Positions 1 through 64,000 of a stretch of 64,000 nt of DNA are shown piece after piece. Every line of letters starts with the position of its first letter. Positions within the stretch are counted from its first letter, which is position 1. The DNA lies in the NCBI GenBank assembly GCA_041645165.1, contig JBAZQN010000011.1:1254-65253 (forward strand). Direction: 5' to 3'. Under the pieces are notes generated by a model. The model was not told the origin of the DNA, did no database searches, and saw nothing but the letters and a program-made list of their open reading frames with translations. The stretch comes from Patescibacteria group bacterium. GTDB lineage: Bacteria; Patescibacteriota; Patescibacteriia; 2-02-FULL-49-11. The position numbers and the translations under genes were made by a program.

Positions 1-798
1 AAAATAAGCCCGGGAGGGAAATTATTAGGCATTGACCTGGATGATGAGGCTATCGCGCGCGCCAGGGAACGGCTTCGCCGATTCGGGAACAGGGTAATCC
101 TTGCACAGGGTAATTTTCGCGAACTCGCCGCATTGCGCCAGAAATTTTTCCCCTATCCTGTCTGTGCCGTGCTCCTTGACCTAGGGCTTTCAAGCGACCA
201 GTTGGATAATCCCCGTCGTGGTTTCTCCTTTCTCACGGAAGGGCCGCTCGATATGCGCCTTCGAGGGACAGGAGATGCTTCGACAATCTCTGCGCGCGAG
301 GTGGTCAATACCGCCCCCGAAGCGGATCTTGCACGCATCTTTAGGCAGTACGGTGAAGAACGATTTGCGAACGCGATTGCACATACTCTCGTAGTCGCCC
401 GGGAGCGCAAGCCCATCGAGACGACTCAGGCACTCGCTTCGCTCATTGTAAGCGCCGTACCTCCCCATGCTCGTCGTGTCTCGCGGGTTCATCCCGCAAC
501 GAGAATTTTTCAAGCGTTGAGGATTGCCGTGAATCAAGAACTCGGCTCACTCGAGGAGACCTTGCCGCAAGCGGCAGGTCTCCTCGAGCCTCAAGGCCGA
601 TGCGCGGTCATATCGTTCCATTCTTTGGAAGATCGGATCGTGAAGCACGGGTTCAATGCGCTCGCGCGAAAAAAGATCGTGCGCATCATCACTAAAACCC
701 CCCGCGTTCCCGCATCAGATGAAGTCATAAGAAATCCCCGCGCGCGGAGCGCAAAATTAAGAGTGATTGAAAGATTGGGAGAAAATTATCAATTATAA
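1..798 (+). CDS. rsmH: 16S rRNA (cytosine1402-N4)-methyltransferase RsmH/MraW, 5'-truncated at window edge
   Basis: The open frame runs from nt 1 with no stop. The translation (…GIDLDDEAIARARERL… LLDLGLSSDQLDNPRRGFSF…) matches the RsmH SAM-methyltransferase core. It sits at the head of the dcw cluster before ftsL-ftsI-murF. Confidence 0.85.
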   Translation, partial: KISPGGKLLGIDLDDEAIARARERLRRFGNRVILAQGNFRELAALRQKFFPYPVCAVLLDLGLSSDQLDNPRRGFSFLTEGPLDMRLRGTGDASTISAREVVNTAPEADLARIFRQYGEERFANAIAHTLVVARERKPIETTQALASLIVSAVPPHARRVSRVHPATRIFQALRIAVNQELGSLEETLPQAAGLLEPQGRCAVISFHSLEDRIVKHGFNALARKKIVRIITKTPRVPASDEVIRNPRARSAKLRVIERLGENYQL

Positions 799-799
799 A

Positions 800-930
800 A
801 TCTTGGAAGATTATCTGCGTTGATCTACGTTCGGCCCCGTCATTCGACGGGGTAAACCGCTTAAGTATATTGCGCTTGCCAGGTCGGATGACCTGGGCCG
901 AATATCTGCGTAGATCAGCGTGGAAACTCG
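800..930 (+). repeat. composite palindromic spacer between rsmH and ftsL
   Basis: atctgcgttgatctacg … ccgtcattcgacgg … ccaggtcggatgacctgg … atctgcgtagatcagcg. The cCGTCATTCGACGg hairpin motif recurs at 7140 and 29315. Confidence 0.6.
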
Positions 931-985
931 TCTTGTTGATTATCCATGAATCTCAAAAAATAAAAAGTGCGTCGAGAGGCTTACC

Positions 986-1363
986 ATGCTCCATGCCCAA
1001 ACGGTTACGTTAGAGCGTTTCACACCCACACGCGCCACTCAACGGCGTGCGCATGGTCGCACACGGACTGTGTCCTTGCCCTCTGCCATAGGGCTCTTGC
1101 TTGGATGCATTTCTGTAGGCATTGCCTATCTGGTTTCAGTGAGTGCGCAATCAACTACAGGATACGCCTTGCATACGCTGGAGAAGAATTATATTGTTCT
1201 TACCGATGAAGTGCGTACTTTAGAAAGGAGCATCCAAGAGCTTTCTTCCATCAGCGTAATCGAAACCGCCGCGCGGTCCATGGACCTCACAAGTATCGAT
1301 GATCCGCGTTACTTGACTCCTGATACAGGTGTGGCAGTTGGGGAGGGCGTGCAGAAACCGTGA
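986..1363 (+). CDS. ftsL: cell division protein FtsL-like (one TM helix plus coiled coil)
   Basis: 125 aa. It has an N-terminal basic region, one hydrophobic helix (LLLGCISVGIAYLV) and then a coiled-coil segment. It lies between rsmH and ftsI. Confidence 0.6.
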   Translation: MLHAQTVTLERFTPTRATQRRAHGRTRTVSLPSAIGLLLGCISVGIAYLVSVSAQSTTGYALHTLEKNYIVLTDEVRTLERSIQELSSISVIETAARSMDLTSIDDPRYLTPDTGVAVGEGVQKP

Positions 1364-1540
1364 GGAGAATAAATTAAGCTTTGCACTTTAGTGGCGTAAA
1401 CTGGCGTTGTTCTGGCGTATATTGGCTTCTATATAATGGCCATAGAAGCTATTTCGGGCTACATTGTCATCAAGATATGGCGAAGCCATACACGCTACTT
1501 TACGCTATACTATTGAAATTTCGATACGATAAAATAAGGT

Positions 1541-3304
1541 ATGGCTCGTCTCATTTCAGTTCGCTCCCGCAAGTCAGAGGATAAACGGTTGACAATATTG
1601 AAAACCGTTTTTTTTCTTTTTGGTTTGATATTAATAGGCAGGCTCTTTGAGCTTCAAGTGCTTAAAGGCAAAGCCTATTCCCTGAAGGCTGATGAGCAAT
1701 ATTCTGTGCGCAGGACCGTGGAGGCGCCGCGGGGGCTCATTTTTGTCCATGAGCGCACCCAAGAGGATGCAGATGATGAGTTGTTCCCCATCGCCCGAAA
1801 CGTAAACCGCCATTTGATTTACGCGGTTCCTAAGGATATTGAAAATCCGGAGGAAACCATCGGCATATTAAGCCCCCTCTTGGGATTATCGGCTGATGAG
1901 CTATCCAGAAAACTTAATAAACCGCTTGATCCGTTTGAGCCGCTCCTTCACGGGGCCAGTGACGAGATGTGGGCATTGCTGCAAGAGCGCAACATCACGG
2001 GAATCGGCGCACAGGTTGAATATGCCCGGGATTATCCTGAAGGGCTGCTCTTTGGGACGATTACAGGATTTATGCAAGGGGAAGGGGAGGACCGCCGCGG
2101 ACAATACGGCATCGAGCAGGCTTATGAGGATGCCCTGAAGGGCATAAGAGGATTATTTGACGTAGAGCAGGACGCAAATGGGAATGTCATTCCTATCGGA
2201 CGTGAGGATTCATACGCCGCAGTGCCGGGGAGCGATATTATCCTCACCATCGATCATGCGATCCAATATCGCGCCTGTGAGCGGCTTGACCACGCGGTAA
2301 AGCTTCATGGAGCAAAGGGAGGTTCTCTCTTGATTCTTGATCCTGTGACAGGCGCGGTACGCGCACTCTGCGTGACGCCTCGTTTTGATCCGAATAGTTA
2401 CGGATCTGTGAAAGATTTGAGCGTATACCTTAATCAGATAATTACAGCTCCATGGGAGCCAGGATCCATATTTAAAGCGATTACCATGGCTGCGGCATTG
2501 GAACATGAGGTAGTGACTCCTGATACGACGTATGTGGATATCGGGAGCGTGACCTTGGACAAAGAAACGATTAAAAATGCTGACAATAAGGTATATGGCG
2601 AACAGACCATGACGCAGGTGCTTGCGAATTCTATCAACACGGGCGCGGTGTATGCGCAGCGAAAGGTGGGAAAAGATATTTTCCGCACCACAGTGGAAGC
2701 GTTTGGGTTTGGGCGCAAGACCGGCATTGAGCTGCCTGCGGAAAATTCGGGCAATATATCTTCGCTTACCAAACGCGGAGAAATTTATGCCGCCACTGCC
2801 TCATTCGGGCAAGGCATTACCGTGACTCCCCTGCAGATGGCAGCGGCGTTTGGCGCCATTGCAAATGGCGGCGTGCTTATGAAGCCTTATATTGTCGAAG
2901 AAGTGATTGATGCGGACGGGAAAAAAATAAAAACTGCGCCGCAAGAGGTCGGGCGTGTGATTTCACAACGCACTGCGATTGTGCTGCGCGCAATGCTGGT
3001 GAACGTGGTCGAAGAAGGGCATGGCAAGCGCGCAGGCGTGCAAGGGTACTGGGTCGCGGGGAAAACCGGCACGGCCCAGGTCGCGCGGAAAGGCGGAAAG
3101 GGGTATGATCCGTACAAGACGATAGGCTCGTTTATCGGGTTTGGCCCGGTGGATGCGCCGCGATTTGTGATGCTGGTGAAGATAGACGAACCTTCCAGCG
3201 TAAAGTTTGCGGAGAGCACTGCGGCGCCGGTATTCGGCGAAATGGCAAATTTTTTGTTCCAGTATTACCGCATAAAACCGACACGTGAGGTGGTGAAGAA
3301 GTAA
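1541..3304 (+). CDS. ftsI: peptidoglycan D,D-transpeptidase FtsI / class B penicillin-binding protein
   Basis: 587 aa with the transpeptidase motifs SIFK (SxxK), NSINTG (SxN) and KTGTA (KTG), and an N-terminal membrane anchor. Confidence 0.9.
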   Translation: MARLISVRSRKSEDKRLTILKTVFFLFGLILIGRLFELQVLKGKAYSLKADEQYSVRRTVEAPRGLIFVHERTQEDADDELFPIARNVNRHLIYAVPKDIENPEETIGILSPLLGLSADELSRKLNKPLDPFEPLLHGASDEMWALLQERNITGIGAQVEYARDYPEGLLFGTITGFMQGEGEDRRGQYGIEQAYEDALKGIRGLFDVEQDANGNVIPIGREDSYAAVPGSDIILTIDHAIQYRACERLDHAVKLHGAKGGSLLILDPVTGAVRALCVTPRFDPNSYGSVKDLSVYLNQIITAPWEPGSIFKAITMAAALEHEVVTPDTTYVDIGSVTLDKETIKNADNKVYGEQTMTQVLANSINTGAVYAQRKVGKDIFRTTVEAFGFGRKTGIELPAENSGNISSLTKRGEIYAATASFGQGITVTPLQMAAAFGAIANGGVLMKPYIVEEVIDADGKKIKTAPQEVGRVISQRTAIVLRAMLVNVVEEGHGKRAGVQGYWVAGKTGTAQVARKGGKGYDPYKTIGSFIGFGPVDAPRFVMLVKIDEPSSVKFAESTAAPVFGEMANFLFQYYRIKPTREVVKK

Positions 3305-3349
3305 GATAATAACTGCTCATCTATCACCCATTTTCTGCAGGAACGCTTC

Positions 3350-3437
3350 GGGAACTGACAATTTTGTTCGGCGTCGCGATCAAGCAGCTTGATACGCCTT
3401 TCCGCCTCAAAAATTGCAGTCCCCTCGCTTTTCCATC
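3350..3437 (+). repeat. structured ~85-nt repeat family S (acaattttgttcggcgtcgcgatcaagcagcttgatacgcctttccgcctcaaaaattgc), copy 1
   Basis: Four copies lie in this window (3350, 15723, 34155, 57767). The outer inverted repeats differ between copies but stay complementary. Confidence 0.8.
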
Positions 3438-3526
3438 AAGTCTGTGTGCAGTTATTTAAGATTAGGGTAGAAAAGATTGATGGTTTGAGGTACAATTATT
3501 CTGTTCCATGTTCCATATTTTAACCT

Positions 3527-4822
3527 ATGTCACTGAAACGTAAATTAATACAACGAATCTTGGGTTGGTTCGCCCGTAAAATAATCCATAAATATCAGCC
3601 AAGGGTGATAGGGATTACGGGAAGCGTCGGCAAGACGTCAGCGAAGGAGGCGGTCGCCAAAGTGCTTGAGGGGAGTTTTGCGGTGCGCAAAAATGAGAGG
3701 AATTATAATACGGAAATCGGCATCCCGCTTGCCATTATTGGCTATGCAGGGCAGCCGAAATCTTTTTTTAATTGGCTAGAGGTGCTTCTGAATGCGATTG
3801 AGCTGCTGCTTTTTAAAGACCGCGGCTATCCCACTGTACTCGTGCTTGAGATGGGCGCTGACCATCCCGGCGATATTCGGACGCTCACAAAAATTGCGCC
3901 TTGCGATATCGGCGTCGTAACCGCAGTGGGGCCCACGCACTTGGAATATTTTAGTACGGTGGAAGAAGTGCTGAAGGAAAAATCCATCCTCGTTTCACAT
4001 TTACGAAAAGGGGGAACGGCGATACTCAATCACGATGACGCGCTTGTGTATCCCTTGCGGCACAGAACACAAGCGCAGGTGTTTACCTATGGCTATGCGG
4101 CATCCGCATCGGTACAAGCGGTCGAGGCGAAGACCTCACTTGATCCTTGGCTTCAAAATAAAAAGAGCGATTATTTGGGCGGCGTGACGTTCAAGCTGGT
4201 TTTTCAAGGCGCGACCGTGCCCATCCGTCTCCAAGGGCTTATCGGTAACCCGCCCGTGTATGCCGCACTCGCCGCTGCGGCCGTCGGCATCAACCTCGGC
4301 CTCAATCTCCATACGATCGCAGAGCGGTTGAGTGCATTGAAAGGATTGCCTGGACGGCTCACACTCATCCGTGGCGTGCGCGGCACGCTTATTATTGATG
4401 ATACCTATAATTCCTCGCCCGTAGCTGCAGTGGAGGCGTTGTCGCTCCTGCGGGATTTGGCGCCTTCTGGACATCGCACGTGGGCGGTATTGGGCGATAT
4501 GCTTGAATTGGGCGCATACACAAAAGAAGCGCATGAGGAGGTGGGGAGCGCGGTGGTGGCGAAAGCGAACGCCAGTATGCTCATAACCGTGGGAGAACGG
4601 GCACGCGATATTGCGCGCGCAGCAATGAAAGCGGGGTTAAGCAGTAATATGGTGTTTAGTTTCGCCACCCCAGAGGAGGCGGGACGATTTATCCAAAATA
4701 GACTCCAGGAGGGAGATGTGTTGCTGGTGAAGGGCTCGCGGGGAATGCATATGGAAACCGTGGTAAAAGAGCTTATGGCAGAACCCTTAAGGGCGGATGA
4801 ATTGCTTGTGCATGAGCATTGA
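3527..4822 (+). CDS. murF: UDP-N-acetylmuramoyl-tripeptide--D-alanyl-D-alanine ligase
   Basis: 431 aa with the Mur-ligase P-loop ITGSVGKTSAKE and the overall MurF domain order. Confidence 0.9.
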   Translation: MSLKRKLIQRILGWFARKIIHKYQPRVIGITGSVGKTSAKEAVAKVLEGSFAVRKNERNYNTEIGIPLAIIGYAGQPKSFFNWLEVLLNAIELLLFKDRGYPTVLVLEMGADHPGDIRTLTKIAPCDIGVVTAVGPTHLEYFSTVEEVLKEKSILVSHLRKGGTAILNHDDALVYPLRHRTQAQVFTYGYAASASVQAVEAKTSLDPWLQNKKSDYLGGVTFKLVFQGATVPIRLQGLIGNPPVYAALAAAAVGINLGLNLHTIAERLSALKGLPGRLTLIRGVRGTLIIDDTYNSSPVAAVEALSLLRDLAPSGHRTWAVLGDMLELGAYTKEAHEEVGSAVVAKANASMLITVGERARDIARAAMKAGLSSNMVFSFATPEEAGRFIQNRLQEGDVLLVKGSRGMHMETVVKELMAEPLRADELLVHEH

Positions 4823-4859
4823 GGGTGTATGCGCACATTGGGGATGTATATTCCTACAC

Positions 4860-4945
4860 AAAACCCCCTCTTTAGTCTCCCCCTTTCAGGGGGAGAACAT
4901 CCATCAATCGTCCTCCCCTTAAAAAGGGGGAGGATGAAGGTGGGG
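4860..4945 (+). terminator. pair of GC-rich hairpins downstream of murF (tctccccctttcagggggaga; cctccccttaaaaagggggagg)
   Basis: Two perfect 7-8 bp stems with no U-tract. Related C-rich palindromes occur inside the MITE-A copies. Confidence 0.4.
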
Positions 4946-5022
4946 GTGTCGATGGCCGGTGAGCATGTGCTTAAAGGTATCTTGACTTTAAAGTTATAAA
5001 CTGGTAACTCATTATTACGCAC

Positions 5023-5094
5023 GGCCTCTTCGTCTAGCGGCTAGGACATCTGGTTCTCAGCCAGAGAACAGGGGTTCAATTCCCCTAGAGGCTA
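5023..5094 (+). tRNA. tRNA-Glu (anticodon CUC)
   Basis: Manual cloverleaf: acceptor GGCCTCT/AGAGGCT (G1-U72 wobble), D arm GTCT-AGCGGCTA-GGAC, anticodon stem TCTGG/CCAGA with loop TTCTCAG, T arm AGGGG-TTCAATT-CCCCT, discriminator A. No encoded CCA. Confidence 0.8.
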
Positions 5095-5107
5095 ATTTCT
5101 AATTTAG

Positions 5108-5200
5108 GGTCAGCCATAGAACCCGGGTTCAAATCCCGGTGGCGGTAGTTGGTGCGGGGTCAGCGCAGGGACACCGGTTCAAATCCGATTGGGGCTGCCA
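5108..5200 (+). other. two tandem tRNA 3'-half fragments (anticodon-loop TCAG onward: variable region, T arm GGTTCAAATCC, acceptor 3' strand; the second ends in CCA)
   Basis: Fragment 1 is about 5108-5147 (…TCAGCCATAGAAC-CCGGG-TTCAAAT-CCCGG-TGGCGGT-A). Fragment 2 is about 5156-5200 (…TCAGCGCAGGGAC-ACCGG-TTCAAAT-CCGAT-TGGGGCT-G-CCA). No matching 5' acceptor strand, D arm or anticodon stem lies upstream of either. Confidence 0.6.
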
Positions 5201-5356
5201 TTTGAGAAAGGTCAAATTCACAGAAATCGCCTTGCTTCGCTCGACAATCAAATTATAAGGAATAATAGGCTTAAAAATCAGTTGGCGATTCTGGATTAGA
5301 AATAAAAGAAAATTTTTCATAGTTTTTATAAATTAATTTTTTAATTTACAAAATAT

Positions 5357-6130
5357 ATGTCATCTGAATTCGGACTGTCTCTCGAACAAATGGGAATAAA
5401 ACCGGAAGAAGTCAAAACTGAAACGCCAAAACAAGTTATTTATTCACCCACTTCTGTTGATAATCAACCTGACCATCGACAAGAAGAAATAGAAGTGAAA
5501 CAACGACAGGATACAGAAAAAATTAGAGAAAGTTTGAAAATAACTGAACCTACCGCGAAAATTGGTAATGCTGAAGAAAAAGGAGGTAATTCTGCAGAAA
5601 TACAAAAAGTTGATATAGCGCAAGCCACAGCTGATCTCGAACAGCAGTTTAATGATTTTCTTGAATCTTTTGCTAAGGAAAATGGGTTGGATGATTATAA
5701 TATTCATCAACTTCAGGAAGCTGCTCAAAAAATGCGGCTTAAAGGAGAAGCTGCGCTAGTAGAAAACAATATTAGAGAAAGAGATAAAGTGGAACAAATG
5801 CGCGTGGATGAGGCCACGGTTAATGAAAAAACTGAGCAACTTAATAGTATTGTTGGTAGGTGTAACAATGGATTAGATGAAATTGATGGCATAGAATTTA
5901 GGGGCAAGGTTCAGGCATTAAATGATGAGCTAAAGAAAGTAAATGAAGCTGCTGAAAGACAGGGCGAAAAGAAAATTCGGTCTTTTCTGTCAGCTGATTA
6001 TGGTGACGATTCATTTGTAAGGAAAATTTTTCGTGATAGAGACATGGCTAATGTAGCTCTCGAATCACTAAGAACAACTGTACAAAAAATTGCTGAAGGC
6101 ATAAAGCGAGGTTCGCGGTATGGTTATTAA
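5357..6130 (+). CDS. hypothetical Glu/Lys-rich coiled-coil protein (low GC)
   Basis: 257-aa ORF with AT-rich codon usage unlike its neighbours. No recognisable motif. Confidence 0.45.
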   Translation: MSSEFGLSLEQMGIKPEEVKTETPKQVIYSPTSVDNQPDHRQEEIEVKQRQDTEKIRESLKITEPTAKIGNAEEKGGNSAEIQKVDIAQATADLEQQFNDFLESFAKENGLDDYNIHQLQEAAQKMRLKGEAALVENNIRERDKVEQMRVDEATVNEKTEQLNSIVGRCNNGLDEIDGIEFRGKVQALNDELKKVNEAAERQGEKKIRSFLSADYGDDSFVRKIFRDRDMANVALESLRTTVQKIAEGIKRGSRYGY

Positions 6131-6305
6131 CTCATAAAGAATTTGCCGTCATAGAAAAACTAAAAATTGTCATCCCCGCGGCGAAGCCGCGTCAGAATTA
6201 TCAGATTTGGCGTGGTTCGGATGGCCGCCGCCTTCGGTGGCGAAATGAGTTCAAACTAATTTAAGAATACTCTATTTATAATTATAAATATTATTCACTA
6301 ATGTA

Positions 6306-7076
6306 TTGCTTATGATTATAGTATGGTCTATTCTCGGTTTTGCGTTATTATTGCTCATATCAGGTCTGCGGGTGATTGATCAGTATGAGCGGGGAGTAGT
6401 GCTTACCCTTGGAAAATATACGAGCACGCGAGTTCCTGGATTGAGATGGATATTTCCTGTGATCCAGCGGATGATCAAGATAGATCTTCGGATTACGACG
6501 ATTGACATTCCCCAGCAGGAAGTGATTACCAGAGACAACGTGCCGGTGGGGATCAATGCAGTGGTGTACTTCCAGGTAGAGGTGGCGGAAAATGCGATTT
6601 TGAATATCAAGGATTATACTCTTGCGGTGTCCCAGTACGCCCAGGCTGCTTTGCGGGATGTCATTGGCGGGATAGAGCTTGATTCGCTCCTGACGGAGCG
6701 GGAAAAGACCGCGGAGGTGATTAAAAAAATCGTGGACGAGGCCACGAAAGTATGGGGCATCAATGTCACTGACATCAAGATTCAGGATATTGAGCTGCCT
6801 GCGGATATGAAGCGCGTGATGGCCAAGCAGGCAGAAGCCGAGCGTGAACGCCGCGCCATTATCATTAAGGCAGAAGGGGAGTATTCCGCGTCAGAAAGGC
6901 TCGCACAGGCGGCAGAGCGCTTGAGCAGCGCCCCTGGCGGCATATCGCTGCGCACGCTTTCGACTATTGAAAAATTAAATCCTGATCCTTCGAAGATGGT
7001 CATCTTCACGCTGCCGGTAGAATTTTTTGAAGGTATCAAGACGCTCTCGTCATTCCTTCGCGACAAAAAGAAGTAG
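6306..7076 (+). CDS. SPFH/band-7 (stomatin/prohibitin-like) membrane protein
   Basis: 256 aa. N-terminal TM helix followed by the SPFH core (RVIDQYERGVVLTLGKY… QEVITRDNVPVGINAVVYFQV…) and a C-terminal coiled coil. Confidence 0.8.
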   Translation: MLMIIVWSILGFALLLLISGLRVIDQYERGVVLTLGKYTSTRVPGLRWIFPVIQRMIKIDLRITTIDIPQQEVITRDNVPVGINAVVYFQVEVAENAILNIKDYTLAVSQYAQAALRDVIGGIELDSLLTEREKTAEVIKKIVDEATKVWGINVTDIKIQDIELPADMKRVMAKQAEAERERRAIIIKAEGEYSASERLAQAAERLSSAPGGISLRTLSTIEKLNPDPSKMVIFTLPVEFFEGIKTLSSFLRDKKK

Positions 7077-7185
7077 AGGGGTTTATTCAAGCGTAGAGTA
7101 GCGTGGCAGTTTATCTGCCACCCACCATGTCGCAGACATCCCAGTCATTCGACGGGATAAAAGCTGCGACGCTACAGAGAGCTAA

Positions 7186-7285
7186 GGCGCCGTAAAAAAA
7201 TAACATATCCCGCCATCTACGCCGTACGTCAACAAAATAAGGACAAACCTATGGGACAAGTGAAATGTTATTTTTTTAAGCGCCC
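7186..7285 (+). repeat. ~100-bp dispersed repeat (ggcgccgtaaaaaaataacatatcccgccatctacgccgtacgtcaacaaaataaggacaaacctatgggacaagtgaaatgttatttttttaagcgcc), copy 1
   Basis: A near-identical copy lies at about 52324-52426, nested inside a MITE-A copy. Both copies generate the same spurious ORF start MGQVKCYFFKRP. Confidence 0.85.
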
Positions 7286-7301
7286 TAATGTGCTGAAGGG
7301 C

Positions 7302-8063
7302 TTATTTGATCACTTTCAAGAATCCCTCGACAAGGCTTGCCGTTTCTTCGGTGCTCTGGAATACCGATTTCCAGACCACGACAATGTCAGCGTCGTTGAA
7401 GATGACGCTCTGCGCTTCGCGGAGGGTGTCGCCGCCTGCGACCGCGATAAGCACGTCATAGTTCCCTTTGATCCTCCTGATCTCATGCAAGGGGAGCATC
7501 TTTTGCCTGTTAATCCGCTCTTCATCCACGCCGCGGTGGAGGATAACCACCGGCGGTATTTTTTTAAGCGCGCGCAGCACGGTGAGGGGAAATTCCACGT
7601 TCATCATGTCCACCATGGCGTCGAGCCCGAGCGATTGGCAGGTATCGATAAATGCATTAAGTGTTTCCACTGGCGCGTTTCCCAGTGCTACCGCGGCGCT
7701 CGCGCCGGCACGCGCCGCCATTTCGACTTCCGTGGATCCTCTGTCCATGGTTTTTAAGTCAGCAATGATATAAGGAATTTCAGTTATTTCATTTTGGAGT
7801 TGGAGAGGATGAGAGAGGGAGGAAAGTGCAAACCGGGGGTTAATCGTAAAGCGTCCGTATAATTTTTCGCTCCACCAATATACGATTTTTCTGATGCCCT
7901 CCTCGCCATACTGCTTGATAAGGGGTGTGCCCGCCTCTATCAAAATGCGGTTATCAGGAGGCAGCTGTTCAATAATACTGCGGGCTTCTTCAAGCGTATT
8001 GTTGAGCGCCACTTGCAGATAGCGCTTTTTATGGTCAAGTTTTGACTTATTCTTATTCATCAT
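7302..8063 (-). CDS. 3-hexulose-6-phosphate synthase-like protein (OMP-decarboxylase/KGPDC family)
   Basis: 253 aa. Motifs LQVALN…IEAGTPLIK…IIADLKTMDRG…GAS match the HPS/KGPDC TIM-barrel signature (LQVALD…EVGTPLI…ADxKxxDxG). Confidence 0.6.
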   Translation of the reverse strand: MMNKNKSKLDHKKRYLQVALNNTLEEARSIIEQLPPDNRILIEAGTPLIKQYGEEGIRKIVYWWSEKLYGRFTINPRFALSSLSHPLQLQNEITEIPYIIADLKTMDRGSTEVEMAARAGASAAVALGNAPVETLNAFIDTCQSLGLDAMVDMMNVEFPLTVLRALKKIPPVVILHRGVDEERINRQKMLPLHEIRRIKGNYDVLIAVAGGDTLREAQSVIFNDADIVVVWKSVFQSTEETASLVEGFLKVIK

Positions 8064-8104
8064 ACCTCATTAGTATACCAGCATTTGAATGAAAAAATAA
8101 TAGA

Positions 8105-8264
8105 GATGCATATATACGCTCACTGGCCATCGACACCCCTACCACGCCACTCCCTTTTTACGGGGAGGACATAATCGTTGTTCTCCCCCTCCGGTAGGGG
8201 GAGAATCACGAGAGGGGGTTTCATTCGGGAATACATATCCCCCCAGTGAGCGAGTACAGATGCA
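8105..8264. repeat. MITE-A copy 1: ~160-bp element with imperfect terminal inverted repeats (gatgcatatatacgctcactgg / ccagtgagcgagtacagatgcat)
   Basis: A 12-bp direct repeat gcatttgaatga flanks it. The interior contains the C-rich palindrome tctccccctccggtagggggaga. A second, larger copy lies at 52209-52502. Confidence 0.7.
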
Positions 8265-8482
8265 TTTGAATGAGAATTTAGTTTTCTTAAGAAGACGTTA
8301 AATTGTCGATCGATGATTTAACGTCATTCACTTTTATGGAATATTTGTAGGATAGTTGGTAGATGAGTGAGTTGAATGCAAAAAATCCCGTACTTGAATG
8401 TATATAAGCCGGGATTTTTTATAAGTTGACCCATATTTGGGCACCTCCTTTCCTAGGTTGAGATTAGAGGCAGTGGTCGTAG

Positions 8483-8665
8483 TTACGACCGTTTATTTTT
8501 TCTTTCTGGGTGGGCACAGGTGACTGAAGCACCCACCAATTCTTCGTAAACTGTCAAATTTTTTTTATATCGACAGTTTACCCTTTTTTGCTGCCAAAAG
8601 AACTCCCTAGTCTGCGCCGATTTCATCTCAACCAGCGGACATTTTTCTGAATGGCAGATTTCCAT
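8483..8665 (-). CDS. small Cys-containing peptide A (about 60 aa, MEICHSEKCPLVEMK…)
   Basis: Perfect SD aaaggaggtg 6 nt upstream of the ATG. Four Cys residues (C-x4-C … C … C). Paralogous to peptide B immediately upstream. Confidence 0.4.
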   Translation of the reverse strand: MEICHSEKCPLVEMKSAQTREFFWQQKRVNCRYKKNLTVYEELVGASVTCAHPERKNKRS

Positions 8666-8686
8666 GATACTCACCTCCTTTCAGGT

Positions 8687-8854
8687 TTATTTTTCATTCT
8701 TTTTTGGGAGGGGCAGTCGCTTGCACTCCCCATTCCCAGTAGGATTTGGAATACGATGTTTACATTTATTCCAAATCCACATCCACCCAACCTCTCCTTT
8801 CCCCTCAATAACAAGAGGGCAAGGCAACGAATGGCAATTTCCATACCTAGTCAA
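8687..8854 (-). CDS. small Cys-containing peptide B (about 55 aa, TTG start, …YGNCHSLPCPLVIEGK…)
   Basis: Perfect SD gaaaggaggtg 7 nt upstream of the TTG. Shares the CHSxxCPLVxE.K motif with peptide A at DNA and protein level. Its stop overlaps the SD of peptide A. Coordinates are good to about 1 nt. Confidence 0.35.
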   Translation of the reverse strand: MTRYGNCHSLPCPLVIEGKGEVGWMWIWNKCKHRIPNPTGNGECKRLPLPKKNEK

Positions 8855-8962
8855 TTTTATTCACCTCCTTTCATGGAGTTTTTAGGAGAACATTTTTTAC
8901 GCTCACACCATAGCATTGAAATCCCTGTATGTAAAGTGGTTCTGTGCAATATGGGATAGAAT

Positions 8963-9559
8963 TTGGTATACTGTTTAGAGAAGGAAGATACAAGGTACAA
9001 GAAACAAGTAACAAGAAATTTGATGTTGGATAAAAAGAGTATGCAAATTTCAGGGATAAGCGAAAAAGAATTACAAAAGAAATTGCGGGTGGGGTGGTTT
9101 ACGTTTACCTGCTGCGAGGATTCGACCATTATCATGACGGAAGTCATGAATGAGCATTGGGAAGAATGGAAGCGGTTTATTGATTTCCGCCACGCGCGGG
9201 TGTTGCGGACGGATAATATCCTCGATGAGCTTGACGTGGCGTTTGTGGAAGGCGCCATTTCGTCAGACCGTCAAGCGGCGCGCCTGAAGGAGATCCGCGA
9301 GAAAGCGAAACGCCTCGTGGCAGTAGGGGCGTGCGCGGTCATAGGGATGCCCTCATCCCAGCGCAATTTATTTGACGAGTCCACAAAGCGCGCCATCCAA
9401 TTCCTCGTGGACCGGTTTGGGCAGAAGGAATTGGTGAGGACGGTGAAGGAGCTTGTAAAGGTAGACGCAGAACTACCCGGTTGCCCGATGAATGAACAGA
9501 AATTTCTAGAAGTGTTGGAGAGGTATCTTAAGGAGTTTAATATTATCAAGGGATCATAA
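8963..9559 (+). CDS. [NiFe]-hydrogenase small subunit (NuoB-like Oxidored_q6 fold)
   Basis: Motifs WFTFTCCEDS … GACAVIGMP … GCPMNE match the proximal-cluster Cys ligands of hydrogenase small subunits. The likely true start is the ATG at 9041 (MQISGISEKEL…). It pairs with the large subunit at 11178. Confidence 0.7.
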   Translation: MVYCLEKEDTRYKKQVTRNLMLDKKSMQISGISEKELQKKLRVGWFTFTCCEDSTIIMTEVMNEHWEEWKRFIDFRHARVLRTDNILDELDVAFVEGAISSDRQAARLKEIREKAKRLVAVGACAVIGMPSSQRNLFDESTKRAIQFLVDRFGQKELVRTVKELVKVDAELPGCPMNEQKFLEVLERYLKEFNIIKGS

Positions 9560-9594
9560 CTCACCCCAGCCCTCTCTTATCCTAAGAGAGGGAG
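9557..9594 (+). repeat. HP1 palindromic element TAActcaccccagCCCTCTCTTAtccTAAGAGAGGGag, copy 1 (its TAA is the stop codon of the upstream gene)
   Basis: Perfect 10-bp stem with a 3-nt loop. Identical copies begin at 10514, 10627 and 11077. Three variant hairpins in reverse orientation lie at 14040-14165. Confidence 0.9.
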
Positions 9595-9634
9595 GTTGTC
9601 ATTCTTCATTGGTGTTTTATTAAGGAGAATTATT

Positions 9635-10516
9635 ATGAGACATAAAGGACACAATAGACCTCATGATGTAGCAAGCGAGAAACGCACCGCATGGAAACGT
9701 TCTCACCCGATAACTAAAGAATTGCTGGCCAAGGGCGCACAAAAATTTATGTCGAAAGAAAGACACCCTCAAATCGATAAGGCATTTTCCCCAAAAGTAC
9801 ATTGCGTATGCTGCATGGATGAAGGGACGGCGCATATGGAAAGAGGCAGTAAGCTGTTCATGGCAGGGAGCGGGATATTGTATCCCGCGGCAAGCTGGGA
9901 TGATCGACTTAATCGCGTGGCAGATTTGTTTATTGATTTGCATATCACAGAAATTACCAGCCATGACGGGTGCGGCGCCGCCGGCATTGCGTTTAAGCGG
10001 GATGGGGGGGGAGAAGGCACTGGATGCAAAACAGCTGATGAGTATGGGGAAAAATGGTGCAGTGATTTGCAGGCTATAATGGATACAAAGCTGGACGTGC
10101 CGGAAAATGTGGAGGGTGTACAAAACGTCCATATTCACGAACATGAAATGGAAAGGCCGGGAGAGTTCCATATCGCGAGAGTGGTCTGGTTTGATGCCAC
10201 CGGTGAATTTACCAAACCCGATATGTTGGGGGAGGAGATTCCAAAGGGATTTGCGATAAATTATCATGCGTTCGCTTCACGGGAGATGGGCGGCTATCCG
10301 CTTAGTGAATTGGAAGTGGCTATAAAAATCGCGTTCAGCGATCATGGGTTTGACAAAGAATTTACCAAAGGCCATCCTTTCGTCATTATCGTTATTGCCA
10401 AGGACGAGGATCAGAAGAAAGAAGTAACGGAATTGATTGGTGGAATCATGCAAGAGAAAGAAGAGATCTCGCAATACAAACACAGAATTCGTATTGATGG
10501 TTTTATTCATGAATAA
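9635..10516 (+). CDS. hypothetical Cys-rich protein inserted between the hydrogenase subunit genes
   Basis: SD aaggag 8 nt before the ATG at 9635 (the ORF track opens at an upstream TTG, 9596). Motifs VHCVCCMDEGTAH and SHDGCGAAG. No recognisable family. Bounded by HP1 copies. Confidence 0.5.
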   Translation: MRHKGHNRPHDVASEKRTAWKRSHPITKELLAKGAQKFMSKERHPQIDKAFSPKVHCVCCMDEGTAHMERGSKLFMAGSGILYPAASWDDRLNRVADLFIDLHITEITSHDGCGAAGIAFKRDGGGEGTGCKTADEYGEKWCSDLQAIMDTKLDVPENVEGVQNVHIHEHEMERPGEFHIARVVWFDATGEFTKPDMLGEEIPKGFAINYHAFASREMGGYPLSELEVAIKIAFSDHGFDKEFTKGHPFVIIVIAKDEDQKKEVTELIGGIMQEKEEISQYKHRIRIDGFIHE

Positions 10517-10551
10517 CTCACCCCAGCCCTCTCTTATCCTAAGAGAGGGAG
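10514..10551 (+). repeat. HP1 copy 2
   Basis: Same 38-nt element; its TAA is the stop codon of the 9635..10516 gene. Confidence 0.9.
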
Positions 10552-10664
10552 CCATTATTCCTCCTCGTGGTAAAGACCAATCTCTATGGAGTTCTGGAGA
10601 CAATTCTGCACATTCTTAAGGATTCGTAACTCACCCCAGCCCTCTCTTATCCTAAGAGAGGGAG
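10552..10664 (+). repeat. remnant of a tandem duplicate of the HP1-linker-DUF559 unit (linker stub, last 61 nt of the DUF559 ORF, HP1 copy 3)
   Basis: 10569-10629 is identical to the 3' end of the DUF559 gene (11019-11079). It is followed by a complete HP1, then the linker hairpin HP2 plus SD plus ATG of the intact gene. Confidence 0.8.
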
Positions 10665-10707
10665 CCATTATTCCTCCTCTTAAGGTAAGAGGAGGTAAGG
10701 AGGAGTT

Positions 10708-11079
10708 ATGAAGGCAACAAATCGGACATATAATGATCGAGAATTGAAATCGTTAAGAAGAACATTACGGAAGAATTTTACCGATCAAGAGAGATTATTG
10801 TGGAGTAAATTGCGCAATAGGCAATTAGACGGACATAAGTTTTATCGGCAATACGGTGTTGGTCGTTATGTGGTAGACTTTTATTGTCCTGAAAAACGAA
10901 TTGTAATTGAATTAGACGGAGGGCACCATACCGAGAAGACGAACCTTCAGCTTGATGCTGAAAGGGATAAGGCATTGAACACCCTCAACATTCGAGTATT
11001 AAGATTTTGGAACCATGAGGTAAAGACCAATCTCTATGGAGTTCTGGAGACAATTCTGCACATTCTTAAGGATTCGTAA
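10708..11079 (+). CDS. DUF559 / Vsr-like endonuclease-domain protein
   Basis: 123 aa with C-terminal motifs …VDFYCPEKRIVIELDGGHHTEK…DAERDKALNTLNIRVLRFWNHEV typical of the DUF559 restriction-endonuclease-like fold. Preceded by HP2 (cctcctcttaaggtaagaggagg) plus SD ggaggagtt plus ATG. Confidence 0.7.
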   Translation: MKATNRTYNDRELKSLRRTLRKNFTDQERLLWSKLRNRQLDGHKFYRQYGVGRYVVDFYCPEKRIVIELDGGHHTEKTNLQLDAERDKALNTLNIRVLRFWNHEVKTNLYGVLETILHILKDS

Positions 11080-11160
11080 CTCACCCCAGCCCTCTCTTAT
11101 CCTAAGAGAGGGAGCCATTATTTCTCCTCTTAAGGTAAGAGGAGGTAAGGAGGAGTTATG
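11077..11160 (+). repeat. HP1 copy 4 plus HP2-SD-ATG linker, exact duplicate of 10627-10710
   Basis: The 84-nt identity supplies an SD and ATG at 11158, opening a 10-codon mini-ORF that overlaps the large-subunit start at 11178. Confidence 0.9.
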
Positions 11161-11177
11161 ATTTATAACGTTACGTT

Positions 11178-12488
11178 ATGCATAAAATAGATTTTGATCT
11201 CTCATTGGAAGAGGTTACCAAAATAGAGGGCGCAGCGACTTTGAGCGTGAAAGTGCGGGATGCAAAGGTGGAGGAGTGCAAGTTCGGCATCGCCGAGTAT
11301 AAAAGGTTTTATACGCAGGCGATGGTGGGAAAGCCCGCCTCTGCGCTCCCGCAGCATTTGGCGCGCATCTGCGGCACCTGCTCAAACGCCCATATCATGG
11401 CGTCGCTCGATGCAGTGGAGCACGCACTGGGCATTGTCCCTTCGGCGCAAACGAAGGTGTTGCGCGCGCTTACGATGGATGGGCTCATGATCCGCGACCA
11501 TGCGCTTCATCTTTATCTTTTTTCCTTACCTGACCTTTTAGGAAAAGACTCGATTCTCGCATTGGATGAAAATGATCCGGAAGAACACCAGCTGCTCCAT
11601 GACGCGTTTGACGTCAAGGCCGCGGGTAATCACTTGTCGCAGCTTGTGGCAGGCAGGAGCGTGCATGCGCCGATGCCGGTGGTGGGAGGTTTTTTGAAAA
11701 TACCAGATTCCGCGGGCATTGAGAAATCTCGGCGGGAACTCGAGCAAATAAGGCCTGCTCTACTGCGGCTGATAGGCGTATACGGGAAAAGTACATTTAT
11801 TCTTCTTTCCAAGACCAATTATGTGGCGCTTACCGCCAATCCGTACAGTTTCTTGCAGGGAGATCTTTGCGCGAGCAATGTTGCGTGCATTCCGGAAGAG
11901 CAGTTTATGGAGCATTTAAGCCATGTGGTGGTGCCTTATTCGCAGGCCTCCGCCTACGCGTTCCAGGGAGAGCTTTATCGGGTTGGCGCTTTGGCTCGCT
12001 TGAATTTGAACAAAGATGCGCTCAATCCCCGCACGAAAGCGGACGCTGCCCAATATCTTGCACGGTTCCCTTCAGATAACGCATATGATAACAATCTCGC
12101 GCAGGCAATCGAAATCCTGCACTGCATAGATGAGGCGCTGGAGATGCTCTCTACCCATTCATTCCATGCAGAGACGCCGCAAAAGGCGAACCCTCATGCG
12201 GGCGAGGGCATTGGCGTGATTGAGGCTCCCCGCGGCACGCTCTACCATAAGGTGGAGCTGGATGAAAAGGGGATAGTCACGCACGGCGACATCGTGGTGC
12301 CCACGGGGCAGAACCAGCTCGCCATTGAATGGGATATCAAGCAGTTAGTGGAGCAGTGGTTGAAGGAGGGGAAGGAGATTGGGAATAAAAAAGCGCTCGA
12401 ACATGAAATCGAGCAGCTTATCCGCGCGTACGACCCTTGCATGAGCTGCGCGGCGCATTTTTTGGAAGTTACGTGGGATGAAGCATAG
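11178..12488 (+). CDS. [NiFe]-hydrogenase large subunit
   Basis: N-terminal RICGTCSNAH (RxCGxCxxxH, L1) and C-terminal DPCMSCAAH (DPCxxCxxH, L5) Ni-Fe ligand motifs. 436 aa fits a group-3-type enzyme. Confidence 0.85.
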   Translation: MHKIDFDLSLEEVTKIEGAATLSVKVRDAKVEECKFGIAEYKRFYTQAMVGKPASALPQHLARICGTCSNAHIMASLDAVEHALGIVPSAQTKVLRALTMDGLMIRDHALHLYLFSLPDLLGKDSILALDENDPEEHQLLHDAFDVKAAGNHLSQLVAGRSVHAPMPVVGGFLKIPDSAGIEKSRRELEQIRPALLRLIGVYGKSTFILLSKTNYVALTANPYSFLQGDLCASNVACIPEEQFMEHLSHVVVPYSQASAYAFQGELYRVGALARLNLNKDALNPRTKADAAQYLARFPSDNAYDNNLAQAIEILHCIDEALEMLSTHSFHAETPQKANPHAGEGIGVIEAPRGTLYHKVELDEKGIVTHGDIVVPTGQNQLAIEWDIKQLVEQWLKEGKEIGNKKALEHEIEQLIRAYDPCMSCAAHFLEVTWDEA

Positions 12489-12852
12489 CCGCAATTTCTT
12501 CAACGACGCGGCCATTGTCTTCGGGAGGCACACCAATAATCCGGACTTCAAGGTCCGGATTTATTTTTTTAAGCAGAAGCAGGTGGAGCCCAAGGTCGAA
12601 ATCGTGAAGGCTTACGTTGCTGCGTGTTTTTAGCGCGGCGGCAAAAGCATCAAGCGATTCGAAGCAGGACACGTCCTTGATCCCTTTCACCGTGTCAATG
12701 ATCCACCAGGGGTTTTCCGGCGGTATACATTCCTCGGTTGGGTCTTTTACTTCAAAGGTAATTTCTGGGAAACGTTTTTGAAGTTCTGGAAGAATTCTCA
12801 AGGGAAGCGAATCTTCTTCAAGAAGTGGATTGCCAAAAACAGTAATGGTCAT
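12469..12852 (-). CDS. hydrogenase maturation protease (HycI/HoxW-like)
   Basis: 127 aa. N-terminus ITVFGNPLLEEDSLPLRI matches the GNxLxxDDGxG signature. It is convergent with and overlaps the large-subunit gene by about 20 nt. Confidence 0.5.
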   Translation of the reverse strand: MTITVFGNPLLEEDSLPLRILPELQKRFPEITFEVKDPTEECIPPENPWWIIDTVKGIKDVSCFESLDAFAAALKTRSNVSLHDFDLGLHLLLLKKINPDLEVRIIGVPPEDNGRVVEEIAAMLHPT

Positions 12853-12964
12853 AGTCTTGACGGATAGCTATTTTTCTGTTAAATTTCTCTGTTTAAAAAG
12901 TCAGATGAGACTGAAAGGGCAAAAAAGTTTTCAGTCGCATCTTAAATGAAAGAGAGGAGAGGAG

Positions 12965-13162
12965 GTGAAGAAGATGAAGAAGAAAGTAAGCCTCTCATTT
13001 CAGTATAAGCATGAGCGTAAACCTTCATCAGTGAGGTTTATCGAGCTTATACCATATGGGTCGCCGGAGTTCGTTCTCTCGAAGATCGAAAGTGCATTAA
13101 GAATAATGCAAGAAACCGGTGATGAAATACTTACAATCTCCCAGGATGGGTGGTTGAGGTAG
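12965..13162 (+). CDS. small hypothetical protein (65 aa)
   Basis: SD ggaggtg 7 nt upstream of the ATG. Lys-rich N-terminus. No similarity recognised. Confidence 0.3.
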   Translation: MKKMKKKVSLSFQYKHERKPSSVRFIELIPYGSPEFVLSKIESALRIMQETGDEILTISQDGWLR

Positions 13163-13200
13163 TGTGGATGGGAGATTAGTCATAGCCCGGCTAATCTCTT

Positions 13201-14010
13201 TTATATTAATGAAAATTGTAACGAGAGTTTTGTATAATGTATCAAATTTTTAAGCTGCTGAGGATTTAATATTTCGCAGGGCATATCCCAGTGGATGGAA
13301 ATCGTGTCACCCTCCTTTACCTCTTCCATAAGCGAATCATCGTCCAGCCTGCGGGTGATGCGGTAGGGGTTGGGGGAGCCGAGGATTAAACGATTGGGAT
13401 TCCCTTTTAGTTTTTTTTGCCTGGATCCCGCATCAAGTGCGGGATGACAATGAGAAAGGATAAGCGGTTGCCGTGATACTGTGATAAATGGCCCGTCTAT
13501 GAGTATGACCTTCCCCCAGCTCACACGGCATTTGTCCATGCTTTCGAGTGTGTGTTCCGTTTCTGCGTGCCCCGTGCGCTGCCACACATTGAACACATGG
13601 AAATTATGATGAGGGAGCGGGTGATATTGTAGCGTCGCCGTGAGATGGTCGAAATTACGCGCGGTGAGGCGCTTTTTTAATTTCAGCGCGTCAGTGAAAT
13701 GGGTCAGGAGCATTTGTGGGGTGATGGGAGTGAGCAGTTCGTTGCCGAGCCAGTAGGATTCGACGATGCGTTCGTCAAAAGGATCCGCAATGCCGTTCGC
13801 ATGCGCAATCATCTCTAGGTAGGGATAGAGCGTTTTGAATTTATGGAGCAGGTTTTCAAGCCCTTGGCCGCTTTCTTTCGCGGTGAGGTAGGCGAGCACT
13901 TCGCGGTTCGCGTCAGGCCCGCACAGGTGCAGGCGATTGGGGCCGAAAGAATAACGCGCGCAGCGCGACACGCCGTCAACAGGCACAGAGGTGGATAAAG
14001 GCTGAACCAT
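13201..14010 (-). CDS. hypothetical protein (269 aa) carrying an in-frame copy of the ccgcatcaagtgcggg hairpin element
   Basis: Long ORF with no recognised motif. Nucleotides 13420-13453 (ctggatcccgcatcaagtgcgggatgacaatgag) match repeats at 25362 and 25941. Confidence 0.45.
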   Translation of the reverse strand: MVQPLSTSVPVDGVSRCARYSFGPNRLHLCGPDANREVLAYLTAKESGQGLENLLHKFKTLYPYLEMIAHANGIADPFDERIVESYWLGNELLTPITPQMLLTHFTDALKLKKRLTARNFDHLTATLQYHPLPHHNFHVFNVWQRTGHAETEHTLESMDKCRVSWGKVILIDGPFITVSRQPLILSHCHPALDAGSRQKKLKGNPNRLILGSPNPYRITRRLDDDSLMEEVKEGDTISIHWDMPCEILNPQQLKNLIHYTKLSLQFSLI

Positions 14011-14039
14011 ACGCGGAGAAATACGGTTCGTAACTCCTC

Positions 14040-14165
14040 CCCGCCTCCTCTTATCCTAAGAGGAGGAGTCGATTTTGGCCTTCCCTCTTATTTTAAGAGG
14101 GAAGATTTGATGCATCACCCTCTCTTAAAGTAAGAGAGGGATGGGGTGAGTTACGAGAAACGAGG
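14040..14165 (-). repeat. three HP1/HP2-type hairpins in reverse orientation (cctcctcttatcctaagaggagg, ccctcttattttaagaggg, ccctctcttaaagtaagagaggg) plus cgtaactcacccca
   Basis: This is the reverse complement of the ctcaccccag-hairpin unit. The DMT transporter ORF reads through it for about 23 codons. Confidence 0.8.
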
Positions 14166-15049
14166 GGAGTTATGAGTTTTCGCGTGCCCCAGATGAGGAG
14201 AGTGGAACCAAGAACGACCAATACGCCGTTATATACTTGAGGCAGCGTGATTGAATGGGTGATAAATATTCCACTCATGACGTTTGTTATGAGCGTCGCA
14301 GGCACCAGAAGCGCCGTGGCAACGGTGACGGGCAATTTTTTAAGCGCGCTATACCACGTGGTGACATACCCCAAGAGCAGCAGTGCGGTGAGCAAGGTCC
14401 ATCCCCATTGCATAGCATTCAGATGCACTATGGCGCCGCTGCCGTCCTTGAGCGCAAGAATAAGGAAAAGGAAGAGCGATCCTACTGCCATGCGCGCGCC
14501 CGCAACCGTGAGGCTTGAGATATTGGCCAATGCCTTTTTGGCAACGACATTCTCAAGCGCCCAAAATACGGTCGCCATCAGCACCAGCGCCTCACCTATG
14601 TTGAAATTAAATTTAGGAAATCCCAATGCGAGGTTACCGCCGAAAAGCAGAAGGAGGGCGGCTATCTGGGTAATGCCTATATGTTCTTTTAATAGAGGAA
14701 CAGCAAAAATGGCAGCCCAGAGGAAGAGGGTTTTATGGATGAATGCGGCACTGAGGGCGGGTATCATGGAGAGGCCTGTGAAGTAGAGGATAAAGGGCAC
14801 GCATCCGCCGATGACCGCAATGAAGAGCAGTTGGAGCGCTTGAGAAGATTTTAGTGAAATTAATTCTTTCCATCTCTTCGTGAGAAGAATAATTCCTACA
14901 AGCGTCGCGCCCACAAGCGCATTTCGTAGAGTGGTGGAGAGTATGGGATCCTTGAGCGCGGTCACTGCGATCTTTGTTAAAAAATTATTGGTGCCGGAAA
15001 AGAATGCGGTAGCAAGCGCGAGCATGATACCCTTGGTAGCATTGTTCAT
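14093..15049 (-). CDS. DMT-superfamily (EamA-like) transporter, 10 TM
   Basis: Two repeated 5-TM halves with hydrophobicity typical of EamA. The C-terminal ~23 aa are encoded by the repeat cluster. Confidence 0.7.
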   Translation of the reverse strand: MNNATKGIMLALATAFFSGTNNFLTKIAVTALKDPILSTTLRNALVGATLVGIILLTKRWKELISLKSSQALQLLFIAVIGGCVPFILYFTGLSMIPALSAAFIHKTLFLWAAIFAVPLLKEHIGITQIAALLLLFGGNLALGFPKFNFNIGEALVLMATVFWALENVVAKKALANISSLTVAGARMAVGSLFLFLILALKDGSGAIVHLNAMQWGWTLLTALLLLGYVTTWYSALKKLPVTVATALLVPATLITNVMSGIFITHSITLPQVYNGVLVVLGSTLLIWGTRKLITPLVSRNSPHPSLTLREGDASNLPS

Positions 15050-15198
15050 AGAATTGCTAGAGTTTTATCATGAATAAATTTTGATCTTCATTCTTAGGAG
15101 ACCTCCCCTCACGTGTCCCCTCCCCGTGATAAACACGGGGCAGGCTCTTAGTAGGGAGGGGATGGGGTGGTTTCCGTAATTTAAGTATTGACAGTATA

Positions 15199-17661
15199 TC
15201 ACTTTTTTAAATATACAAACACTTTTGTGGAACCAATCGTTGCCGTGTGGTCTGCGTCAAGAGAAGCGCGTGCGGATATCTTTTCTGCATCAAGCCAGTA
15301 AGAGTTAAGGACAAAATATGCGCGCGTGACACCCACAAGATCCATGGCGTTTTCCATTGTTACGCGAGATGCTTTTTGGTACACCATGTTGAGGTAGAAT
15401 TGATAGAGAGGTGAAGAGGTGGGAATGGGGTAATAGAATATAGTTTGACAGTCTGCAGTTTGGCAGTTTTTCAGTTTAAAGTATTTTTTAAAGCCGAATT
15501 CTTGCAGGGCGGCGGCGGCTATGGATTGGTTGGAAAGGACGATATGCGGCTCGTTCCCCGCGTTGGCTTCTATCCAATGCGCCGTGTCTATATCCGTTTG
15601 GGAGACAGAAAAGCCGCGGCTTTTGGAAAAGGCATCGACGCGGGGGTACGTGTAGTAGAAAGAAATGGTGATGAGGCAGGTGAATATTACGAGAGAAAGA
15701 ATTATCGATTTTGTTCCCGTTTGGGGATGGACAATTTTGTTCGGCGTCGCGATCAAGCGACCCTCGCGCCTTTCCGCCTCAAAAATTGCCATCCCCTCAC
15801 TGTCATTAATTATGACAGAATATAGTTCTCTACAGGAAAAGAGGGAGGAGATAGATCGATATAGTGTAATAATAAAGAGGGGAAGTATGGTGAGTCCTAT
15901 AAGGTCGAGGATACGTTCGGTAAACTCTGGGCGCTCATATGCGATCATCGCGGTGAGGGGAAGTGTGCGGATAAAAAGGTAATTGATGAAGAGGACCAGC
16001 GCAGTGAGCCATAAAGCGAGTGGGTATTTGTTTTCTTTGCGACGCAATAGCAGGTACGTCCCTGCCAAGGCGCCGATGAAGAAAAGGAGAGGGAGCGCTC
16101 GCATCCAGAGCTCGCTTGTGTGTGCGAGGGAGAGGAAAGGTAGGTAGTGGGGAATGAGATTGGGAAGTGGGAGCGCGTCAGCATATAAGGGTGCAATGCC
16201 CCCGTAGAGCTTGTTTGCCACCATAATCGCGGCAGGAAGCCCAAGCGAGCTCAATATGCTGATTATAATAGTTAAAACACGGGAGATACGTGGAGAAGTA
16301 TTATTCTGCACGGTTATATATGAAAGGAGCATGAGGGCAGGAATACCGGTGATGGGATGGATAAATATTATGCAAAACGCAATACCCCAGAGCAAGGATA
16401 GTGGTAAGTGGCGATGAAGGCATGATAAGGAAAGCAAAACGAGGATGAGATAAAAAAGGTTCGCAAGCGATTGCGGCACCGTGGCGATAAAAAGCGAGGG
16501 GGGGATGATGAGGAGCGAAAGAATTGTAATGAGTAAAAGATGTGTTTTTTGAAAATATTTTTTCAGTGTGAAAATTCCAATAATGGGAATGAGAATGCTT
16601 GCGAGGACAGGCAGAAGCCAGAGGTCAATGAGCGGAAGGGGAATCAGCATCACTTTTGAGAGAAAGACTACAAGGACATATTGCCCAAGATATGACAAAG
16701 GAGGCGGGGTGAGCAAGCCAGTTTCGAAGATAATTTTTTCAGTCGCACGGTGGATAAACGGATCAAAGCCATATCCGATGCGGTAGATGAGGAGCGCGAG
16801 AGAGAGGGTGAAGAAAAAATGAAATAATAGGAGTATTAGTTTGATCGAAGAAAAGGACGCGGGATCCGCTCGGGATGGTTCTCGGCGAACACGCGTCCCC
16901 GCCTCCTGCCCCGCCATGCGGGGCTCCGCCTCACCAGTCCCACTCCCGATAGTATCGGGAGACCATGCTGGGGCTGGCTCCGGAGGGTTCGCCAGAGAAC
17001 CAATCCCTCGCTGAGAGGTCAAGAACGGAAACTTCCTAGATGCTTTTATCCCCGACCAAGCCTCTTCTTTACGGGAGAAAAGAAATAAGAGAATAAAGGT
17101 AGCAAGTGCATAGAGATAAAGGAGCGAGTGGGGAAGGACTTCCCATGGTGTGCGTATTGAGGCGTCGGTGCGATGGTCGAGAATGAGGTTTATGGATATA
17201 GCGAAGAGGGTGAGATATGCAAAGGTAAGGAGTGTGGGGACAAGATATTTATTGAGCGGCAGTCGAGTATGTATTGGCTGTGATTCCGGTTTAGTATCAG
17301 CAGGGGGCTGGCGCTTGGTGCGAAGAAATAGGATTACATAACCGGCAAGAGGGATGAAGAACGTTATTGCGGTAATAGCGTACTCATTGAATGCCGCGAG
17401 GCGAAAATATGTGGATCCAGCGAGAATAACGAGCACAAGAACCGAGAGGAAGCCAAGAGTGTATTGTTCAATCCTTTCGCGGGAAGGCGCAAAAATGTTG
17501 CCCCAAAGCACGCACGAAACAACGAGCCAGAGGATGCTAAATGTAATCCCAATAATGAGAGAGTGGAAAAAGAAAAGGTTGAGCGCGAGTCCTGCAGGGA
17601 GCAGAAGCAAAATGGCGATTTTCGTAGCACGAGATTTTGTTAATATGTGGTAAGGGCGCAT
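15199..17661 (-). CDS. large polytopic membrane protein (possible GT-C-type glycosyltransferase) with two in-frame repeat insertions
   Basis: 820 aa, more than 12 predicted TM helices, soluble C-terminal domain. Repeat S copy 2 (15723-15804) encodes …INDSEGMAIFEAERREGRLIATPNKIVHPQTG…. A GC-rich composite palindrome (about 16878-17001) encodes a Pro/Gly-rich loop. Confidence 0.5.
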   Translation of the reverse strand: MRPYHILTKSRATKIAILLLLPAGLALNLFFFHSLIIGITFSILWLVVSCVLWGNIFAPSRERIEQYTLGFLSVLVLVILAGSTYFRLAAFNEYAITAITFFIPLAGYVILFLRTKRQPPADTKPESQPIHTRLPLNKYLVPTLLTFAYLTLFAISINLILDHRTDASIRTPWEVLPHSLLYLYALATFILLFLFSRKEEAWSGIKASRKFPFLTSQRGIGSLANPPEPAPAWSPDTIGSGTGEAEPRMAGQEAGTRVRREPSRADPASFSSIKLILLLFHFFFTLSLALLIYRIGYGFDPFIHRATEKIIFETGLLTPPPLSYLGQYVLVVFLSKVMLIPLPLIDLWLLPVLASILIPIIGIFTLKKYFQKTHLLLITILSLLIIPPSLFIATVPQSLANLFYLILVLLSLSCLHRHLPLSLLWGIAFCIIFIHPITGIPALMLLSYITVQNNTSPRISRVLTIIISILSSLGLPAAIMVANKLYGGIAPLYADALPLPNLIPHYLPFLSLAHTSELWMRALPLLFFIGALAGTYLLLRRKENKYPLALWLTALVLFINYLFIRTLPLTAMIAYERPEFTERILDLIGLTILPLFIITLYRSISSLFSCRELYSVIINDSEGMAIFEAERREGRLIATPNKIVHPQTGTKSIILSLVIFTCLITISFYYTYPRVDAFSKSRGFSVSQTDIDTAHWIEANAGNEPHIVLSNQSIAAAALQEFGFKKYFKLKNCQTADCQTIFYYPIPTSSPLYQFYLNMVYQKASRVTMENAMDLVGVTRAYFVLNSYWLDAEKISARASLDADHTATIGSTKVFVYLKK
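15723..15804 (+). repeat. repeat family S copy 2, in-frame inside the 15199..17661 gene
   Basis: The outer stem ggggatgg…ccatcccc covaries relative to the other copies. Confidence 0.8.
16878..17001. repeat. GC-rich composite palindrome (ggttctcggcgaac … ccccgccatgcgggg … ctcccgatagtatcgggag … gttcgccagagaacc) inside the coding sequence
   Basis: Nested perfect palindromes. GC far above the host gene. It encodes a low-complexity PPEPAPAWSPDTIGSGTGEAEP segment. Confidence 0.55.
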
Positions 17662-17867
17662 AAAAAATTACTATTTCAAGGTAATCATCATAGAATTGTC
17701 ACATTACGGTATTAATCTCATTATACATTAAAGTGGTGAATATGTTATTTTACAGCGCCTAAATGTAGCAGTACTGTGCATTCATGCAAATAGGTTTATT
17801 GATAATAAAATGAGCCCTCATAAAGGGCACATGGTGTTTAATTGTGAAATATACTAATTTGCCAACC

Positions 17868-18038
17868 CAATTCCGATTGTCATTCCAGACCGAGATCTGG
17901 AATCCAGACATAAAACAAACAAAAAGATCAATTTTCTTTTGGTTTTCCCCGATCTCGGTCGAGGACGGCGTCTGGATTCCCGCTGGAGCTTGCCCCGTAC
18001 CTTGATACGGGGCGGGAATGACGATGGAATCGGAATTG
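17868..18038 (+). repeat. MITE-B copy 1 (~170 bp, long internal inverted repeats gtcattccagac…gtctggattcc…gggaatgac)
   Basis: About 90% identical, in reverse orientation, to 53324-53497. Confidence 0.85.
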
Positions 18039-18064
18039 AATAGCAATTGAGTATAAATGATTAA

Positions 18065-18715
18065 TTATTTTATTAAAAAAACATAGTAGCCGCTTGTTTG
18101 TTTTGACTTTTGTTTTTTTAACAGGATATCGGTAGTTCTTGCGAGCGTATTGAGGAGAGTAAAGCGGCCCAAGGGGCTCAAGTGTACCCATGTCTCGAGC
18201 GGCCCTCTTACTTTTTGTATTTCTAGAGAAGAGAAATTGCGGCTTAAATACTTTAGTGAATCTTCCGTATATCTCCAAAAGTCGCCATAATATCCCGGCT
18301 GCGCGTGGTAATAGTAGAGAAATGGGACATAGAGGAAGCAATAGCCGCCTTTTTTCAGCACGCGGTGCATTTCTTCAAAAGCCTTGAACGGGTTTTCAAT
18401 GTGTTCCAAAACTGCGATACAAATAATCGCATCGGTCGATGCGTCGCCCAGTGGCATGCGATGGATGTCCCCGATAATGTCAGGGTGGTAGTCCGGCACG
18501 GGATCAAGGATTTTATAATTTACCGCATTGAGATATTGTTTTATCCACGCGCGGTGCGGGTCATACCGGTTTCCTTTTGTGTCAGAAATTCTCAATCCTC
18601 CGCCAATGTCAATAATATCCTTTTTTTGCTCAAAGATTTGTCTTATCTTTTCGTAGAAGAAAGTATCCCAGGGAGTCATACGAAGAGCATTACCAAGAGG
18701 CGCATGTATCGCCAA
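18065..18715 (-). CDS. class I SAM-dependent methyltransferase
   Basis: Motif I DIGGG, and LEHIENPFKAFEEMHRVLKKGG (Methyltransf_11-like). Confidence 0.75.
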   Translation of the reverse strand: MAIHAPLGNALRMTPWDTFFYEKIRQIFEQKKDIIDIGGGLRISDTKGNRYDPHRAWIKQYLNAVNYKILDPVPDYHPDIIGDIHRMPLGDASTDAIICIAVLEHIENPFKAFEEMHRVLKKGGYCFLYVPFLYYYHAQPGYYGDFWRYTEDSLKYLSRNFSSLEIQKVRGPLETWVHLSPLGRFTLLNTLARTTDILLKKQKSKQTSGYYVFLIK

Positions 18716-18784
18716 AGAGCCGCACTTGAACCAGAACGGTTGCTGTTGTTATTAATTGACCCCATGGCTATAGCATATTGAAAT

Positions 18785-19738
18785 TTATTTTGAAATTTTT
18801 CGCTGTCGGGTTCTATTTTTAAGGTATCGCTCGATTGCCTCTTTTGAAGTTAACCAATTCCTGCCTTCTTTGTATGCTTCGAGTTTTCCTTGTCTCGCAA
18901 GTAAGTTTAGATATTTGGCGGAAAATGGGGTATTTTTAGATATCTCTGCCAATGTTACGAACTTTTCTTGTTTTTGTGTTGCCGGAGTTAAAGTTTTTAG
19001 ATAAATATCAAGGGAGCGCTCTATGGATTGAGCGATAAATTTCACCAATGGTTCATATTTTCCACTGTCTGCCTTGTCCAACACATCGTAATATTTTTTG
19101 TGGTCATTTTTCAAAATAATAACCAGCGGATAGCCAGTTTTCATCAGCAATACATTCATGGCTAAACGTGCGGTCCTGCCATTGCCGTCAAAAAATGGAT
19201 GAATATGTGTTAGTTTATGATGCAGTAAAGCTGAAAGCTCAATGATATTAATCTTATTTTTTTGTGAATTAAGCCAGTTGATTAAATCTCTCATTTTTTG
19301 GGGCACTTGCAATGCGTCGGGTGGTGTATGTTTCGCTCCGCCAATAATTACGTTAGCGTTCCTGTATTTCCCGGCCCACTCTTTGTCAGTTTCCCGTATA
19401 ATAATTTGGTGTAAATTTCGTATGAGCATTTCAGAGATGGTGTGTTTTTTATTTTTATCTATTAAGTCATACAGATATTCCAGCGCGGCATGATGGTCTT
19501 TTGCTTCCAAATGGTCTTTTAAAGGTTTTCCCTTTACTGTTATGCCTTCGTTAATAACTAAAAATGTCTCTTTTAAAGTTAAGGAATTGCCTTCAATGGC
19601 ATTTGAGTTGTAGGTCATTTCTATTTGAAATTTTTCCCGCAGTTTTTGTACCGCAGATTTTGGTAGGGGACGAAGTTTATTTAGTTTAATGAGTTTTTCT
19701 TCCAGTCGGGTTTTTATAATTGGCGATAGATAAGTCAT
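18785..19738 (-). CDS. Fic-family protein (AMPylation/Doc fold)
   Basis: Canonical Fic motif HPFFDGNGRTARL. 317 aa with a C-terminal HTH-like tail. Confidence 0.85.
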   Translation of the reverse strand: MTYLSPIIKTRLEEKLIKLNKLRPLPKSAVQKLREKFQIEMTYNSNAIEGNSLTLKETFLVINEGITVKGKPLKDHLEAKDHHAALEYLYDLIDKNKKHTISEMLIRNLHQIIIRETDKEWAGKYRNANVIIGGAKHTPPDALQVPQKMRDLINWLNSQKNKINIIELSALLHHKLTHIHPFFDGNGRTARLAMNVLLMKTGYPLVIILKNDHKKYYDVLDKADSGKYEPLVKFIAQSIERSLDIYLKTLTPATQKQEKFVTLAEISKNTPFSAKYLNLLARQGKLEAYKEGRNWLTSKEAIERYLKNRTRQRKISK

Positions 19739-19924
19739 AGGATAATACTTAATATGGTTTAGTTAATTATTTAGAGTATACCATATTAAGGAATTGGGTC
19801 AATTTCAGATATAAATTTGTCGTTTTTGGAGCTCCGCATCAAGTGCGGGGTAAACTCCGCGGAAAAAACACTATATTTCCCCTCTAAAAATAAAAAAGAA
19901 AAAATTTTATAAAAAATAATATTT

Positions 19925-20040
19925 CACATAACATTTGCGTATATCTGATGTTTTGTGGAGCGTAGCGGAGCAAAATATGGGTGTAGGCTCACGAAAGAGC
20001 CGTAGCCAGATATACGTTGTTAGCTGATGTATATGTTTTT
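19925..20040. repeat. attC-like palindrome A (gcgtatatctg … cagatatacg, then tGTTAGCTgatgtatatg)
   Basis: Its core gcgtagc…aaatatgggtg is shared with element C at 21588. Confidence 0.45.
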
Positions 20041-20095
20041 CCTTGTCGTTTATCCACCTCCGCCGAATACTCTGCAGTTCCGCTCGAGGAGGGGT

Positions 20096-20413
20096 TCATT
20101 TTTTGATTTTGTTGAACAATGCGGCAAACAACCAAACAGCAAGAATCGTCACAATGTTCCAGATAACTAAACCTGAAATAAAGTAGCCAAAGCTAAGAAA
20201 ATCTGATTTAAAAGATACATCGGTATGCAGAGAAAATTTCATAAATAGTTCCCTGCTTGGTGGATAGATTGCTACGCCGACATAACAGATTGTATAAACT
20301 ATACTTACCCACGCTGAGGCGATTTTTATCAAATGTTTTGAATTTATCATATTTTTAAAATTAATTACCATGTAAAATAATAGTTTTTTAATTTTGTTCG
20401 CGTTTGCTGGCAA
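20096..20413 (-). CDS. hypothetical small membrane protein
   Basis: 105 aa, three hydrophobic helices, AT-rich. Overlaps the next ORF by 26 nt. Confidence 0.45.
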   Translation of the reverse strand: MPANANKIKKLLFYMVINFKNMINSKHLIKIASAWVSIVYTICYVGVAIYPPSRELFMKFSLHTDVSFKSDFLSFGYFISGLVIWNIVTILAVWLFAALFNKIKK

Positions 20414-20966
20414 GATTAATGATGCAAACGTAGAAAATGTAAGACAGAATAGTAGCGGGAATATTGATAATGTTATAGACCAAATTATTTAGCTCATTTG
20501 GATTCAAATAATGCAACCTTTGAATTATTGGTGATGTTTCTCCTGTAAGATTTACAAGTTTGAGAGCTAATAGGATAATCACACCAATTAGCACAATCAG
20601 GATAAATTTTATTATCCATCTATAAACAAAAAGGTTGATAATATTTTTAAGTGTAAGAGATCTATGAAATAATTTCAGGATCAGTTTAGTGGCCAATATA
20701 ACTATAGTGACAATAACAAGAACACTTAGTAGCATCAACAATATAGCAACAACACCACCAAATAGTTTTGTCCCTAAACCAATGTGTGCATACTGAATAT
20801 TAAATTCTGCTATTTGGTTTAGTAGTTTGCTATAACCCGTAAACAAATTTAGTAGTATGGTTATCAAATAAAAGCCGACCAACCAGAGAATTAGTTTGAT
20901 AGATATTTTATTGTCGGGCAGTTGGTGAATAAATTGTTTAGGATGGAAGAGTAGCTTTATGTTCAT
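20388..20966 (-). CDS. hypothetical polytopic membrane protein
   Basis: 192 aa, five or six TM helices, AT-rich. Confidence 0.45.
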   Translation of the reverse strand: MNIKLLFHPKQFIHQLPDNKISIKLILWLVGFYLITILLNLFTGYSKLLNQIAEFNIQYAHIGLGTKLFGGVVAILLMLLSVLVIVTIVILATKLILKLFHRSLTLKNIINLFVYRWIIKFILIVLIGVIILLALKLVNLTGETSPIIQRLHYLNPNELNNLVYNIINIPATILSYIFYVCIINLASKREQN

Positions 20967-21050
20967 ATTTTTTTCGGTCTTTAAAAAATTAAAAAGGGCT
21001 CTTATAATAAAAAAGAAAAAATTTAATAAATGAAAACCGAGTAATATGTC

Positions 21051-21127
21051 GCCTAACGTTTCGGGATCAAGCGAAGTATTTTCGCTAGAAAATATTTTGC
21101 TTATCCCGTGTTATCGGATGTAATTTT
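21051..21127. repeat. attC-like palindrome B (GCCTAAC-gtttcgggat … atcccgtg-GTTATCG-gatgtaatttt)
   Basis: 77 bp. Follows the TAA stop of the 21133..21561 ORF by 6 nt on the coding strand. Confidence 0.5.
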
Positions 21128-21132
21128 ATTTT

Positions 21133-21561
21133 TTAACGAATAAATTTACAATAAGACTTAGAGCAATCAACGTTTGTCAATTTATTTGGATAATTAGAAT
21201 ATTCTTTTTTTACGTAATTAAAATAACGATTTAGTATGGTACGTCTTGCTTCTAATGCATTTTTTGAATAATCTGGATTATGTGGTTTGCCGGGATTATT
21301 TGTATCTTCTTCGTATATTAAAATATATTCATCATCATTAATTAATCCTAATTTTTTTGCATTAGAGAAGAAGGTTGGGCATCTAGATGTGTTATGATCA
21401 AAACAACTGTCATAAGAATCATGTTCACTGGCAATTAAAAAATCAACTTTTTTCTTGTCTTGCTCAGACAATTGTTCATAATTGGAATAAGATAAGTTAT
21501 TAGCAGAGCATCCTGATAGCAAGATTGTCACTAAAATAAAAATGAGTTGTTTGTTAAGCAT
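21133..21561 (-). CDS. hypothetical lipoprotein
   Basis: Signal peptide plus lipobox LLSGC. 142 aa. Confidence 0.5.
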   Translation of the reverse strand: MLNKQLIFILVTILLSGCSANNLSYSNYEQLSEQDKKKVDFLIASEHDSYDSCFDHNTSRCPTFFSNAKKLGLINDDEYILIYEEDTNNPGKPHNPDYSKNALEARRTILNRYFNYVKKEYSNYPNKLTNVDCSKSYCKFIR

Positions 21562-21587
21562 AAGTAAAAATTAGGATTAAATAATAT

Positions 21588-21681
21588 TATTTCCGATAAC
21601 GTCCGCGTGTATGCGATGTTTGCGTAGCAAATATGGGTGGAGCGACCGTAGGGAGCGTAACCGCATACACGCTGTTAGGCG
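21588..21681. repeat. attC-like palindrome C (cGATAAC-gtccgcgtgtatgcg … cgcatacacgc-tGTTAGGC)
   Basis: 94 bp. On the coding strand the TAA stop of the 21675..22493 ORF lies inside the GCCTAAC box. Confidence 0.55.
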
Positions 21682-22493
21682 ATGTAAATTTTAGACTTTT
21701 TTAATCTCGCAACAAATTCATCTTTTGTCATCACCACTTGTCTTACCTCTGGCTTTTCTCCCGTTGTCAAATATTTTTCCAGAGATCTCTTGTTGTATTG
21801 TAATGCTAAGTGTTGAACGGCTACAACGTCGCTATCGTCTGGCAAAGTATCTTCTATTGAAATTTCATCACCCAAGAGCAGTCTGGCTTTCCCTTCCATT
21901 TTTTTATTAAGTAGCCAAGATTTCATCATAATTCTGTCTGCCGTGATTTCTCCCGTTTCTAATTTAGCACCTATCGTTTGAAAGCCATCTATGATTTTAG
22001 AAATTAATTCTGCGCTTTTCACTCCCGTTGGTCTAATATGTAATGAAATTTCATCATCACCAGCTTTTTTGTATGCGATAACATCATTGACATGAACCAT
22101 GCCAGATCCTTCCTCAACCTCATCCGCTTTTCTGTTCCATTCAGCGAAAAATAGATTGGCAATTGGTGAAGAGGCTAATCTGTTGGCGAAGTTATCTCTG
22201 GAAAAATTATTTTCTTGACATTCCTGCAGGGCGGAATTAATTATTTGATATAATTCTTGTTTTGCTTCGGAATGTTGAATCTCTTCGCCTGAGCTACCCA
22301 ATCTAGAAACATAAAGATCAGCCATTCTTTCTGTAATTGCGCTTTTGTTTTCAGCGCCCTCGGCATGGAGTAAGTTTTGATATAGTTCAAATCCACCAGC
22401 AAATCTAATAAACGCAGGGTTTGATAAAACCATCTCCTTTGTTTTTTCTATTCCTTCTTGATGAATTTGTTGCGGTTGTTCGTTTTCTCCCAT
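21675..22493 (-). CDS. hypothetical protein (272 aa)
   Basis: Long AT-rich ORF with no recognised motif. Its stop is embedded in the repeat box. Confidence 0.45.
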   Translation of the reverse strand: MGENEQPQQIHQEGIEKTKEMVLSNPAFIRFAGGFELYQNLLHAEGAENKSAITERMADLYVSRLGSSGEEIQHSEAKQELYQIINSALQECQENNFSRDNFANRLASSPIANLFFAEWNRKADEVEEGSGMVHVNDVIAYKKAGDDEISLHIRPTGVKSAELISKIIDGFQTIGAKLETGEITADRIMMKSWLLNKKMEGKARLLLGDEISIEDTLPDDSDVVAVQHLALQYNKRSLEKYLTTGEKPEVRQVVMTKDEFVARLKKSKIYIA

Positions 22494-22504
22494 ATTTAAA
22501 AAAG

Positions 22505-22722
22505 TCTAAAATTTATTTCGCCTAACGTATCTGTGTATGAGAAGTCCCGCGCCATTGTAAAACGATTAATTCGTGGAACTTCTTACACAGTTATTTTATC
22601 AAATTAAATGTGGTATTAGCAATAGCGGGATTTGGGTGAAAAAAATATGGCGACCTTAAAATTTATATAAATGCCATATTTTTTGAACCTCATACACAGT
22701 GTTGTGCGATGTAAATTTTTTA
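22505..22722. repeat. attC-like palindrome D (aaaatttatttc-GCCTAAC-gtatctgtgtatgag … ctcatacacag-tGTTGTGC-gatgtaaatttt)
   Basis: About 215 bp with an unusually long central region. Its end motifs match B and C and the attI-like site. Confidence 0.45.
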
Positions 22723-22878
22723 TCCTCGTTTTTAATGGTATAAGCTTTATCTGTTCTAAAAGAAAATTTGATTTTTTGTCTTGGCTCAAAAAAGAGGGGT
22801 TAGGGGTGAATTTTTTGAGCCAAGACACATTAAAGAATTTTTATTTCAACTGCTTTTAGGATGTAACGATAACACAAC

Positions 22879-23430
22879 TTAGTCTTTAAAATCAAATTCA
22901 ATTTGGCTATCGCCGGGACGGATATATTGGGGATGAGGCCCGGTAAGATCAAAGCTTGCTTCGCAATATACTGTGGAGTTTTTTTCTTGAGATAAACGAG
23001 GAAAAGTAGCTGTTTGGACATGAGAGACAACAACATGCCACTGACTGTATAGTATATTTTGGTTTAGTAGTTTTTTTACCTTGCCCAAGCGTTCAAAATG
23101 CATGTTAACTATTGTTCCGTCGATAGTAATTGGCTGTTGAAATTTCATATTAAACTTGGTGGTATAAAATCTATTCTCTAATCCTGCTTTAGCAATATGT
23201 TTTAAAAATGCCTCACCTATATAACCCTGTAATTTATAACCACCGACATGGTCATCCTTATCTGGATGCATATGAGTTTTAATTTGTTCATCAAACTCAC
23301 TAAACTCAGATGAAGGTAAAACTTCGCTGGCCCGATTAAACGCAAGATCTACCTTCTTCTGATGTTCAGGGGTTTTGAGTACCTGGTCCCTAGTTGAACC
23401 GTAAAAATTTTCAGTATATTCTTTTGTCAT
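22879..23430 (-). CDS. hypothetical protein (183 aa)
   Basis: AT-rich ORF. The HMHPDKDDH segment is only loosely MBL-like, so no call is made. Confidence 0.4.
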   Translation of the reverse strand: MTKEYTENFYGSTRDQVLKTPEHQKKVDLAFNRASEVLPSSEFSEFDEQIKTHMHPDKDDHVGGYKLQGYIGEAFLKHIAKAGLENRFYTTKFNMKFQQPITIDGTIVNMHFERLGKVKKLLNQNILYSQWHVVVSHVQTATFPRLSQEKNSTVYCEASFDLTGPHPQYIRPGDSQIEFDFKD

Positions 23431-23450
23431 ATAAGAAAAATTACTATTTT

Positions 23451-24320
23451 TTAATTTTTACGAAATAAATTATGCCGAAATTCCGTACAAAGAGGCAGTT
23501 TAGTTTTATTAATTAAGTCAAGATTATCAGCTGTACAAATTCTGGCCTTAATACCGAATTTATGAAAGGCATTGATTAACCTTTGAAACGCTAGAATTCT
23601 TTTTCTAAATGGTAAAGTATAACCAAGTTTGGTTGTTACTTGTCTGACGGCAGTCATTTTGCTAATGGCTTTCAAAATCAACTTATCATTTAAATCAACG
23701 ATCCGTTGTTTCTGTGGCTCCGGTAATACGCCGGTACCAATGATGCATCGTTTTACTCCAATCCCGCTTAATACCCGTGGAAGATCTTCAATACTTTCAT
23801 TTTTTTCATAAATATCAAACCACGGCATCACCACGACGATAACTGGTACGCCGCCTCTAATTAATTTTCTTATTATTTCCAGTCTTTTGATAATTGGAGC
23901 CGCACCGGGCTCTAAAAGAGAAAGAAGTCTCTGGTTTAGACTCGGTAATGATATTTGAACAACAACGCGATGTTTATTTGTTATTAACAATTTGATAGAT
24001 TTATTAGGAATCACTTGTTTAGTGACTATTAATGGCACAAAATCTTCTTTTCTTTTCCAAACATGTTCTAACAGATAATGGGTCAGGTCGCAATTGGCGG
24101 GCAAAAAACAGTCAGCGACGGCGCTAAAGTAAGTTCCCTTAAACTTCTGTAAATTTTTCAAAACCTCTTTCCGGCCAGAGACGATTATTTGATCACTATC
24201 AAATTGTTTCCGGTGAAGATCACAATACAAACAGGGTTTTGGACAACGTTTCCCGAAGACCACCACTGGTACAGCCTGACAAGGATACATTGGTTTCACT
24301 AATATAATATCGTTTGTCAT
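23451..24320 (-). CDS. radical SAM domain protein (SplB-like CxxxCxxC)
   Basis: Motif CPKPCLYC near the N-terminus. 289 aa, AT-rich. Confidence 0.55.
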   Translation of the reverse strand: MTNDIILVKPMYPCQAVPVVVFGKRCPKPCLYCDLHRKQFDSDQIIVSGRKEVLKNLQKFKGTYFSAVADCFLPANCDLTHYLLEHVWKRKEDFVPLIVTKQVIPNKSIKLLITNKHRVVVQISLPSLNQRLLSLLEPGAAPIIKRLEIIRKLIRGGVPVIVVVMPWFDIYEKNESIEDLPRVLSGIGVKRCIIGTGVLPEPQKQRIVDLNDKLILKAISKMTAVRQVTTKLGYTLPFRKRILAFQRLINAFHKFGIKARICTADNLDLINKTKLPLCTEFRHNLFRKN

Positions 24321-24435
24321 ACTATAATTTGTAAAATTAAGTCTTTAATTTGTTCCCCTCTTAAATAAAATAAAAAATCAAATTTTCTTCGTGGTTAATG
24401 GATTAAAACTTGGAATTAATAGAAAAGATAAAAAA

Positions 24436-24475
24436 TTTATTTCGTACAACTGGTTAATATGTGGAAAGATATATG
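24436..24475. promoter_or_regulatory. attI-like half-site (aaaatttatttcGTACAACtggttaat) between the recombinase gene and the first cassette
   Basis: On the cassette strand it reads GTTGTAC-gaaataaatttt, the same extended 3' box as the attC-like elements (GTTAGGC-gaaataaatttt), with no partner 5' box. Confidence 0.4.
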
Positions 24476-24494
24476 ATTAGTATACCAAATTTGT

Positions 24495-25346
24495 ATGATA
24501 TGTGGAGTGTATGATATTCTAATTGTAGATTCTATGGCTAATCTACTGGATATTTTAACTCGGGAGATGGTATTGCGCAATTATAGCCGGAAAACCATTG
24601 CGGCGTATACCAGCGCGGTCAAAGGCCTGTTTACTTTTTACAGAAAACCATTGCGTGATTTGTCATTGGAAGAGATTAAGGAATACTTGTACATCAAGCA
24701 GCAAAAGAAATTTTCCAGCCAGACGATCGCGCTCGCGGCCAATGCCATTAATTTCCTCTATACTCAGATTTACAAGAGACCTAACTTTGAAAAAATTCGG
24801 CATCCCAAACGAAGCCAGAGGTTGCCGGAAGTATTGAGCCGCATTGAAATTGAAAAAATATTGGAGCAGATTGAGAACATCAAGCATCGTTTGCTTATCG
24901 CCTGCGCCTATGGAGCGGGATTGCGGGTAAGCGAGGTGGTGCGGCTGCGCGTACAGGATATTGATATGGCAGATAAAACGATCACGGTCAGACAGGGCAA
25001 AGGCAGAAAAGACCGGCTGACCGTGTTATCAGGAAAGATCGTTAGTGACTTGGAAAAGTTCCTTGTTGGCAAAGAAGGACGAGATTGGGTGTTTGAGAGC
25101 GAACGCGGCGGACGGCTGACCGAAGCCACGGCGCAAAAAGTATTTTATGCCGCTCTTAAGAGAGCGGGGATTAAAAAGCATGCGACATTCCATTCTCTGC
25201 GGCATAGTTTTGCCACGCACCTTTTGGAAAACGGGGTAGACGTGCGTTATGTGCAGGAACTTTTGGGGCATGCGAATATCAGGACCACGCAGATTTACAC
25301 CAAAGTGACGAATCCAAGTCTGAAGAATATAAGAAGCCCGTTGTGA
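24495..25346 (+). CDS. tyrosine site-specific recombinase (XerC/XerD/integrase family)
   Basis: Catalytic residues R (AGLRVSE), K (KGRKDR), HSLRHSF, GHANIRTTQIY with the nucleophile Tyr. The likely start is the ATG at 24534 (MANLLDILT…), giving about 271 aa, which is too short for a canonical IntI. Confidence 0.85.
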   Translation: MICGVYDILIVDSMANLLDILTREMVLRNYSRKTIAAYTSAVKGLFTFYRKPLRDLSLEEIKEYLYIKQQKKFSSQTIALAANAINFLYTQIYKRPNFEKIRHPKRSQRLPEVLSRIEIEKILEQIENIKHRLLIACAYGAGLRVSEVVRLRVQDIDMADKTITVRQGKGRKDRLTVLSGKIVSDLEKFLVGKEGRDWVFESERGGRLTEATAQKVFYAALKRAGIKKHATFHSLRHSFATHLLENGVDVRYVQELLGHANIRTTQIYTKVTNPSLKNIRSPL

Positions 25347-25361
25347 TCGTGAAATTTCATT

Positions 25362-25403
25362 GTTTGTTTCTGGATCCCGCATCACGTGCGGGATGACATG
25401 AAA
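25362..25403 (+). repeat. hairpin-element family H (ttgtttctggatcccgcatcacgtgcgggatgaca), copy at the recombinase 3' end
   Basis: Perfect palindrome atcccgcatca(a/c)gtgcgggat. Other copies lie at 13420 (in-frame), 25941 (in-frame) and a partial one at 19828. Confidence 0.85.
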
Positions 25404-25410
25404 CGCATCA

Positions 25411-27114
25411 TTGGCACGCATTATGAAGCGATATTATTTCATTATTTTGCTTTGCGGCATAGGGGCTCTCTTTTTCCTGCTCTCGATCTTAAGCGCTCCC
25501 GAGCGGAAAGGGGATCCGATGTTTGATTCTCCCGACGAGACTGCGAATTATTTTTGGGCCCAAAGGGTGGCGAAGGGCGAGCCGCTGTGGTACAGCGAGC
25601 CGCTGGAAGTTGTGGGGAATTCTCTTCTCAAACCCCGGAGCATGAATGTGATCGGCACAAGGGTAGTGCCGGGGAGTTTCCTCGGCCTTCCATTGTTATA
25701 TGGTTACATGGCTCAATGGTTTGGCATATGGTTAATCCCATATCTCACGCCGTTATTTGCTTCGCTCGCAGTAATTGCGTTTGGGTTATTGATGAGAAGG
25801 TTATTCGGCGCTTCTATGGGGTTGTTGAGCGCAGCGCTGCTCGCTTTTTTGCCACCATGGTGGTATTACGCGAGCAGGGGGATGTATCATAACGTGCTGT
25901 TTGTGAGTTTGGTGATCATCGGCATGAGTTTGCTGATGTGTGCTTGTTTCTGGATCCCAAGCATCTCGGTGCGGGATGACAATAAAGCGAGGGTATTTAT
26001 ACGACAAGCGATAAGGCTGATTGCGTATGGCATCGCAGGTTTATGCATTGGATTTTCTCTCGTGGTACGTTCATCGGAATTGGTTTGGGTAGCCTTCCTG
26101 ACTGTTTTTTGTTTCATATCTGGGTGGCGGAGGGTAAGAGTATCGGGCGCGTTGTTATTTATAGCGTGCGGCCTATTCGCTTTTTTGCCGTTGTTTACCA
26201 CTAACATTGAATTATACGACGCGCCGATATCCATCGGGTATCGCGGCGTACAAGGGATGGAGTTGGGTGAGTTTATAACCAAATTGCCTGATGCGCAATT
26301 CCGCAATCTTTTCTTTGCGCCATTCGGTATTAATTTTTCACAAACGGTATTGGCGATGCAGCAATTCCTGGTCATCTATTATTGGTGGTGGTGCGCGTTG
26401 GGTGCGGCAGGCATACTCCTTATGGTTATCAGGTTTTTTAGCACTTCTCGAGATGAAAAAATGAAATGGGCAGGGTATAGCGCGTCTGCCGCGGCAGTCA
26501 CCATCTTGCTGGTGATCTATTATGGCTCGTGGGCGTTTTCAGACCGTATTGACCGGAACACGATATCGCTCAACACGTCTTTTTTCCGTTATTGGCTGCC
26601 TATTTATATGTTGGGAATACCCTTCGTGGCATATGCAATTCTTGCATTGAGCAGGTTATTGCGCCGATCGCGTATGCGTAATGCGGCGGCGTGCATGGCA
26701 GTGTGCATGCTGGCATTTTTCTCAGCGCGTTTGGCGCTTTTAGATACTGATGAAAGCCTTATGTCAGTGCGCATGAGGCTCTCTGCAGCTCATTTTGAGC
26801 TTCAAGCAGCGAAGAGCCATATGCAACCACAGGCAGTCATTATAATTTTCCCGCAAGCGGATAAAATACTTTTCCCTGCATACCGGAGGCTCATTACCGC
26901 AATGGTGACGCCTGATGATTTCCGTGCGGCAAGGAGATTGGCGGAATTGCTGCCGGTGTATTACTATACGTATGCGCCTCCGGAATATATTGGGCAAATA
27001 ATTACACCGCTATTCAAGAAATATAATCTGCAAATCGTAAACGGTAAGAAAGTGTATGCGAATCACTGGGTTTGGCAGATATTGCCGCTCACGGAAGCTT
27101 TAGTTCGTTTTTAA
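25411..27114 (+). CDS. polytopic membrane protein, GT-C-like (ArnT/PMT-type) glycosyltransferase candidate, with an in-frame family-H insertion
   Basis: 567 aa, more than 10 TM helices, acidic DSPDE motif in the first loop. Nucleotides 25941-25988 (tgtttctggatccc…gcgggatgac) encode CFWIPSISVRDDNK. Confidence 0.5.
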   Translation: MARIMKRYYFIILLCGIGALFFLLSILSAPERKGDPMFDSPDETANYFWAQRVAKGEPLWYSEPLEVVGNSLLKPRSMNVIGTRVVPGSFLGLPLLYGYMAQWFGIWLIPYLTPLFASLAVIAFGLLMRRLFGASMGLLSAALLAFLPPWWYYASRGMYHNVLFVSLVIIGMSLLMCACFWIPSISVRDDNKARVFIRQAIRLIAYGIAGLCIGFSLVVRSSELVWVAFLTVFCFISGWRRVRVSGALLFIACGLFAFLPLFTTNIELYDAPISIGYRGVQGMELGEFITKLPDAQFRNLFFAPFGINFSQTVLAMQQFLVIYYWWWCALGAAGILLMVIRFFSTSRDEKMKWAGYSASAAAVTILLVIYYGSWAFSDRIDRNTISLNTSFFRYWLPIYMLGIPFVAYAILALSRLLRRSRMRNAAACMAVCMLAFFSARLALLDTDESLMSVRMRLSAAHFELQAAKSHMQPQAVIIIFPQADKILFPAYRRLITAMVTPDDFRAARRLAELLPVYYYTYAPPEYIGQIITPLFKKYNLQIVNGKKVYANHWVWQILPLTEALVRF

Positions 27115-27188
27115 ATGTCGGAGACCCCAAGTAGTAGAAACTTCGTTTCACTACGGGGCAGGCAAGCTCCGACGCTACAATTATAAAT

Positions 27189-28391
27189 ATGTTCATACCC
27201 CCTCGGCATATATTAGAAAAGTACGCTAAAGTCCTTATACGTTTCGCGCTCAATTCAGGCAAAGGCATCAAGAAGGGGGATGTTGTGCTTTTGCAGGTTT
27301 CGGAATCAGCCAAGCCTCTCTATGTGGCGTTGAGGAATGAGGTGCTGCGTGCGGGAGGAACCTTTATTTCACAGTATGCGCCGGATGACGTTGCCCGCGA
27401 TTATTATAAGCTCGCATCTCCGGAGCAGTTGCGCGCGTTTCCCACACAATACTACCGCGGGCTTATAGACCAGATAGACCATTCGGTATTCGTGGCGGCG
27501 GAGAGCGATATGCATGAGTTGGAAGGCATACCTCCGAAAAAAATAATGCTGCGCCATCTTTCTCTGAAACCCTATCAGCTCTGGCGGGAAGACAAGGAGA
27601 ATAAAGGCAGATTTACCTGGACCATCGGCCTTTACGGCACCGAGGCAATGGCGCGAGAGGCGCATATGAGCACAAAGGAATACTGGCGACAGATTATCAA
27701 AGCCTGTTTCCTCGATTATGCGGATCCTGTGGCGCAATGGAAAAAGGTATTTTTGAAGGTGGAAAAGACGCAACGCGCGCTCAATCGTTTGCGCATTGAA
27801 TCGCTTGAGGTGAAAGGCGAAGGAGTTGATTTAAGCGTCCGTCTGGGGAAGGGGAGACGGTGGCTTGGAGGGAGCGGAAGGAATATTCCCAGCTTTGAAT
27901 TGTTCATTTCACCCGATTGGAGAGGGGTTGAGGGCACCATACGGTTTAATCAGCCATTGTACCGCTATGGGAACCTCATGGAAGGCGTTTCTTTGGTTTT
28001 CAAAAATGGCGAAGTGGTGAGTGCGCGTGCGCAGAAGAATGGAAAATTGTTGAGGGAAATGATCCGGACTGACCGCGGCGCGAAAAGGGTAGGCGAGTTT
28101 TCGCTAACCGACCGCAGGATGTCCCGCATCACAAAATTTATGGCAGAGACATTGTATGACGAGAACAGGGGCGGCAGGTATGGCAATATGCACATTGCGC
28201 TCGGGAAGGCATATAAGGATTCCTATCCCGGCAATGCGGCCAATCTTTCGAAAGCCGCGTGGCGGGCGCTCGGATATAACGAATCAGCGATTCATACCGA
28301 TGTGGTGAGCACGACGAAAAGAGTGGTGACTGCGGTGCTCAAAGGCGGGAAGAAGAAAGTGATTTATAAGGACGGGGAATTTTTAATGTAA
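27189..28391 (+). CDS. M29-family aminopeptidase (AmpS/PepS-like)
   Basis: 400 aa, matching M29 aminopeptidases in length and in the pattern of conserved acidic and His residues in the C-terminal half. This is a pattern-level call. Confidence 0.5.
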   Translation: MFIPPRHILEKYAKVLIRFALNSGKGIKKGDVVLLQVSESAKPLYVALRNEVLRAGGTFISQYAPDDVARDYYKLASPEQLRAFPTQYYRGLIDQIDHSVFVAAESDMHELEGIPPKKIMLRHLSLKPYQLWREDKENKGRFTWTIGLYGTEAMAREAHMSTKEYWRQIIKACFLDYADPVAQWKKVFLKVEKTQRALNRLRIESLEVKGEGVDLSVRLGKGRRWLGGSGRNIPSFELFISPDWRGVEGTIRFNQPLYRYGNLMEGVSLVFKNGEVVSARAQKNGKLLREMIRTDRGAKRVGEFSLTDRRMSRITKFMAETLYDENRGGRYGNMHIALGKAYKDSYPGNAANLSKAAWRALGYNESAIHTDVVSTTKRVVTAVLKGGKKKVIYKDGEFLM

Positions 28392-28404
28392 AATCTCAAT
28401 GACC

Positions 28405-28500
28405 AAATCCTCCCGCCTCAGCGGGATCCCGCTTACCTTAAGAAAATAGAATCAAGGTGCGGGACAATGACCAATGAAATTCCAAATCCCAAATTCAAAA
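28405..28500. repeat. MITE-C copy (gcgggatcccgcttaccttaagaaaatagaatcaaggtgcgggac) plus an aaatcccaaat heptamer tract
   Basis: The reverse complement recurs at 54284-54340. The tract overlaps the start of ORF 28474. Confidence 0.75.
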
Positions 28501-29076
28501 TCCAAAGTGGTAATAATTGTGACGAGGAAGATTTTCTTAAGTGTTATCATCCTATTTTTTCTTTATTTTTTTATCCGCGATTTGAATCCTTCTGGGGCAC
28601 GAGATATAAAATATGATTTTTGCAGGCCTTCCCCGTATGTCTCTGAACTCTCGCCGCTGGGAAGAGTGCTTGCTATAGAAAAGACAGAAGATTTTTGTTA
28701 CCAACGCATGGTGATAGATCCGGTGTACGTAGATGTGCGCCTGCCGCAGTCATATGATGCAGTGACCGTGAGCGCGGTATATAAAAAACCCAGGAGCCAA
28801 ACGTTGTCGCTCGGGGTGAGAGCTTCGCTCTACGAGTGGCAATGGAAGATGGAAACGCTTATCAGTGCCGTACACAATGATTGGCAAACGCAGGAGGTCC
28901 ATTTTGATATAACTGCGCTGCCGCTTGAGCGTCGCCGTATCCGTTTTATTATCTCATCCCCCGGTTTGGGGGATTCAGGCAAGGAAATTGAATTTCGTGA
29001 ATTGACATTTAAATTTAATAAGCAGCCGTTTAACTTAGGCATGGTTAAGAGATGGCTTAAGTCGTTTGTGCGATAA
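28474..29076 (+). CDS. hypothetical membrane-anchored protein
   Basis: 200 aa with an N-terminal TM helix. The annotated start lies in repeat DNA, so the true start is uncertain. Confidence 0.4.
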   Translation: MKFQIPNSKSKVVIIVTRKIFLSVIILFFLYFFIRDLNPSGARDIKYDFCRPSPYVSELSPLGRVLAIEKTEDFCYQRMVIDPVYVDVRLPQSYDAVTVSAVYKKPRSQTLSLGVRASLYEWQWKMETLISAVHNDWQTQEVHFDITALPLERRRIRFIISSPGLGDSGKEIEFRELTFKFNKQPFNLGMVKRWLKSFVR

Positions 29077-29368
29077 GACAGATAGGTTGGATAAGACACA
29101 TAAGTCGGATAAATGAATTATGGCAAGTATTTTACTTCACGAATTCACCCGTGCGCTCGGCGTTTTCACATTAGGAGGATTTGTGTTGGAGTTTATCAAA
29201 GAAGGGTTAGTGTCAAATTCCTTTGATTTGCATATCGCTGTTTTAGCCCTGATTCCTTTGCTTCTCCTTGATATTTTCTTTATACTACATAACAGCAGTT
29301 AGATTCATCCGGTCATTCGACCGGATGCCCGATCGGATGATCGGGCAGATTCTAAATTCTTCACAGGT

Positions 29369-30253
29369 ATGACTATTGTACTGTGCGCGAGCATGAGTTT
29401 TGCCAAAGAGGTGACCGAGACGGCCCTTGCGCTTGAGCGTGCAGGGCATAACGTGCTTCGCCCTTTAAGCCATGAATTGTGGCTTGAGCATGGGATGGAA
29501 AAGGGGAAAGAGGGGGAACTGGAATTTATGCGCGAGTATGATCTCATGCGGAAGCATTATGAGCATATGAAGCGCACAGATGCGCTGGTGGTATTGAATT
29601 ATGAAAAAAGAGGGACCCCGGGCTATATCGGAGGAGGCGTGTTAATGGAAATGGGATTTGCACATGTGCTCCATAAGCCAATCTATCTTTTGCAGCCTTT
29701 GCCTGAAGCGCCTTACCGTGATGAAATTGAGGTAATGAATCCCATACTCCTTCATGGGAATTTGAAAAATATTCCAATAGAGACCACCCCTCCTCTTCTC
29801 CTTACTAAGGAGGGAATCATGGGGGAGGTGAAAGGAGGGCAGATGAAGCGAGTAGCCACGTATGGCCAAAATGACAAAGAGAATGGCTTTTTAATGGAAT
29901 TATTAAAGGAGGGGAGGTTTACGAAAGCGTACCTCACCTCGGTGTTCCCTGAATCATTTAAAGGGTATCACCTCCATAGGGTGCGGGAGACCAACTATGC
30001 GGCAGTGCGCGGTAAAATGCATGTAGTACTTTATGCGATACATGGGCAAGGATGGCGCCGTACCGAATACGTGCTCGACAGCGCCCAGGGCGATACACTC
30101 CATATACCCGTAAATGTGGCGACAGGTTTTGAAAGCGCCACGAAGGAGGAGGCATGGATGATTAATTTTCCCGAACCTGCTTATGACCCGGAACTGAAAG
30201 ATGAGCAAGTTGAATATTCTCAGGAGGAGTTAATACAAGGTATAGTAAAATGA
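29369..30253 (+). CDS. hypothetical two-domain protein (N-terminal Rossmann-like; C-terminal FdtA/WxcM-like cupin)
   Basis: The C-terminal segment KGYHLHRVRETNYAAVRGKMHVVLYAIHGQ…GDTLHIPVNVATGFE resembles sugar 3,4-ketoisomerase cupins. This is a weak call. Confidence 0.35.
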   Translation: MTIVLCASMSFAKEVTETALALERAGHNVLRPLSHELWLEHGMEKGKEGELEFMREYDLMRKHYEHMKRTDALVVLNYEKRGTPGYIGGGVLMEMGFAHVLHKPIYLLQPLPEAPYRDEIEVMNPILLHGNLKNIPIETTPPLLLTKEGIMGEVKGGQMKRVATYGQNDKENGFLMELLKEGRFTKAYLTSVFPESFKGYHLHRVRETNYAAVRGKMHVVLYAIHGQGWRRTEYVLDSAQGDTLHIPVNVATGFESATKEEAWMINFPEPAYDPELKDEQVEYSQEELIQGIVK

Positions 30254-30284
30254 TATTGTTAAAATTTTTCAGTAATATTATTTT

Positions 30285-30400
30285 ATAAGCCCCAAACCCC
30301 AATACCCAATGACCAATAAAATCCCAAATCCCAATATTTCAAATTGGTTATTTGGATTTTGAGTTTTATTGGAAATTGGGATTTGGACATTGGGATTTAA
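30285..30400. repeat. heptamer-periodic quasi-palindrome (ccccaaa/ccccaat/acccaat/gaccaat/aaaatcc… mirrored by …ttgggatttgg)
   Basis: Same family as 59150-59262 (shared string ggattttattggaaatt.gggatttgg) and the tracts at 28450 and 54215. Confidence 0.8.
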
Positions 30401-30403
30401 TCA

Positions 30404-30823
30404 ATGCCTATGCCCGACTGTCTTTTTTGCAAAATCGGCACACACGAAATCCAATCGAAAGTGGTGCACGAGGATAGCGAGACGATTGCATTCCTCGACA
30501 TTCATCCCTTGTCTGCGGGGCACACCGTGCTTGTTTCGAAAACCCACACGCCTACGGTGACGACCTTACCCTCGCATGCGCTTTCTCCGCTCATCGTGGC
30601 GGTGCAGCGCGTCACCCATATTATAGAATCAGCCCTCAAACCTGACGGCTTTAATATCGGATGGAATCATGGTGAAGCAGGAGGGCAGACTATAGGGCAT
30701 CTGCATATCCACATAATCCCCCGGTGGCAGGGCGACGGCGGAGGGTCCATCCATACCATCGTGCACAATCCGCCCGCGGAAGATTTGGAGTCGATTTATA
30801 AAAAATTAAAATCAGTCACATGA
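30404..30823 (+). CDS. HIT-family (histidine triad) hydrolase
   Basis: Histidine triad HLHIHIIP and N-terminal CLFCKI. Confidence 0.85.
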   Translation: MPMPDCLFCKIGTHEIQSKVVHEDSETIAFLDIHPLSAGHTVLVSKTHTPTVTTLPSHALSPLIVAVQRVTHIIESALKPDGFNIGWNHGEAGGQTIGHLHIHIIPRWQGDGGGSIHTIVHNPPAEDLESIYKKLKSVT

Positions 30824-30921
30824 GGTATTAGGCATTATGTATCAGGTATTAGGGAGTTGAAGTGCATAATACGTAATACGAAATACGTGATACGAAACCT
30901 TTGTACTATTAATATTTTAAT

Positions 30922-32175
30922 ATGCATTCTCATATAAAGGATATATCGTTCGCGCCTCAAGGGAAACGCCGCATTGAATGGGCTTCCCGCGAAATGCCCG
31001 TATTGAAGCTGATCGCGTCGCGTTTCCAAAAAGAGCAGCCTTTGAAAGGCGTGCGTGTTTCCGCGTGCCTGCATGTGACTGCGGAAACTGCTAATTTAAT
31101 GAAAACATTGCGCGCGGGCGGCGCTGAAGTGCTCCTCTGCGCTTCCAATCCGCTCTCGACCCAAGATGATGTGGCGGCAGCGCTTGTGAAAGAGGGGATG
31201 CCGGTGTTTGCCAAACGGGGGGAGGATCGCGCATCATTCTATCGCCATCTGGTGGCGGCGCTTGACCATCATCCTCAAATCACCATGGACGATGGGGGCG
31301 ACCTTATCTACCTTCTCCATACGAAACGCAAGTCGCAGCTGAAACAGGTTGCCGGCTCGTGCGAGGAAACGACAACCGGGGTGATACGGCTGCGCGCCAT
31401 GGAGAAAGAGGGAAAGCTACGCGTGCCGGTCATTGACGTGAATGATGCCAAAACCAAGCATTTTTTTGATAACCGATATGGCACCGGGCAATCTACCGTG
31501 GACGGCATTGTGCGCGCGACTAACGTGCTCCTCGCAGGCAAGGTTTTTGTGGTTGCGGGATATGGATGGTGCGGAAGGGGGCTTGCCATGCGCGCGCGCG
31601 GCATGGGTGCCCGCGTGGTGGTGACGGAAGTGGATCCGGTTGCCGCGATTGAAGCGGTGATGGACGGATATGAAGTGAAATCCATGGCAGCAGTGGCGGC
31701 GGAAGGAGACATTTTTGTAACCGCGACCGGCGATGTGAGCGTGGTGCGCAAAGAGCACATGCTGCGCATGAAAGACGGGGCGATCCTTGCGAACACGGGG
31801 CATTTCAATGTGGAAATTGACGTCCAAGACCTTGAGAAAATAACGAAAGCGAAGAAGGCAGTGAGGGAGAACGTAGTTGAATTTACATTAAAATCAGGCA
31901 TGCGGCTCAATCTTATTGCAGAGGGCAGGCTTGTCAATTTAGCCGCTGCCGAAGGGCACCCTTCCGCAGTCATGGACATGAGCTTTGCCAATCAGTCTTT
32001 ATCAGCAGAATACCTTTGGCTTCATCGGGGCACGCTCCTGCCGAAGGTGTACCATGTGCCGCAAGAAATAGACGAACGCATTGCTACATTGAAGTTGAAG
32101 GCGATGGGAGTCAGGATAGATACCTTGACTGCTAAACAGGAGAGGTATCTCCAGAGTTGGAGAGAGGGAACTTAG
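30922..32175 (+). CDS. ahcY: adenosylhomocysteinase
   Basis: 417 aa with full-length SAH-hydrolase architecture (substrate domain, NAD domain [11 protein letters not shown]). Confidence 0.9.
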
Positions 32176-32251
32176 TTGTTTTCGTATTAGTGAACGGCTT
32201 GATTAAGAAATGTCAATCCGTAATACGTGATACGTAATACTTAATACCCCA

Positions 32252-33115
32252 ATGATCGACCTCCACACCCACTCGCTCCACTCCGACGGCACGGAGACGC
32301 CGCGGCAGCTGGTGGAGCGCGCAGAAAAAGCGCATCTTGCCTTATTTGCCATTGCAGACCATGATACGGTTGCAGGACTTGAGGAAGCGGTGGCTGTCGC
32401 GCGTGAGCTTCAAGTGCGGCTGCTGCCCGCGATTGAGCTCACGGTTGACCTTCATGGCGGCCACGTGCACATACTAGGTTACGGGATTGACTGGCAGAAC
32501 AAGGAATTGCGAGAAGCGCTTGTATGGCGGCAAGAAGGGCGGCGCGTGCAATTTTATGAGAAGGTGCGGCTCGCCAATGAACGGTTGCGCGCTGACGGCA
32601 AAAGCCACTTGGACGCAGAAGCACTCTTAAAAACCATTCAGGGGATTCCGGGAAGGCCCCACATCGCGCACGCGATTGTAGCCAAAGGGTGGGAACCGCA
32701 TTTCCGTCCTGCATTTGATAAGTATTTACTTGACTATGTGCCTGAGACCACCGCGTTTAAATCCCAGCAGGCGATTGAGCTCATCCATCGCGCAGGCGGC
32801 ATTGCGTCACTTGCCCATCCGGGTTCGAGTGAGATAGGATTGGGGAGATTTGCGAAGACCGAAAAAGAGGTAAGTGGTGCGCTTAAGGAATTGATCGCGC
32901 AAGGAATTGATGGAGTAGAAGCTTGGACTCCCGCGCATACGTTTGAAACGCGCGTATTCTATGAAAAGCTGGCGCAGGAGTTGCATCTCATCATAACCGG
33001 CGGCACCGACTGGCACGGACCCACGTTTGACGCGCCGGCGCCGGGGGAGTTTGAGATACCGGATGAGGTATGTAATAAATTAAAGAGCGCACTGAAGATT
33101 GATAATCCTTTTTAA
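32252..33115 (+). CDS. PHP-domain metal-dependent phosphoesterase
   Basis: N-terminus MIDLHTHSLHSDG (HxH) plus later His/Asp ligands. Confidence 0.8.
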   Translation: MIDLHTHSLHSDGTETPRQLVERAEKAHLALFAIADHDTVAGLEEAVAVARELQVRLLPAIELTVDLHGGHVHILGYGIDWQNKELREALVWRQEGRRVQFYEKVRLANERLRADGKSHLDAEALLKTIQGIPGRPHIAHAIVAKGWEPHFRPAFDKYLLDYVPETTAFKSQQAIELIHRAGGIASLAHPGSSEIGLGRFAKTEKEVSGALKELIAQGIDGVEAWTPAHTFETRVFYEKLAQELHLIITGGTDWHGPTFDAPAPGEFEIPDEVCNKLKSALKIDNPF

Positions 33116-33119
33116 GTAT

Positions 33120-34130
33120 ATGCGCATTTTTGTCACAGGCGGAGCAGGATTCATGGGATCGAATTTTGTTCATTACCTCCTCGGGAAATATCCGGGGTAT
33201 GAAGTATTGAATTTTGATAAATTGACCTATGCGGGAAATTTGGAAAATGTGCGTGATCTTGAAACCGATAAGCGCTACCAATTCATCAAGGGAGACATTG
33301 CAGACGAGAAAGCGGTAAGAGGCGCAATGGAGGCTTTTAAGCCAGACGCGGTGATAAATTACGCCGCGGAAACGCATGTGGACCGCTCGATCCAAGCACC
33401 GCGCGATTTTTTATTCACCGATGTGATTGGCACCTACACGCTCCTTGAAGCGGTGAGAGAATTTAACGTGACCCGTTTTATCCAGATTTCCACCGATGAG
33501 GTGTATGGCAGCACCACGCAGGGGAAATTCAGCGAAGAGAGCAGTTTTAATCCTTCAAGCCCTTATTCGGCATCAAAGGCGGGAGGGGATCACATGGTGA
33601 TGGCGTATTGGAGGACGTATAAGGCGCCCGTCATCCGCACTCACTCGTGCAATAATTTTGGCCCCTTTCAGTATCCGGAAAAAATTATTTCATTGTTCAT
33701 CACCAATATCTTGGAAGGCAAGAAGGCACCCTTGTACCAAGGCGGAGAAAAAAATGTGCGCGAATGGATTTATGTGGAAGACCATTGCCGCGCCATTGAC
33801 CACATCCTCCATTATGGGGAATTGGGCGAGGTGTATAATATCGGATCCGGCGATGAGATCGCCAATATTGACCTCACTAAGCGTCTTCTGCAGTTATTGC
33901 ATGTGGGCGAGGAGATGATAGAATATGTGACTGACCGTCCGGGGCATGATTACCGCTATGCCTTAGACTCGAACAAATTGCGCGAGCTTGGCTGGGCGCC
34001 GAAATGGTCGTTTGAGGAGGCGTTAGCGGAGACCGTGGAGTGGTATAAAACACATGCAATCTGGTGGAAGAAATTAAAAAATAAGGATTTTGATAAGTAT
34101 TATAAAAAGCAGTATGGAGAGAGAGTTTGA
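33120..34130 (+). CDS. rfbB: dTDP-glucose 4,6-dehydratase
   Basis: MRIFVTGGAGFMGSNF…, YxxxK and a TDE-type catalytic triad region. The ORF track starts at 33099, and the ATG at 33120 is the likelier start. Confidence 0.9.
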   Translation: MRIFVTGGAGFMGSNFVHYLLGKYPGYEVLNFDKLTYAGNLENVRDLETDKRYQFIKGDIADEKAVRGAMEAFKPDAVINYAAETHVDRSIQAPRDFLFTDVIGTYTLLEAVREFNVTRFIQISTDEVYGSTTQGKFSEESSFNPSSPYSASKAGGDHMVMAYWRTYKAPVIRTHSCNNFGPFQYPEKIISLFITNILEGKKAPLYQGGEKNVREWIYVEDHCRAIDHILHYGELGEVYNIGSGDEIANIDLTKRLLQLLHVGEEMIEYVTDRPGHDYRYALDSNKLRELGWAPKWSFEEALAETVEWYKTHAIWWKKLKNKDFDKYYKKQYGERV

Positions 34131-34154
34131 AATTATTGTGTGTAAAAATGCTCG

Positions 34155-34240
34155 TGATGGGACGATTTTATTCGGCGTCGCGATCTAGCAGCTTGATGCG
34201 CCTTTCCGCCTCAAAAATCGCCCATCCCTCGCTTCATAGG
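34155..34240 (+). repeat. repeat family S copy 3
   Basis: Outer stem gatggg…cccatc. The internal acgatttt/aaaatcgc change is compensated on both arms. Confidence 0.8.
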
Positions 34241-34245
34241 TTTTT

Positions 34246-35289
34246 ATGCCTATTTTAGATAAGGGGATATTACAAAAATATAAGAAAGGGGATGAGTGGC
34301 GTTGGTTGTGGAAACTCCATCCCGGGCATTTGCGGTGGAATGGAGGAGGGAAGAATAGCGTGCTAAGGGATCGAAACGCGTATCCCTGGTGGCAGCGTGT
34401 TGCCCATTGGTTTATTCCTCATGAACGAAACGGCTTCAGGCCCCATGCGGTGCGGCACAACGCGTTAATCGGCTATTCGTTTATTCTCATTGCGGCAAAA
34501 GTGGGATTAACGCTCACGCTCTTCTTGAGCGTTCCCAATGAAGCGTATTTTTCTACACTAACCGCCCAGCGGGTGATAGATCTTACCAACCAGGCGCGGG
34601 TGGAAATCGGTATCGCACCCTTGACGGTGAATCCGCTTCTTGAACGGTCTGCTGGCTTGAAAGTGGAAGATATGGCGAAGATGGGTTATTTCACGCATAC
34701 GAATCCTAAAGGAGAAAGCCCGTGGGAGGATTTCAAGCGGGCAGGGTATGAATATACGTATGCCGGAGAAAACCTCGCAATGGATTTTCGGGAAGCGGAA
34801 GAAGTTGTACAGGCATGGATGGAGAGCCCGAAACACCGCGAAAATATACTTAATCCAAAATATCAAGAAATCGGCATTGCGGTGACTACGGGCACGGTGA
34901 AGGGGAGGACGGTGAGTTTGATTGTGCAGCATTTTGGCACGTCGTATCTTGCGGGAACAAAACGCGAATTTGCGCCTGCCGCGCTTGGCGCGGCCACGCA
35001 GAGCCCCCAGGGAGAGCCTGCGCTTGCCGCCGCAGCCACCCAAGTCACGCTTACCCAAGGCGCCACGCCATTTTCCCTGAATAAGCTCATGAACGTGGCA
35101 TTATGGACTTTCGCGGTGTTTGCGCTCGGGATGATCGTACAGCTCTTGCTCACCATTGTCATCCATATAAAAATACAGCACCGCGGGACGATTTATGCGT
35201 GCCTCGCGGTGATTGCGCTCGCGGTAGGGTTGCTCTATACGAATGTCCACTTCTTGGAGCGTCTGGGCAGCGTGCCGATTATATTTTAA
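34246..35289 (+). CDS. CAP/SCP/PR-1-domain protein with a C-terminal membrane anchor
   Basis: Motifs GYFTHTNPKGESPWED … GENLA … HRENILNPKYQEIGIAV match the CAP-domain signature. Confidence 0.75.
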   Translation: MPILDKGILQKYKKGDEWRWLWKLHPGHLRWNGGGKNSVLRDRNAYPWWQRVAHWFIPHERNGFRPHAVRHNALIGYSFILIAAKVGLTLTLFLSVPNEAYFSTLTAQRVIDLTNQARVEIGIAPLTVNPLLERSAGLKVEDMAKMGYFTHTNPKGESPWEDFKRAGYEYTYAGENLAMDFREAEEVVQAWMESPKHRENILNPKYQEIGIAVTTGTVKGRTVSLIVQHFGTSYLAGTKREFAPAALGAATQSPQGEPALAAAATQVTLTQGATPFSLNKLMNVALWTFAVFALGMIVQLLLTIVIHIKIQHRGTIYACLAVIALAVGLLYTNVHFLERLGSVPIIF

Positions 35290-35423
35290 TGGTATCAGCT
35301 TTTTAATACTATTGCGTAAAGTAGCGTATCATGTAGCGCGAAGTAGCTTCTATGCCCTATCAGTAGAAGCCACTTTTCGCCAGCACATGGGCCAGTGTGC
35401 GCCACTAACGTGAAGAGTTTAAT

Positions 35424-36821
35424 TTATCGTCCTGCGCCGGAGAGAACGGTTTTAATCGTCCGCAGGAGAATTGCCGTATCGAGGACAAACGAGCGGTTCT
35501 TGATGTAGTAAAGGTCATATTGCAATTTTTCCATGGTATCTTCCGGCGAAGCACTGTGGTACGTACCCGAGATTTGATCCCATCCCGTGAGCCCTGGTTT
35601 AACCACCAGGCGTTCTTTGTAAAATGGGATTTTATCGCTTAATGCTTCCACAAATTCCGGCCTTTCCGGCCGCGGACCCACGAAACTCATATCCCCCTTG
35701 AGCACATTGATAAGCTGGGGAAGCTCGTCAAGCCTTGTTTTCCGCAGGAAGCGACCCACTTTTGTAACGCGGGGATCGCCCTGGGTCGCCCATTGCGGCC
35801 CGTTTTTTTCCGCGTGTATATCCATGGAGCGGAATTTCATGGCAAGGAACACTTTGCCATTTTTACCAACGCGGTGCTGCATGAAGAATCCTGATCCGGG
35901 AGATTCAAGCTTTATGGCAGCATAGATGAAAGGGGCAAGCGGCGCGGCCACGATAAGCGAGAAAAGAGAGAGCACAATATCGGAAGTGCGTTTGAATATC
36001 TCATAGAGCGGTTTGTGCGCGCCAGTCGCATGTTTCATGAACCACAGTTCGCCAATGCTCTCGACAGGCACTTTTCCCGTAGCTGTTTCATAGAGGGTGG
36101 GCAGATCAGTGATTTGAGTTCTTAAATTCCGATGCATAAAGAGCGCCTGTAAAAGCGTTGGGCTCATGTGCTGATCCGTGGCAGCGACAATAAGTTCGAC
36201 GCGTTCGTTCATGATGAGGGGCGCGATCTCTTCGAGCGTAGCGGTTGTTTTTACGGGCATGCCCATTCGGCGCAGCCGTTCAGTCTCCTCAAGCGAACAT
36301 TCATCAGAATTAATTACCCAATATACCAGAAGGTAGCCGAGCTGGGGGTTATGCTGAAGCGTGCTGCTTAAAGCAAAAGCATCTTTGGAATATCCAAGGA
36401 TGAGGGTGCGGATAAGGAGCGCGGTCCCCAAAATATGGTTAAGCAAACGCCGCCAGAGTGTAATTAAAAGTGCGGTAAGTGCGACAAATAGTATGAGGTT
36501 CAAGCGCGGGGTAATGCCAGGACGCACGACATAGAAAAATATGGCCGCAAGCGCGGTAGCGCCAACCATTGCCTGGATAAGAGCGCTTGAGAAGATTTTC
36601 GAATTGCGCGCAATCGAAAGCTGATAAAGTCCAGTAATGGCAAAACTCACTAAATAAATTATAAAGACGAGAGAGAAAGGGAAGAAGTGCTGCTGCCACC
36701 GTTCGGCGCTGGGAATGCTTCCATAGCGGATAAGGAGCGTAAAAAAAAGGGCGGAATACAGGACGACGATATCACCTGCGAATAACGTTAGGGTGCGCCA
36801 GCGGTGGGTAGAATAAGTCAT
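35424..36821 (-). CDS. undecaprenyl-phosphate sugar phosphotransferase (WbaP/ExoY-type bacterial sugar transferase)
   Basis: Five N-terminal TM helices. C-terminal motifs PRPERPEFV… KPGLTGWDQISG. Confidence 0.85.
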   Translation of the reverse strand: MTYSTHRWRTLTLFAGDIVVLYSALFFTLLIRYGSIPSAERWQQHFFPFSLVFIIYLVSFAITGLYQLSIARNSKIFSSALIQAMVGATALAAIFFYVVRPGITPRLNLILFVALTALLITLWRRLLNHILGTALLIRTLILGYSKDAFALSSTLQHNPQLGYLLVYWVINSDECSLEETERLRRMGMPVKTTATLEEIAPLIMNERVELIVAATDQHMSPTLLQALFMHRNLRTQITDLPTLYETATGKVPVESIGELWFMKHATGAHKPLYEIFKRTSDIVLSLFSLIVAAPLAPFIYAAIKLESPGSGFFMQHRVGKNGKVFLAMKFRSMDIHAEKNGPQWATQGDPRVTKVGRFLRKTRLDELPQLINVLKGDMSFVGPRPERPEFVEALSDKIPFYKERLVVKPGLTGWDQISGTYHSASPEDTMEKLQYDLYYIKNRSFVLDTAILLRTIKTVLSGAGR

Positions 36822-36906
36822 AGAACAAATGAGAATACCTTAATTCTGACTCATTGTCCATTGTTTTTCAAGTGCATGCGATTATGGTATTATAGTAGCA
36901 CTGTCC

Positions 36907-37138
36907 TATGCCCCGCAATACAACATCCAAGAGGGAGGCAGAGACATTAGCGCAGAGAATGGATAATATAAGGGAATCTGCATGAGTGCGCTAATAGGTA
37001 TTTTTATGGCCTCCCTCACCGATCGCCAAACGTTTTCTCCCATCATAATTATGCATCACTACTCCAAGGTCGCATTCATTCTAGGTATTTATACCATGCC
37101 AGCCGCGTTTGGCGTTGGATGTTGATATACGGGGTATG
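36907..37138 (+). promoter_or_regulatory. conserved ~230-nt structured 5' leader L, copy 1 (upstream of the Wzy-like gene)
   Basis: Shares tatgccccgYaatacaacatccaagagggaggca … gcctccctcaYcgatcgcca … ggcgttggatgttgatatacggggt(ATG) with 50649-50876. The 5' end is complementary to the segment covering the start codon. Confidence 0.6.
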
Positions 37139-39421
37139 ACTCAAAAATTGCCACACGATAAGGCCGTGCTTCATCCTCTTGCGTGGGGGGTTCTCATACC
37201 GCTTGCGCTGTGTTTGGTGACGCCGCTGTTGGTGCATTCTTCATTTATTTTCCCCTTTATCTCGACGAAGACTTTTTGGTTCCGCAGCTGGGTGGAAGTG
37301 GCCGCCGCATGCTACGCGATCCTCGCATTTAAAGTACCCGGTTACCGTCCGCGCTTTACGCCGGTCATGAAAGCGATTGCCGGATATTTTACAGTTGCGG
37401 TGATCGCGAGTTTGTTTGGAGAAAATCTCTATCGCAGTTTTTGGGGGAACATCGAACGCGGCGAAGGGCTCCTGACACTGATGCATGTATTTGTGTACGG
37501 ATTCTTATGTGCGCAGACTTTAAGGACCAAGAAGCTCTGGGAATATTTTTTTGCGGGCAGCCTAATCGTTGCTATCCTTGTGTCGCTCTATGGCATCGGC
37601 CAGCGTATGGGCGTGAGTTGGGTATTGCATTCAGGCGACACCAGGCTATCGGCGACTATCGGCAATGCATCGTTCCTTGCCGGGTACCTCCTTATGCATA
37701 CCTTCATAGCGCTTTGGTTCGCGCTGACCCCCCGTCATATCGTGTGGCAGATCACCGCGGGGATCGCGTATGTGTTTTTGTGGTACGTGACATATAATAC
37801 CGGCACGCGCGGCGCACTGATTGCAGGAATTATCGTCACCTCTCTTATGGGCTGCGTACTTGCATTCCGCGCGCGAACACGTAAAAGAGCAATACGATTA
37901 GCGACTATTGCTGCCGTGATGGTTGTTATCGGCATCACTGCAAGTATTTTTGTAAAGCGCGATGCGCCCTGGGTGCAGCAGAGCCCGACTCTGAGACGCA
38001 TAGCTTCCATATCCTTTTCAGATATAACCACGCAGTCCCGGTTGCTCACCTGGGAATCTTCGCTGAAAGGCCTGCGCGACCGTCCGCTCTTGGGATACGG
38101 CTATGAGAATTATAATATCGCGTTCAACCGTTATTTCAATCCGCTTATTTATCGGGATGCCGGTTCACAGGTGTGGTTTGATAGGGCGCATAATGTCATT
38201 TTTGATATTGCGCTTACTTCTGGCATAGTCGGTCTCCTTGCTTACTTTTTAATGTTTGGCATGGCGCTTCGCGCGGCGTGGCAATGCGCGCGGCGTGAAG
38301 AACTCGAATCCTCCGTGACAGGCGTGTTATTTGCAAGCCTCCTTATCGCGCACCTTCTCCAGAATCTTTTTGTGTTTGACATTCTCGCTACCTATATCCC
38401 TCTCATGTTGGTATTCGGATTTTTAGATGCAGTGAGCAGCAGGATCCCGTACTCAACGCAAGGCGCGATCGTACCCTCTGGCATGCCGAAATCGGGAGCA
38501 GCTCCCGCAGTGGCAACGATTATCGTGTTAATATTTACATGGTACCATTTTAACTATTTGCCTGCGTCAGTGAATCGCGAGGGGCTGGATGCGATGCGTA
38601 TGAGGATGGAAGGAAGGGGCGCAGAAGCGACTGATAAGTTTAAGAAAGTGATCGGGAGAGACACGTATCAGGCAGGCGAGATTCGGTTAAAGCTTGCCGA
38701 ACACGCGCTCGATATAAGGGCAGGCACGGGTTCAGTGACTGATGAAATTGCGGCAAATACCTTTAACGATGCGATTGATGAAGTTTTGAAAAATATTGAA
38801 GTTTCTCCCAAGGATGCACAGCTTTATTTATACCTCATGAATTTATATTATGCGGGGGGCAAGTATCAGTCAGATCGATTAGGCTTAATAGAGCGCGTAG
38901 GCAAGGAAGCGCTTGCGCTTACTCCCACAAGGCCGCAAACGTATTACCTCCTCGGTCAAGGCGCAGCGGGGAGGGGAGAGTATGAAAAAGCGGCGGATTA
39001 TTTTAAAACTGCAGTTGATTTAAACCCTGCAGTGGTTGAATCGCACTGGAACCTGTCGGTGGCATACCGCCTTGCTAACCGGAAAGACGACGAGCGGAAG
39101 GAATATGAGATCCTCGAAGGCATGGGAATGGGCTATGCGCAGAGAGAAAACCTTGCCGACATTGATCTTATGCGCCTTACGCAAGGCTATGCATCCCTTA
39201 GCGAATATGCGCGCCTTGCAGGCGTATATGAAGTGTTGGCGAGCCGTTATCCCACCAATGCGGAATATATCGCGAAACTGGCTGCCGCATACAAATCAGC
39301 AGGGGATTACCCGCGCGCGCGCGCCATTGCGGCCAAAATGCTTGAGCTTAAACCCGACATGAAAGCTGACGTAGAATCATTTCTCGCGGAAATTGAACAG
39401 GCGGAAAAGGGCAGCCAATAG
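37136..39421 (+). CDS. O-antigen ligase/polymerase-like (Wzy_C) membrane protein with C-terminal TPR repeats
   Basis: Multi-TM. Loop motif RAHNVIFDIALTSGIVGL. C-terminal TPR-like repeats. The ORF track opens inside the leader at 37109. Confidence 0.7.
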   Translation: MTQKLPHDKAVLHPLAWGVLIPLALCLVTPLLVHSSFIFPFISTKTFWFRSWVEVAAACYAILAFKVPGYRPRFTPVMKAIAGYFTVAVIASLFGENLYRSFWGNIERGEGLLTLMHVFVYGFLCAQTLRTKKLWEYFFAGSLIVAILVSLYGIGQRMGVSWVLHSGDTRLSATIGNASFLAGYLLMHTFIALWFALTPRHIVWQITAGIAYVFLWYVTYNTGTRGALIAGIIVTSLMGCVLAFRARTRKRAIRLATIAAVMVVIGITASIFVKRDAPWVQQSPTLRRIASISFSDITTQSRLLTWESSLKGLRDRPLLGYGYENYNIAFNRYFNPLIYRDAGSQVWFDRAHNVIFDIALTSGIVGLLAYFLMFGMALRAAWQCARREELESSVTGVLFASLLIAHLLQNLFVFDILATYIPLMLVFGFLDAVSSRIPYSTQGAIVPSGMPKSGAAPAVATIIVLIFTWYHFNYLPASVNREGLDAMRMRMEGRGAEATDKFKKVIGRDTYQAGEIRLKLAEHALDIRAGTGSVTDEIAANTFNDAIDEVLKNIEVSPKDAQLYLYLMNLYYAGGKYQSDRLGLIERVGKEALALTPTRPQTYYLLGQGAAGRGEYEKAADYFKTAVDLNPAVVESHWNLSVAYRLANRKDDERKEYEILEGMGMGYAQRENLADIDLMRLTQGYASLSEYARLAGVYEVLASRYPTNAEYIAKLAAAYKSAGDYPRARAIAAKMLELKPDMKADVESFLAEIEQAEKGSQ

Positions 39422-39425
39422 CTTT

Positions 39426-41600
39426 ATGGCGATTTTTATGGTTCATAAAATAAAATTAAAAATAATAGCCTGCTTTTTTGTTTTTACCATTTGCATCGGC
39501 ATTGATGGGTCAGGCACATCGCAATCAAGTTTAATGCATGACGAGCAGGAGGGGGTCATCCGCATGGCAGCAATTGCGGAAATCACTTCATCCGTCACGC
39601 GGACGCAAGCGACGGGTACCGTGGTCCCCAATGATCCTGATTTTTTTAAACAGGAATATTTGCAACGAATCAATGCGCCTGAAGCATGGGCGAGGAGCAC
39701 GGGCGCAGAGAGCATTATTGCCGCGGTCATTGATTCCGGCATTGACATCGCTCATCCGGATTTGAAGGACAATATTTGGGTTAATTACCGGGAAATACCG
39801 GGTAATCACGTTGATGACGACGTCAACGGTTATGTGGACGATGTGAACGGTTGGGATTTTATCACCAACACATCAGATCCTAGCCCGAAGTTTACCGAGC
39901 CGTATTCAAAATTAGGAATTAATCACGGCACTATAGTGGCAGGAGTGCTTGCCGCGCGGGGAAACAACAGCATGGGCATCGCAGGCATCGCATGGAAGAC
40001 GAAAATCATGGCGTTGAGAGTGCTTGATGGCGTCGGTGAAGGGCGCACTGATCAGGTAGCGGCCGCCATCAATTATGCGAGGGCAAACGGCGCACGTATT
40101 ATCAACTTGAGCTTCGTCGGACATGATTCCAGCGTGACTATGACCCAGGCGATTTCTGATGCATGGAAAGCAGGCATTCTCATAGTCGCCGCGGCCGGTA
40201 ATGAAGTGAGAGAAGGCATCAATCTTGACGTGACCCCTGCGTACCCCGTATGCCAGTCAGGCACGAATGGGGAGAATTGGGTATTTGGCGTGACCTCAGT
40301 CGATTTGGCGGACCGGCGCGCAAATTTTTCAAATTATGGCAGGCGCTGCGTGGACGTGGCAGCACCGGGCATGTCTGTGTATTCTACGGTGGTGTTTAGG
40401 CCATCGATCATGGGTTATGATGAACCTTACTCGGGCTGGTGGACAGGCACGTCTGTGGCGGTGCCGCAGGTCTCCGGTCTTGCGGCCCTTATTTGGTCCA
40501 TAAAACCTACTTTTACTCTGAGTCAGGTTCAGGATATCATAAAAGAACAGGCGCAGGATATTGATAATAATAATCCGGAAATCGGCGGCCTTTTGGGGCG
40601 CGGAAGGGTGGATATGTATGCATCGCTTGAAAAAGCGATAGCGACCACCCCTGGGTCTAGAGAGGATTATCCCAAGATTTCATCAGGTCCTGCCCCCTCA
40701 TTTATCATTGTGGCACAAAAGTCAGTGGAAGCGCCTGAGGTAAAGGTTTATAATAATAAGACAGAGCTTATAAAAAGTTTTTACGCCTACAATAAGGCAT
40801 CACGCATCGCCGTCAACATTGCGGCCGCTGACCTAGACGGTGACCGTGAGCTTGATGTGGTGACAGGGGTAGGGAAAGGCGGCGCGCCGCAGGTGAATAT
40901 TTTTTCGCTCCAAGGTGTCCTTAAGTCATCCTTTTATGCGTATAACCCGACCTATCTGCGGGGATTCAGCGTCGCCGCAGGCGATGTGGACGGTGACGGG
41001 TATAAGGAAATCGTGACCGCTCCCATGCCCGGCGGCGGGCCGCATATAAGGATTTTTTCTTTTGATGGGAGGCTGAAGAGCCAATTTTTCGCTTTTGAGG
41101 AAAGTACGCGGTATGGGACGAGTGTCGCGACTGGCGATATGGATGGCGATGGTGTGGATGAAATTATTGTGGGTTCTGGCCAGGGCAGGTCTGCAGCAGT
41201 GCGGGTGTTTACCTGGAAAGGGATTTTGAAGCGAGAACTCATTGTGTTCCCTGAATCTTTCGCGGGAGGTGTTTCTGTAGCCACTATCGATTTAGAAGGT
41301 GATAACAAAAAAGAGATTGTCGTGGGCGCGGGACCAGGCGGAGGTCCGCAGGTGAGGATCATCAATCAGGATGGCGGCGTTTTGATGCAATTTTTCGCAT
41401 TTGCGCGGGCGTTTAAAGGGGGAGTACAGGTCGCAAGCGGCGATGTGAATCAGGACCGCCGTGATGAAATAATTGTAGGCGCAGGGACGGGTGGGGGACC
41501 GCAGGTGAGGGTATTTAATTCTTATGGTTCACTCATGACCCAATTTTTTTCTTTTGCGTCTAGTTATCGCGGCGGAGTAAACGTGGCCAGCGGGCAGTGA
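39426..41600 (+). CDS. secreted S8 subtilisin-like protease with C-terminal FG-GAP/VCBS repeats
   Basis: Catalytic D (AVIDSGID), H (HGTIVAG), S (GTSVAVPQVSG). Six or more DxDGDG repeat units. Signal peptide from the M at 39426. Confidence 0.85.
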   Translation: MAIFMVHKIKLKIIACFFVFTICIGIDGSGTSQSSLMHDEQEGVIRMAAIAEITSSVTRTQATGTVVPNDPDFFKQEYLQRINAPEAWARSTGAESIIAAVIDSGIDIAHPDLKDNIWVNYREIPGNHVDDDVNGYVDDVNGWDFITNTSDPSPKFTEPYSKLGINHGTIVAGVLAARGNNSMGIAGIAWKTKIMALRVLDGVGEGRTDQVAAAINYARANGARIINLSFVGHDSSVTMTQAISDAWKAGILIVAAAGNEVREGINLDVTPAYPVCQSGTNGENWVFGVTSVDLADRRANFSNYGRRCVDVAAPGMSVYSTVVFRPSIMGYDEPYSGWWTGTSVAVPQVSGLAALIWSIKPTFTLSQVQDIIKEQAQDIDNNNPEIGGLLGRGRVDMYASLEKAIATTPGSREDYPKISSGPAPSFIIVAQKSVEAPEVKVYNNKTELIKSFYAYNKASRIAVNIAAADLDGDRELDVVTGVGKGGAPQVNIFSLQGVLKSSFYAYNPTYLRGFSVAAGDVDGDGYKEIVTAPMPGGGPHIRIFSFDGRLKSQFFAFEESTRYGTSVATGDMDGDGVDEIIVGSGQGRSAAVRVFTWKGILKRELIVFPESFAGGVSVATIDLEGDNKKEIVVGAGPGGGPQVRIINQDGGVLMQFFAFARAFKGGVQVASGDVNQDRRDEIIVGAGTGGGPQVRVFNSYGSLMTQFFSFASSYRGGVNVASGQ

Positions 41601-41700
41601 GGTAATTGAAAATCAAAATGTAAAATTCAAAACTCAAAATTATGGAGTCCCGCATTAGCGGGACGTAATACCATCATTTTGATTTTTGATTTTTGGATTT
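41600..41700. repeat. heptamer-periodic quasi-palindrome (aaaatca repeats) around the hairpin gagtcccgcattagcgggac
   Basis: Mirror arms aatcaaaatgtaaaattcaaaactcaaaat / attttgatttttgatttttggatttt. Related to 45565-45660. Confidence 0.75.
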
Positions 41701-42730
41701 TAACTTTATTTATATGTCCGTATTTTACGTTTCAGGGAGGCCAAATATTATTGTGACCGGCGCGGCAGGGTTTTTGGGATCGCATCTTGTCGAGATGCTT
41801 CTCAAAAGCGCGAACGTGATCGGCATAGATAATTTTATCACCGGAGACGAACGAAATATCGACACCTTCCTTTCTGACCCTCATTTTGAATTTATCCGCC
41901 ATGATCTGACCGTGCCCATTGATGTGCGGGTATTGCCAGAGCTTAAAAAATTTAAAGCAGCGGTTCAAGGAATCCAGCAGGTCTATCACCTCGCATGCCC
42001 GACCTCGCCAAAAGAATATAACCGCATACCGATTGAGACGCTTAATGCCAATGCCTATGCCACTAAAAATATGCTTGACTTGGCACAGCAGCATAAGGCA
42101 AGATTCCTGTTCACCTCCTCGAGTGCGGTCTATGGCGAACCGAGCGAAAATGCCCCGGTGCCGGAGAAGTGGTGGGGGTACGTCGACCCTGTCGGGCCTC
42201 GTTCGGCGTATAATGAGGGAAAGCGTTTTGCCGAAGCGATCTGCGCCAATTACCGGAATACCTACAGCATGGAGGTGGTAATTGTGAGGATTTTCAATAC
42301 GTTCGGGCCGCGGATGAAGCTCAATGACGGCCGTTTAATTCCTGATCTTATACGGGCGGCATTCAGGAACGAGCCGTTGGTGATCAATGGAGATAAAAAT
42401 GCGATTTCGACATTTTGTTATGTCACCGACATGATCGATGGCATATTGAAAGCGATGGAGGCGAATATGAATCAGCCGGTGAATCTGGGAAGCGATGACC
42501 CAAAACCGATCCGTGAAGTCGCAGAGATGATAGTGCGCCTTGCGAAGTCTACATCTATCATTGAATATCAACCGCACTTGCCCTATACCTCCCGCCAGCT
42601 TACCCCTGATATTGGGGTTGCGCGCAATGAATTAAGCTGGTGGCCCATGGTGGCGCTGGAGGAGGGATTGAGCCAAACAGTCGAATATATGCGCTCCATG
42701 ACGCATGTGTATGATATTGAAAGAGAGTAG
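41693..42730 (+). CDS. UDP-glucuronate decarboxylase (UXS-type NAD-dependent epimerase/dehydratase)
   Basis: VTGAAGFLGSHL, FEFIRHDLTVP, YHLACPTSP, YGEP…YNEGKR match UXS closely. The start may be the ATG at 41714. Confidence 0.8.
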   Translation: MDFNFIYMSVFYVSGRPNIIVTGAAGFLGSHLVEMLLKSANVIGIDNFITGDERNIDTFLSDPHFEFIRHDLTVPIDVRVLPELKKFKAAVQGIQQVYHLACPTSPKEYNRIPIETLNANAYATKNMLDLAQQHKARFLFTSSSAVYGEPSENAPVPEKWWGYVDPVGPRSAYNEGKRFAEAICANYRNTYSMEVVIVRIFNTFGPRMKLNDGRLIPDLIRAAFRNEPLVINGDKNAISTFCYVTDMIDGILKAMEANMNQPVNLGSDDPKPIREVAEMIVRLAKSTSIIEYQPHLPYTSRQLTPDIGVARNELSWWPMVALEEGLSQTVEYMRSMTHVYDIERE

Positions 42731-42734
42731 AAGG

Positions 42735-42875
42735 AAAATATAAATCGAAGTTCTAAATCCGAAACCCTAAACCCTAAACACCCCATCGACTCGGCTCAGG
42801 GTGACAAAGCGGTTGTCATGGTGAGCCGAGTCGAACCATGTTTAGAGTTTAGAGCTTAGAATTTAGAGTTTATTC
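42735..42875. repeat. heptamer-periodic quasi-palindrome (ctaaatc/cgaaacc/ctaaacc… mirrored by gtttaga repeats) with central hairpin cgactcggctca…tgagccgagtcg
   Basis: Arms homologous to 55305-55445. Sits upstream of metK. Confidence 0.8.
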
Positions 42876-42878
42876 AAT

Positions 42879-44060
42879 ATGCAAAAGTCAAAACATTATA
42901 TCTTTACTTCAGAATCAGTAACCGAGGGGCATCCGGACAAAGTCTGCGACCAGGTGTCTGACGCCGTGCTCGACGCGATTTATAAAAATGATCCCTATGC
43001 GCGCGTGGCGTGCGAATGTTTGACTACGACCGGGCTGTTGGTGGTCGCGGGAGAAATCACGACGACCACGTATGTAGATGTCCCCGGCATCGCGCGCAAA
43101 GTTATCCGTGATATCGGCTACAACGATCCTGCCTACGGATTCGATGCTGATTCTTGCGGCGTGATTACCTCCATACATGAGCAAAGCCCAGATATCGCGC
43201 AAGGCGTGGTGGACGGCGAAGGGAAAAAAGGAGAAGGCGCCAGGGAAGTGAAAGGCGCCGGCGACCAAGGGTTGATGTTTGGATATGCCATCAGGGAAAC
43301 AAAAGAGCTTATGCCCCTTCCTATCATGCTCGCGCACAAGCTCGCGCGCCGCTTGGCGCAGGTGAGGAAGGAAGGAGTGCTTCCCTATTTGCGGCCTGAC
43401 GGCAAGACAGAGGTGGCGGTTGAATATGTCAATGGTAAAGCAGTGCGACTTGCCTCGGTTGTCATTGCGGCGCAGCACAATCCCGAGGTGGATGAGTTTA
43501 CCGTGCAGAATGATGTGGTGCAGAAAGTCATTAAGCCTGTATGCGGGAAATTGTTTGACCGAAAAACGCAAGTATTTGTAAATGCCACGGGAAAATTCGT
43601 GATTGGAGGCCCTGCGGGCGATACCGGTCTCACCGGAAGAAAAATCATCGTGGACACCTACGGCGGGCACGGGGCGCACGGCGGCGGTTGCTTCTCGGGC
43701 AAAGACCCTTCCAAGGTGGATCGCTCCGCTTCCTATATGGCGCGTTACGTTGCCAAGAATATCGTAGCCGCACGGCTCGCGGACCGCTGTGAAGTGCAGT
43801 TGGCCTATGTGATAGGGGTAAAAGACCCGGTGAGCATACTCGTGGATACCAAAGGAACAGGAAAAGTGCCTGATGAGAAACTCGCAATGGCAGTGCGCGA
43901 AGTGTTTCCCTTGGATCCCGCGGGGATTATCAAGCATCTCAAACTTCGCCGTCCCATATACCTCAAAACCGCTGCCTACGGCCACTTCGGCCGCTTGGAA
44001 CCTACGTTTACATGGGAAAAGACGGATAAGGTTAATCAATTAAAGAAGAGGTTAAAATAG
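42879..44060 (+). CDS. metK: S-adenosylmethionine synthase
   Basis: Motifs [45 protein letters not shown]-type. Confidence 0.95.
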
Positions 44061-44064
44061 ATTT

Positions 44065-44640
44065 ATGTCTAAGCAAGAGATTCCAGACGGCGGAACTTAC
44101 GAGGAAGACATAGAAAAAAAAGAGCTGGAAAAACCAGTGATTCACTTTGTTTGTCAGCAAGGTAGTTCATCAGGTGAACTATGTAGAAAAGTGGAAGATA
44201 ATATGGAAAGAAATATGGCAGAATTGAAGAAATTAATAAAGTTTAAGGTAGATCCATCTGACGAAATAGGTTTATACCCCACATTACAATATGTTATGAA
44301 ATTATTAGACTCAAATCCAAATGACATTGTTGTTTTTTCCATAGGTAATATTTATGATGTTTTAAAAAAGGTAGAATCGTATAAATCCGATAAAGTCTGG
44401 TTGTCAAGTGTTGAAGAAATGGAGATTATTATTGAAAGGCTTCGTGCCGAATTGGCAAAAGAGCATAGCAGGCTTCTAAGTCTTCCAAAGTTTTATCCTA
44501 TACTAACAGGAGCAGAAGAAGAAGAAGAAAAAGAGATACAATTATTGGCGGAGAAGATAGTAAATTTAGCTGAATTTTTAGCATCACAAAAAGTGCAGAT
44601 ACTGAAGGAAGAGGGGGATACACTCAAGATCAAAGAATAA
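44065..44640 (+). CDS. hypothetical acidic protein (191 aa)
   Basis: AT-rich ORF with no motifs. Begins 4 nt after metK. Confidence 0.4.
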   Translation: MSKQEIPDGGTYEEDIEKKELEKPVIHFVCQQGSSSGELCRKVEDNMERNMAELKKLIKFKVDPSDEIGLYPTLQYVMKLLDSNPNDIVVFSIGNIYDVLKKVESYKSDKVWLSSVEEMEIIIERLRAELAKEHSRLLSLPKFYPILTGAEEEEEKEIQLLAEKIVNLAEFLASQKVQILKEEGDTLKIKE

Positions 44641-44652
44641 AATTTAAAATTT

Positions 44653-45597
44653 ATGGAAATAATTGTCACCGGCGGAGCGGGGTTTATCGGATCGCATGTT
44701 GTGGATGCGCTGATTGGGCGTGGATTTCAGGTAACGGTGATTGATAATCTTATTACTGGCAAGCGGGCAAACGTGCACAAAATAGCTAAGCTGATTAGGT
44801 TGGATGTCAGAAACCCTAAACTTAATAATTTATTTAAAACAATAAAACCTGTATACGTTTTTCATCTTGCAGCGCAAATGGACGTGAAAAAATCATTGAG
44901 AGAGCCGCTTTTTGACGCGAGTGTGAACATATTAGGATCGCTCAACGTGATTAAATCAGCTGCTGATGTTGGGGTGAAAAAATTTATCTTTACCTCAACT
45001 GGCGGCGCAGTCTACGGCGACACATCAATTATTCCCACACCCGAAACAGTACCCGAGGCGCCCATTTCACCATATGGGGTGGCAAAGCTCGCGGTAGATA
45101 AATACCTCCATCAATTTTGGCACGTTGCAGGCATGCCCTATGTGAGCTTGAGATTTGGCAACGTGTATGGACCGCGCCAGCGTGCTGACGGCGAGGCGGG
45201 CGTGGTGGCAATCTTTGCAGGAAGGCTCGTACGCGGATTGCCCTGCGCGATAAATGGGAGCGGTAAACAAACGCGCGATTTCGTATATGTGGGCGATGTA
45301 GTAGATGCGGCTATGAAGGCAATGTATAAACCTTTTGTGGGCACGGTCAACATTGCAACAGGGAAGGAATCATCGGTAAATACGGTATATATGTTGTTGG
45401 CGAAAAACATACAGACGCGTTTGAAGGCCACACATAATCCTGCGATTCAGGGGGAGCAAATGCGCAGCGTGCTAGATTGGAAAAAAGCGAAAAAAGTGCT
45501 AGGATGGAAGCCGAAGGTGAATTTAGAGGAAGGATTGAGGAGAACTATTGCATGGCATTGTCATAATGCAAAAATCAAAAATCAAAAATCAAAATGA
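44653..45597 (+). CDS. NAD-dependent epimerase/dehydratase (GalE-like)
   Basis: VTGGAGFIGSHV, YGVAK (YxxxK). 314 aa. Confidence 0.8.
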   Translation: MEIIVTGGAGFIGSHVVDALIGRGFQVTVIDNLITGKRANVHKIAKLIRLDVRNPKLNNLFKTIKPVYVFHLAAQMDVKKSLREPLFDASVNILGSLNVIKSAADVGVKKFIFTSTGGAVYGDTSIIPTPETVPEAPISPYGVAKLAVDKYLHQFWHVAGMPYVSLRFGNVYGPRQRADGEAGVVAIFAGRLVRGLPCAINGSGKQTRDFVYVGDVVDAAMKAMYKPFVGTVNIATGKESSVNTVYMLLAKNIQTRLKATHNPAIQGEQMRSVLDWKKAKKVLGWKPKVNLEEGLRRTIAWHCHNAKIKNQKSK

Positions 45598-45660
45598 TAG
45601 ATCAAAATTTATAAATTTTGTATTCTCATTTTGCATTTTGAGATTTACATTTTGATTTAT
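45565..45660. repeat. heptamer-periodic quasi-palindrome ((aaaaatc)n … attttgatttt)
   Basis: Overlaps the epimerase C-terminus (…KIKNQKSK). Confidence 0.75.
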
Positions 45661-46336
45661 GACTGTGGTAGTTGTAATTCCCGCTTTTAACGAATCTCGG
45701 ACCATTGCCGAAGTTATCCATGGCTGTTTGCAGCACGCGAGTGAGGTCATGGTCATAAATGACGGTTCGTGCGATGATACTGCGCTGCGCGCGCGTCAGG
45801 CAGGCGCTGCTGTTTTTGAGCATATGGTGAACAGGGGATATGGCGCGGCATTGCAAACCGGCATACAGGCGGCGCTTATGCGCGGTGCGGACATCATCGT
45901 GACCATTGATGCGGACGGCCAGCATGAGCCGGAAGAGATCATAAAGGTTATTGAGCCGCTCCAAAAAGGCGAAGCTGATATCGTGATAGGCGACAGGTTC
46001 GGTACGCAGTCAAAGCGCGAAGGAATGAGTTTATTAAGAAAAGCCTACATTACCGCGGGGAACCTCCTCACATGGATCCTCTACGGCGTATGGCTCTCTG
46101 ATACCCAGTCGGGATTCCGCGCTTATACGCGCAATGCGTTAAGAAATTTGCAGACTCATGCACAGGGTATGGAATTTTCTTCTGAAATCATTGGAGAAGC
46201 GGCTAGACTGGGTTTGAGAATTGCGACTATCCCCATCACAGTGCGCTATACTGACTATTCGATAGGAAAGGGGCAGAATATATCTACAGGTATTGGGACT
46301 GCATTTCGGCTGTTCTTAAGAAGAATTTTGAGATAA
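45659..46336 (+). CDS. GT2 glycosyltransferase (polyprenol-phosphate sugar synthase/DPM1-like)
   Basis: VVIPAFNESRTI … VINDGSCDDT … DADGQH. Confidence 0.8.
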   Translation: MTVVVVIPAFNESRTIAEVIHGCLQHASEVMVINDGSCDDTALRARQAGAAVFEHMVNRGYGAALQTGIQAALMRGADIIVTIDADGQHEPEEIIKVIEPLQKGEADIVIGDRFGTQSKREGMSLLRKAYITAGNLLTWILYGVWLSDTQSGFRAYTRNALRNLQTHAQGMEFSSEIIGEAARLGLRIATIPITVRYTDYSIGKGQNISTGIGTAFRLFLRRILR

Positions 46337-46337
46337 T

Positions 46338-46450
46338 ATAAAGCGTCGAGGTATAAGAAACAAGATACAAGAAACAAACATCAAGCTACAAGATACAATA
46401 ACCAATATTGGTGTTTGTGAGTTGGTTATTGGTGATTATTTGATGATTGT
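46338..46450. repeat. heptamer-periodic quasi-palindrome (aagaaac/aagatac … mirrored gtttcttgg)
   Basis: A related tract lies at 8985-9020. Confidence 0.7.
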
Positions 46451-46453
46451 TTC

Positions 46454-46858
46454 TTGGTAATTGATTATTTACATATGGTTTTCCAGATCATCGCGTGCGC
46501 GTTAATCATATTGATTGTGGGGCGGATCGCATGGCAATTCCGCCGAGGCACGATCAGCGGGAAAGAATTTTTCTTTTGGTCGTTTTTTTGGGTGCTTGCC
46601 GCGGCGGCCATACTCGTGCCCAACGCCTTAACCATGATCGCGAATATATTAGGCATCGGGCGGGGGACTGACCTCGCATTTTACGGCTCATTCGTCATCG
46701 TCGCCTATGTGCTCTTCAGAATTGTGGTACGGATGGATAAGATGGAAAGGGATATCACAAAAGTAGTGAGACATTTGGCGCTTGATGATACGCATCAGGT
46801 ATCACGTATTAAGTATCAGGGGACTGACCGCGATACGCTTGAGAATCGTGATACGTAA
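46454..46858 (+). CDS. small 4-TM membrane protein (DUF2304-like, GT2-associated); the C-terminal ~25 aa are encoded by a taatac heptamer repeat
   Basis: Hydrophobic profile. Nucleotides 46775-46875 are the cgtgatacgtaatacctaatacc repeat. Confidence 0.4.
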   Translation: MVIDYLHMVFQIIACALIILIVGRIAWQFRRGTISGKEFFFWSFFWVLAAAAILVPNALTMIANILGIGRGTDLAFYGSFVIVAYVLFRIVVRMDKMERDITKVVRHLALDDTHQVSRIKYQGTDRDTLENRDT

Positions 46859-46889
46859 TACCTAATACCTAATACTTACTATTATCACC

Positions 46890-48044
46890 ATGCCCCGCGT
46901 CGCCGTGATCATAGTCACCTATAATAGCGCCCGGTTCCTCCCGGAACTTTTCGTAAGCCTTAAGGCCATGCAGCATCCCGCCGGCGGGGTGCAGTTTATT
47001 TTTGTGGACAATGCTTCTGCCGATCACAGTCCAGAATTGGTACGCGAGGCAATGCCGGATGCGGCATTGGTTCGTGAAAAAGAAAATAGAGGATTTTCTG
47101 CAGGTGTGAATGCAGGCTTGAGGCACCCGTTGGCGCAAGGCGTGGAATTTATCGCGCTTCTCAATCCTGACACGGTGGTGCATCCGGATTGGCTCACGGC
47201 CCTCGTGAACGCGTTGGAAGGACAGCGTAAGGCTGTCTCTGCTCAATCTCTTATTCTTTACGCGCAGGATCGCGAGAAGGTAAATTCAGCGGGAAATAGT
47301 ATCCACTTTTTAGGGTTTGGTTTTAGTCAAGCTAACGGGCAGTCCCGATCTGTCATTCTGAACGAAGTCCCGATACCATCGGGACGGAATGAGGAATCGC
47401 CCACGAATGTGGGCTCGCATACGCGAGAGATCCTTCGTCCCGATGCGCTTGGGACTCAGGATGACGTTAAACTCAGCACACATTTCATCACCTACGCGAG
47501 CGGGGCTGCAGTGCTGTACCGACACAATGCGTTGAAGGAAATTGGTTTATTCGACGAAAACCTTTTTATGTACCATGATGATCTTGACGTGGGGTGGAAA
47601 TTTTTGTTACGCGGATACCAGAATATTTTAGTACCCTCCTCGATAGTTTATCATCATTACGAATTTTCACGCAGCATCCGGAAATATTACTGGATAGAGC
47701 GCAATAGGCTCTTGCTCCTGCTTACGCATTATAAATTCAGCACCCTGTTATTAATTTTACCCGCATTAATTATTCTTGAATTCGGGTTGATGTTTTTCGC
47801 GCTCTACCGCGGTTTTTTTGGCGCGCGACTGCGTGCGTACGTATGGATATTTGTTCATGTGCCTTTAATTATGAAAAAACATAAATACGTGCAGAATATA
47901 AGAACACAGCCTGATAAGGCCGTACTTGGATCATTTACCGGTGTCATTACTGACCAAGAGATAAGCAATCCTCTTGTGGAATATGTTATGAATCCGGTGT
48001 TTGCATTATATCTTGCCTTTCTCCGTTATGTTATACGATGGTAG
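46890..48044 (+). CDS. GT2 glycosyltransferase carrying an in-frame RPE-like palindromic insertion
   Basis: VAVIIVTYNSARFL … FVDNASAD … DxD region. Nucleotides 47345-47465 (gtcattctgaacgaagtcc…gggactcaggatgac) encode …SRSVILNEVPIPSGRNEESPTNVGSHTREILRPDALGTQDD…. Confidence 0.8.
   Translation: MPRVAVIIVTYNSARFLPELFVSLKAMQHPAGGVQFIFVDNASADHSPELVREAMPDAALVREKENRGFSAGVNAGLRHPLAQGVEFIALLNPDTVVHPDWLTALVNALEGQRKAVSAQSLILYAQDREKVNSAGNSIHFLGFGFSQANGQSRSVILNEVPIPSGRNEESPTNVGSHTREILRPDALGTQDDVKLSTHFITYASGAAVLYRHNALKEIGLFDENLFMYHDDLDVGWKFLLRGYQNILVPSSIVYHHYEFSRSIRKYYWIERNRLLLLLTHYKFSTLLLILPALIILEFGLMFFALYRGFFGARLRAYVWIFVHVPLIMKKHKYVQNIRTQPDKAVLGSFTGVITDQEISNPLVEYVMNPVFALYLAFLRYVIRW
47345..47465 (+). repeat. 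RPE-like palindromic element, copy 1 (gtcattctgaacg…cccacgaatgtgggctcgcatacgcgagagatccttc…ggtcaggatgac)
   Basis: Terminal arms are inverted-complementary. Copies lie at 48701-48794 and, reversed, at 50514-50573. Confidence 0.85.
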
Positions 48045-48078
48045 GGGCAGAAAATTTTCTGCCCCTACAAGTGAATTT

Positions 48079-49494
48079 ATGCCATACCGAATCGCGCATA
48101 TCACCCCCGTGTACCCGCCTTATGCAGGCGGTATTGGGGTTGTGGCGAAAAATATGGCGGGAGGGTTGGCAGGAAGAAGATGGCAAGTGGAAACGTTTAC
48201 GCCCACGTTGGATAACTCCACCCAACCTCCTCTTAAGTTAAGAGGAGGGGAAGGAGGAGTTATGGATAATAAAATAACGTATCTCAAACCATGGTTGCAT
48301 GTGGGCAATGCGGCGCTCGTGCCGCAATTAAGGAAATTAGAAGGATACGATATCATTCATCTGCATTATCCTTTTTTCGGCGGGGCTGAATTTGTTCTTC
48401 TGGGTATAATTTTTCAACGATTTAATTCCGCGTTTTTCAGCGATAAGGCCACGCGTGACGTTCCGCGTAAGTCAGCGTTCATTTTACAATACCATCATGA
48501 CGCAGACGCTAAAGGTTTGAAGGGGATGATGTTTAAACTTTATGACAGGATTGTGCTCCCGCGTTTGATCACGCGCGCCGACAGGGTGATCGTATCAGCG
48601 ATGGATTATGCGCAACATTCACGCATTGCGAAATACATAAGCGATAAGTTTGTCGAAATACCGTTTGGGGTTGATGCGAAACGATTTGAACCGTTAGGTA
48701 GTCATTCTGAACGTAGTGAAGAATCTCCCGTGCATACGGGCACACCGCTGGCATTCGCCAGAGATCCTTCCCCCGACTCGCGGGGTCAGGATGACAAATC
48801 CGTTATTGTTCTCTTCGTCGGTTCCCTCGACCGCGCGCATTGGTTTAAAGGGTTAGAGGTATTACTTCACGCGTTCGCCATACTGAAACAAGAAAATGAA
48901 CAAAATCGTTTAAAATCTACTCATTTAAACCCTACCCTAAATACCACGAGCCAACTTCGCCATAGTAGCCAAAGGCTACGTCGGCTGAATCGTGGTAATC
49001 CTGCCTGCGCAGGCAGGAGGGAGGGATTGAATTTGAAATGTTTGGTTATAGGCGAAGGTAATCTTAAAGAGAAATATAAAAAAATGGCACAAGATTTAGG
49101 GATTCAAGACCAAGTGCAGTTTTTTGGCAACGTGTCTCAAACGCAATTGCCTGATTATTACCGCAACGCGGACCTTTTTGTGTTTCCTTCGGTATCGCGC
49201 GCGGAAGCATTCGGATTGGTGGCGCTTGAAGCAATGGCGTCAGGTTTGCCCGTCATCGTAAGCGATCTGCCGGGAGTGCGGACGCTGGTGGAAGAGGGGA
49301 TAAACGGATTTAAGGTGCCTGTGAATGATCCACGTGCGTTGGCGCGACGCATTCAGGATCTGATTGAAGATAAGTCACTACGCGGCAGTATGGGACAAAA
49401 AAGCAGAGAAAAGGTTTTAGAGGGTTATACATGGGATAAGGCTATTGACAAGATAGAGAGAGTGTACTTAGATATGTTGGTAAATAAACCATGA
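48079..49494 (+). CDS. GT4 glycosyltransferase with three in-frame repeat-derived insertions
   Basis: N-terminus MPYRIAHITPVYPPYAGGIG. C-terminus EAFGLVALEAMASGLPVIVSD (Glycos_transf_1). Insertions: 48216-48273 (HP2 hairpin plus ggaggagttATG), 48701-48794 (RPE-like), about 48900-49030 (palindromes gccatagtagcc…ggctacg and cctgcctgcgcaggcagg). Confidence 0.75.
   Translation: MPYRIAHITPVYPPYAGGIGVVAKNMAGGLAGRRWQVETFTPTLDNSTQPPLKLRGGEGGVMDNKITYLKPWLHVGNAALVPQLRKLEGYDIIHLHYPFFGGAEFVLLGIIFQRFNSAFFSDKATRDVPRKSAFILQYHHDADAKGLKGMMFKLYDRIVLPRLITRADRVIVSAMDYAQHSRIAKYISDKFVEIPFGVDAKRFEPLGSHSERSEESPVHTGTPLAFARDPSPDSRGQDDKSVIVLFVGSLDRAHWFKGLEVLLHAFAILKQENEQNRLKSTHLNPTLNTTSQLRHSSQRLRRLNRGNPACAGRREGLNLKCLVIGEGNLKEKYKKMAQDLGIQDQVQFFGNVSQTQLPDYYRNADLFVFPSVSRAEAFGLVALEAMASGLPVIVSDLPGVRTLVEEGINGFKVPVNDPRALARRIQDLIEDKSLRGSMGQKSREKVLEGYTWDKAIDKIERVYLDMLVNKP
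48216..48273 (+). repeat. HP2-SD-ATG element (cctcctcttaagttaagaggagg ggaaggaggagttATG) inserted in-frame inside the GT4 gene
   Basis: Same module that precedes the DUF559 and hydrogenase-large-subunit starts. It creates an internal SD plus ATG at 48271. Confidence 0.8.
48701..48794 (+). repeat. RPE-like palindromic element, copy 2 (in-frame in GT4)
   Basis: gtcattctgaacgtagtgaagaatctccc…agatccttcccccgactcgcggggtcaggatgac encodes HSERSEESPVHTGTPLAFARDPSPDSRGQDD. Confidence 0.85.
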
Positions 49495-49532
49495 AATAGC
49501 ATTTTCACAAAATTTGAGAGGAGGTGAGGAAG

Positions 49533-49673
49533 TTGAAAAAGTTCCCACTTTTTCTAATATTTCTGTTGTTGCTAGGTGGTTGCAAGGAGGAGGAGAAGAA
49601 AGAAAAGCAGCAAGATCAGCAACAACAGCAAGAGAAGGAGCAGGAATATACGGGGAAAGAATTAGATGTGTAG
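49533..49673 (+). CDS. small lipoprotein (46 aa, TTG start)
   Basis: SD gaggaggtgagg 7 nt upstream. Signal peptide LKKFPLFLIFLLLLGGC (lipobox) followed by a Glu/Lys/Gln tail. Confidence 0.3.
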   Translation: MKKFPLFLIFLLLLGGCKEEEKKEKQQDQQQQQEKEQEYTGKELDV

Positions 49674-49886
49674 CTCCTTCTTTTAAAAATGCGGCAGGGG
49701 TAATTGACTTGCCGCGGCTTTCTTAGATGAGAATGCATTTATCCTTTAAGAAAGCTTAGGAACTTTGAAGTAGTGAGAGCTTCATGATGCAATTCAGGGG
49801 CTCTTTTATTTATGCACATTGTTGGATTATGAAGAGTGTTATAAGGTGAAGTAATAAACCAATGTAGTTGATATCGAACCTTTACA

Positions 49887-50402
49887 ATGGAGGTCATTAT
49901 GTCCCCGAGAGAGAAGATTGTTGTGAGGGGGATCGTAACATTAGTTTTATTAGTTGGGGGTGGTTGGTGTTTGGTATGTGATTACCTCATGCATAAGTAT
50001 GAGGAGTCACAAATTGGTACAACGTCGACATGGGTGGGGTCGACTGGTACCGTTAATTCACTAGATCTTCCTGAATTAGATAATTTCCAAGCACAGGAGG
50101 ATCTCGAGATGTTCATCCAGCGTCATGAGCTGGCGGACATCCTCCACCGACGGGAATGCTACAGGGTGGCGTTCCCTCATGGAGAGCGACCGGATAGTAC
50201 AGTCGAGTGGCGTGGGCACAGGTCCGATCGTGGCCTTTTCCTTCTTGGGCCACCAACGGGGAGGACCGAACTCTATGAGGAGGGCGGTGAGTGTTATTAT
50301 ATTTTCACCGTTACCTCATTTGCTTCACAACGTTACTTCCTCCCGGGAATAACGATATTCAACGGGTCGCTCTGGCCCGGAGATTACCTTTTCGTTTTTT
50401 AA
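49887..50402 (+). CDS. hypothetical protein with an N-terminal TM helix
   Basis: 171-aa ORF with no motifs. Confidence 0.4.
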   Translation: MEVIMSPREKIVVRGIVTLVLLVGGGWCLVCDYLMHKYEESQIGTTSTWVGSTGTVNSLDLPELDNFQAQEDLEMFIQRHELADILHRRECYRVAFPHGERPDSTVEWRGHRSDRGLFLLGPPTGRTELYEEGGECYYIFTVTSFASQRYFLPGITIFNGSLWPGDYLFVF

Positions 50403-50513
50403 ATCCCGCCGATTTTTTAAAGGAGGAAAACCATTTTCCTCCTTCTGCCCTAGGAGATAAGTTAATTTGTCTTTTAAGGCGGGATTTAGAGAGATGGAGA
50501 AGGTTATGGTATA

Positions 50514-50573
50514 CCGTCCTCGCGCATACGAGCCCACATTCGTGGGAGATTCTTCACTACGTTCAGAATGACG
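50514..50573 (-). repeat. RPE-like element, copy 3 (partial, intergenic)
   Basis: Reverse complement atcgtcattctgaacgtagtgaagaatctcccacgaatgtgggctcgtatgcgcgag. Confidence 0.8.
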
Positions 50574-50605
50574 ATAGGAAGGGTATAAGGGTGTTTTTAT
50601 AGAAG

Positions 50606-50632
50606 AGAGTGTAGTAAGACACTCTTTTTTGA
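50606..50632 (+). terminator. rho-independent terminator (agagtgtagtaagacactct tttttt)
   Basis: 7-bp perfect stem followed by a T6 run, downstream of the 49887..50402 ORF. Confidence 0.6.
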
Positions 50633-50648
50633 TATACAATGATAATGT

Positions 50649-50876
50649 TATGCCCCGTAATACAACATCCAAGAGGGAGGCATAAATTTGAAAAATAGAG
50701 AATGGATTTACTAGGGGAGTCTCGGCGAGTGCATTAAGTGGTTCTTTCCTCGCCTCCCTCATCGATCGCCATACTAATGCCAAGTTTTTTGCGTAACATT
50801 TCATCTTAATCTCATTTATCCATCATAATCATTTTACGCCGTTTGTGTGGCGTTGGATGTTGATATACGGGGTATG
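50649..50876 (+). promoter_or_regulatory. conserved structured 5' leader L, copy 2 (upstream of the GT4 gene)
   Basis: See copy 1 at 36907-37138. It ends …ggcgttggatgttgatatacggggtATG. Confidence 0.6.
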
Positions 50877-52193
50877 AAAGTATTACTTATTAATCATCTT
50901 TATCCCGAAGGCGGGGGCGCAGAAGCGGCGGCGAGAGGATTGGTGCAATTCCTTAAAGTACAAGGGCATGAGGTCGCGGCGCTTACCTTAGGTGATGATA
51001 CAGCAAAGGGTGGAATGAGCGGACGTGATGAAGGTGGCGTTCAAATATATTCTTATAAAACTTTAAGCCGCCGTTTTTCAGAGAAACTGATCGTTTGCTT
51101 ATTCTACGATCGCCCGCCTGCCGCCGCCTTTCATGAGGCTACTATATGTAATGATTTATCTAAAACAAAGCGTGTTAATAGAAGAACTAATAATAGGCTA
51201 TGGCGGGCAGGTAGTATATGCAAACGAGTATTTTTCAGAGCAGGGGCATTTTTGTGCGACTGGATTAATTTGAACGGCCCCTTAAAGGCTTTGCGATTAA
51301 TACAGAAATTAAAACCAGATGTGGTGCATACGCACAATCTGCGCGGGATGGGGATGCTCCTGCCTCTTTTTATCCGATTTGGCAAAGGTAATGCGCGGTG
51401 GATCCATACGCTCCATGATATCCAATTAGTTTATCCCAGCGGCGTGGTGAGGAATTCGAAGTCTGCGCAGATATATGAAATTATCAGAAAGATATATGAG
51501 CAACAGCAGAGGTTGGTTTGGGGTTCGCCGAATGTGGTGGCGTCGCCATCTGATTTTTTAAAAAAGTTTTACGCGGAAAGAGGATTTTTTAGGAAATCGA
51601 AATTTGAGGTAATTCCTAATGTGATAATGGGTGCGGCGCAAGGAGATGAAGAGATGGGGGAGGGGAAGAATTCTATTTCGTTCATTGGCGCGTTGGAGGA
51701 GAGTAAAGGAATACAGATTCTCCTTGAGGCTGCGCAAAGGGTGGGACAGGAATTTCAGCAACGCGCGTTTACCTTAGATATCGTTGGCGACGGGTCATTG
51801 AGGAACAAATTGGCAGCACAATATGCGCGATTCCCGTGGATTCGGTTTCGCGGTGCGTTAAAAGACAAATCATTAAAGGATATTTTTGCACGCGCTTTGG
51901 TCACCGTTATTCCCTCACTGACGCTGGAAAATGCGCCTATGGCAATCCTTGAGAGTTTTCATTTTGGCGTACCGGTTATCGCGAGCCGCATCGGCGGTAT
52001 TCCCGAATATGTGAAAGAAGGGGAGACGGGTTGGCTGTTTAACCTTGGGTCTGTTGATGAGTTAGCTGCATTGTTAAGAAAAATTATTAATGAAGGAGTT
52101 TCCGAAGAGATTTCCCGAAATTGCCAGCGCGTGTCGGTTGATTTGGGCGTACAGGCATATGCCGGCCATGCTGCGCTCTATAATTCGTCATAA
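50874..52193 (+). CDS. GT4 glycosyltransferase
   Basis: MKVLLINHLYPEGGGAE … E-x7-E region … FGVPVIASRIGGIPEYV. The ORF track begins inside the leader at 50847. Confidence 0.8.
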   Translation: MKVLLINHLYPEGGGAEAAARGLVQFLKVQGHEVAALTLGDDTAKGGMSGRDEGGVQIYSYKTLSRRFSEKLIVCLFYDRPPAAAFHEATICNDLSKTKRVNRRTNNRLWRAGSICKRVFFRAGAFLCDWINLNGPLKALRLIQKLKPDVVHTHNLRGMGMLLPLFIRFGKGNARWIHTLHDIQLVYPSGVVRNSKSAQIYEIIRKIYEQQQRLVWGSPNVVASPSDFLKKFYAERGFFRKSKFEVIPNVIMGAAQGDEEMGEGKNSISFIGALEESKGIQILLEAAQRVGQEFQQRAFTLDIVGDGSLRNKLAAQYARFPWIRFRGALKDKSLKDIFARALVTVIPSLTLENAPMAILESFHFGVPVIASRIGGIPEYVKEGETGWLFNLGSVDELAALLRKIINEGVSEEISRNCQRVSVDLGVQAYAGHAALYNSS

Positions 52194-52208
52194 TGCGTAT
52201 TTGGGAAG

Positions 52209-52502
52209 GTATCTCATACGTACGCGCTCACTGTCCATCAACACCCCCACCACACCTCCCCCTTTATATCATCAAGATATGGCGAAGCCATAGGGGGAGG
52301 ACAAGGCGTGTGGTCTCCCCCTTAGGCGCCGTAAAAAAATAACATATCCCGCCATCTACGCCGTACGTCAACAAAATAAGGACAAACCTATGGGACAAGT
52401 GAAATGTTATTTTTTTAAGCGCCCTTATCAAGGGGGAGATCAAGAGGGGGGTTTAAACCGCGAGGATGGCGATGCCCCCAGTGAGCGCGTACATCTCATA
52501 CC
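52209..52502. repeat. MITE-A copy 2 (TIRs ggtatctcatacgtacgcgctcactg / cagtgagcgcgtacatctcatacc) with nested 25-bp and 100-bp elements
   Basis: Its interior aligns with copy 1 except for the inserted catcaagatatggcgaagccata (also at 1466) and the 100-bp repeat (also at 7186). Confidence 0.75.
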
Positions 52503-52504
52503 TC

Positions 52505-52533
52505 TTGACAAGGGGTATAATGCTCAATATACT
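52505..52533 (+). promoter_or_regulatory. sigma-70-type promoter TTGACA-17 bp-TATACT for hrcA
   Basis: Consensus -35, 17-bp spacer and a near-consensus -10 immediately upstream of the CIRCE operator. Confidence 0.6.
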
Positions 52534-52537
52534 GCAA

Positions 52538-52564
52538 TTAGCACTCTAACCATGCGAGTGCTAA
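52538..52564 (+). promoter_or_regulatory. CIRCE operator (TTAGCACTC-N9-GAGTGCTAA), HrcA binding site
   Basis: Perfect match to the 9-N9-9 CIRCE consensus, about 50 nt upstream of hrcA. Confidence 0.9.
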
Positions 52565-52611
52565 TCCCTTAAAGAGTATAATATGCATAAGTATTTTGTT
52601 ATTTGACGGGT

Positions 52612-53298
52612 ATGGACGAACGGCAAGGCACACTTCTCTCGCATTTAATAGAAGAATATGTGGAGACCATCGAACCGGTGGGATCCAAACTGCTTGCAGA
52701 AAAATATGAGATGTCGGTAAGCCCCGCGACTATCCGCAATGACATGGCCGTGCTTGAAGAGGAAGGGTATCTCTCCCAGCCGCATATTTCTGCGGGAAGA
52801 GTGCCCACAGAACGGGCGTATCGCTATTGGATCACGCATGGGGAGGCTAAACCGGTTGAGAGAAAAGAACGGTCAATGTACGAGCGGGTATGGCATGAGG
52901 ATGGCGAAGCCGCAAGCTTCAAAGCAATCGCGCGTGCCCTGTCAGAGGTATCAGAGAATGCCGTAGTGGTCGCGTTTAGCCCCGAAGATTTTTATTATAC
53001 TGGTTTGAGCGCACTTTTTGCACAGCCGGAATTTGAAGAGCAAGGATATGCGGTGTCGCTTGCGAAAGTCATTGACCATTTGGACCAGATTTTAGGCAGG
53101 CTCGTGAAGGAGATGAGCGAACATCAGACGCTTTTGGGGAGCGATAATCCATTTGGCGATGCGTGCGGATTTGTCGGCACGTCATATTCGAGGAAGGCGA
53201 AACAGAAAGGATGTATCGGCATCTTAGGCCCTCTGCGCATGCATTATCCCAGAAATATTGCGCGGATTAGGCTGATATCGGAATTGATCAACAGTTAG
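52612..53298 (+). CDS. hrcA: heat-inducible transcription repressor HrcA
   Basis: MDERQGTLLSHLIEEYVETIEPVGSKLL… winged-helix N-terminus characteristic of HrcA. The ORF track starts at the TTG at 52603. Confidence 0.85.
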   Translation: MDERQGTLLSHLIEEYVETIEPVGSKLLAEKYEMSVSPATIRNDMAVLEEEGYLSQPHISAGRVPTERAYRYWITHGEAKPVERKERSMYERVWHEDGEAASFKAIARALSEVSENAVVVAFSPEDFYYTGLSALFAQPEFEEQGYAVSLAKVIDHLDQILGRLVKEMSEHQTLLGSDNPFGDACGFVGTSYSRKAKQKGCIGILGPLRMHYPRNIARIRLISELINS

Positions 53299-53323
53299 TA
53301 TTTTGTATAGTGCATTGCTATTC

Positions 53324-53497
53324 AGATTCCGATTTTCAACGTCATTCCCGCCCCGTATCGCGGTACGGGGCAAGCTCCGGCGGGAATCCAGACGCCGTCC
53401 TCGACCGAGATCGGGGAAAATCAAAAGAAAACACCGATTTTTTGTTTGTTTTTTGTCTGGATTCCAGATCAGGTCTGGAATGACATTATCGGAATTA
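53324..53497 (-). repeat. MITE-B copy 2, between hrcA and grpE
   Basis: Reverse complement of 17868-18038 at about 90% identity. Confidence 0.85.
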
Positions 53498-53524
53498 GGT
53501 TAACAATTTAGTATAATAAAAATT

Positions 53525-54079
53525 ATGGATGATGCACCATCTCAAAACGCAACACCACAGGCAGCTGCACAGCCGGACTCGGGCCACTCGCCATCGGACA
53601 TCATTACCATGAGCAATGAAGAATATGAAAAATTAAAAACGCAGGCCGTCGAATACCTTGACGGATGGAAACGCGCGAAAGCCGATTATATAAATTTTAA
53701 AAAAGAAACAGAGGAGCGCCAGAGTGAATTTATAAAATTTTCCGCCCAAGCCGCACTCATGGGGTTTATCCCCCTCTATGACCATTTGAAGGGCGCATTT
53801 GCGCATCTGCCGCCGGAACGGAATAAGGATCCATGGATTGACGGAGTGCTCAAGATTAAGCAGGAATTTGCTTCATATTTGCGCGATGCGGGCATAGAAG
53901 AAATTCTTACCATAGGTAAACCATTTGATCCGACTAAACATGAATCAGTAGGCATTGAGATTGAAAAAGAGGCGCCTGTCCATACGGTGGTCAAAGAAAT
54001 AAAAGGAGGTTATACCCTGTATGGGAAAGTGATTATTCCCGCGCAAGTGGTCATCAGCGAACAAGTACCGTTACCATAA
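53525..54079 (+). CDS. grpE: nucleotide exchange factor GrpE
   Basis: Coiled-coil N-terminus, …YINFKKETEERQSEF…, C-terminal beta domain. Position is upstream of dnaK. Confidence 0.9.
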   Translation: MDDAPSQNATPQAAAQPDSGHSPSDIITMSNEEYEKLKTQAVEYLDGWKRAKADYINFKKETEERQSEFIKFSAQAALMGFIPLYDHLKGAFAHLPPERNKDPWIDGVLKIKQEFASYLRDAGIEEILTIGKPFDPTKHESVGIEIEKEAPVHTVVKEIKGGYTLYGKVIIPAQVVISEQVPLP

Positions 54080-54214
54080 AGTTTTTATATAATCCTCTCC
54101 TGCAAATACCCAGTACACACTGCTTGTATGAAATGTGCCTCTCGTAAGAATTAAATGGTAACGGCACAAGGAGAGCGATCAGGCACTGCAACAACAAAGG
54201 CCGAAACAAATGAA

Positions 54215-54340
54215 AAATCCCAAACCTGAAATCCCAATATAAATTGGAATTTAAGATTTATTTGGAATTTGTCCCGCACCTTGAATCTTTTTTTCTAAGG
54301 TAAGCGGGATCCCGCCGGAGCGGGAGATATTAAGATTTGG
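54215..54340. repeat. aaatcccaa heptamer tract plus MITE-C copy (gtcccgcaccttgaatctttttttctaaggtaagcgggatcccgc)
   Basis: Reverse complement of 28405-28460. Mirror arms aaatcccaa…ttggaatttaagattt. Confidence 0.75.
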
Positions 54341-54423
54341 AATTTAATAAGGTATTTTTTCCAATTCAGTTTATTATTGAATAATCTCTCTGGCGTGCAC
54401 CAGTGAGAATTAAAGGAGGCAGT

Positions 54424-54852
54424 ATGACTCTTATTCCATGGCGTCCCATGGTCGAACCCTTCGACGATATGACGAGGTTTTTCGACGATATGTGGCCTAC
54501 GGGGACTTTTCGGTCCTTGGCAGGCATGGTTCCCGCGATCGATGTCTACGAGGATGTGGACAATGTGTATGTGGAGACACCGCTTCCCGGCGTGGATCCG
54601 GAAAAGGTTACGGTATCGGTAGAAAATGACGTCCTTACCATTGAAGGGAAATCTCAGCGCAAGACAGAGGTGGAGGATAAAAAGTTCTATCGTAAAGAGG
54701 TGAGCTATGGCAGTTTCCACCGTGCAGTGGCGCTTCCGTCCGCAGTAAAGGGCGAAGAGGCAAAAGCAACCTATGAGAAAGGCGTGCTGAAAGTTGCGAT
54801 TCCGAAAGAAGAGCGCGCGAAACCGAAGACGGTCAAGGTGGAGGTGAAGTAA
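54424..54852 (+). CDS. Hsp20/alpha-crystallin small heat-shock protein
   Basis: Alpha-crystallin domain (VDVYEDVDNVYVETPLPGVDPEKVTVSVENDVLTIEG…). SD aaaggagg 6 nt before the ATG at 54424. Confidence 0.85.
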   Translation: MTLIPWRPMVEPFDDMTRFFDDMWPTGTFRSLAGMVPAIDVYEDVDNVYVETPLPGVDPEKVTVSVENDVLTIEGKSQRKTEVEDKKFYRKEVSYGSFHRAVALPSAVKGEEAKATYEKGVLKVAIPKEERAKPKTVKVEVK

Positions 54853-54997
54853 TAGTGAGGGGTTGGAAGAGTAGAGAAGTTAGAATCTAGAAGCTGGAAT
54901 TTAGGATTTGAAATTTAATTTTCCTCGATTTCGATTTTGGCGTGCACTCTCGTGATATCCGCGGGAGTGACGGGAGGATCGAAAGAACATTTTATCA

Positions 54998-55324
54998 GTG
55001 ATCAGGCGTATGACACCAAAAGAAAACAATAAAAATGAAGCATTGATGCTTTTACGGGAATGCCCTTCATGCCGTTCGCGGTATACCCACACATCGGTAC
55101 AGGTGCTTTCTGCCAATGAGAAAGGGTCGCTGGTATCGTTTACCTGCGGTGAGTGCCGACTTGATGTCTTGGTAGCGGTATCGCCGATGCCTTTCGGGCT
55201 GGTGGGCACTGGGATGCCGACTGACTGCGCGACCGACGAAGTGATGAGATTTATGGATTCAAACGAAATTACCGAAGATGATGTGATAGAGGCGCATACG
55301 TTGCTTGAAAATCCGAAATCCTAA
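54998..55324 (+). CDS. hypothetical zinc-ribbon protein
   Basis: CPSCRS…CGECRL double CxxC. 108 aa. Confidence 0.4.
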   Translation: MIRRMTPKENNKNEALMLLRECPSCRSRYTHTSVQVLSANEKGSLVSFTCGECRLDVLVAVSPMPFGLVGTGMPTDCATDEVMRFMDSNEITEDDVIEAHTLLENPKS

Positions 55325-55445
55325 ATCCGAAATCCTAAACAAGCTCAAAACACAAAATTCGAAATATTCCTATCCCTTAATATTTCGATGATTTGAATCT
55401 CGAATTTTGGATTTGTTTAGGGTTTAGAGTTTAGAATTTAGTATT
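55305..55445. repeat. heptamer-periodic quasi-palindrome upstream of dnaK (ctaaatc/cgaaatc/ctaaaca … gtttagg/gtttaga/gtttaga)
   Basis: Homologous to 42735-42875. Confidence 0.8.
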
Positions 55446-55452
55446 TATATAT

Positions 55453-57363
55453 TTGAGTATGTCAAAAATTATAGGCATAGACCTCGGTACTACCAATTCA
55501 GCGGTTGCCGTCATTGAAGGCGGCAGCCCAAAAATATTAGAAAACAGCGAAGGCGCGCGCACCACGCCCTCCGTTGTGGCCGTCAATAAGAACGGCGAGC
55601 GGTTCGTGGGGATGACGGCGAAACGCCAGGCAGTCACCAATCCCCAAAATACCATTTACTCGGTAAAGCGCCTTATCGGGCGCAGATACGATGACCCCGA
55701 AGTGCAGCGTTCGCAAAAAACCCTGCCTTACAGAATCGTGAAGTCGGGTGAAGGCGTGAAAGTGGCCATGGCAGAGAAGGAATATTCCCCACAGGAGATT
55801 TCCGCAATGATTTTGCAGAAGATCAAGGCGGACGTGGAGGCAAGACTGGGCGAAAAGGTGACGGAGGCGGTGATCACCTGCCCGGCGTATTTTGACGATT
55901 CGCAGCGTAAAGCAACGAAAGAAGCAGGCGAGATCGCGGGATTTACCGTGAAAAGGGTGCTCAATGAACCTACGGCTGCGGCGCTGGCGTATGGATTCCA
56001 GAAGAAGAAGGATGAAAAGATCGCCGTGTATGATTTGGGCGGCGGCACCTATGACATTTCCATTCTAGAAGTATCCAGCGATACCGTGGAGGTAAAGGCC
56101 ACCAACGGGGACACGCACCTTGGAGGGGATGATTTTGACCAAAGGGTCATTGATTGGATTATTGCAGAATTCAAGAAGGATCAAGGCATCGACCTTTCGA
56201 AAGACACGCTCTCGCTCCAGCGCATCAAAGAGGCCGCGGAAAAGGCGAAGATCGAGCTGTCCACGGCCATGGAAACGGAAATTAACCAGCCGTTTATCAC
56301 CTCTGGCGCTGACGGCCCAAAGCATCTGCTCTTGAAGCTGACCCGGGCGAAATATGAGGATCTGGTGGGCGATCTGATTGAAAAAACCAAAGAGCCGATG
56401 AAGAAAGCATTGAGCGACGCAAAGCTCACCGTGAAGGACATTGATGAAATTGTCATGGTGGGAGGAATGACGAGAATGCCCAAAGTATTAGCGATGGTGG
56501 AAGAGTTTTTCGGGAAGAAGCCGCATATTGGCGTAAACCCCGATGAGGTCGTGGCGGCAGGCGCGGCGGTTCAAGCAGGCATCATGCAGGGTGAGGTGAA
56601 AGACGTATTACTGCTTGATGTGACTCCTCTTACGCTCGGCATTGAAACGCTGGGCAGCGTGGCCACGCCTATCATTCAGAGGAATACCACCGTCCCGACG
56701 AAAAAATCACAGGTCTTTTCGACCGCCGCTGACGGGCAAACCTCCGTGGAGGTGCACGTGGTGCAGGGAGAGCGCCCCTTAGCGCACGATAATAAGAGTT
56801 TGGGGAAATTCATTCTTGACGGCATTCCTCCCTCGCCGCGCGGGATCCCGCAGGTTGAGGTTACCTTTGACATTGACGCGAACGGCATACTCCATGTCAC
56901 CGCAAAAGATCGCGCCACGGGCAAAGAGCAGAAAATCACCATCACCGCGTCCACCGGCCTTTCCAAAGATGAGATTGAGCGGATGAAAAAAGAAGCGGAA
57001 GCGCATGCCGTTGACGACGCGAAAAAGAAAGAGCAGATCGAATTAAAGAATACTGCCGACAGCATGGTCTATACCACCGAAAAGACCTTGCGCGATGCGG
57101 GCGACAAGGTATCGGCAGAGGTGAAGAAGGGGATCGAGGAGAAGGTGGAGGCGCTCAAAAAGGTGAAAGACGGCGACGACACCGATGCGATAAAGAAGGC
57201 AACCGATGCTCTCTCTCAGGAAATCCAAAAGGTAGGCGAACAGCTTTATAAAGCCGCCGCGGAAGCGAAAGGAAATACGGAGGGAGAGGTGAAGGCAGAA
57301 GATAAACAGGAGGATAAAAAAACTGTAGATGCGGAGTACAAGGATGTGAAGGATGATAAATAA
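55453..57363 (+). CDS. dnaK: molecular chaperone DnaK (Hsp70)
   Basis: [18 protein letters not shown], and full-length Hsp70 domain structure. Confidence 0.95.
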
Positions 57364-57364
57364 T

Positions 57365-57450
57365 GACGTATCCCGTATTATGTATTACGTTATGTCGTGA
57401 TATCTATATACGTAATACCTAATACCTAATACCTAATACTTCAACCACTA
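57365..57450. repeat. heptamer repeat tract (cgtaatacctaatacctaatacctaatac)
   Basis: Same word family as 30835-30905, 32180-32250 and 46775-46875. Confidence 0.8.
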
Positions 57451-57755
57451 TGATTGATAATAAATCGGGACAAACACAGATTCAAATTCGTGCGTCAGAC
57501 GAGGTGTTGCGAGGCTTGTACGCCAACGCGATGCAGGTGGTGCATACTAAAGAAGAGTTCATAATTGATTTTCTTAATCTCTATCCGCACCAAGGGCTTG
57601 GAGTAGTGAATGCGCGGGTGTTGACCTCGCCGGGGCATGCGAAAAGGATTGTGGCCGCGCTCGCGGACAATATTAAGAAATATGAAGCGCAATTCGGCGC
57701 GATAGAGGCGGCGCAAGAGCCTGCGGAGGGCAAGGAGATGGGATTTAAGGCATAA
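57450..57755 (+). CDS. hypothetical small protein (DUF3467-like) between dnaK and dnaJ
   Basis: 101-aa ORF with operon position only. Confidence 0.4.
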   Translation: MIDNKSGQTQIQIRASDEVLRGLYANAMQVVHTKEEFIIDFLNLYPHQGLGVVNARVLTSPGHAKRIVAALADNIKKYEAQFGAIEAAQEPAEGKEMGFKA

Positions 57756-57766
57756 CTTCGTTCGTC

Positions 57767-57848
57767 CTGGACAATTTTCTCGGCGGCGCGATCTAGCAGC
57801 TTGATGCGCCAGACCGCCTCGTAAATTGCCAGGACTCACTTTTAGGGA
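57767..57848 (+). repeat. repeat family S copy 4
   Basis: Outer stem cctgg…ccagg. Confidence 0.8.
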
Positions 57849-58035
57849 GGATATATAGATCTCACACTATGACATGGCACTGCGCTTAAGGCAGACCGCG
57901 ATTCTTGTTGCGGAACTCGTCCCGCTATGCGGGACTCAAACAGTCCTCACGGCGAACACTGTCTCCCCGCCAAAATAAGGCGGGGAGAGTAGTTGGTGGA
58001 GGTACGATTCACAAGATTTTTAAGTGAAGTATTAT

Positions 58036-59130
58036 ATGGCAAAAGATTACTATAGTATTTTGGGTGTTTCTAAGAATGCCAGTCAAGAGGAGATCAAGAA
58101 GGCATTCCGCAAGCTCGCGCACCAGCATCATCCAGACAAGGGCGGCGGCAATGAAGAAAAGTTTAAAGAAATAAATGAGGCATATCAGGTGCTCTCTGAC
58201 ACACAGAAGAGAGAGCAGTATGACCAGTTTGGCACGACGTTTGAAGGAGGGACGGGGGGCGGTGCACAATGGCAGGATTTTGCGCAAGGAGGGCCTTTTG
58301 GAGGGTTCCGCACGAACGTGGATTTTAATGATATCGGCGACCTGTTCGGCGATATGTTCGGTTTCGGGTCTGGGGGGCGGGGAAAGCGGGGACGCAAGCG
58401 CAAGGAAGGAAGGGACTTGGAAATCGATACCACCATAGAATTCATAGATGCGGTGCGCGGAGTGACGAAGCGCATCACGCTTGAGAAATTGCAGGAATGC
58501 GAGTCGTGCCGCGGATCAGGGAGCGAGGGAAAGGGCGGAGTGAAAACCTGCAGCACATGCGACGGCGCAGGCGTGGTGGAGCAAGCCCAGCGTACCTTTT
58601 TTGGCACGTTCACTTCGCAATCAGTGTGCCCCGCGTGCCATGGCGAAGGAAGCGTCATAGAAAAGCCATGCGGCAAGTGCCGCGGTGAAGGCCGTGTGCT
58701 CAAAGAACATGCATTTGAAATAACCATTCCGCCGGGCGTGGCAGAAGGCACCACCCTGCGCATGGAAGGGAAAGGAGAGGCAGGCGTGCGGGGTGCCTCG
58801 GCGGGGAACCTTTTTATCACGGTGCATATAAAACCTGACAGCCGCTTCCGGCGGGAACATGACGATATCCACAGCGACGCGAGCATCACTTTGCCGCAGG
58901 CAGCGCTTGGCGATTCGATGAGAGTGCCTACCGTGGATGGGCTGGTGGAAGTGAAAATCCCTTCAGGCACGCAGTCAGCCACGGTGATACGCTTGAAAGG
59001 CAAAGGCATACCGCACCTTGAATCCGCGGGAAGGGGAGACCATTTATTGCATGTCACGGTTGCGGTACCCACGCGTTTAAACAGGAAACAGAAAGAGCTT
59101 TATGAGGCGCTTGCGAGGGAAGAGGAGTAA
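58036..59130 (+). CDS. dnaJ: molecular chaperone DnaJ
   Basis: J domain with HPD (HQHHPDKGG), G/F-rich linker, four CxxCxGxG zinc-finger repeats. Confidence 0.95.
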
Positions 59131-59149
59131 TACCTCGTAACTTAATGTC

Positions 59150-59262
59150 AAAATCCAAATGTCAAATAAATGTCCAATATTCAATTCCCAATGACCAATT
59201 TTCGGATTTGAGGGTTTGGATTTTATTGGAAATTTGAAATTGGGATTTGGGATTTAACGACA
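59150..59262. repeat. heptamer-periodic quasi-palindrome (aaatccaaat … cccaatgaccaat … ggattttattggaaatttgaaattgggatttggg)
   Basis: Homologous to 30285-30400. Confidence 0.8.
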
Positions 59263-59317
59263 CAGAGGAGACCATAATGATTTTGTACCTGTTATATTTT
59301 ATGGTATAATAATTATC

Positions 59318-59860
59318 GTGGACACTTTTATATCGTCACTTACCCAAGCGATACGCCAGATTGATTTAACCACGCCGTCGTGGGACGTGTTTGTACTCCT
59401 TTTTTTCCTCATAGGAGTTTTTTTGTATGGGATTGCGTTGGGGAGGAATAAGGTCATAATCATTTTGCTTTCCTTGTATTTTTCCTTGGCGATTTTCGAA
59501 GTGTCTTCATTTGTGCGGACTCTAGGCACTACGTTTTTCCATGATAATCCTTTTGGCGCGCTCTTCACCTTTTTTATCCTCTTTCTCCTTACGTTCCTCG
59601 TGGTCGGCCAGTCGGGCGCGGGCAGGTCGCTTGCAAACGATGCGGTGGGGTCATTCTGGCAGACGATTATTTTTTCAATACTCCAAGTGGGGCTTACCAT
59701 TTCCATCGCGCTGCTTCTTTTGCCTGCTTCGCTGCAGCTCAGATTCTCTCCTACGATCCTTAATGTTTTTATAAACCCTGTAGGGCAATTTTTATGGCTC
59801 TCACTTCCCATTGTGTGTCTGATTCTCACAAGAACCAAGAGCAGTGCATTGAAGGTGTAA
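59318..59860 (+). CDS. small 4-5-TM membrane protein (CvpA-like)
   Basis: Hydrophobicity profile and size only. Confidence 0.3.
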   Translation: MDTFISSLTQAIRQIDLTTPSWDVFVLLFFLIGVFLYGIALGRNKVIIILLSLYFSLAIFEVSSFVRTLGTTFFHDNPFGALFTFFILFLLTFLVVGQSGAGRSLANDAVGSFWQTIIFSILQVGLTISIALLLLPASLQLRFSPTILNVFINPVGQFLWLSLPIVCLILTRTKSSALKV

Positions 59861-59919
59861 ATTACTATTATAATAAATCTCCCCTCGTATGAGGGGAGAT
59901 TAGTATTTGTAATGAATGG

Positions 59920-61350
59920 TTACTTTCTTTTTATAACTTGTCCTTCAGGAGTATCCTCGATGATATAGCCTTTTGCAGTAAGAGTCTTCCTTAAAACGTC
60001 GGCATCGGCGAATTTTTTTTGTTGCCTTAAAAGTTCGCGTTGTGCCACCAGCTCTCTTATATCCTCTGGCAAATCCTTAAGGTCTATTCTCGCGCTTACT
60101 GCGTGTGCCAAGTCTAGTCCGAGTATAGCATCAAATTTAAGCAGGCTCGCTTTTTTCGCGGCAGCTGGATAGTCAGATTTTATAAGATCCCATACTACCG
60201 AAAGCGCTTGAGGGAGGTTCAAATCGTCATTTATCGCGTCCATAAAACGCTGCTCATATTCTGCACATCCGATTTTAGGCTCATCCAGTAGTGCTGTTGT
60301 TTCTTTTAGATTTTTAAGCGCGGTTGCAGCGGCATCGAGCGCTTCCCATGAAAAATTTAATTTCTGCCGGTAATGGGCTGTAAAGGTAAAGTAGCGGTAT
60401 ATGAGCGGATCGTAACCCTTATCTATGAGAGTCTGTAGCCGGAGGAGATTGCCTTCTGATTTTCCCATTCTCCCCTCGTTAATTTGCAAAAATTCTCCGT
60501 GCACCCACCAGCGCGCGAGGGGCTTTCCTGTAGCCGCTTCTGCTTGCGCGATTTCATTGGTGTGATGGACGGGAATATGGTCAATGCCGCCCGCATGGAT
60601 GTCAAACGTTTCCCCCAGGTATTTCATGCTCATGGCAGAGCACTCGATGTGCCAGCCGGGGAACCCTATGCCCCAGGGAGAGGGCCATTCCATTAACCTT
60701 TTGTGATGTTTTTCATTATCTGCGTTGATCTGCGTTTTCGATCTGCGTTGATCTGCGTCGTGTGAAAATTTCCACAATGCAAAATCGGTCGGATTTCTTT
60801 TGCCCTTTACCATCTCAATTCTTGCGCCCGCCCTAAGGCCTTCGATATCAAGCCGTGCCAGCGCGCCATAGTGGGGGAATTTTGAAGTGTCAAAATAGAC
60901 ACCATCGCCAGCCACATAGGTAAAACCTTTCTGCTCCAATTTTTGGATGAGCTCGATTTGTTCTTTAATATGGTCAGTCGCCTTGCACCAGATATTGGGC
61001 TCAATAATATTGAGGCTCTTCAGGTCTTCCTTGAACGCGTCCGTATAGTACGCGGCAATTTCCCAGACTGTCTTGCCTTCGCGTCGCGCCCCTTTCATCA
61101 TCTTATCTTCACCCTCATCTGCGTCTGACGTGAGGTGTCCCACATCAGTAATATTCATGACGTGGTTCATTTGGTAGCCATTTGCCGTTATGACCCTTTT
61201 AAGAATATCTTCAGTGATGTAGGTCCTCAAATTGCCGATATGCGCATAGTCATAGACCGTGGGGCCACAAGTATAAAGACCCACGTGAGGGGGATTAATG
61301 GGTTTGAATTCTTCTTTTTTACGCGTAAGGGTGTTGTAGAGCTTGAGCAT
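59920..61350 (-). CDS. cysS: cysteine--tRNA ligase with an in-frame tandem-palindrome insertion
   Basis: HIGN ([19 protein letters not shown]), KMGKSEGN (KMSKS), and [17 protein letters not shown] zinc site. Nucleotides 60718-60760 (atctgcgttgatctgcg twice) encode an extra [20 protein letters not shown] segment. Confidence 0.9.
60718..60760. repeat. tandem atctgcgttgatctgcg palindrome units inside cysS
   Basis: The same 17-mer family occurs at 818-834 and 906-922 in the rsmH-ftsL spacer. Confidence 0.75.
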
Positions 61351-61407
61351 GTATTTAAGAATAAAGAATTCAGAAGCTAGAATCTTGATACTATCATACC
61401 ACCATTT

Positions 61408-62592
61408 TTATAATTTATCTAAAGCCTGTTCTAGGTCCATAATAAGGTCCTTCATATCTTCAATCCCCACGGACATGCGGATAAGGGTGTCTGAAATGCC
61501 AAGCTGCGTGCGCAGTGCGGACGGGAGGGAAGCGTGCGTCATGCGCGCGGGGTGCTCGATAAGCGATTCCACCCCCCCGAGGCTTTCTGCCAGGGAGAAA
61601 ATGCGAAGCGATGACAAGAATTGCTTTGCATCGTCGAGGCCTCCTTTGAGTTCGAAAGAGATAATTCCGCCGAATCCTGTCATTTGCTTTTTGGCGAGTT
61701 CGTATTGCGGATGACTCGGAAGCCCCGGATAAATGACGCGGGCAATGTGAGAGTGGCGCGCTAACCGCAGCGCGATCTTCCGCGCATTTTTTTCATGCTT
61801 TTCCATACGGAGCGCGAGCGTTTTTATACCCCGCAGCACGAGCCAGCAATCGAAGGGAGAAGGCACGGCACCGGCGGCATTTTGGATAAATTTAAGCTGC
61901 TGATACACATCGCTGCGGTTCGTGATAACTGCGCCTCCTACTGCGTCACTATGCCCTCCGATGTACTTGGTGGTGCTATGGAGAGAAATATCCGCACCCA
62001 ATGAGAGCGGCTTTTGGAAATAGGGCGAGGCAAACGTATTATCCACTACCACGAGCGCGTCAGGATTTTGCTTCTTGGCGCACGCGGCGATCTTTTGGAT
62101 GTCGCAGAGTTTCAGGAGGGGATTGGTGGGTGTCTCCAACCATATCATTTTTGTTCGTTTCGAAATGAAATCCGTTATCGTTTCCGGCGATGAAAGATCC
62201 GCATAGGAAAATGTGATATCGAATTTAATGGCAATCATGTCAAACAGCCGCCGTGTGCCTCCATAGAGATCATCGCAGGCAATCGCCTCATCTCCGTGTT
62301 TTAAGAGTTTCATCACGCTATCAATCGCCGCAAGGCCTGAAGCGAAGGCAAGGCTGTGCGCGGCATATTCAAGGCTCGCAAGCACCAATTCAAGCGCATG
62401 GCGCGTGGGATTGCCTGTCCGGGAATATTCGTATCCCTGGGTAGGAGATTCCACCTCCTTGCGGGCGAACGTCGTTGCCATATGAATCGGCACCACGACA
62501 TCGCCGCTCCCTCCTTCTTTGAGGTTTGGTTCTTGGCCAATGTGTATTGCGCGGGTAGCAAATTGCATAGTGGGAGAAAGAGACCTCCCCAT
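61408..62592 (-). CDS. PLP-dependent cystathionine gamma-synthase/lyase-family enzyme (Cys/Met metabolism)
   Basis: Cys_Met_Meta_PP signature …STTKYIGGHSDAVGGAV… with the PLP lysine region. 394 aa. Confidence 0.8.
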   Translation of the reverse strand: MGRSLSPTMQFATRAIHIGQEPNLKEGGSGDVVVPIHMATTFARKEVESPTQGYEYSRTGNPTRHALELVLASLEYAAHSLAFASGLAAIDSVMKLLKHGDEAIACDDLYGGTRRLFDMIAIKFDITFSYADLSSPETITDFISKRTKMIWLETPTNPLLKLCDIQKIAACAKKQNPDALVVVDNTFASPYFQKPLSLGADISLHSTTKYIGGHSDAVGGAVITNRSDVYQQLKFIQNAAGAVPSPFDCWLVLRGIKTLALRMEKHEKNARKIALRLARHSHIARVIYPGLPSHPQYELAKKQMTGFGGIISFELKGGLDDAKQFLSSLRIFSLAESLGGVESLIEHPARMTHASLPSALRTQLGISDTLIRMSVGIEDMKDLIMDLEQALDKL

Positions 62593-62631
62593 CCCCTCCT
62601 TGCTAAGGAGGGGACTTGAGGGGCGGTTTCC

Positions 62632-63552
62632 TTAATTCGAATAGTAATTCTTTGTAAGATATGCGCGTCCTGAATCAGCGATGATAAATACGGCGAGATC
62701 ATCCTTGGCGAGCTTTCGCGCATATTGCCGTACGGCATACGCGACTGCGCCGCTCGAGGGACCCATGAGAAGCCCGAATTTTTTCGCCATCACTTTCAGC
62801 ATGCGAAGCGCCTGCTTATCAGTTATCGGTATCATTTTATCTATCACTTCAAGGTTAAGGATTGGCGTATCATGGTCTATTCCCATACCCTCGATTTGGT
62901 AGGGTTTCGGATTTCCTTTGGTAGAAAAATATGAGTGCGCCGCATCCACCCCGAACACTTTAACTTTCGGGTTTTTCTTTTTAAGATATTTTCCGGTACC
63001 GGAGATCGTGCCGGCAGTGCCTGCTGCCGCAAAAAAATGGGTAAGTCTGCCTCCTGTCTGCCGCCATACTTCCGGGCCGGTGGAGCGATAATGCGCTTCA
63101 ACATTAGTAAAGTTAAAATGCTGGTCAGGCATAAATGAGCCCGGGGTTTCGTGCGCAAGTCTTTTTGCCACAGCCCAACAGCCTTGAGGGTCGTCGTAGC
63201 GCTCTACGGCGGGGCACACCACTAATTCTGCGCCATAGGCAAGGATGGTGTTTTTCTTTTCCGCGCTTGCTTTTTCAGAGACCGTGATGATGACGCGGTA
63301 TTTTTTTATCGCGCCGATCATGGCGAGTGCGATTCCCTGGTTGCCCGAGGATGCTTCAATAATCGTTCCGTTTGGCCGCAACATTCCTTGCCTTTCGGCG
63401 TCCTCAATCATCGCAAGAGCGCTCCTGTCCTTGATGCTTCCGCCAGGATTGAGATATTCGAGCTTTGCGTATATTGCCGCACGGCTCTCAAAATTGATTT
63501 TTACAAGGGGAGTGTTGCCTATTATTGAGAGGATGTTGTCATGGTATTGCAT
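62632..63552 (-). CDS. cysK: cysteine synthase / O-acetylserine sulfhydrylase (PALP family)
   Basis: NPGGSIKDRSALAMI (PLP lysine), GNQGIALA, GTGGT-like loop. Confidence 0.85.
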   Translation of the reverse strand: MQYHDNILSIIGNTPLVKINFESRAAIYAKLEYLNPGGSIKDRSALAMIEDAERQGMLRPNGTIIEASSGNQGIALAMIGAIKKYRVIITVSEKASAEKKNTILAYGAELVVCPAVERYDDPQGCWAVAKRLAHETPGSFMPDQHFNFTNVEAHYRSTGPEVWRQTGGRLTHFFAAAGTAGTISGTGKYLKKKNPKVKVFGVDAAHSYFSTKGNPKPYQIEGMGIDHDTPILNLEVIDKMIPITDKQALRMLKVMAKKFGLLMGPSSGAVAYAVRQYARKLAKDDLAVFIIADSGRAYLTKNYYSN

Positions 63553-63730
63553 AATGGTATCAATTGGTATAAATAAAAAACACTCATTTTTAGAGTGTTC
63601 CCTTGAGAAACGGCGAGGTTCTTATCTTATGCGGGACAAGCGTTTACCTCACCCTTTTCCAAGGGAGCGCCGGAACAGCAACAGGATGAGGCTATGGGAT
63701 AATGCATAAGAGAGATCAAGCTGATGACAG
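63553..63730 (-). promoter_or_regulatory. candidate structured 5' leader with an intrinsic terminator (aacactctaaaaatgagtgtttttt) about 25 nt upstream of cysK
   Basis: On the minus strand there is a long-range stem tcttatgc/gcataaga, internal hairpins, and a terminator hairpin plus T-run immediately before the start codon. No SAM-I or T-box consensus was recognised by eye. Confidence 0.35.
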
Positions 63731-64000
63731 GTTAACACAAGTCGGGACAAGAGGCAAGCGCCGTGGTTGCATGTGTTCAGTATTTTCCAAAAAGAGCCAA
63801 ATGAAACCGCCCCTCAAGTCCCCTCCTTGCTAAGAGCTTGCCCCGTGTTTATCACGGGGAGGGGATGGGGAGGTCTCCTTTGAGAAAAGATGAATAGTTA
63901 CCTATGGTTTTAGAGCCATTTTCTTCGCTTGAAAAATACTAACATGAAGATTCCTAATACCGCCATGCCGCTGATGACATACCAAAACGCGTCGGGATGT

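Follow-up and report, generated by a model that had tools for sequence, protein, structure and literature searches.

Oriented hairpins in genes, spacers and gene-less composite elements of a Patescibacteria genome: a probable local form of the Ssn-related motif

Genes and Hairpin Copies at the Locus

The window, meaning the whole 64-kb stretch of Patescibacteria DNA analysed here, contains a DUF6390 gene (13201-14010, minus strand), a low-GC island and an Xer-like recombinase gene followed by a gene for a GT-C-like membrane protein. Judged against relatives, the island extends over 18723-24447, with borders at 18722/18723 and ~24447/24448. The recombinase, which scores as XerA-type (NF040815), has its stop at 25346, and a spacer of 76 nt separates it from the membrane-protein ATG at 25423. 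The two genes are direct neighbours in the same order in all three relatives examined (L129, L130 and L131).

Copies of a hairpin family, here called H, are dispersed among these genes and spacers (Table 1). H is a hairpin-forming semi-palindrome to which non-palindromic flanks give an orientation, and on the minus strand it reads TGTCATCCCGCACTTGATGCGGGATCCAG. A sequence-only reading of this DNA had reported an exact 21-mer, ATCCCGCATCA[AC]GTGCGGGAT, which is present on the plus strand at 13425-13445 and 25374-25394, where chance would yield none; the 8-bp stem and 5-nt loop that it described are correct for both intact copies, H1 and H2. Their predicted DNA fold energies are -10.0 kcal/mol (z -4.2) and -12.4 kcal/mol (z -5.3), respectively.

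Other copies proposed in that reading fared differently. At 25950-25981 (H3), within the reported 25941-25988, the flanks TTGTTTCTGGATCCC and GTGCGGGATGACA are present, but the middle is longer by 3 nt and folding is lost (-3.8 kcal/mol, z -0.5). The one at 19828-19862 is genuine, though decayed: the 16-mer CCGCATCAAGTGCGGG is common to it and H1, a match calculated to occur about 3e-5 times in the window, and a weak fold remains (-8.0 kcal/mol, z -2.2). The supposed copy at 18727-18742 dissolves into a match of ~10 nt (CCGCACTTGA), which is at chance level, since counting every sub-word of the element predicts about two such matches.

Table 1. Positions of hairpins and composite elements in the window
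Feature	Position	Strand	Description
H1	13421..13449	-	Intact hairpin of probable SRM type, TGTCATCCCGCACTTGATGCGGGATCCAG; exact match to the published SRM search sequence
Composite gene-less element, copy A	17835..18064	-	Two SRM-type hairpins, inverted, GTCAT ends outward
Decayed SRM-like copy	19828..19862	-	Low-GC island, spacer upstream of Fic gene; reads GTTTACCCCGCACTTGATGCGGAGCTCC on the minus strand
H2	25370..25398	-	Intact hairpin of probable SRM type, TGTCATCCCGCACGTGATGCGGGATCCAG; exact SRM match
H3	25950..25981	-	Decayed copy of probable SRM type; flanks common with H2; in-frame in membrane-protein gene (25423-27114, +)
Composite gene-less element, copy B	53300..53520	+	SRM-type hairpins 53341-53391(+) and 53457-53484(-)

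A structure-aware scan of the window found six hairpins of the form GTCAT-stem-loop-stem-ATCCAG. Four family members with other stems had been missed in the earlier reading, namely 17879-17907(+), 17972-18022(-) and the two hairpins of copy B. The count in these 64 kb of genome is two copies by strict and six by relaxed criteria. The stem variants CCCGCA, TCCAGA and CCCAGA covary, while the flanks and the loop stay constant; the flanks CTGGAT/ATGACA are kept across the copies of the window and, among the matches listed, 136 copies elsewhere.

Identity of the Hairpin Family

Family H is probably a local form of the Ssn-related motif (SRM), an extended form of the Neisseria dRS3/NTS hairpin described in 2025 as the target of the small Ssn nuclease (Chenal et al., Nat Commun 2025, PMC11893778). 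SRMs are repeats that form DNA hairpins and have an orientation, with the dRS3/NTS elements of Neisseria as the founding members. The GTCAT-bearing strand, once single-stranded, folds into the hairpin, to which Ssn, a single-domain GIY-YIG protein of ~95 aa, binds; Ssn then makes a nick a few nucleotides to the 5' side and leaves double-stranded DNA, RNA and the complementary strand uncut (PMC11893778).

The published degenerate search sequence, HGTCWYN(0-2)YYVSBRHN(0-5)WNVSBRGN(0-2)RNCYNB (PMC11893778), has two matches in the window, 13421-13449(-) and 25370-25398(-), against 0.18 expected from Markov-1 simulations. At 17.9 and 53.4 kb, the copies with variant stems miss it at one position, the long-loop copies exceed the loop length that it allows, and the decayed copy at 19828-19862 fails it. 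No GIY-YIG gene was found in the window, which covers 64.0 of the 66.4 kb of the contig.

Beyond this genome, a scan with the pattern GGATCCCGCA-N(3-9)-TGCGGGATGA returned at least 120 genome stretches. Hosts of the 25-mer, among the matches listed, include Coxiellaceae, Rickettsia, Legionellaceae, Chloroflexi, Bacteroidaceae and Rhodothermales, as well as Pseudovibrio, Saccharibacteria, Moraniibacteria and others, and the loop is TCAAG in 100 of the 136 copies among these matches. Patescibacteria loci with H also carry other, non-H SRMs at 0.093 per kb, compared with ~0.003 per kb expected. Moreover, inverted SRMs bracket Ssn-like GIY-YIG genes (PF01541) in L045, L056, L116, L121 and L104, and a bracketed GIY-YIG gene (~95-aa) is likewise found in a 603-kb Patescibacteria contig (L138). 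PF01541 is the only family matched by the Ssn-like proteins of H-carrying genomes. Among relatives with a GIY-YIG gene in a syntenic place, L129 is the closest; the gene there is of a different small type (35% identical over 65 aa) and has a different hairpin alongside.

The sequence-only reading had called the hairpin REP-like, which is apt in the broad sense of a dispersed, structure-conserving hairpin repeat, but the family probably belongs with SRM/NTS/dRS3 and not with REPs of the RAYT type. It is quite improbable that H is of the REP/RAYT type, or is a PATE derived from IS200/IS605, and that a Y1 HUH transposase mobilises it. Such elements have the same general anatomy: short hairpins whose flanks give an orientation and which occur dispersed, clustered and in inverted pairs. 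The analogy was made by the authors of PMC11893778 themselves. Nevertheless, the conserved flank is GTCAT/ATCCAG and not the GTAG of REPs, and the gene that these hairpins bracket elsewhere encodes a GIY-YIG nuclease. The search for a RAYT/IS200-like transposase that had been proposed earlier returned none, and no Y1 or other transposase turned up in the window (Pfam on 30 ORFs; the other long ORFs look like housekeeping genes by eye).

Copies Within Genes

Both coding copies are in-frame, as had been claimed; the copy in the DUF6390 gene encodes CHPALDAGSR, and that in the membrane-protein gene CFWIPSISVRDDNK. In the former, H1 corresponds to residues 188-197, and the A-rich tail beside it (13406-13420) encodes QKKLK. 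The DUF6390 protein has 20 extra residues at H1 that are missing in most orthologues, and the AlphaFold model shows the H1 segment as a loop of low pLDDT between two strands. The 29 nt recur unchanged in six further loci (L001-L006). In L001, identity to H1 is 29/29 within a gene that is otherwise 89% identical, and the calculated probability of this under neutrality is ~0.03.

H3 encodes (CF)WIPSISVRDD(NK), with the gene reading the strand complementary to the GTCAT strand. Its segment is missing in orthologues at <=50% identity and present only in the closest relatives. At the orthologous position, L130 (4377-4404) and L131 (2091-2118) have an intact hairpin, while the decayed form is common to the window and L129. 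The sequence-only reading had weighed the possibility that the coding copies correspond to conserved protein segments; instead, they are insertions. H1 and H3 are in-frame insertions specific to this lineage, lie in variable protein loops and are found in relatives as well; the coding copies seem to be kept partly through compensatory stem changes. The short H copies of the window are old and vertically inherited. An identical hairpin is also found in-frame in the MutS, MiaA and FemAB genes of other Patescibacteria.

These coding copies bear on the question of whether H acts in RNA, as an intrinsic terminator or as a hairpin with a regulatory or stabilising effect. H2 follows closely on the end of a gene, and gene-end hairpins are common in this genome, with 29 terminator-like sites against 15 expected. 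Such a role is nonetheless very improbable: two copies lie mid-ORF, in opposite orientations relative to the gene, and no H copy is called terminator-like. On one strand the stem comes after a T-tract and on the other strand it is followed by an A-tract, the Rfam search was empty, and Ssn is inactive on RNA (PMC11893778).

Composite Gene-Less Elements

Copies A and B of the composite element are 90% identical. In copy A, the hairpin at 17972-18022 is a long-loop form (CGTCATTCCCGC...GCGGGAATCCAG), the hairpin at 17879-17907 has the stem ATTCCAGA, and the outer inverted repeats are TATACTnAATTGC...AATTCCGAT; the loop of the long form holds a nested hairpin. Copy B differs from family H at three stem positions on both arms (ATTCCAGA/TCTGGAAT versus ATCCCGCA/TGCGGGAT), and its hairpins fold with -8.6 kcal/mol (z -3.7) and -16.8 kcal/mol (z -2.6). 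Its layout is that of the SRM-ssn-SRM units of other genomes, minus the gene. The composite is a gene-less miniature of the SRM-ssn-SRM unit, present in two copies.

In L001, only 26 nt lie between the two genes that flank copy A in the window, and copy A is therefore an insertion polymorphism. A second case of presence and absence concerns a hairpin that encloses a GIY-YIG gene between its arms but has no gene there in the window.

The Low-GC Island and the Recombinase Spacer

It had been proposed that the hairpin marks both ends of the low-GC island and could be its att-like sequence. The positions do not bear this out, as H2 lies ~920 nt beyond the right border, past the conserved recombinase gene, and the decayed 19828 copy lies 1.1 kb inside the left one. 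Both borders, compared with relatives, are without an SRM. The hairpins do not define the island.

A more specific form of the idea, in which the adjacent tyrosine recombinase would act on the hairpin as its att or core site in integrating or excising the island, is hardly credible. Taken as 7-bp arms around a 7-nt spacer, the 21-bp palindrome resembles a tyrosine-recombinase core site; H2 lies 24 nt past the recombinase stop codon, and a decayed copy sits inside the island near its left end. The recombinase, however, is not island cargo: the XerA-type gene is syntenic in L129, L130 and L131, and the DNA adjacent to it, where visible, is unlike the island of the window. In L130, the cargo between the same flanking genes differs, and its sole SRM is the copy within the membrane-protein gene. 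Furthermore, neither border has an intact copy, there are intragenic copies 12 kb away, and the same hairpin is multi-copy in >100 unrelated genomes. An island att site, an integron attC and a dif site were all rejected, as neither junction of the mobile segment has an intact H. A false lead is thus removed: the hairpin is not an island boundary, and the Xer-like recombinase gene beside it is a conserved one.

The spacer between the recombinase and membrane-protein genes is a hot spot for hairpins. At the position of H2, L129 has a long-loop SRM in unchanged orientation, and L130 and L131 have other hairpins, so the alternative suggestion of a preferred insertion site finds only loose support, with a different hairpin in this spacer in each relative. 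dRS3 is a known integration target. By this precedent, the hairpins of the window might mainly be sites at which other mobile elements land, in the way that filamentous prophages and IS110-type elements use dRS3 in Neisseria; this would account for their positions near variable DNA, and the changing occupants of the spacer and the nested hairpin of the long form speak for it. It is an unlikely main role, since no mobile element of the window is inserted in or directly beside an SRM and the island borders lack one, and it is compatible with the SRM explanation and not an alternative to it.

Proposed Mechanism and Implications

Under the SRM explanation, two short H copies entered genes in-frame at tolerant protein loops, where they persist as additional peptide segments. 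An Ssn encoded elsewhere in this genome may recognise the H copies, and an SRM-ssn-SRM unit might drive SRM multiplication by a single-strand route like that of IS200/IS605. In this competent-type lineage, SRMs could modulate incoming or replicating single-stranded DNA, a proposed link that is testable because Patescibacteria depend on DNA uptake.

In Patescibacteria, like in Rickettsia, SRMs may repeatedly enter coding sequence in-frame and then be kept as DNA hairpins. The retention is suggested by stem changes that compensate each other at one orthologous position in coding sequence and by the complete identity of H1 within a more divergent gene. If this is true, selection or gene conversion acts on DNA structure inside genes. 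The layouts could also belong to a transposon with hairpin arms as its ends, which would occur as a solo hairpin, a nested-loop hairpin, a gene-less inverted pair and a pair enclosing a GIY-YIG gene. In that case, copy A compared with L001 and the presence or absence of the GIY-YIG gene would be the first comparative evidence of movement of the unit, and such cases are material for testing SRM-ssn-SRM mobility. It is a tentative and rather doubtful extension that SRM hairpins are the general class behind "palindromic elements in proteins", with the layouts forming one single-strand transposon series.

The probable identity would place the Ssn/SRM system in Patescibacteria, and an identical 25-nt hairpin is common to very distant phyla. 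Hairpins can reside in essential genes as in-frame peptide insertions (DUF6390, the GT-C-like membrane protein, MutS, MiaA and FemAB). For annotators, CHPALDAGS, WIPHQVRDD and VIPA...AGIQ in otherwise conserved proteins are best taken as repeat insertions.

Comparison with Known Systems

Family H resembles SRM/NTS in its fit to the degenerate motif, its oriented flanks GTCAT ... ATCCAG, its hairpin and its multiple copies, and the identical hairpin brackets small GIY-YIG genes in other genomes in an SRM-ssn-SRM layout. It differs in its stem CCCGCA and loop CTTGA (TCCCGCG and MAV in Neisseria), in a window without a visible ssn gene, and in its host phylum, Patescibacteria, which is not named in PMC11893778. 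In N. meningitidis, only 2% of NTS are intragenic (PMC11893778), whereas two of the four short H-type copies here are within genes, in-frame, one intact and one decayed. With REP/BIME and RAYT, the family has in common dispersed hairpins with oriented flanks, often in inverted pairs, that flank a small single-domain nuclease gene; the partner is GIY-YIG and not Y1 HUH, the conserved flank is another one, and no RAYT was found.

The likeness to dRS3 and the Neisseria intergenic mosaic elements (NIME) consists of a palindromic core of 20 bp with GTC on one side and CCAG on the other, inverted hairpin pairs enclosing short spacer units, and long-loop copies that read ATTCCC...GGGAAT. In contrast, the arms of 17972-18022 and 53341-53391 are separated by 33 nt and not 8, and no link to prophage integration is seen in the window. 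dRS3 proper was rejected, as H is ATCCCGCA-N5-TGCGGGAT and not ATTCCC-N8-GGGAAT.

Rickettsia palindromic elements (RPE), reportedly described by Ogata et al. in 2000, are said to be hairpin repeats of ~100-150 bp found in-frame in protein genes. The inserted unit here is shorter, ~30-60 nt, and is likened to RPE by anatomy and not by sequence; by that analogy, both would be in-frame insertions at tolerant surface positions or loops, inherited with the gene and missing from orthologues. Rickettsia loci (L025, L073 and L116) carry the same H hairpin together with an Ssn-like gene.

Copies of the hairpin in the window

The window belongs to a 66.4-kb contig of Patescibacteria (CPR; ENA ERZ27249422). 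The 21-mer ATCCCGCATCA[AC]GTGCGGGAT matches it exactly twice, where shuffled sequence gives an expectation of none. The sequence-only reading that the repeat is real is largely borne out. The common unit, with its flanks, consists of a T-rich tract, CTGGAT, a 6-nt arm, TCA[AC]G, a second 6-nt arm and ATGACA. The two intact copies, H1 and H2, have predicted folds of -10.0 and -12.4 kcal/mol (z -4.2 and -5.3), and the third, H3, has lost its fold (-3.8 kcal/mol, z -0.5). A further copy claimed at 18727-18742 has about 10 nt in common with the element, which is the level of chance, and is not confirmed. A repeat search additionally revealed two hairpins, missed by the earlier reading, that keep the same frame around a different, fully compensated stem (ATTCCAGA/TCTGGAAT). 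Each of them is partnered, in inverted orientation, by a long-loop hairpin (CGTCATTCCCGC...GCGGGAATCCAG) within a repeat of about 210 nt, present as composite copies A and B.

GTCAT is on the minus strand in all four short H-type copies, and by GC skew the leading strand is the plus strand; at n = 4, this orientation is not significant. A lower stem TGTC/GACA occurs in several local copies and was rejected as a general feature, as it is not general among 136 copies from other genomes.

Positions of hairpin copies, related loci and neighbouring repeats (window coordinates unless a locus is named)
Feature	Position	Remark
Intact copy H1	13421-13449	21-mer at 13425-13445, plus strand
Intact copy H2	25370-25398	21-mer at 25374-25394, plus strand
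Third copy H3	25950-25981	both flanks kept, TTGTTTCTGGATCCC and GTGCGGGATGACA; centre 3 nt longer
Decayed but real relative	19828-19862	16-mer in common with H1
Compensated-stem hairpins	53457-53484, 17879-17907	
Composite copies A and B	17835-18064, 53300-53520	gene-less
Intact hairpin in membrane-protein gene	L130 4377-4404, L131 2091-2118	orthologous position
Adjacent SRM pairs	L039 6212-7207, L122 4769-5959, L138 16919-18757	other Patescibacteria
Ssn-like gene, L138	10001-10318	SRM(+) 9970-9997, SRM(-) 10290-10319
GIY-YIG gene, L129	3054-3364	89 aa
Gene-less hairpin	27114-27189	spot equivalent to the L129 gene
Recombinase gene	24495-25346	
Island motif	20004-20037, 21659-21704, 22686-22736	
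Island motif, inverted	22496-22526, 24415-24450	
DUF559 gene	10708-11079	direct repeats 10569-10711 / 11019-11161
Gene-end hairpin families (examples)	9557-9609, 10514-10566, 14031-14083, 15116-15162, 48212-48248, 63819-63865	
83-nt repeat	3348-3430, 15721-15803, 34152-34234, 57760-57842	also matches L129 10603-10682

Identity of the element

The reverse complement of family H, TGTCATCCCGCACTTGATGCGGGATCCAG, is an exact fit to the degenerate search sequence through which Ssn-related motifs (SRMs) were defined (Chenal et al. 2025, PMC11893778), with 2 matches in the window versus 0.18 expected. In that work, the Neisseria dRS3 repeat was extended to the oriented NTS, CGTCATTCCCGCGMAVGCGGGAATCYRG, and the motif was found typically to flank ssnA genes (PMC11893778). 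The encoded SsnA, a single-domain GIY-YIG protein of 94 aa, binds the hairpin; its cut lies immediately upstream and is made only on single-stranded DNA and on one strand only (PMC11893778). Judged by its sequence, the element very probably belongs to the SRM/NTS hairpins, a kind tied to Ssn nucleases.

Such hairpins are widespread. A scan for GGATCCCGCA-N(3-9)-TGCGGGATGA, with one genome per species, returned at least 120 stretches with at least 136 copies. The distant bacteria among the matches listed include Coxiellaceae, Legionellaceae, Rickettsia, Chloroflexi, Bacteroidaceae isolates, Rhodothermales, Pseudovibrio and Roseibium isolates, Myxococcales, Omnitrophota, a Planctomycete and many Patescibacteria. 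Among these matches, 100 of the 136 copies have the loop TCAAG, and hairpins neighbouring listed copies keep the flanks but differ in the stem, as in gtcattcccgcgaaagcgggaatccag. Literature searches yielded no match to the hairpin sequence verbatim, nothing relevant on palindromic elements in Patescibacteria, and no paper connecting GIY-YIG nucleases with Rickettsia palindromic elements.

Other readings of the hairpin were considered. The description "REP-like" holds in a broad sense only. A REP/RAYT reading is unlikely: the hairpin has no GTAG flank, and no transposase was found among the 30 window ORFs searched with Pfam; outside 9.6-30.2 kb, these comprised ten unclear ORFs, the others having been called housekeeping by eye. 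A terminator reading was rejected, the hairpins being terminator-like in neither orientation. Rfam, applied to the entire window at gathering thresholds, gave one tRNA only and no match to the hairpin.

Coding copies

Two genes had been reported to carry the element in-frame, and comparison with orthologues confirms that these are insertions rather than conserved protein segments. In the DUF6390 protein, H1 and its A-tract encode SHCHPALDAGSRQKKLKGNP. Most DUF6390 orthologues are 243 aa long and lack this segment, which is common to an 88%-identical orthologue and present in diverged form in a 69%-identical one; other lineages have unrelated insertions at the same point. At the DNA level, the close relative L001 has a 29-nt hairpin identical to H1, and L007 reads GTCATCCCAGACTCGATCTAGGATCC at the same site, with both arms changed. 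An AlphaFold model (pTM 0.80) shows the insertion as a loop of low confidence (pLDDT <50 at residues 193-200) flanked by two confident strands.

In the GT-C-like membrane protein, the insertion reads CFWIPSISVRDDNK and lies in a variable loop after a transmembrane helix. The segment is confined to the closest relatives (CFWIPQHVRDDNK, CFWIPHQVRDDNK, CFWIPSISVRNDG) and is absent from orthologues of 50% identity or less. One orthologue carries VIPAPYAATGQAPAGIQ in the same loop, which is what the long-loop hairpin encodes in-frame when it lies the other way round. The hairpin is still intact at the orthologous position in L130 and L131, and L129 shares the decayed form of H3. By the orthologue distribution and the relatives' DNA at both sites, the coding copies are therefore old in-frame insertions that have been inherited.

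Four of the element's six reading frames are open on translation, so in-frame survival is unsurprising. Within Patescibacteria loci, 5 of 26 copies lie in long open frames, three of which have Pfam-confirmed products: MutS (within domain III), MiaA and FemAB. For comparison, genes contain only 2% of the NTS of N. meningitidis (PMC11893778).

Related observations were made at other sites. DUF6390 orthologues P0002 and P0003 carry a further insertion, AFIRVNIRDYPRR, in another loop (alignment A3), which gives the impression of being translated from a repeat of another family. MiaA (HCHPALDAGSRFNCIQMQPGSPIESGMT) and FemAB (CHSGLDPESRSGSRIECGMT) each contain two different SRMs in-frame, placed directly next to each other. 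Adjacent SRM pairs are frequent in other Patescibacteria, and L138 has, in intergenic DNA, several inverted pairs with 20-50 nt between them.

Island borders and recombinase

Synteny with L001 ends at 18722, the start of a methyltransferase gene; in L130, 2.5 kb of different genes join the same gene to the recombinase; and similarity to L129 restarts at 24448. The low-GC island therefore spans 18723-24447. In L129, L130 and L131, the gene immediately upstream of the membrane-protein gene encodes a tyrosine recombinase, which passes the XerA-type model NF040815; this gene is resident and no part of the island cargo. H2 is found beyond the recombinase gene, about 920 nt outside the island. The proposal that the hairpin is att-like and marks both island borders does not hold, and a dif/att-site reading was rejected on synteny. 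In L129, the spacer that H2 occupies contains a long-loop SRM; its counterparts in L130 and L131 contain unrelated hairpins. This spacer appears to be a hot spot for hairpin elements.

All island genes are on the minus strand, divergent from the conserved XerA/integron-integrase-like recombinase, and in L130 other cargo occupies the interval between the same flanking genes. At gene boundaries, a motif of about 40 nt (ACCnCATACAC...GTTAGGCGATGTAAATTTT) occurs in five copies, some inverted, so that single genes or gene pairs lie between inverted copies. GTTAGGC and GCCTAAC agree with the core consensus of integron attC sites, GTTRRRY/RYYYAAC. This layout may be called integron-like; integron status itself is not established.

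Other repeats in the window

The gene for a DUF559 (Vsr-like) endonuclease lies between 143-nt direct repeats that are 99% identical, and copies of the hairpin TAACTCACCCCAGCCCTCTCTTATCCTAAGAGAGGG also flank it. The whole segment (10569-11161) is absent from L001, which has 86 nt there versus 594. Several other hairpin families occur at gene ends, such as CCTCCTCTTAAGGTAAGAGGAGG and CCCCGTGATAAACACGGGGCAGGCTC, and terminator-like hairpins number 29 versus 15 expected (about twofold). An 83-nt repeat containing GACAATTTTGTTCGGCGTCGCGATC...CGCCTTTCCGCCTCAAAAATTGC is present in four copies of 61-84% identity.

Nuclease genes and possible mobile units

A regular expression and an HMM built from Ssn-like sequences detected no GIY-YIG gene in the 64-kb window. 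The examined loci that carry the identical hairpin include some with GIY-YIG ORFs of about 95 aa (PF01541). In L045, L056, L116 (a Rickettsia endosymbiont) and L121, the ORF lies between two inverted SRMs with their GTCAT ends outward; in L104, it is likewise bracketed, with extra SRM copies. The Ssn-like family comprises at least 7213 clusters at E <= 1e-10, with one member annotated as Patescibacteria. Its gene, on a 603-kb contig (L138), is flanked by SRMs in opposite orientations, and several further inverted pairs occur at the same locus. A PDB search with Ssn-like proteins returned UPF0213 structures only, with weak E-values. In viral contigs the hairpin is rare, with only 6 stretches, which does not make phages an evident vector.

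A separate case involves a hairpin family other than H. In L129, the membrane-protein and peptidase M29 genes have a GIY-YIG gene between them, enclosed by 20-bp inverted repeats (CCCGGTAGTGAAACTTTAAA / TTTAAAGTTCTACTACCGGG), and at that spot the window has a gene-less hairpin made from both arms (CCCCAAGTAGTAGAAACTTCGTTTCACTACGGGG). With the arms read directly (a MAFFT alignment of the flanks was uninformative), this is a presence/absence case of a nuclease gene in a hairpin loop.

Comparison with known systems

The 210-nt composite of the window resembles the SRM-ssn-SRM units found elsewhere in layout, but the gene is missing. Composite copy A is absent from L001, where 26 nt separate the same two genes. 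In this the composite acts like a miniature non-autonomous derivative, one that has moved. Rickettsia palindromic elements are the closest precedent for in-frame hairpin insertion, and the coding copies are likened to them by this in-frame habit, not by sequence comparison. Beyond the published picture of SRMs, the present case adds a Patescibacteria host, repeated in-frame insertions with signs of DNA hairpin upkeep inside genes, and comparative hints that SRM-flanked units move.

What the first reader, a model, noticed from the sequence alone, without database searches (positions are those of the whole stretch)
18785..25403. Integron-like cassette array next to a short Xer-like tyrosine recombinase rather than an IntI
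Seen directly: a roughly 4.5 kb block (19.9-24.5 kb) has 30-37% GC against about 50% in the flanks. It holds six co-oriented minus-strand ORFs of unrelated character: a radical SAM CxxxCxxC protein, a 183-aa unknown, a 272-aa unknown, a lipoprotein, and two membrane proteins; a Fic gene may also belong. Each ORF group is followed on its coding strand by a 77-215 bp imperfect palindrome. The two ends of each palindrome are the integron attC core boxes RYYYAAC (GCCTAAC, cGATAAC, GCACAAC) and GTTRRRY (GTTAGGC, GTTATCG). The boxes sit in longer conserved frames, aaaatttacatc-RYYYAAC and GTTRRRY-gaaataa. In the 21675..22493 ORF the TAA stop sits inside GCCTAAC, which is a known habit of integron cassettes. 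A tyrosine recombinase gene (24495/24534..25346) is transcribed divergently from the array. The site nearest to it (24436-24475) keeps only the GTTGTAC-gaaataaatttt half-site, as an attI would. Established knowledge: integrons have a divergent intI, then attI, then ORF-less-promoter cassettes each ending in an attC with these 7-bp cores. Inference: the recombinase is only about 271-283 aa and Xer/phage-integrase-like, with no room for the IntI-specific insertion. So this is either a cassette-capture system using a non-IntI recombinase, or a MITE family that converged on attC-like ends. Some boxes are degenerate (GTTATCG, GTTGTGC), and element D is unusually long.
Basis: partly seen in the sequence, partly recalled or inferred. 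Interest (0 to 1): 0.85.

Follow-up and report, generated by a model that had tools for sequence, protein, structure and literature searches.

The report
Integron-like cassette array, integrase lacking I2
This stretch of an uncultured Patescibacteria (CPR) genome is a working-looking gene-cassette array built like an integron, but its recombinase lacks the protein insertion thought to be indispensable for integrons, and the same arrangement recurs across the whole CPR radiation.

Summary
Window 19.9-24.5 kb is a low-GC array of four gene cassettes, plus a Fic unit that has no attC. All are on the minus strand. Each cassette ends in a 66-188 nt hairpin site with RYYYAAC/GTTRRRY cores. The array is transcribed divergently from a 270-aa tyrosine recombinase (24534-25346), beyond an attI-like junction at 24444-24450. 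The recombinase's closest solved relative is the integron integrase VchIntIA, followed by archaeal XerA. It lacks the roughly 42-residue IntI additional domain (I2) and misses the integron-integrase HMM cutoff.

This is not a one-off or a MITE. In 80 genomes fetched through the recombinase, all 60 strict sites lie upstream of it on the opposite strand. Metagenome arrays reach 8 sites, always on one strand. Cassette ends are self-complementary. One cassette is present or absent between the same neighbours, with the junction at ACG|TTA. The closest relative has a different first cassette, with identity breaking exactly at AAC.

The sites differ from canonical attC. They have a 3-nt bulge on the opposite arm, an extended R stem with a fixed 2-nt mismatch, and a conserved three-way junction. 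I found no published description. I judge it a new variant of the integron kind, of high interest.

The parts
24534..25346 (+). Tyrosine recombinase of 270 aa (an alternative upstream ATG at 24495 would give 283 aa). It is IntI/XerA-like and lacks the IntI additional domain (I2).
   Evidence: - Domains are PF13495 plus PF00589. NF040815 scores 228.4 against a cutoff of 220. TIGR02249 (integron integrase) scores 221 against 265. XerC and XerD score 192 and 190 against about 330.
- The best PDB sequence match is VchIntIA 2a3v, with chain residues 195-238 skipped in the alignment.
- Aligned with IntI1, it lacks about 42 residues.
- The AlphaFold model has pLDDT 89.3, and its best structural match is 2a3v, then XerA.
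- It is 100% identical to an NCBI Patescibacteria MAG protein.
24439..24533 (.). attI-like region. On the + strand it reads ATTTC-GTACAA|C-TGGTTA-ATATGTGGA, with the crossover at C 24450 (G of GTTGTAC on the minus strand). A second direct copy of ATATGTGGA lies at 24498-24506, inside the recombinase promoter region. A candidate outward promoter, TCCACA-16-TATACT, lies at 24506-24479 (-).
   Evidence: The same layout, aTTTC-RYYYAAC|TCGTTTATATGCGAA plus a second GCGAA box, sits about 75-120 bp upstream of the start codon in most of the roughly 45 genuine attI junctions listed. Identity with the closest relative L001 is about 90% to the right of AAC and random to the left. The promoter match is and is not above chance.
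22526..24449 (-). Cassette 1. It holds a radical-SAM protein (23451-24320), a 183-aa unknown (22879-23430), a terminator-like hairpin (22758-22846) and attC-like site 1 (22520-22707, 188 nt).
   Evidence: The cassette's own ends are complementary: repeat I2, and 13 of 14 variable positions.
21600..22525 (-). Cassette 2. It holds a 272-aa unknown (21675-22493, with its stop codon inside R'') and attC-like site 2 (21594-21680, 87 nt).
   Evidence: The ends are complementary over 31 nt at 94% (repeat I1) and at 14 of 14 variable positions.
21057..21599 (-). Cassette 3. It holds a 142-aa lipoprotein (21133-21561) and attC-like site 3 (21051-21116, 66 nt).
   Evidence: This is the best covariance-model hit, at 32 bits and E 3e-06. 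The ends are complementary: repeat I8, and 13 of 14 positions.
19932..21056 (-). Cassette 4. It holds a Yip1-domain membrane protein (20388-20966), a DUF5676 2TM protein (20096-20413) and attC-like site 4 (19926-20025, 100 nt).
   Evidence: The site closely resembles sites in other genomes, for example L010 and L019.
18785..19931 (-). Terminal unit. It starts with the cassette 5' signature TTATGT-GAAAT and carries a Fic/HTH gene (18785-19738) with its own promoter-like site (19802-19775). No attC-like site follows it.
   Evidence: The half-site scan finds nothing downstream of it. GC content is 0.32-0.39. Whether it belongs to the array is inferred, not shown.

Best explanation
This is a chromosomal, integron-type gene-cassette platform of a Patescibacteria (CPR) bacterium. 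Its recombinase is a 270-aa IntI/XerA-like tyrosine recombinase that has no I2 additional domain.

**Shown**
- The recombinase gene is transcribed divergently from an attI-like site.
- Beyond attI lie co-oriented cassettes of one or two ORFs.
- Each cassette is bounded as 5'-TTRRRY-GAAAT...ORF...ACATC-RYYYAAC-A-[11-bp L'']-[three-way junction]-[11-bp L']-NNNC-G-3'.
- Cassettes are discrete mobile units. They are inserted or lost at ACG|TTA, they are shared between genomes whose chromosomal flanks have diverged more, and their two ends are mutually complementary.
- The same architecture accompanies this recombinase family across many CPR lineages.

**Inferred**
- attC x attC recombination excises a cassette as a circle. 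In the circle, the cassette's own ends form a stem of 22 bp or more.
- The bottom strand (the window + strand) folds into R stem, 3-nt bulge and L stem.
- One recombinase monomer, bound to the arm ATTTC-RYYYAA, cleaves between A and C.
- A single strand is exchanged with the double-stranded attI core (ATTTCRYYYAA|CTCGTT(T)|ATATGCGAA).
- The central regions are heterologous and bulged, so they block the second exchange. This resembles the CTX-phage hairpin at dif, and would replace the role I2 and the extrahelical bases play in integrons. Replication then resolves the junction.
- The fixed GAAAT/ACATC mismatch and the A.C (top) versus G.T (bottom) position give strand and orientation choice.
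- GCGAA boxes in the promoter region may let the recombinase regulate itself.
- Cassettes are expressed from the attI side or from their own promoters (Fic).
For: **Anatomy in the window.**

**Recombinase identity and absence of I2.**

**Link between sites and recombinase.**
- 60 of 60 strict sites are upstream of the recombinase and on the opposite strand. None is elsewhere and none appears in shuffles. 38 of 46 loci with more than 1.5 kb of upstream DNA have at least one site.
- An earlier scan without the weight matrix already showed the bias: 77 hits against 19, 28 and 18.
- Sites found in metagenomes by pattern alone form arrays of up to 8, never on both strands. In 5 of the 6 loci that contain a recombinase homologue, it lies in the expected divergent position.

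**Structure rather than sequence is conserved.** The 11-bp L stem is 98% paired, with compensatory changes at 9 of 11 pairs.

**Cassette ends are self-complementary.**
- At variable positions, a cassette's own ends match at 10.1 of 14, against 5.2 of 14 for non-self pairs (p = 4e-15).
- An independent metagenome set gives 10.1 against 5.1 (p = 3e-28).

**Mobility and crossover point.**
- L070 reads X|Z, L042 reads X|Y|Z and L074 reads W|Y|V. The Y junctions fall inside AACG|TTAT.
- Cassette Y is 86.6% identical between genomes whose adjacent chromosomal genes are 72% identical.
- L063 and L070 share 5.7 kb of distal flank, ending 36 bp from the last site, yet their arrays differ.
- Identity between the window and L001 breaks at AAC.
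- 27 of 80 contigs end within 450 bp upstream of the recombinase, against 0 of 80 downstream.

**Strand asymmetry.** The bottom strand is the more stable fold in 63 of 67 sites, at -23.4 against -20.5 kcal/mol (p = 2e-11).

**Cassette content.** ORFs lie on the cassette strand (67.9 kb against 2.8 kb), and the median cassette is 1.1 kb. Cargo is unrelated accessory genes.
Against: - Nothing here shows catalysis. That this recombinase acts on these sites is inferred from adjacency.
- Published work holds that I2 is necessary for cassette capture and single-strand recombination (PMC7790495). An I2-less enzyme doing this is therefore unexpected.
- The reciprocal test is weak. Only 6 of 80 pattern-found metagenome stretches contain the recombinase. 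Only 3-4 of the 15 with at least 3 kb of upstream DNA do. Some arrays may therefore be served in trans, lie far from the gene, or be relics.
- The recombinase family is very large and strongly conserved (50-70% identity across CPR classes). That is the pattern expected of a housekeeping Xer.
- Sites were selected for pairing, which inflates the percentage paired.
- The data cannot tell single-strand from double-strand recombination. In duplex form, each L'-R' half also resembles the attI core.
- The extra bases sit on the opposite arm to canonical extrahelical bases, so the analogy with attC folding may not hold in detail.
Confidence: 0.8

Rival explanations
1. Housekeeping Xer with hitch-hikers. 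On this reading the recombinase is the single chromosome-dimer resolvase of CPR bacteria (the 'Cand' Xer subgroup). The site next to its gene is its dif-like target, as with XerS/difSL or XerH/difH. The cassettes are miniature IMEX-type elements that integrate there as dif-mimicking hairpins and pile up. The array is then a by-product of parasitism of Xer rather than a dedicated capture system.
For: - The literature files this family as Xer-related and presumes Xer function (PMC8138268).
- NF040815 (XerA) is the only curated model whose cutoff is met.
- The family is huge and highly conserved, and there is one copy in the 64-kb window.
- The attI core reads as two inverted 11-bp arms around a 6-7 bp centre, with about 7 of 11 positions symmetric.
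- Escudero et al. proposed exactly such a Xer-plus-single-stranded-IMEX stage as the origin of integrons (PMC7790495).
Against: - There is no GC-skew sign change at the locus in the window (+0.126 / +0.113) or in 20 of 21 loci with both flanks. The site is therefore not at the terminus, where dif sits.
- One MAG carries two such loci, each with an attI-like site: L031 and L051.
- The units are promoterless one- or two-ORF cassettes with no replication or phage functions, unlike known IMEXs.
- This rival differs from the best explanation only in what the enzyme's primary job is. The cassette mechanism is the same.
Confidence: 0.3
2. Purely double-stranded cassette exchange. The recombinase performs classical two-strand recombination between the directly repeated duplex L'-spacer-R' sites and attI, in the manner of dif or pdif modules. 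The inverted R''-L'' half would serve another purpose, such as a transcription terminator or an mRNA 3' stabiliser.
For: - In duplex form each L'-NNNC-GTTRRRY-GAAAT half resembles the attI core, with arm ATTTCRYYYAA, a centre, and a (T)ATGCG-like arm.
- The enzyme has no I2.
- IntI itself retains low double-strand activity (PMC7790495).
Against: - Beyond the first 1-2 bases, the central regions differ between attI (CTCGTT) and the sites (CGTCCG, CGTTTC, CATTTG and others), and they differ among the sites too. In tyrosine recombinases such heterology blocks the second exchange.
- The two ends of a cassette covary over 22 nt or more although they lie 0.5-2 kb apart. This makes sense only if they pair after circularisation.
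- A G.T (bottom) versus A.C (top) asymmetry and greater bottom-strand stability in 63 of 67 sites point to a folded single strand.
- A terminator role does not explain the conserved RYYYAAC core or the ACATC frame.
Confidence: 0.12
3. Recombinase-independent repeats. On this reading the palindromes are a MITE/REP-like family, or a cluster of attC sites (CALIN) served by a canonical IntI elsewhere, and their position next to this recombinase is coincidental.
For: - Many pattern-found metagenome stretches show no recombinase within 3-9 kb.
- CALINs are common for true integrons (PMC9668308).
Against: - 60 of 60 sites are upstream and divergent in recombinase-anchored loci, with none in 650 kb of downstream DNA.
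- A half-site with a variable RYYY is fused to a conserved attI directly upstream of the recombinase promoter in most family members.
- No locus has sites on both strands.
- Of the 8,000 candidate homologues scored, 7,835 pass E<=1e-20, and all 120 listed are 259-286 aa, with no I2-length members.
- Contigs break at attI.
Confidence: 0.04

Closest known systems
Integrons (IntI integrase, attI, attC gene cassettes)
   Same: - The recombinase gene is divergent from the array and sits next to attI.
- Cassettes are co-oriented and mostly promoterless, with one or two ORFs, and each ends in an imperfect palindrome.
- The 7-bp cores are RYYYAAC and GTTRRRY.
- The crossover maps to G|TT.
- The first bases of a cassette are complementary to its own R''.
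- Cassette content varies between close relatives.
- Cargo is accessory or unknown.
- The recombinase's nearest solved relative is VchIntIA (34-39% identity to IntI).
   Different: - There is no additional domain or I2 helix; about 42 residues are missing.
- The recombinase scores below the TIGR02249 cutoff.
- The L box has no G/T extrahelical bases. Instead there is a 3-nt bulge on the R'/L' arm.
- The R stem extends by at least 15 bp into the cassette, with a fixed 2-nt mismatch (GAAAT/ACATC).
- The 'variable' terminal structure is a conserved three-way junction carrying the motif CCCAWAT.
- attI has a clear Xer-like core of two arms.
- The host range is the CPR, where I found no report of integrons.
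IMEX elements, especially CTX-phage single-stranded hairpin integration at dif by XerC
   Same: - An I2-less Xer-type enzyme.
- A folded single strand that mimics a duplex core site.
- A mismatched or bulged centre that would allow only one strand exchange, followed by resolution through replication (this step is inferred here).
- Successive elements can stack at the site.
   Different: - The units are 0.5-2 kb cassettes with no replication, phage or transfer genes.
- The site is not at the replication terminus.
- There is one recombinase, not a XerC/XerD pair.
- The site abuts the recombinase gene.
- Arrays hold many unrelated cassettes.
Archaeal XerA/dif and single-recombinase Xer systems (XerS/difSL, XerH/difH)
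   Same: - The protein meets NCBIfam NF040815 (XerA).
- It has the same two-domain fold without insertions.
- A single recombinase acts on a target site that lies next to its own gene, as in XerS and XerH.
   Different: - No skew switch occurs at the site.
- The site is occupied by cassette arrays.
- Hairpin partner sites exist, which no XerA, XerS or XerH system is known to use.
pdif modules of Acinetobacter plasmids
   Same: Small gene modules are bounded by Xer-type sites and are found in different contexts.
   Different: pdif modules are flanked by inversely oriented duplex XerC/D and XerD/C sites on plasmids. They are not hairpins and have no adjacent dedicated recombinase. Here all sites are direct repeats on one strand, on the chromosome, next to the recombinase.

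Membership tests
Integron | Integrase is a tyrosine recombinase of the IntI lineage | tested here: inconclusive
   - IntI is the nearest solved relative by sequence (2a3v, E 5.8e-46) and by fold (E 2.6e-17, TMq 0.71).
- IntI1 accounts for nearly all plasmid hits, at 34.6% identity.
- TIGR02249 scores 221, below its cutoff of 265, while the XerA model NF040815 passes.
- No phylogeny was built.
Integron | IntI-specific additional domain (I2 helix) around patch III, necessary for activity (Messier & Roy 2001, as cited in PMC9668308 and PMC7790495) | tested here: not met
   - The alignment to VchIntIA skips chain residues 195-238.
- The alignment with IntI1 shows about 42 residues missing in the window protein and in five CPR homologues.
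- The model has only short strands and no helix between residues 177 and 196.
- The Foldseek alignment has 316 columns for 270 residues.
Integron | Integrase gene adjacent to an attI site at which cassettes are inserted | tested here: met
   The R' half-site is fused to conserved sequence 84 bp upstream of the start codon. The same junction occurs across the family. Identity to L001 breaks at AAC.
Integron | attC sites: imperfect palindromes with R''=RYYYAAC and R'=GTTRRRY, and with L''/L' pairing | tested here: met
   Four sites are in the window. In 43 aligned sites AAC and GTT are invariant, and the L stem is 98% paired with compensatory changes at 9 of 11 pairs.
Integron | Folded bottom strand with two extrahelical bases (typically G and T) in the stem, an unpaired central spacer and a variable terminal structure (PMC7439510) | tested here: not met
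   - Bottom strands do fold, and fold better than top strands.
- The L stem is uninterrupted in three of the four window sites.
- The asymmetry is a 3-nt bulge on the 5' (R'/L') arm.
- The terminal structure is a conserved three-way junction.
Integron | Crossover between G and TT of R' (A|C on the bottom strand), so that a cassette carries its attC at its 3' end | tested here: met
   The X|Z, X|Y|Z and W|Y|V comparison places both junctions of cassette Y within AACG|TTAT, and the hairpin travels with the ORF upstream of it. The resolution is the shared ACGTTA, not a single phosphodiester bond.
Integron | Cassette content varies between related genomes while the platform stays fixed | tested here: met
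   See the window against L001, L063 against L070, and L042, L070 and L074.
Integron | Detected by IntegronFinder (attC covariance model plus the intI_Cterm HMM) | not testable with these tools
   Rfam holds no attC family, and nothing relevant was found in the region. IntegronFinder's models are not available here.
Integron | Integrase-catalysed attI x attC and attC x attC recombination | not testable with these tools
   This needs an experiment.
Xer/dif chromosome dimer resolution | Protein meets a curated Xer model | tested here: inconclusive
   XerC scores 192 against 335, and XerD 190 against 330, so neither is met. XerA_Arch scores 228.4 against 220 and is met, but that model's product name is 'site-specific tyrosine recombinase/integron integrase'.
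Xer/dif chromosome dimer resolution | Target site at the replication terminus (GC-skew switch) | tested here: not met
   Skew in the window is +0.126 on the left and +0.113 on the right. The sign changes in only 1 of 21 loci that have both flanks.
Xer/dif chromosome dimer resolution | Core site of about 28-30 bp: two inverted 11-bp arms around a 6-8 bp centre | tested here: inconclusive
   The attI consensus ATTTCGYYTAA|CTCGTT(T)|ATATRCGAAG can be read this way, with about 7 of 11 symmetric positions. This was read by eye and was not tested statistically.
MITE / REP-type dispersed palindromes | Copies dispersed through the genome in both orientations, with no link to one gene | tested here: not met
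   In the 64-kb window the four array sites are the only significant hits. Across loci, 60 of 60 sites are upstream and divergent, and no metagenome locus has sites on both strands.
IMEX (integrative mobile elements exploiting Xer) | Self-contained element (phage, plasmid or island) carrying a dif-like site | tested here: not met
   The units are 0.2-3 kb (medians 0.8-1.1 kb) with one or two accessory ORFs and no replication or transfer genes.

The most novel reading that the evidence does not exclude
CPR bacteria carry a widespread 'proto-integron' or parallel integron. In it, an I2-less recombinase positioned between Xer and IntI captures and shuffles folded single-stranded gene cassettes at a dif-like site next to its own gene. 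If so, the I2 domain is not required for hairpin-cassette recombination. The system would be the missing intermediate between Xer/IMEX hairpin integration and integrons, or an independent invention of the same solution. It would also be a major route of gene flow in an entire radiation of uncultured bacteria.
Probability: 0.45. Interest if true: 0.95.

Novelty: new variant of a known kind. Interest (0 to 1): 0.88.

Why it matters
**Integron origins.** Integron biology rests on the view that the I2 insertion turned a Xer-like enzyme into one that recombines folded single strands. The field notes a 'lack of intermediates' (PMC7790495). Here a natural, abundant system has every genetic hallmark of cassette capture but no I2, and its hairpins solve asymmetry differently. 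That makes the origin question experimentally testable. One can ask whether this enzyme recombines hairpins, what replaces I2 and the extrahelical bases, and whether it still resolves dimers.

**Detection.** Integron surveys that require the I2 HMM would file these arrays, at best, as orphan attC clusters. They may therefore miss a whole radiation.

**CPR biology.** For the CPR it identifies a concrete mechanism for acquiring accessory genes: restriction-modification systems, NUDIX enzymes, transporters, a Fic toxin and many genes of unknown function. It also explains recurrent assembly breaks next to this gene.

**Tools.** The short recombinase and its structured sites could become new structure-specific recombination tools.

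Tried and rejected
- **Rfam scans.** Scans of the region and of the whole window found only a tRNA. Rfam has no attC family.
- **Covariance model R1.** It finds the four sites but mis-aligns those with long terminal structures. I therefore used a weight-matrix-plus-stem scanner for the surveys. A first version that allowed G.T pairs gave many false hits and was tightened.
- **dif at the terminus.** Rejected on GC skew.
- **A cultivable example.** The best plasmid homologue, in Clostridium estertheticum at 40.7% identity, sits beside an IS91 transposase with no array. It is not the same system.
- **Phage carriage.** Only one IMG/VR contig matched the site pattern (L085). It has a 44%-identical recombinase in co-orientation and a different site subtype.
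- **Reciprocal association from pattern-found metagenome contigs.** Inconclusive, because contigs are short and arrays long.
- **Promoter scan.** Counts equal chance, so the candidate cassette promoter is only a suggestion.
- **attC after Fic.** None was found.
- **Phylogeny of IntI, Xer and the CPR family.** Not built, because Xer reference sequences could not be fetched. I relied on HMM scores, PDB sequence matches and PDB fold matches instead.
- **Literature.** Eight searches found no description of integrons or cassette arrays in Patescibacteria/CPR. Subscription journals are not covered, so prior description cannot be excluded.

Full report
**1. What is in the window**

GC content drops from 0.45-0.54 to 0.28-0.39 between about 19.4 and 24.6 kb. 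The block holds six co-oriented minus-strand ORFs, followed by a Fic/HTH gene at 18785-19738:

| ORF | Description |
|---|---|
| 289 aa | weak radical-SAM match |
| 183 aa | no family |
| 272 aa | no family |
| 142 aa | lipoprotein signal |
| 192 aa | weak Yip1 match |
| 105 aa | DUF5676 |

Read on the coding strand, four sites follow the ORF groups:

| Site | + coordinates | Length | Ends |
|---|---|---|---|
| attC-like 1 | 22520-22707 | 188 nt | GCACAAC...GTTAGGC |
| attC-like 2 | 21594-21680 | 87 nt | GCCTAAC...GTTATCG |
| attC-like 3 | 21051-21116 | 66 nt | CGATAAC...GTTAGGC |
| attC-like 4 | 19926-20025 | 100 nt | AGCTAAC...GTTATGT |

- All four share one geometry: acatc-RYYYAAC-A-[about 11 nt L'']...[about 11 nt L']-NNN(C/T)-GTTRRRY-gaaat.
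- The TAA stop of the 272-aa ORF lies inside GCCTAAC.
- Next to the recombinase only the right half exists: GTTGTAC-gaaataaatttt, at 24450-24432.
- A covariance model built later from 43 family sites ranks exactly these four first in the 64-kb window. The attI half-site appears among the weak hits.
- Frame motifs with 0-1 mismatch are confined to the block.

**2. The recombinase**

Homologues show that the protein starts at ATG 24534 and is 270 aa long.

- **Domains and curated models.** It has PF13495 plus PF00589.

| Curated model | Score | Cutoff |
|---|---|---|
| NF040815 (XerA_Arch, product name 'site-specific tyrosine recombinase/integron integrase') | 228.4 | 220 |
| TIGR02249 (integron integrase) | 221 | 265 |
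| XerC | 192 | about 330 |
| XerD | 190 | about 330 |

- **Sequence against PDB.** The best solved relative is VchIntIA (2a3v, E 5.8e-46), ahead of XerA and XerD. The alignment jumps from chain residue 194 to 239.
- **Plasmids.** Against 72,556 plasmids nearly all hits are intI1, at 34.6% identity.
- **Alignment with IntI1.** Aligned with IntI1 from pMAK3, the window protein and five CPR homologues all lack about 42 residues...[28 protein letters not shown]... and HTHSTDPRSGVV. This is the IntI additional domain. The catalytic motifs are kept.
- **Fold.** An AlphaFold model (pLDDT 89.3) has no helix at that position. Its best match is again 2a3v (E 2.6e-17, TMq 0.71, 316 alignment columns for 270 residues), then XerA.

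The enzyme therefore sits in the IntI/XerA neighbourhood, is not XerC/D, and fails the defining IntI feature.

**3. It is a family-wide arrangement**

The protein is 100% identical to one from an NCBI Patescibacteria MAG. Of the 8,000 candidate homologues scored, 7,835 pass E<=1e-20, and the 120 listed are 259-286 aa. Eighty genome loci were fetched through the protein, from Magasanik-, Kuenen-, Moran-, Woese-, Berkel-, Saccharibacteria and others.

- **attI.** About 75-120 bp upstream of the start codon, most of these loci show aTTTC-RYYYAAC|TCGTTTATATGCGAA. It is followed either by an inverted TTCGTATA or by a second direct TTATGCGAA, the latter lying between the -35 and -10 of the recombinase promoter. 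The four RYYY positions vary. The sequence to the right of AAC is conserved.
- **Sites.** A scanner requiring both conserved frames and at least 9 of 11 L pairs found 60 sites. All 60 lie upstream of the recombinase on the opposite strand. None lies on the other strand or in the 650 kb downstream, and none appears in shuffles. 38 of 46 loci with more than 1.5 kb of upstream DNA have at least one. An earlier scan without the weight matrix gave the same bias.
- **Structure.** In 43 aligned sites AAC and GTT are invariant. The L stem is 98% paired with compensatory changes at 9 of 11 pairs. Pairing was a selection criterion, but the diversity of pair types was not.
- **Independent set.** A scan of metagenome contigs with the site pattern alone returned 88 stretches, of which 80 were fetched. 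67 of them hold 139 strict sites, in arrays of up to 8 (L153), 7 (L120) and 6 (L150). No locus has sites on both strands.

The MITE reading is excluded.

**4. Cassettes are discrete and mobile, with integron-type boundaries**

- **Self-complementary ends.**
  - In the window, the two ends of each of cassettes 1-3 are complementary over 22-36 nt (I1, I2 and I8).
  - Across 55 cassettes, own ends match at 10.1 of 14 variable positions, against 5.2 for non-self pairs (p = 4e-15).
  - The independent metagenome set gives 10.1 against 5.1 over 72 cassettes (p = 3e-28).
  - Ends that lie 0.5-2 kb apart can only covary if they meet, that is, after circularisation.
- **A natural insertion.** L070 reads X-attC...TAACG|TTATGT-GAAATGCATG (Z). 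L042 reads X-attC...TAACG|TTATCG-GAAATTTGGGG...(Y, 809 bp, NUDIX)...AAACG|TTATGT-GAAATGCATG (Z). L074 carries the same Y between different neighbours, W and V. The hairpin travels with the ORF upstream of it, and both junctions fall within ACG|TTA, as in integrons.
- **Evidence of transfer.** Y is 86.6% identical between two genomes whose adjacent chromosomal genes are 72% identical. X and Z are shared by genomes with no alignable downstream flank.
- **A fixed platform with variable content.**
  - L063 and L070 share 5.7 kb of distal flank at 81% identity. It ends 36 bp from the last site, yet their arrays differ.
  - The window and its closest relative L001 (87% identical recombinase) are about 90% identical to the right of AAC and unrelated to the left.
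  - 27 of 80 contigs end within 450 bp upstream of the recombinase start, against 0 of 80 within 450 bp downstream of the stop. This is as expected if populations differ in the first cassette. L082 and L083 show the same break in two assemblies.
- **Content.**
  - ORFs lie on the cassette strand (67.9 kb against 2.8 kb).
  - Median cassette length is 1.1 kb in genomes and 0.8 kb in metagenomes.
  - Cargo is unrelated: NUDIX, an N6/N4 methylase with a partner, Ltp lipoprotein, NIF3, CutA1, HNH, SMR/EamA, DedA, a Na/Ca exchanger and a type IIG restriction-modification enzyme in L081.
  - About half of the cargo has no Pfam hit.

**5. How the sites differ from canonical attC**

Canonical attC features are taken from PMC7439510: cleavage between A and C of the bottom-strand RYYYAAC, two extrahelical bases, an unpaired central spacer and a variable terminal structure. 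The CPR sites differ in five ways.

- **Bulge.** The bottom strand folds as R stem, one A:T or G.T pair, a 3-nt bulge on the 5' (R'/L') arm, and then an uninterrupted 11-bp L stem. From my recollection of Stokes 1997 and MacDonald 2006, canonical extra bases lie on the L'' arm, so the polarity is opposite.
- **Extended R stem.** It extends at least 15 bp into the cassette, with a fixed mismatch (GAAAT opposite ACATC).
- **Terminal structure.** It is a conserved three-way junction with CCCAWAT on the coding strand in 56 of 67 sites, and never on the other strand.
- **Strand asymmetry.** The bottom strand is more stable in 63 of 67 sites, at -23.4 against -20.5 kcal/mol (p = 2e-11).
- **Centre.** The bases after AA|C differ between attI (CTCGTT) and the sites, and among the sites.

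**6. Mechanism proposed (inferred)**

- The attI core reads as ATTTCRYYYAA|CTCGTT(T)|ATATGCGAA, two imperfect inverted arms around a centre of 6-7 bp.
- In the folded site the same arm (ATTTCRYYYAA) is presented in the R stem. The cleaved strand keeps the 6-nt spacing to the L stem, while the partner strand is 3 nt shorter.
- I propose cleavage at AA|C and one strand exchange with attI.
- The second exchange would be blocked because the centres are heterologous and bulged. This is the logic of the CTX-phage hairpin at dif, and here it would stand in for I2 and the extrahelical bases.
- Replication would then resolve the junction.
- Excision would be site x site recombination.
- The mismatch and the wobble positions would set strand and orientation choice.
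- GCGAA boxes in the promoter suggest autoregulation.
- A TCCACA-16-TATACT match points into the array, and Fic has its own TTGACC-16-TATACT. Promoter matches overall are at chance level.

**7. Is it Xer/dif?**

- Smyshlyaev et al. filed this family as 'Cand', Xer-related recombinases of candidate phyla, and presumed that it substitutes for Xer (PMC8138268).
- The locus shows no GC-skew sign change in the window (+0.126 / +0.113), nor in 20 of 21 loci that have both flanks.
- One MAG has two such loci (L031 and L051).
- A dual role cannot be excluded. It is the main rival, and it would fit the scenario Escudero et al. proposed for integron origins (PMC7790495).

**8. Weak points**

- There is no biochemistry.
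- In pattern-found metagenome stretches the recombinase is seen in only 6 of 80, and in only 3-4 of the 15 with at least 3 kb of upstream DNA. Long arrays, giant cassettes or recombinase-less clusters all remain possible. L128 illustrates the giant-cassette case, with an R' half-site 42 bp from the contig end and 8 kb of co-oriented genes.
- IntegronFinder could not be run.
- No phylogeny was built.

**9. Novelty**

Eight literature searches found no report of integrons or cassette arrays in Patescibacteria/CPR, and none of an I2-less integron. The archaeal-integron paper restates I2 as defining (PMC9668308).

I classify this as a new variant of the integron kind. It has the same genetic logic and core sequences, but the recombinase fails the defining domain test and the hairpin architecture differs. 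Interest is high, because it bears directly on how integrons arose and on gene flow in the CPR.

Noticed in passing
window 19926-20025, 21594-21680, 22520-22707; loci L003-L081 sites (list): The 'variable' interior of the sites is a conserved three-way junction: hairpin A, then unpaired C(C/A)CCCA(A/T)AT, then hairpin B. CCCAWAT occurs on the cassette coding strand in 56 of 67 sites and never on the other strand. Its function is unknown; it might be an accessory-protein site, a priming signal, or an RNA 3' element.
   Followed up: partly
window 19877-19901, 20994-21018, 24353-24377: A T-rich tract followed by AGAGGGGAA-like sequence (repeat family D2) recurs about 30-95 nt after the GTTRRRY at the start of cassettes 1 and 4 and of the Fic unit. 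It may be a shared 5' leader or ribosome-binding region.
   Followed up: no
window 22758-22846: A 36-nt inverted repeat (I3) lies between the stop of the 183-aa ORF and attC-like site 1. It contains the GC-rich stem GAGCCAAGAC with T runs and looks like a terminator inside the cassette. It helps explain why this intergenic stretch is long.
   Followed up: no
window 48030-48036 (-) and 55345-55421 (+): Two isolated features lie far from the array. One is a lone R''-like half-site (ccatcGTATAACa, score 17.4) with no partner. The other is a perfect 10-bp hairpin bounded by TCAAAAC...GTTTAGG. Both are probably chance or unrelated.
   Followed up: no
genome loci L001-L080; L082, L083; L128: Assemblies break at attI. 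27 of 80 contigs end within 450 bp upstream of the recombinase start, against none downstream of the stop. Two independent assemblies of the same gene end 130-150 bp upstream. This suggests within-population cassette variation.
   Followed up: yes
21 loci with both flanks; window: GC skew is positive on the recombinase strand on both sides in 13 loci and negative in 4. The presumed folding (bottom) strand of the sites is therefore usually the G-rich leading strand, which is the template of lagging-strand synthesis. That placement would favour hairpin extrusion.
   Followed up: partly
L085 (IMGVR_UViG_3300000568_000548) 555-659, 4251-4355, recombinase 6632-7417: This is the only viral-collection contig matching the site pattern. 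It has a 44%-identical recombinase on the same strand as two sites of a different subtype (L stem TGTTCAC/GTGAACA). It may be a related system with inverted gene orientation, or a misbinned contig.
   Followed up: partly
L174 (Clostridium estertheticum plasmid pCF007-E) 8001-10038: The closest plasmid-borne homologue (40.7% identity, annotated 'site-specific tyrosine recombinase/integron integrase') overlaps the start of an IS91-family transposase gene and has no cassette array. This looks like a separate use of the same recombinase lineage.
   Followed up: partly
L031 and L051 (both from MAG JBAQNP01): Two paralogous recombinase loci, each with an attI-like junction, occur in one Moraniibacteriota MAG. 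This argues against a strictly single-copy housekeeping role.
   Followed up: no
L081 4820-9440: This example has three sites. Its third cassette is 3.1 kb and carries a type IIG restriction-modification enzyme (N6_Mtase/Eco57I/TaqI_C) plus a 245-aa ORF. The cassette start TTAGCT-GAAATATTCCTT also occurs in L033, L043 and L063, which hints at a defence cassette shared across genomes.
   Followed up: partly

Follow-up and report, generated by a model that had tools for sequence, protein, structure and literature searches.

Results

At many gene boundaries in a 64-kb stretch of a Patescibacteria (Uhrbacteria-like) contig (analyzed in full and referred to here as the window), the intergenic DNA is built from tandem 7-nt words. 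What are these spacers, and how might they have arisen? Period-7 arrays were found in 16 spacers, including all 13 that had been picked out in a sequence-only reading of this DNA and three others (8985-9018, 29303-29359, and 54869-54921). Tandem Repeats Finder returned approximately 25 period-7 rows, at positions given in that reading. Using sliding autocorrelation at lag 7, we detected 9 tracts with at least 22/28 matches; at the same threshold, the other lags from 1 to 21 gave no tracts apart from a single one at lag 6 and another at lag 18, and 50 third-order Markov shuffles gave no period-7 tract. A laxer threshold yielded 13 period-7 tracts and none with periods of 5, 6, or 8 to 11. With shuffles at zero and other periods nearly absent, the arrays are real and stand above background. 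The possibility, raised earlier, that they are assembly artifacts is excluded because Logan contigs of run SRR8449827, the product of a second assembler, were 100% identical over six spacers and because orthologous elements are present in independent samples too.

Two arms in mirror-image arrangement were present in 11 of the 16 spacers, which thus show the convergent-pair feature known from Xanthomonas. A repeat search recovered arms of 28 to 55 nt with 73 to 79% complementarity at 30286-30399, 45560-45663, 55309-55446, 46355-46469, and 57363-57437, and arm complementarity scored higher at register shifts of 7n than at shifts of 1 to 3, bearing out the mirror-arm architecture originally described. 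Irregularities are mirrored between arms. Some centers are loop-less perfect palindromes, and others, as had been noted, hold a GC hairpin (for example, a 22-nt hairpin within 42786-42834). Within rows of genes that share a direction, the elements fill the interval between one stop codon and the following start codon (Table 1), and arrays do run into coding sequence at the places proposed, namely, the 3' ends of the epimerase and DUF2304 genes and the start at 28474. Two pairs of spacers had been called homologous. For the pair at 30285 and 59150, positions 30308-30400 align with 59169-59257 once gaps are introduced; for the pair at 42735 and 55305, the resemblance is limited to the right arms (42839-42873 versus 55414-55448; 31/35 positions).

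Table 1 Heptamer elements in the window
Feature	Coordinates	Strand	Description
Single array	8985-9018		AAGAAAC/AAGATAC type; divergent spacer upstream of hydrogenase small-subunit gene; word common to element H
A	28392-28507		AAATCCN-type array entering the 28474 start codon
A, insert	28410-28465		56 nt, GC rich, two hairpins, splitting the array
Array	29303-29359		AGATTCN; interrupted by a GC double hairpin of 40 nt (29307-29346)
B	30286-30399		CCCCAAT/ATTGGGA palindrome; 51-nt arms, 75% complementary; fills spacer upstream of HIT gene
C	30822-30898		GGTATTA/TAATACG palindrome; HIT gene/ahcY spacer
D	32179-32248	+	ORF-deleted cassette form; cassette intact in L087/L155
D, left-arm stub	32179-32189
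D, ORF remnant	32190-32237		Last 15 codons and stop of the TIGR02436 ORF
D, right arm	32219-32248		TAATACG
E	41604-41701		CAAAATN/NATTTTG palindrome; GC hairpin center 41645-41664
F	42745-42873		CTAAACC/GTTTAGA palindrome upstream of metK; 49-nt GC hairpin center 42786-42834
G	45560-45663		CAAAAAT/ATTTTGN palindrome; loop-less perfect center 45603-45620; overlaps epimerase stop and GT2 start
H	46349-46469		AAGAAAC/GTTTCTT palindrome; center CCAATATTGG
I	46787-46879		GGTATCA/TAATACC palindrome overlapping DUF2304 3' end
J	54213-54348		AAATCCC/TTGGAAT palindrome upstream of hsp20; right arm split by a 56-nt GC insert (54271-54326), the reverse complement of 28410-28465
Single array	54869-54921		TAGAANN/GGAATTT type, after hsp20
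K	55305-55446		AAATCCG...CCTAAAC/GTTTAGG...GTTTAGA palindrome, 55-nt arms, upstream of dnaK
L	57363-57441		CGTATTA/TAATACC palindrome; dnaK/DUF3467 gene spacer
M	59147-59257		AAATCCA...GACCAAT/ATTGGAA...TTGGGAT palindrome, after dnaJ

The sequence-only reading could match these tracts to no repeat class that it could name, and here it was mistaken. The elements are heptanucleotide tandem repeats, a class long known in cyanobacteria (STRR) and Xanthomonas (GGGAATC): they consist of 7-nt tandem units by both Tandem Repeats Finder and lag-7 autocorrelation and are intergenic, present at many loci, and drawn from few word families. The cyanobacterial repeats were reportedly described by Mazel and colleagues in 1990 as short tandemly repeated repetitive sequences. 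Like the GGGGATT, GACCAAT, and TTTTGAA repeats of Nostoc, the window elements are intergenic 7-nt tandem units that often lie at start codons and fall into several word families within a genome, and they share with Nostoc the words CCCCAAT and TGACCAA/GACCAAT, the latter as found upstream of Nostoc recO. Few mirror pairs are reported for Nostoc PCC 7120, however, whereas most arrays in the Patescibacteria window are mirror pairs. Xanthomonas GGGAATC arrays are intergenic and typically have ~4 units (Rehm et al. 2015, PMC4692102); they occupy ~185 sites, 70 to 75 cases being convergent inverted pairs, and orthologous sites keep the repeat type while differing in length and sequence between species (PMC4692102). 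In both systems, convergent pairs are able to form stem-loops, but Xanthomonas has a single word per genome, with G-quadruplex potential, and the window has at least five, mostly AT rich and few of them G4 capable. The TAACTGA repeats of Beggiatoaceae (PMC4679880) are likewise intergenic heptamer arrays that end just before start codons and are patchily distributed across phyla, but they use one word and are nearly all direct and one-sided (inverted in 1/170).

Other identities fit less well. REP/REPIN-RAYT systems follow the same logic: a repeat that is abundant between genes is also found, in inverted orientation, on either side of a gene that has few copies and is inherited vertically (see below). 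The heptamer elements nonetheless have no conserved unit beyond the 7-nt word and no Y1 transposase, and the product of the gene that they flank is a small helical protein for which no enzymatic activity is known. We rejected REP/REPIN-RAYT identity since copies share a word rather than a unit of 20 to 40 nt and no transposase adjoins the arrays. Identity as MITEs was rejected as well (same-word elements align in part only, with no consistent target-site duplication), as was that of contingency (phase-variable) SSRs, the unit number being invariant within populations at relatives' loci. In an Rfam 15 search of the whole window at the gathering score, the sole match was tRNA-Glu at 5023-5094, and no element was matched.

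[quoted passage not shown] The ORF lies between inverted repeats at this locus in L087, L155, and L089. In L087 and L155, whose genes are 77 to 89% identical in DNA to those of the window, it matches PF05635 (E value, 5.6e-34) and TIGR02436 (1.9e-31) and is flanked by CGTATTA and TAATACG arms. Element D retains the arms and the 3' end of the ORF; this is the only ORF remnant among the 16 elements, and no intact four-helix-bundle gene was found in the window. We then examined 18 TIGR02436 loci from five phyla. Inverted complementary heptamer arms (octamer arms in one case) flank 14 of the 18, with scores of 13 to 31.5 against shuffle maxima of at most 13.5; two loci have direct arrays and two are one-sided. 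Lag-7 scores of at least 16/21 were obtained for 12/17 upstream and 15/17 downstream flanks, compared with 2 to 6% of background windows; two of the loci show period 8.

One of these TIGR02436 cases is Xanthomonas XCC0516 (PDB 2GSC; E value, 1.8e-19), located between accB and accC. Its start codon is covered by a GGGAATC array (Rehm et al. supplementary table, PMC4692102), a link not remarked on by Rehm et al. 2015 (PMC4692102). Its complementary right arm is present in L167 to L169 and Dyella. Gene and both arms are retained between accB and accC across two Lysobacterales families, and conservation of the arms is at least as high as that of the gene in Xanthomonas and Dyella. The arm word tracks the protein clade. 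Lysobacterales have GGGAATC and Patescibacteria have GAAT-type words, and a pair of cyanobacterial proteins with 74% identity both have GCTAAAA. In the window, most words (AAATCCC, CTAAACC, CAAAAAT, and AAGAAAC) are unlike the GAAT-type word of the sampled Patescibacteria clade. In 120 Patescibacteria and 120 Lysobacterales homologues, the N and C termini are translated arm units. A tblastn search found the protein in 34 of 72,556 plasmids, mostly cyanobacterial (Nostoc, 13; Calothrix, 4). Judged from sequence, the TIGR02436 four-helix-bundle protein is now a candidate partner for heptamer repeats.

All elements are predicted to fold into long hairpins made of 5- to 7-bp helices separated by single mismatches, with z scores of -3.1 to -7.5 in 7 of 8. 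In the L087 and L148 loci, both minimum-free-energy and centroid folds pair the arms around the entire ORF (z, -3.4 and -7.4). The antisense strand folds about as well as the sense strand, and the latter showed no significant excess of G:U over A:C in either the ORF-bearing arms (21 versus 10; P = 0.07) or the window elements (11 versus 22; P = 0.08). Terminal inverted repeats with a predicted closing stem, as present in the elements, are a feature of ribosomal IVS carrying this gene family, in which the terminal inverted-repeat stem is cut by RNase III (PMC4990558). In the 23S rRNA IVS with an S23p/PF05635 ORF (Leptospira and Coxiella; PMC4990558), the gene family similarly sits in the loop of a long inverted-repeat stem, and the host transcript, although essential, tolerates the insert. 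The heptamer elements differ in lying between protein-coding genes, in having stems made of heptamer repeats, and, for the window copies, in being without the ORF; the window contains no rRNA and thus no 23S rRNA helix 25 or 45 location. RNase III cutting has been demonstrated for the rRNA elements only and is predicted by analogy for the heptamer stems.

The heptamer elements turn over between species and are stable within populations. At gene junctions shared with close relatives, they are replaced, nested, invaded at the center, or missing. In L171, element H is missing (the spacer is 7 nt), a GAAT-type palindrome occupies the site of element I, and element K is kept; in L170, element K is replaced, and element M shares its outer ends while having a replaced center. 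Element L is missing from both. Unrelated GC elements have also been inserted inside arrays: L170 shows an empty site for the 56-nt insert of element J, and the AGATTCN array is unbroken in L155. Even orthologous genes at one locus can carry different arm words (L087 versus L089). Within populations, by contrast, no array length variation was seen among the 7 to 10 samples available per locus (10, 10, and 7; loci from relatives, not the window), and samples with identical arms differed by SNPs elsewhere. Across 120 arrays, there was no position-specific conservation within units (mean z, 0.16; P = 0.42).

Discussion

We favor, with a probability of roughly 0.55, the reading that the spacers are palindromes of the STRR/Xanthomonas-GGGAATC kind and represent the ORF-less form of a widespread, IVS-like TIGR02436 cassette. 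Direct support comes from the architecture, the ORF-bearing orthologue of one element, the bracketing of the gene in five phyla, the link between word and clade, and the pattern of turnover and stability. In a transcript, pairing of the arms would give a long stem with regularly spaced mismatches, as in the ribosomal IVS with the TIGR02436 family. The stem would juxtapose the flanking stop and start codons, and we propose that the insert is therefore tolerated inside operons. The stem would probably be processed by RNase III or serve as a hairpin for processing or stability. In the DNA, tandem amplification in steps of 7 or 14 nt would lengthen the arrays, the arms would be copied onto each other, and the center would be a hot spot for new inserts, with the four-helix-bundle protein as the likeliest putative cognate factor. 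Several observations weigh against this reading: the window has no intact four-helix-bundle gene and a remnant in just one element, most of its words are unlike that of the sampled Patescibacteria clade, G:U is not in significant excess and both strands fold similarly, loop-less perfect centers point to an origin in DNA, and some loci have direct flanks or period 8. The elements may have no host function.

Two readings would give the elements a role in expression of the neighboring genes. They could be intrinsic bidirectional terminators of an unusual kind, as had been suggested, given the stable predicted hairpins directly after stop codons and the paired arms directly 3' of the dnaK stop in two Acidobacteriota. 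This is very improbable: in no element is a GC-rich stem followed by a T tract, terminator-like sites are no more numerous than in shuffles (21 versus 19.7 and 4 versus 6.2), the single good site (59876-59901) lies outside the elements, and conserved operons, accBC among them, contain elements. A role as signals for translation initiation or another step in expression of the downstream gene, proposed for the TAACTGA repeats of Beggiatoaceae (PMC4679880) and for Nostoc heptamers close to start codons (10.1101/2022.06.06.494920), would account for right arms that end 0 to 25 nt, mostly 4 to 12 nt, upstream of the next start codon, for the fact that most such starts have no evident Shine-Dalgarno sequence, and for the purine-rich upstream arms of the four-helix-bundle genes, with their GGAG/AGGA motifs. 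We nevertheless regard such a role as improbable, since at the same junctions close relatives have different words or lack an element, both polarities are found before genes, and promoter-like sites are not enriched.

The remaining alternatives concern origin. Arrays might be functionless by-products of replication slippage favoring 7-nt units, with quasi-palindrome template switching mirroring the arms and with the gene and GC hairpins merely inserting at centers. Heptamers are an overrepresented long SSR in many bacteria, for which a polymerase-footprint cause has been put forward (Mrazek 2007, cited in PMC4692102), and this reading also fits the loop-less perfect centers, the even spread of variation across unit positions, elements that are present, absent, or replaced depending on the relative, unrelated GC elements inside arrays, and the two genes within direct arrays. 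It is hard to reconcile with constant array length among population samples, with arm words whose inheritance follows the protein clade across long distances, with arms that encode the protein termini, and with arms that are no less conserved than the gene in Xanthomonas and Dyella; moreover, most dnaK neighborhoods of other bacteria have no period-7 arrays, which counts against a universal polymerase property. Overall we think it unlikely. A hairpin-templated mutational process may have produced the arms; it is supported by the mirrored irregularities and by the loop-less perfect centers, the latter pointing to a DNA-level origin.

Somewhat less doubtful is a role for the arrays as putative DNA or RNA binding sites of a pentameric four-helix-bundle protein that would maintain, spread, or regulate them, on the analogy of RAYT and REP/REPIN. 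The words follow the three clades named above, the sole Xanthomonas TIGR02436 locus recovered (accB-accC) bears the word of ~185 genomic sites and is retained with both arms in two families, the protein occurs on plasmids, and the Nostoc literature postulates a partner for heptamer repeats. Against this, L087 and L089 differ in arm word at one locus, units show no position-specific conservation, and the protein has no known catalytic motif. More broadly, we tentatively suggest, at odds still well short of even, that bacterial heptamer repeats have their cognate partners in the TIGR02436 proteins, the two forming a gene-plus-repeat system of many phyla like RAYT/REPIN in which the proteins recognize, maintain, or generate arrays of their own word, the ORF-less palindromes of the window being nonautonomous offspring. 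If true, such a system would account for the STRR repeats, described in 1990, as well as for a large protein family of unknown function. The binding-site reading overlaps the IVS-like cassette reading that we prefer; in the former, the protein is the cause of the arrays.

The window spacers are heptamer-repeat palindromes

Tandem Repeats Finder returned ~25 period-7 rows at the places in the window listed by the sequence-only reading, and sliding autocorrelation at lag 7 gave nine tracts with at least 22 of 28 matches. No period-7 tract reached this score in 50 third-order Markov shuffles; the signal noticed in the sequence-only reading is therefore real. Nearly all of the other lags from 1 to 21 were without any tract at this score, and a laxer threshold gave 13 tracts at period 7 and none at period 5, 6, or 8 to 11. 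An inverted-repeat search confirmed the proposed mirror-image architecture: arms are 28 to 55 nt long and 73 to 79% complementary, and their complementarity survives register shifts of 7n but is lost at shifts of 1 to 3. In total, we count 16 elements, including three (unlettered in the table) beyond those previously listed, and 11 of the 16 are two-armed palindromes.

Period-7 elements and other repeats and features of the window (window coordinates)
Feature	Position	Word or remark
A	28392-28507	AAATCCC/GGGATTT
B	30286-30399	AAATCCC/GGGATTT
C	30822-30898	TAATACG/CGTATTA
D	32179-32248	TAATACG/CGTATTA
E	41604-41701	CAAAAAT/ATTTTGN
F	42745-42873	CTAAACC/GTTTAGA
G	45560-45663	CAAAAAT/ATTTTGN; loop-less perfect palindromic center at 45603-45620
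H	46349-46469	AAGAAAC/GTTTCTT; loop-less perfect palindromic center at 46402-46411
I	46787-46879	TAATACG/CGTATTA
J	54213-54348	AAATCCC/GGGATTT
K	55305-55446	CTAAACC/GTTTAGA; part AAATCCC/GGGATTT
L	57363-57441	TAATACG/CGTATTA
M	59147-59257	AAATCCC/GGGATTT
Unlettered	8985-9018	AAGAAAC/GTTTCTT
Unlettered	29303-29359	AGATTCN
Unlettered	54869-54921
40-nt GC double hairpin	29307-29346
56-nt GC-rich two-hairpin element	28410-28465, 54271-54326 (reverse complement)	~90% identical
~80-nt dispersed repeat	3350-3430, 15725-15805, 34150-34235, 57765-57850	GACAATTTT..TTCGGCG.CGCGATC.AGCAGCTTGATGCGCC..CCGCCTC.AAAATTGC
105-nt direct repeat	7182-7286, 52321-52425	99% identical
204-nt inverted repeat	17850-18047, 53314-53515	89% identical
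143-nt direct repeats	10569-10711, 11019-11161	99% identical
Low-GC island	18000-24500	GC 0.33-0.38
Tyrosine integrase gene	24495-25346

Each element fills its spacer, with its left end only a few bases from the upstream stop codon and its right end 0 to 25 nt (mostly 4 to 12 nt) upstream of the next start; some arrays extend into ORF ends, as had been noted. Every element is predicted to fold into a long hairpin of 5- to 7-bp helices with single mismatches at ~7-nt spacing. Predicted folding energies range from -18 to -52 kcal/mol, with z scores of -3.1 to -7.5 against dinucleotide shuffles in seven of the eight elements compared in this way. The GC-rich hairpin centers described earlier are present in E and F; some other centers are perfect palindromes, G and H among them. 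The irregular junctions of B and K are mirrored between both arms. Elements that share a word show only partial alignment, so they are not copies of a single master sequence. Directly 3' of element M, at 59262-59318, lie a GAGGAG Shine-Dalgarno sequence, a 10-codon ORF (MILYLLYFMV), and a promoter-like TTGTAC..TATAAT, followed by the next gene.

The window is part of a 66-kb metagenome contig, and its DnaK shares 96% identity with that of "Candidatus Uhrbacteria" RIFCSPLOWO2_02_FULL_49_11 (Patescibacteria). Contigs built by a second assembler from run SRR8449827 (Logan) were 100% identical across six spacers, and orthologous elements were present in independent samples; an assembly artifact is therefore excluded. 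One Logan contig of this run (L002) starts at window position 55310, within the left arm of K, so arrays of this kind break up short-read assemblies.

Heptamer repeats have been on record since 1990 for cyanobacteria, with later records from Xanthomonas, Beggiatoaceae, and Bacteroidetes; to our knowledge, their function, origin, and partner protein have no established answer. The first case came from Calothrix, GGGGATT is one of the heptamers of Nostoc, and the ~185 GGGAATC repeat sites of Xanthomonas include 70 to 75 cases of convergent inverted pairs (PMC4692102). TAACTGA arrays lie at start codons in Beggiatoaceae, cyanobacteria, and Bacteroidetes (PMC4679880), and a preprint on Nostoc proposes that a partner protein exists, "yet to be identified" (10.1101/2022.06.06.494920). 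The earlier statement that the spacers match no nameable repeat class is thus incorrect: they are heptamer-repeat palindromes, a kind already described though unexplained, found here at unusual density and in a new phylum. Among 80 control dnaK neighborhoods, the majority of genomes were without tracts and other periods were nearly absent; period-7 tracts recurred in Patescibacteria, Acidobacteriota, and Chloroflexota, often as inverted pairs and twice immediately 3' of the dnaK stop codon.

A four-helix-bundle gene between the arms of element D in relatives

Element D occupies the spacer between ahcY and a PHP gene, and we compared this spacer across relatives. In two of them (L087 and L155), whose genes are 77 to 89% identical in DNA to those of the window, the element D arms stand ~360 nt apart and enclose a 129-aa ORF matching PF05635 (E 5.6e-34) and TIGR02436 (E 1.9e-31), with a weak Avd match. 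Of this cassette, the window retains the right arm, a stub of the left arm, and the final 15 codons of the ORF; element D is therefore an ORF-deleted derivative. In a more distant relative (L089), the gene occupies the same site, its arms are different (GAATNAT and ATNATTC), and it is interrupted by an insert of ~80 nt that contains two short hairpins (L089 5727-5810). A profile of 120 homologues, run against the six-frame translation, revealed no ORF remnants in window spacers beyond element D, and none were found in the spacers of two further relatives (L170 and L171).

Heptamer arms bracket TIGR02436 genes in five phyla

The PF05635/TIGR02436 family has at least 7,700 matches, and we know of no established function for it. 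We examined 18 TIGR02436 loci, from Patescibacteria (four contexts), cyanobacterial plasmids (three of Nostoc, two of Calothrix, and one each of Pseudanabaena, Picosynechococcus, Geminocystis, and Anabaena), Azospirillum, Riemerella, Gemmatirosa, Xanthomonas, and Dyella. Inverted complementary flanks were found at 14 of the 18 (alignment scores of 13 to 31.5; shuffle maximum of at most 13.5), direct arrays around the gene at two, and a one-sided array at two; the direct, noninverted arrays are those of Gemmatirosa and Pseudanabaena. Lag-7 scores of at least 16/21 occurred in 12 of 17 upstream flanks and 15 of 17 downstream flanks, compared to 2 to 6% of background windows (17 of the 18 loci). 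The period is 8 instead of 7 in Picosynechococcus (L153) and Gemmatirosa (L162).

The genes are closely packed within operons: RNR beta/alpha, lepB/hisS, accB/accC, cas6/cas4 (twice), and cas10/cmr3. The cas6/cas4 cases are in Pseudanabaena and Anabaena 90 (L150 and L165), and the cas10/cmr3 case is in Picosynechococcus. XCC0516, solved as a pentamer (PDB 2GSC), belongs to the family (E 1.8e-19), and repeat 15 overlaps its start codon (Rehm et al., supplementary table, PMC4692102). In Xanthomonas and Dyella, a complementary right arm, missed by the search rule of Rehm et al., ends at the accC start codon. By tblastn, only 34 of 72,556 plasmids encode the protein, mostly cyanobacterial ones (e.g., Nostoc, 13; Calothrix, 4) plus four from Riemerella, and none of 50,697 phage records does.

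The arms encode the N and C termini of the protein. Homologues from Patescibacteria (120 sequences) mostly begin with MN[QNH]ES.. and end with ..IIH[ND]S, the translation of GAAT-type units; those from Lysobacterales (120 sequences) begin with M[EG]N[GR]ES, the translation of GGGAATC. The word GCTAAAA is common to two cyanobacterial proteins with 74% identity to each other. These clade-specific termini and shared words indicate that arms were inherited with the gene. The orthologous genes of L087 and L089 have different words, so the word-clade relation is not strict. The idea that units combine a conserved core with variable positions found no support in 120 arrays (mean z, 0.16; P = 0.42 by the Wilcoxon test); variation was even across unit positions. 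The physical link is consistent, with the same arms on either side of the gene in five phyla and a word that tracks the protein clade. We found no mention of it in the literature searched, of which our coverage was incomplete.

Probable ORF-less relatives of an IVS-like cassette

Several readings of the elements can be weighed together. Bidirectional termination, suggested by the sequence-only reading, fits poorly: the elements contain no canonical terminators or promoters and show no enrichment of them. As a test for selection on the sense RNA, the comparison of G:U with A:C pairs was not significant, with opposite signs for ORF-bearing and ORF-less elements. Sense and antisense folding energies did not differ consistently. 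Rfam at gathering score returned only a tRNA match. CRISPR, iterons, and MITEs were dropped on anatomy. Near the dnaK heptamer pairs of Acidobacteriota and other phyla, no four-helix-bundle gene was present within 10 kb.

The best-supported reading is that the window elements are ORF-less relatives of a cassette that carries the TIGR02436 gene and resembles the ribosomal intervening sequence (IVS). In minimum-free-energy and centroid folds of two ORF-bearing cassettes, the arms pair around the whole ORF, the same architecture as that of ribosomal IVS elements, which carry the same gene and have a stem that RNase III cleaves (PMC4990558). Such pairing would make the elements tolerable inside operons; RNase III may likewise cut heptamer stems, and the TIGR02436 protein may bind or make the repeats. 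The gene-repeat link opens both puzzles, the heptamers and TIGR02436, to tests in organisms that can be cultured, such as Nostoc and Xanthomonas campestris, where XCC0516 lies between accB and accC. In the annotation of candidate-phylum genomes, it explains odd N and C termini, contig breaks, and "low-complexity" spacers.

Turnover between relatives and stability within populations

In relatives with DnaK 87 to 96% identical, orthologous spacers usually hold a heptamer element, often with a different word. Compared with L155, spacers B and C have swapped word types; K persists in L171 and has been replaced in L170, and H and L are absent from relatives. At two loci (in L155 and L170), older AAATCC-type arms enclose a palindrome built from a new word, CAAAAGT. 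Within populations (10, 10, and 7 samples, at loci of relatives), arms showed no unit-number polymorphism, and SNPs were present in genes. Turnover at the scale of species is the best-supported reading.

GC-hairpin elements of 56 and 40 nt split arrays that are continuous in relatives. Both copies of the 56-nt element lie within AAATCC-type arrays, and the array is continuous in L170 at the second site; for the 40-nt element, the orthologous L155 array is intact.

Other repeats and islands

At least two of the four copies of the ~80-nt repeat are intergenic; it also occurs in L155 and L170 spacers and has no Rfam match. One copy of the 105-nt repeat lies upstream of hrcA, and one copy of the 204-nt repeat lies between hrcA and grpE. 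At 10514-11161, the 143-nt repeats and shorter copies bracket a DUF559 gene lodged among NiFe-hydrogenase genes. The low-GC island (GC is ~0.48 elsewhere) carries minus-strand genes, including Fic-domain and radical-SAM genes, and adjoins the tyrosine integrase gene.
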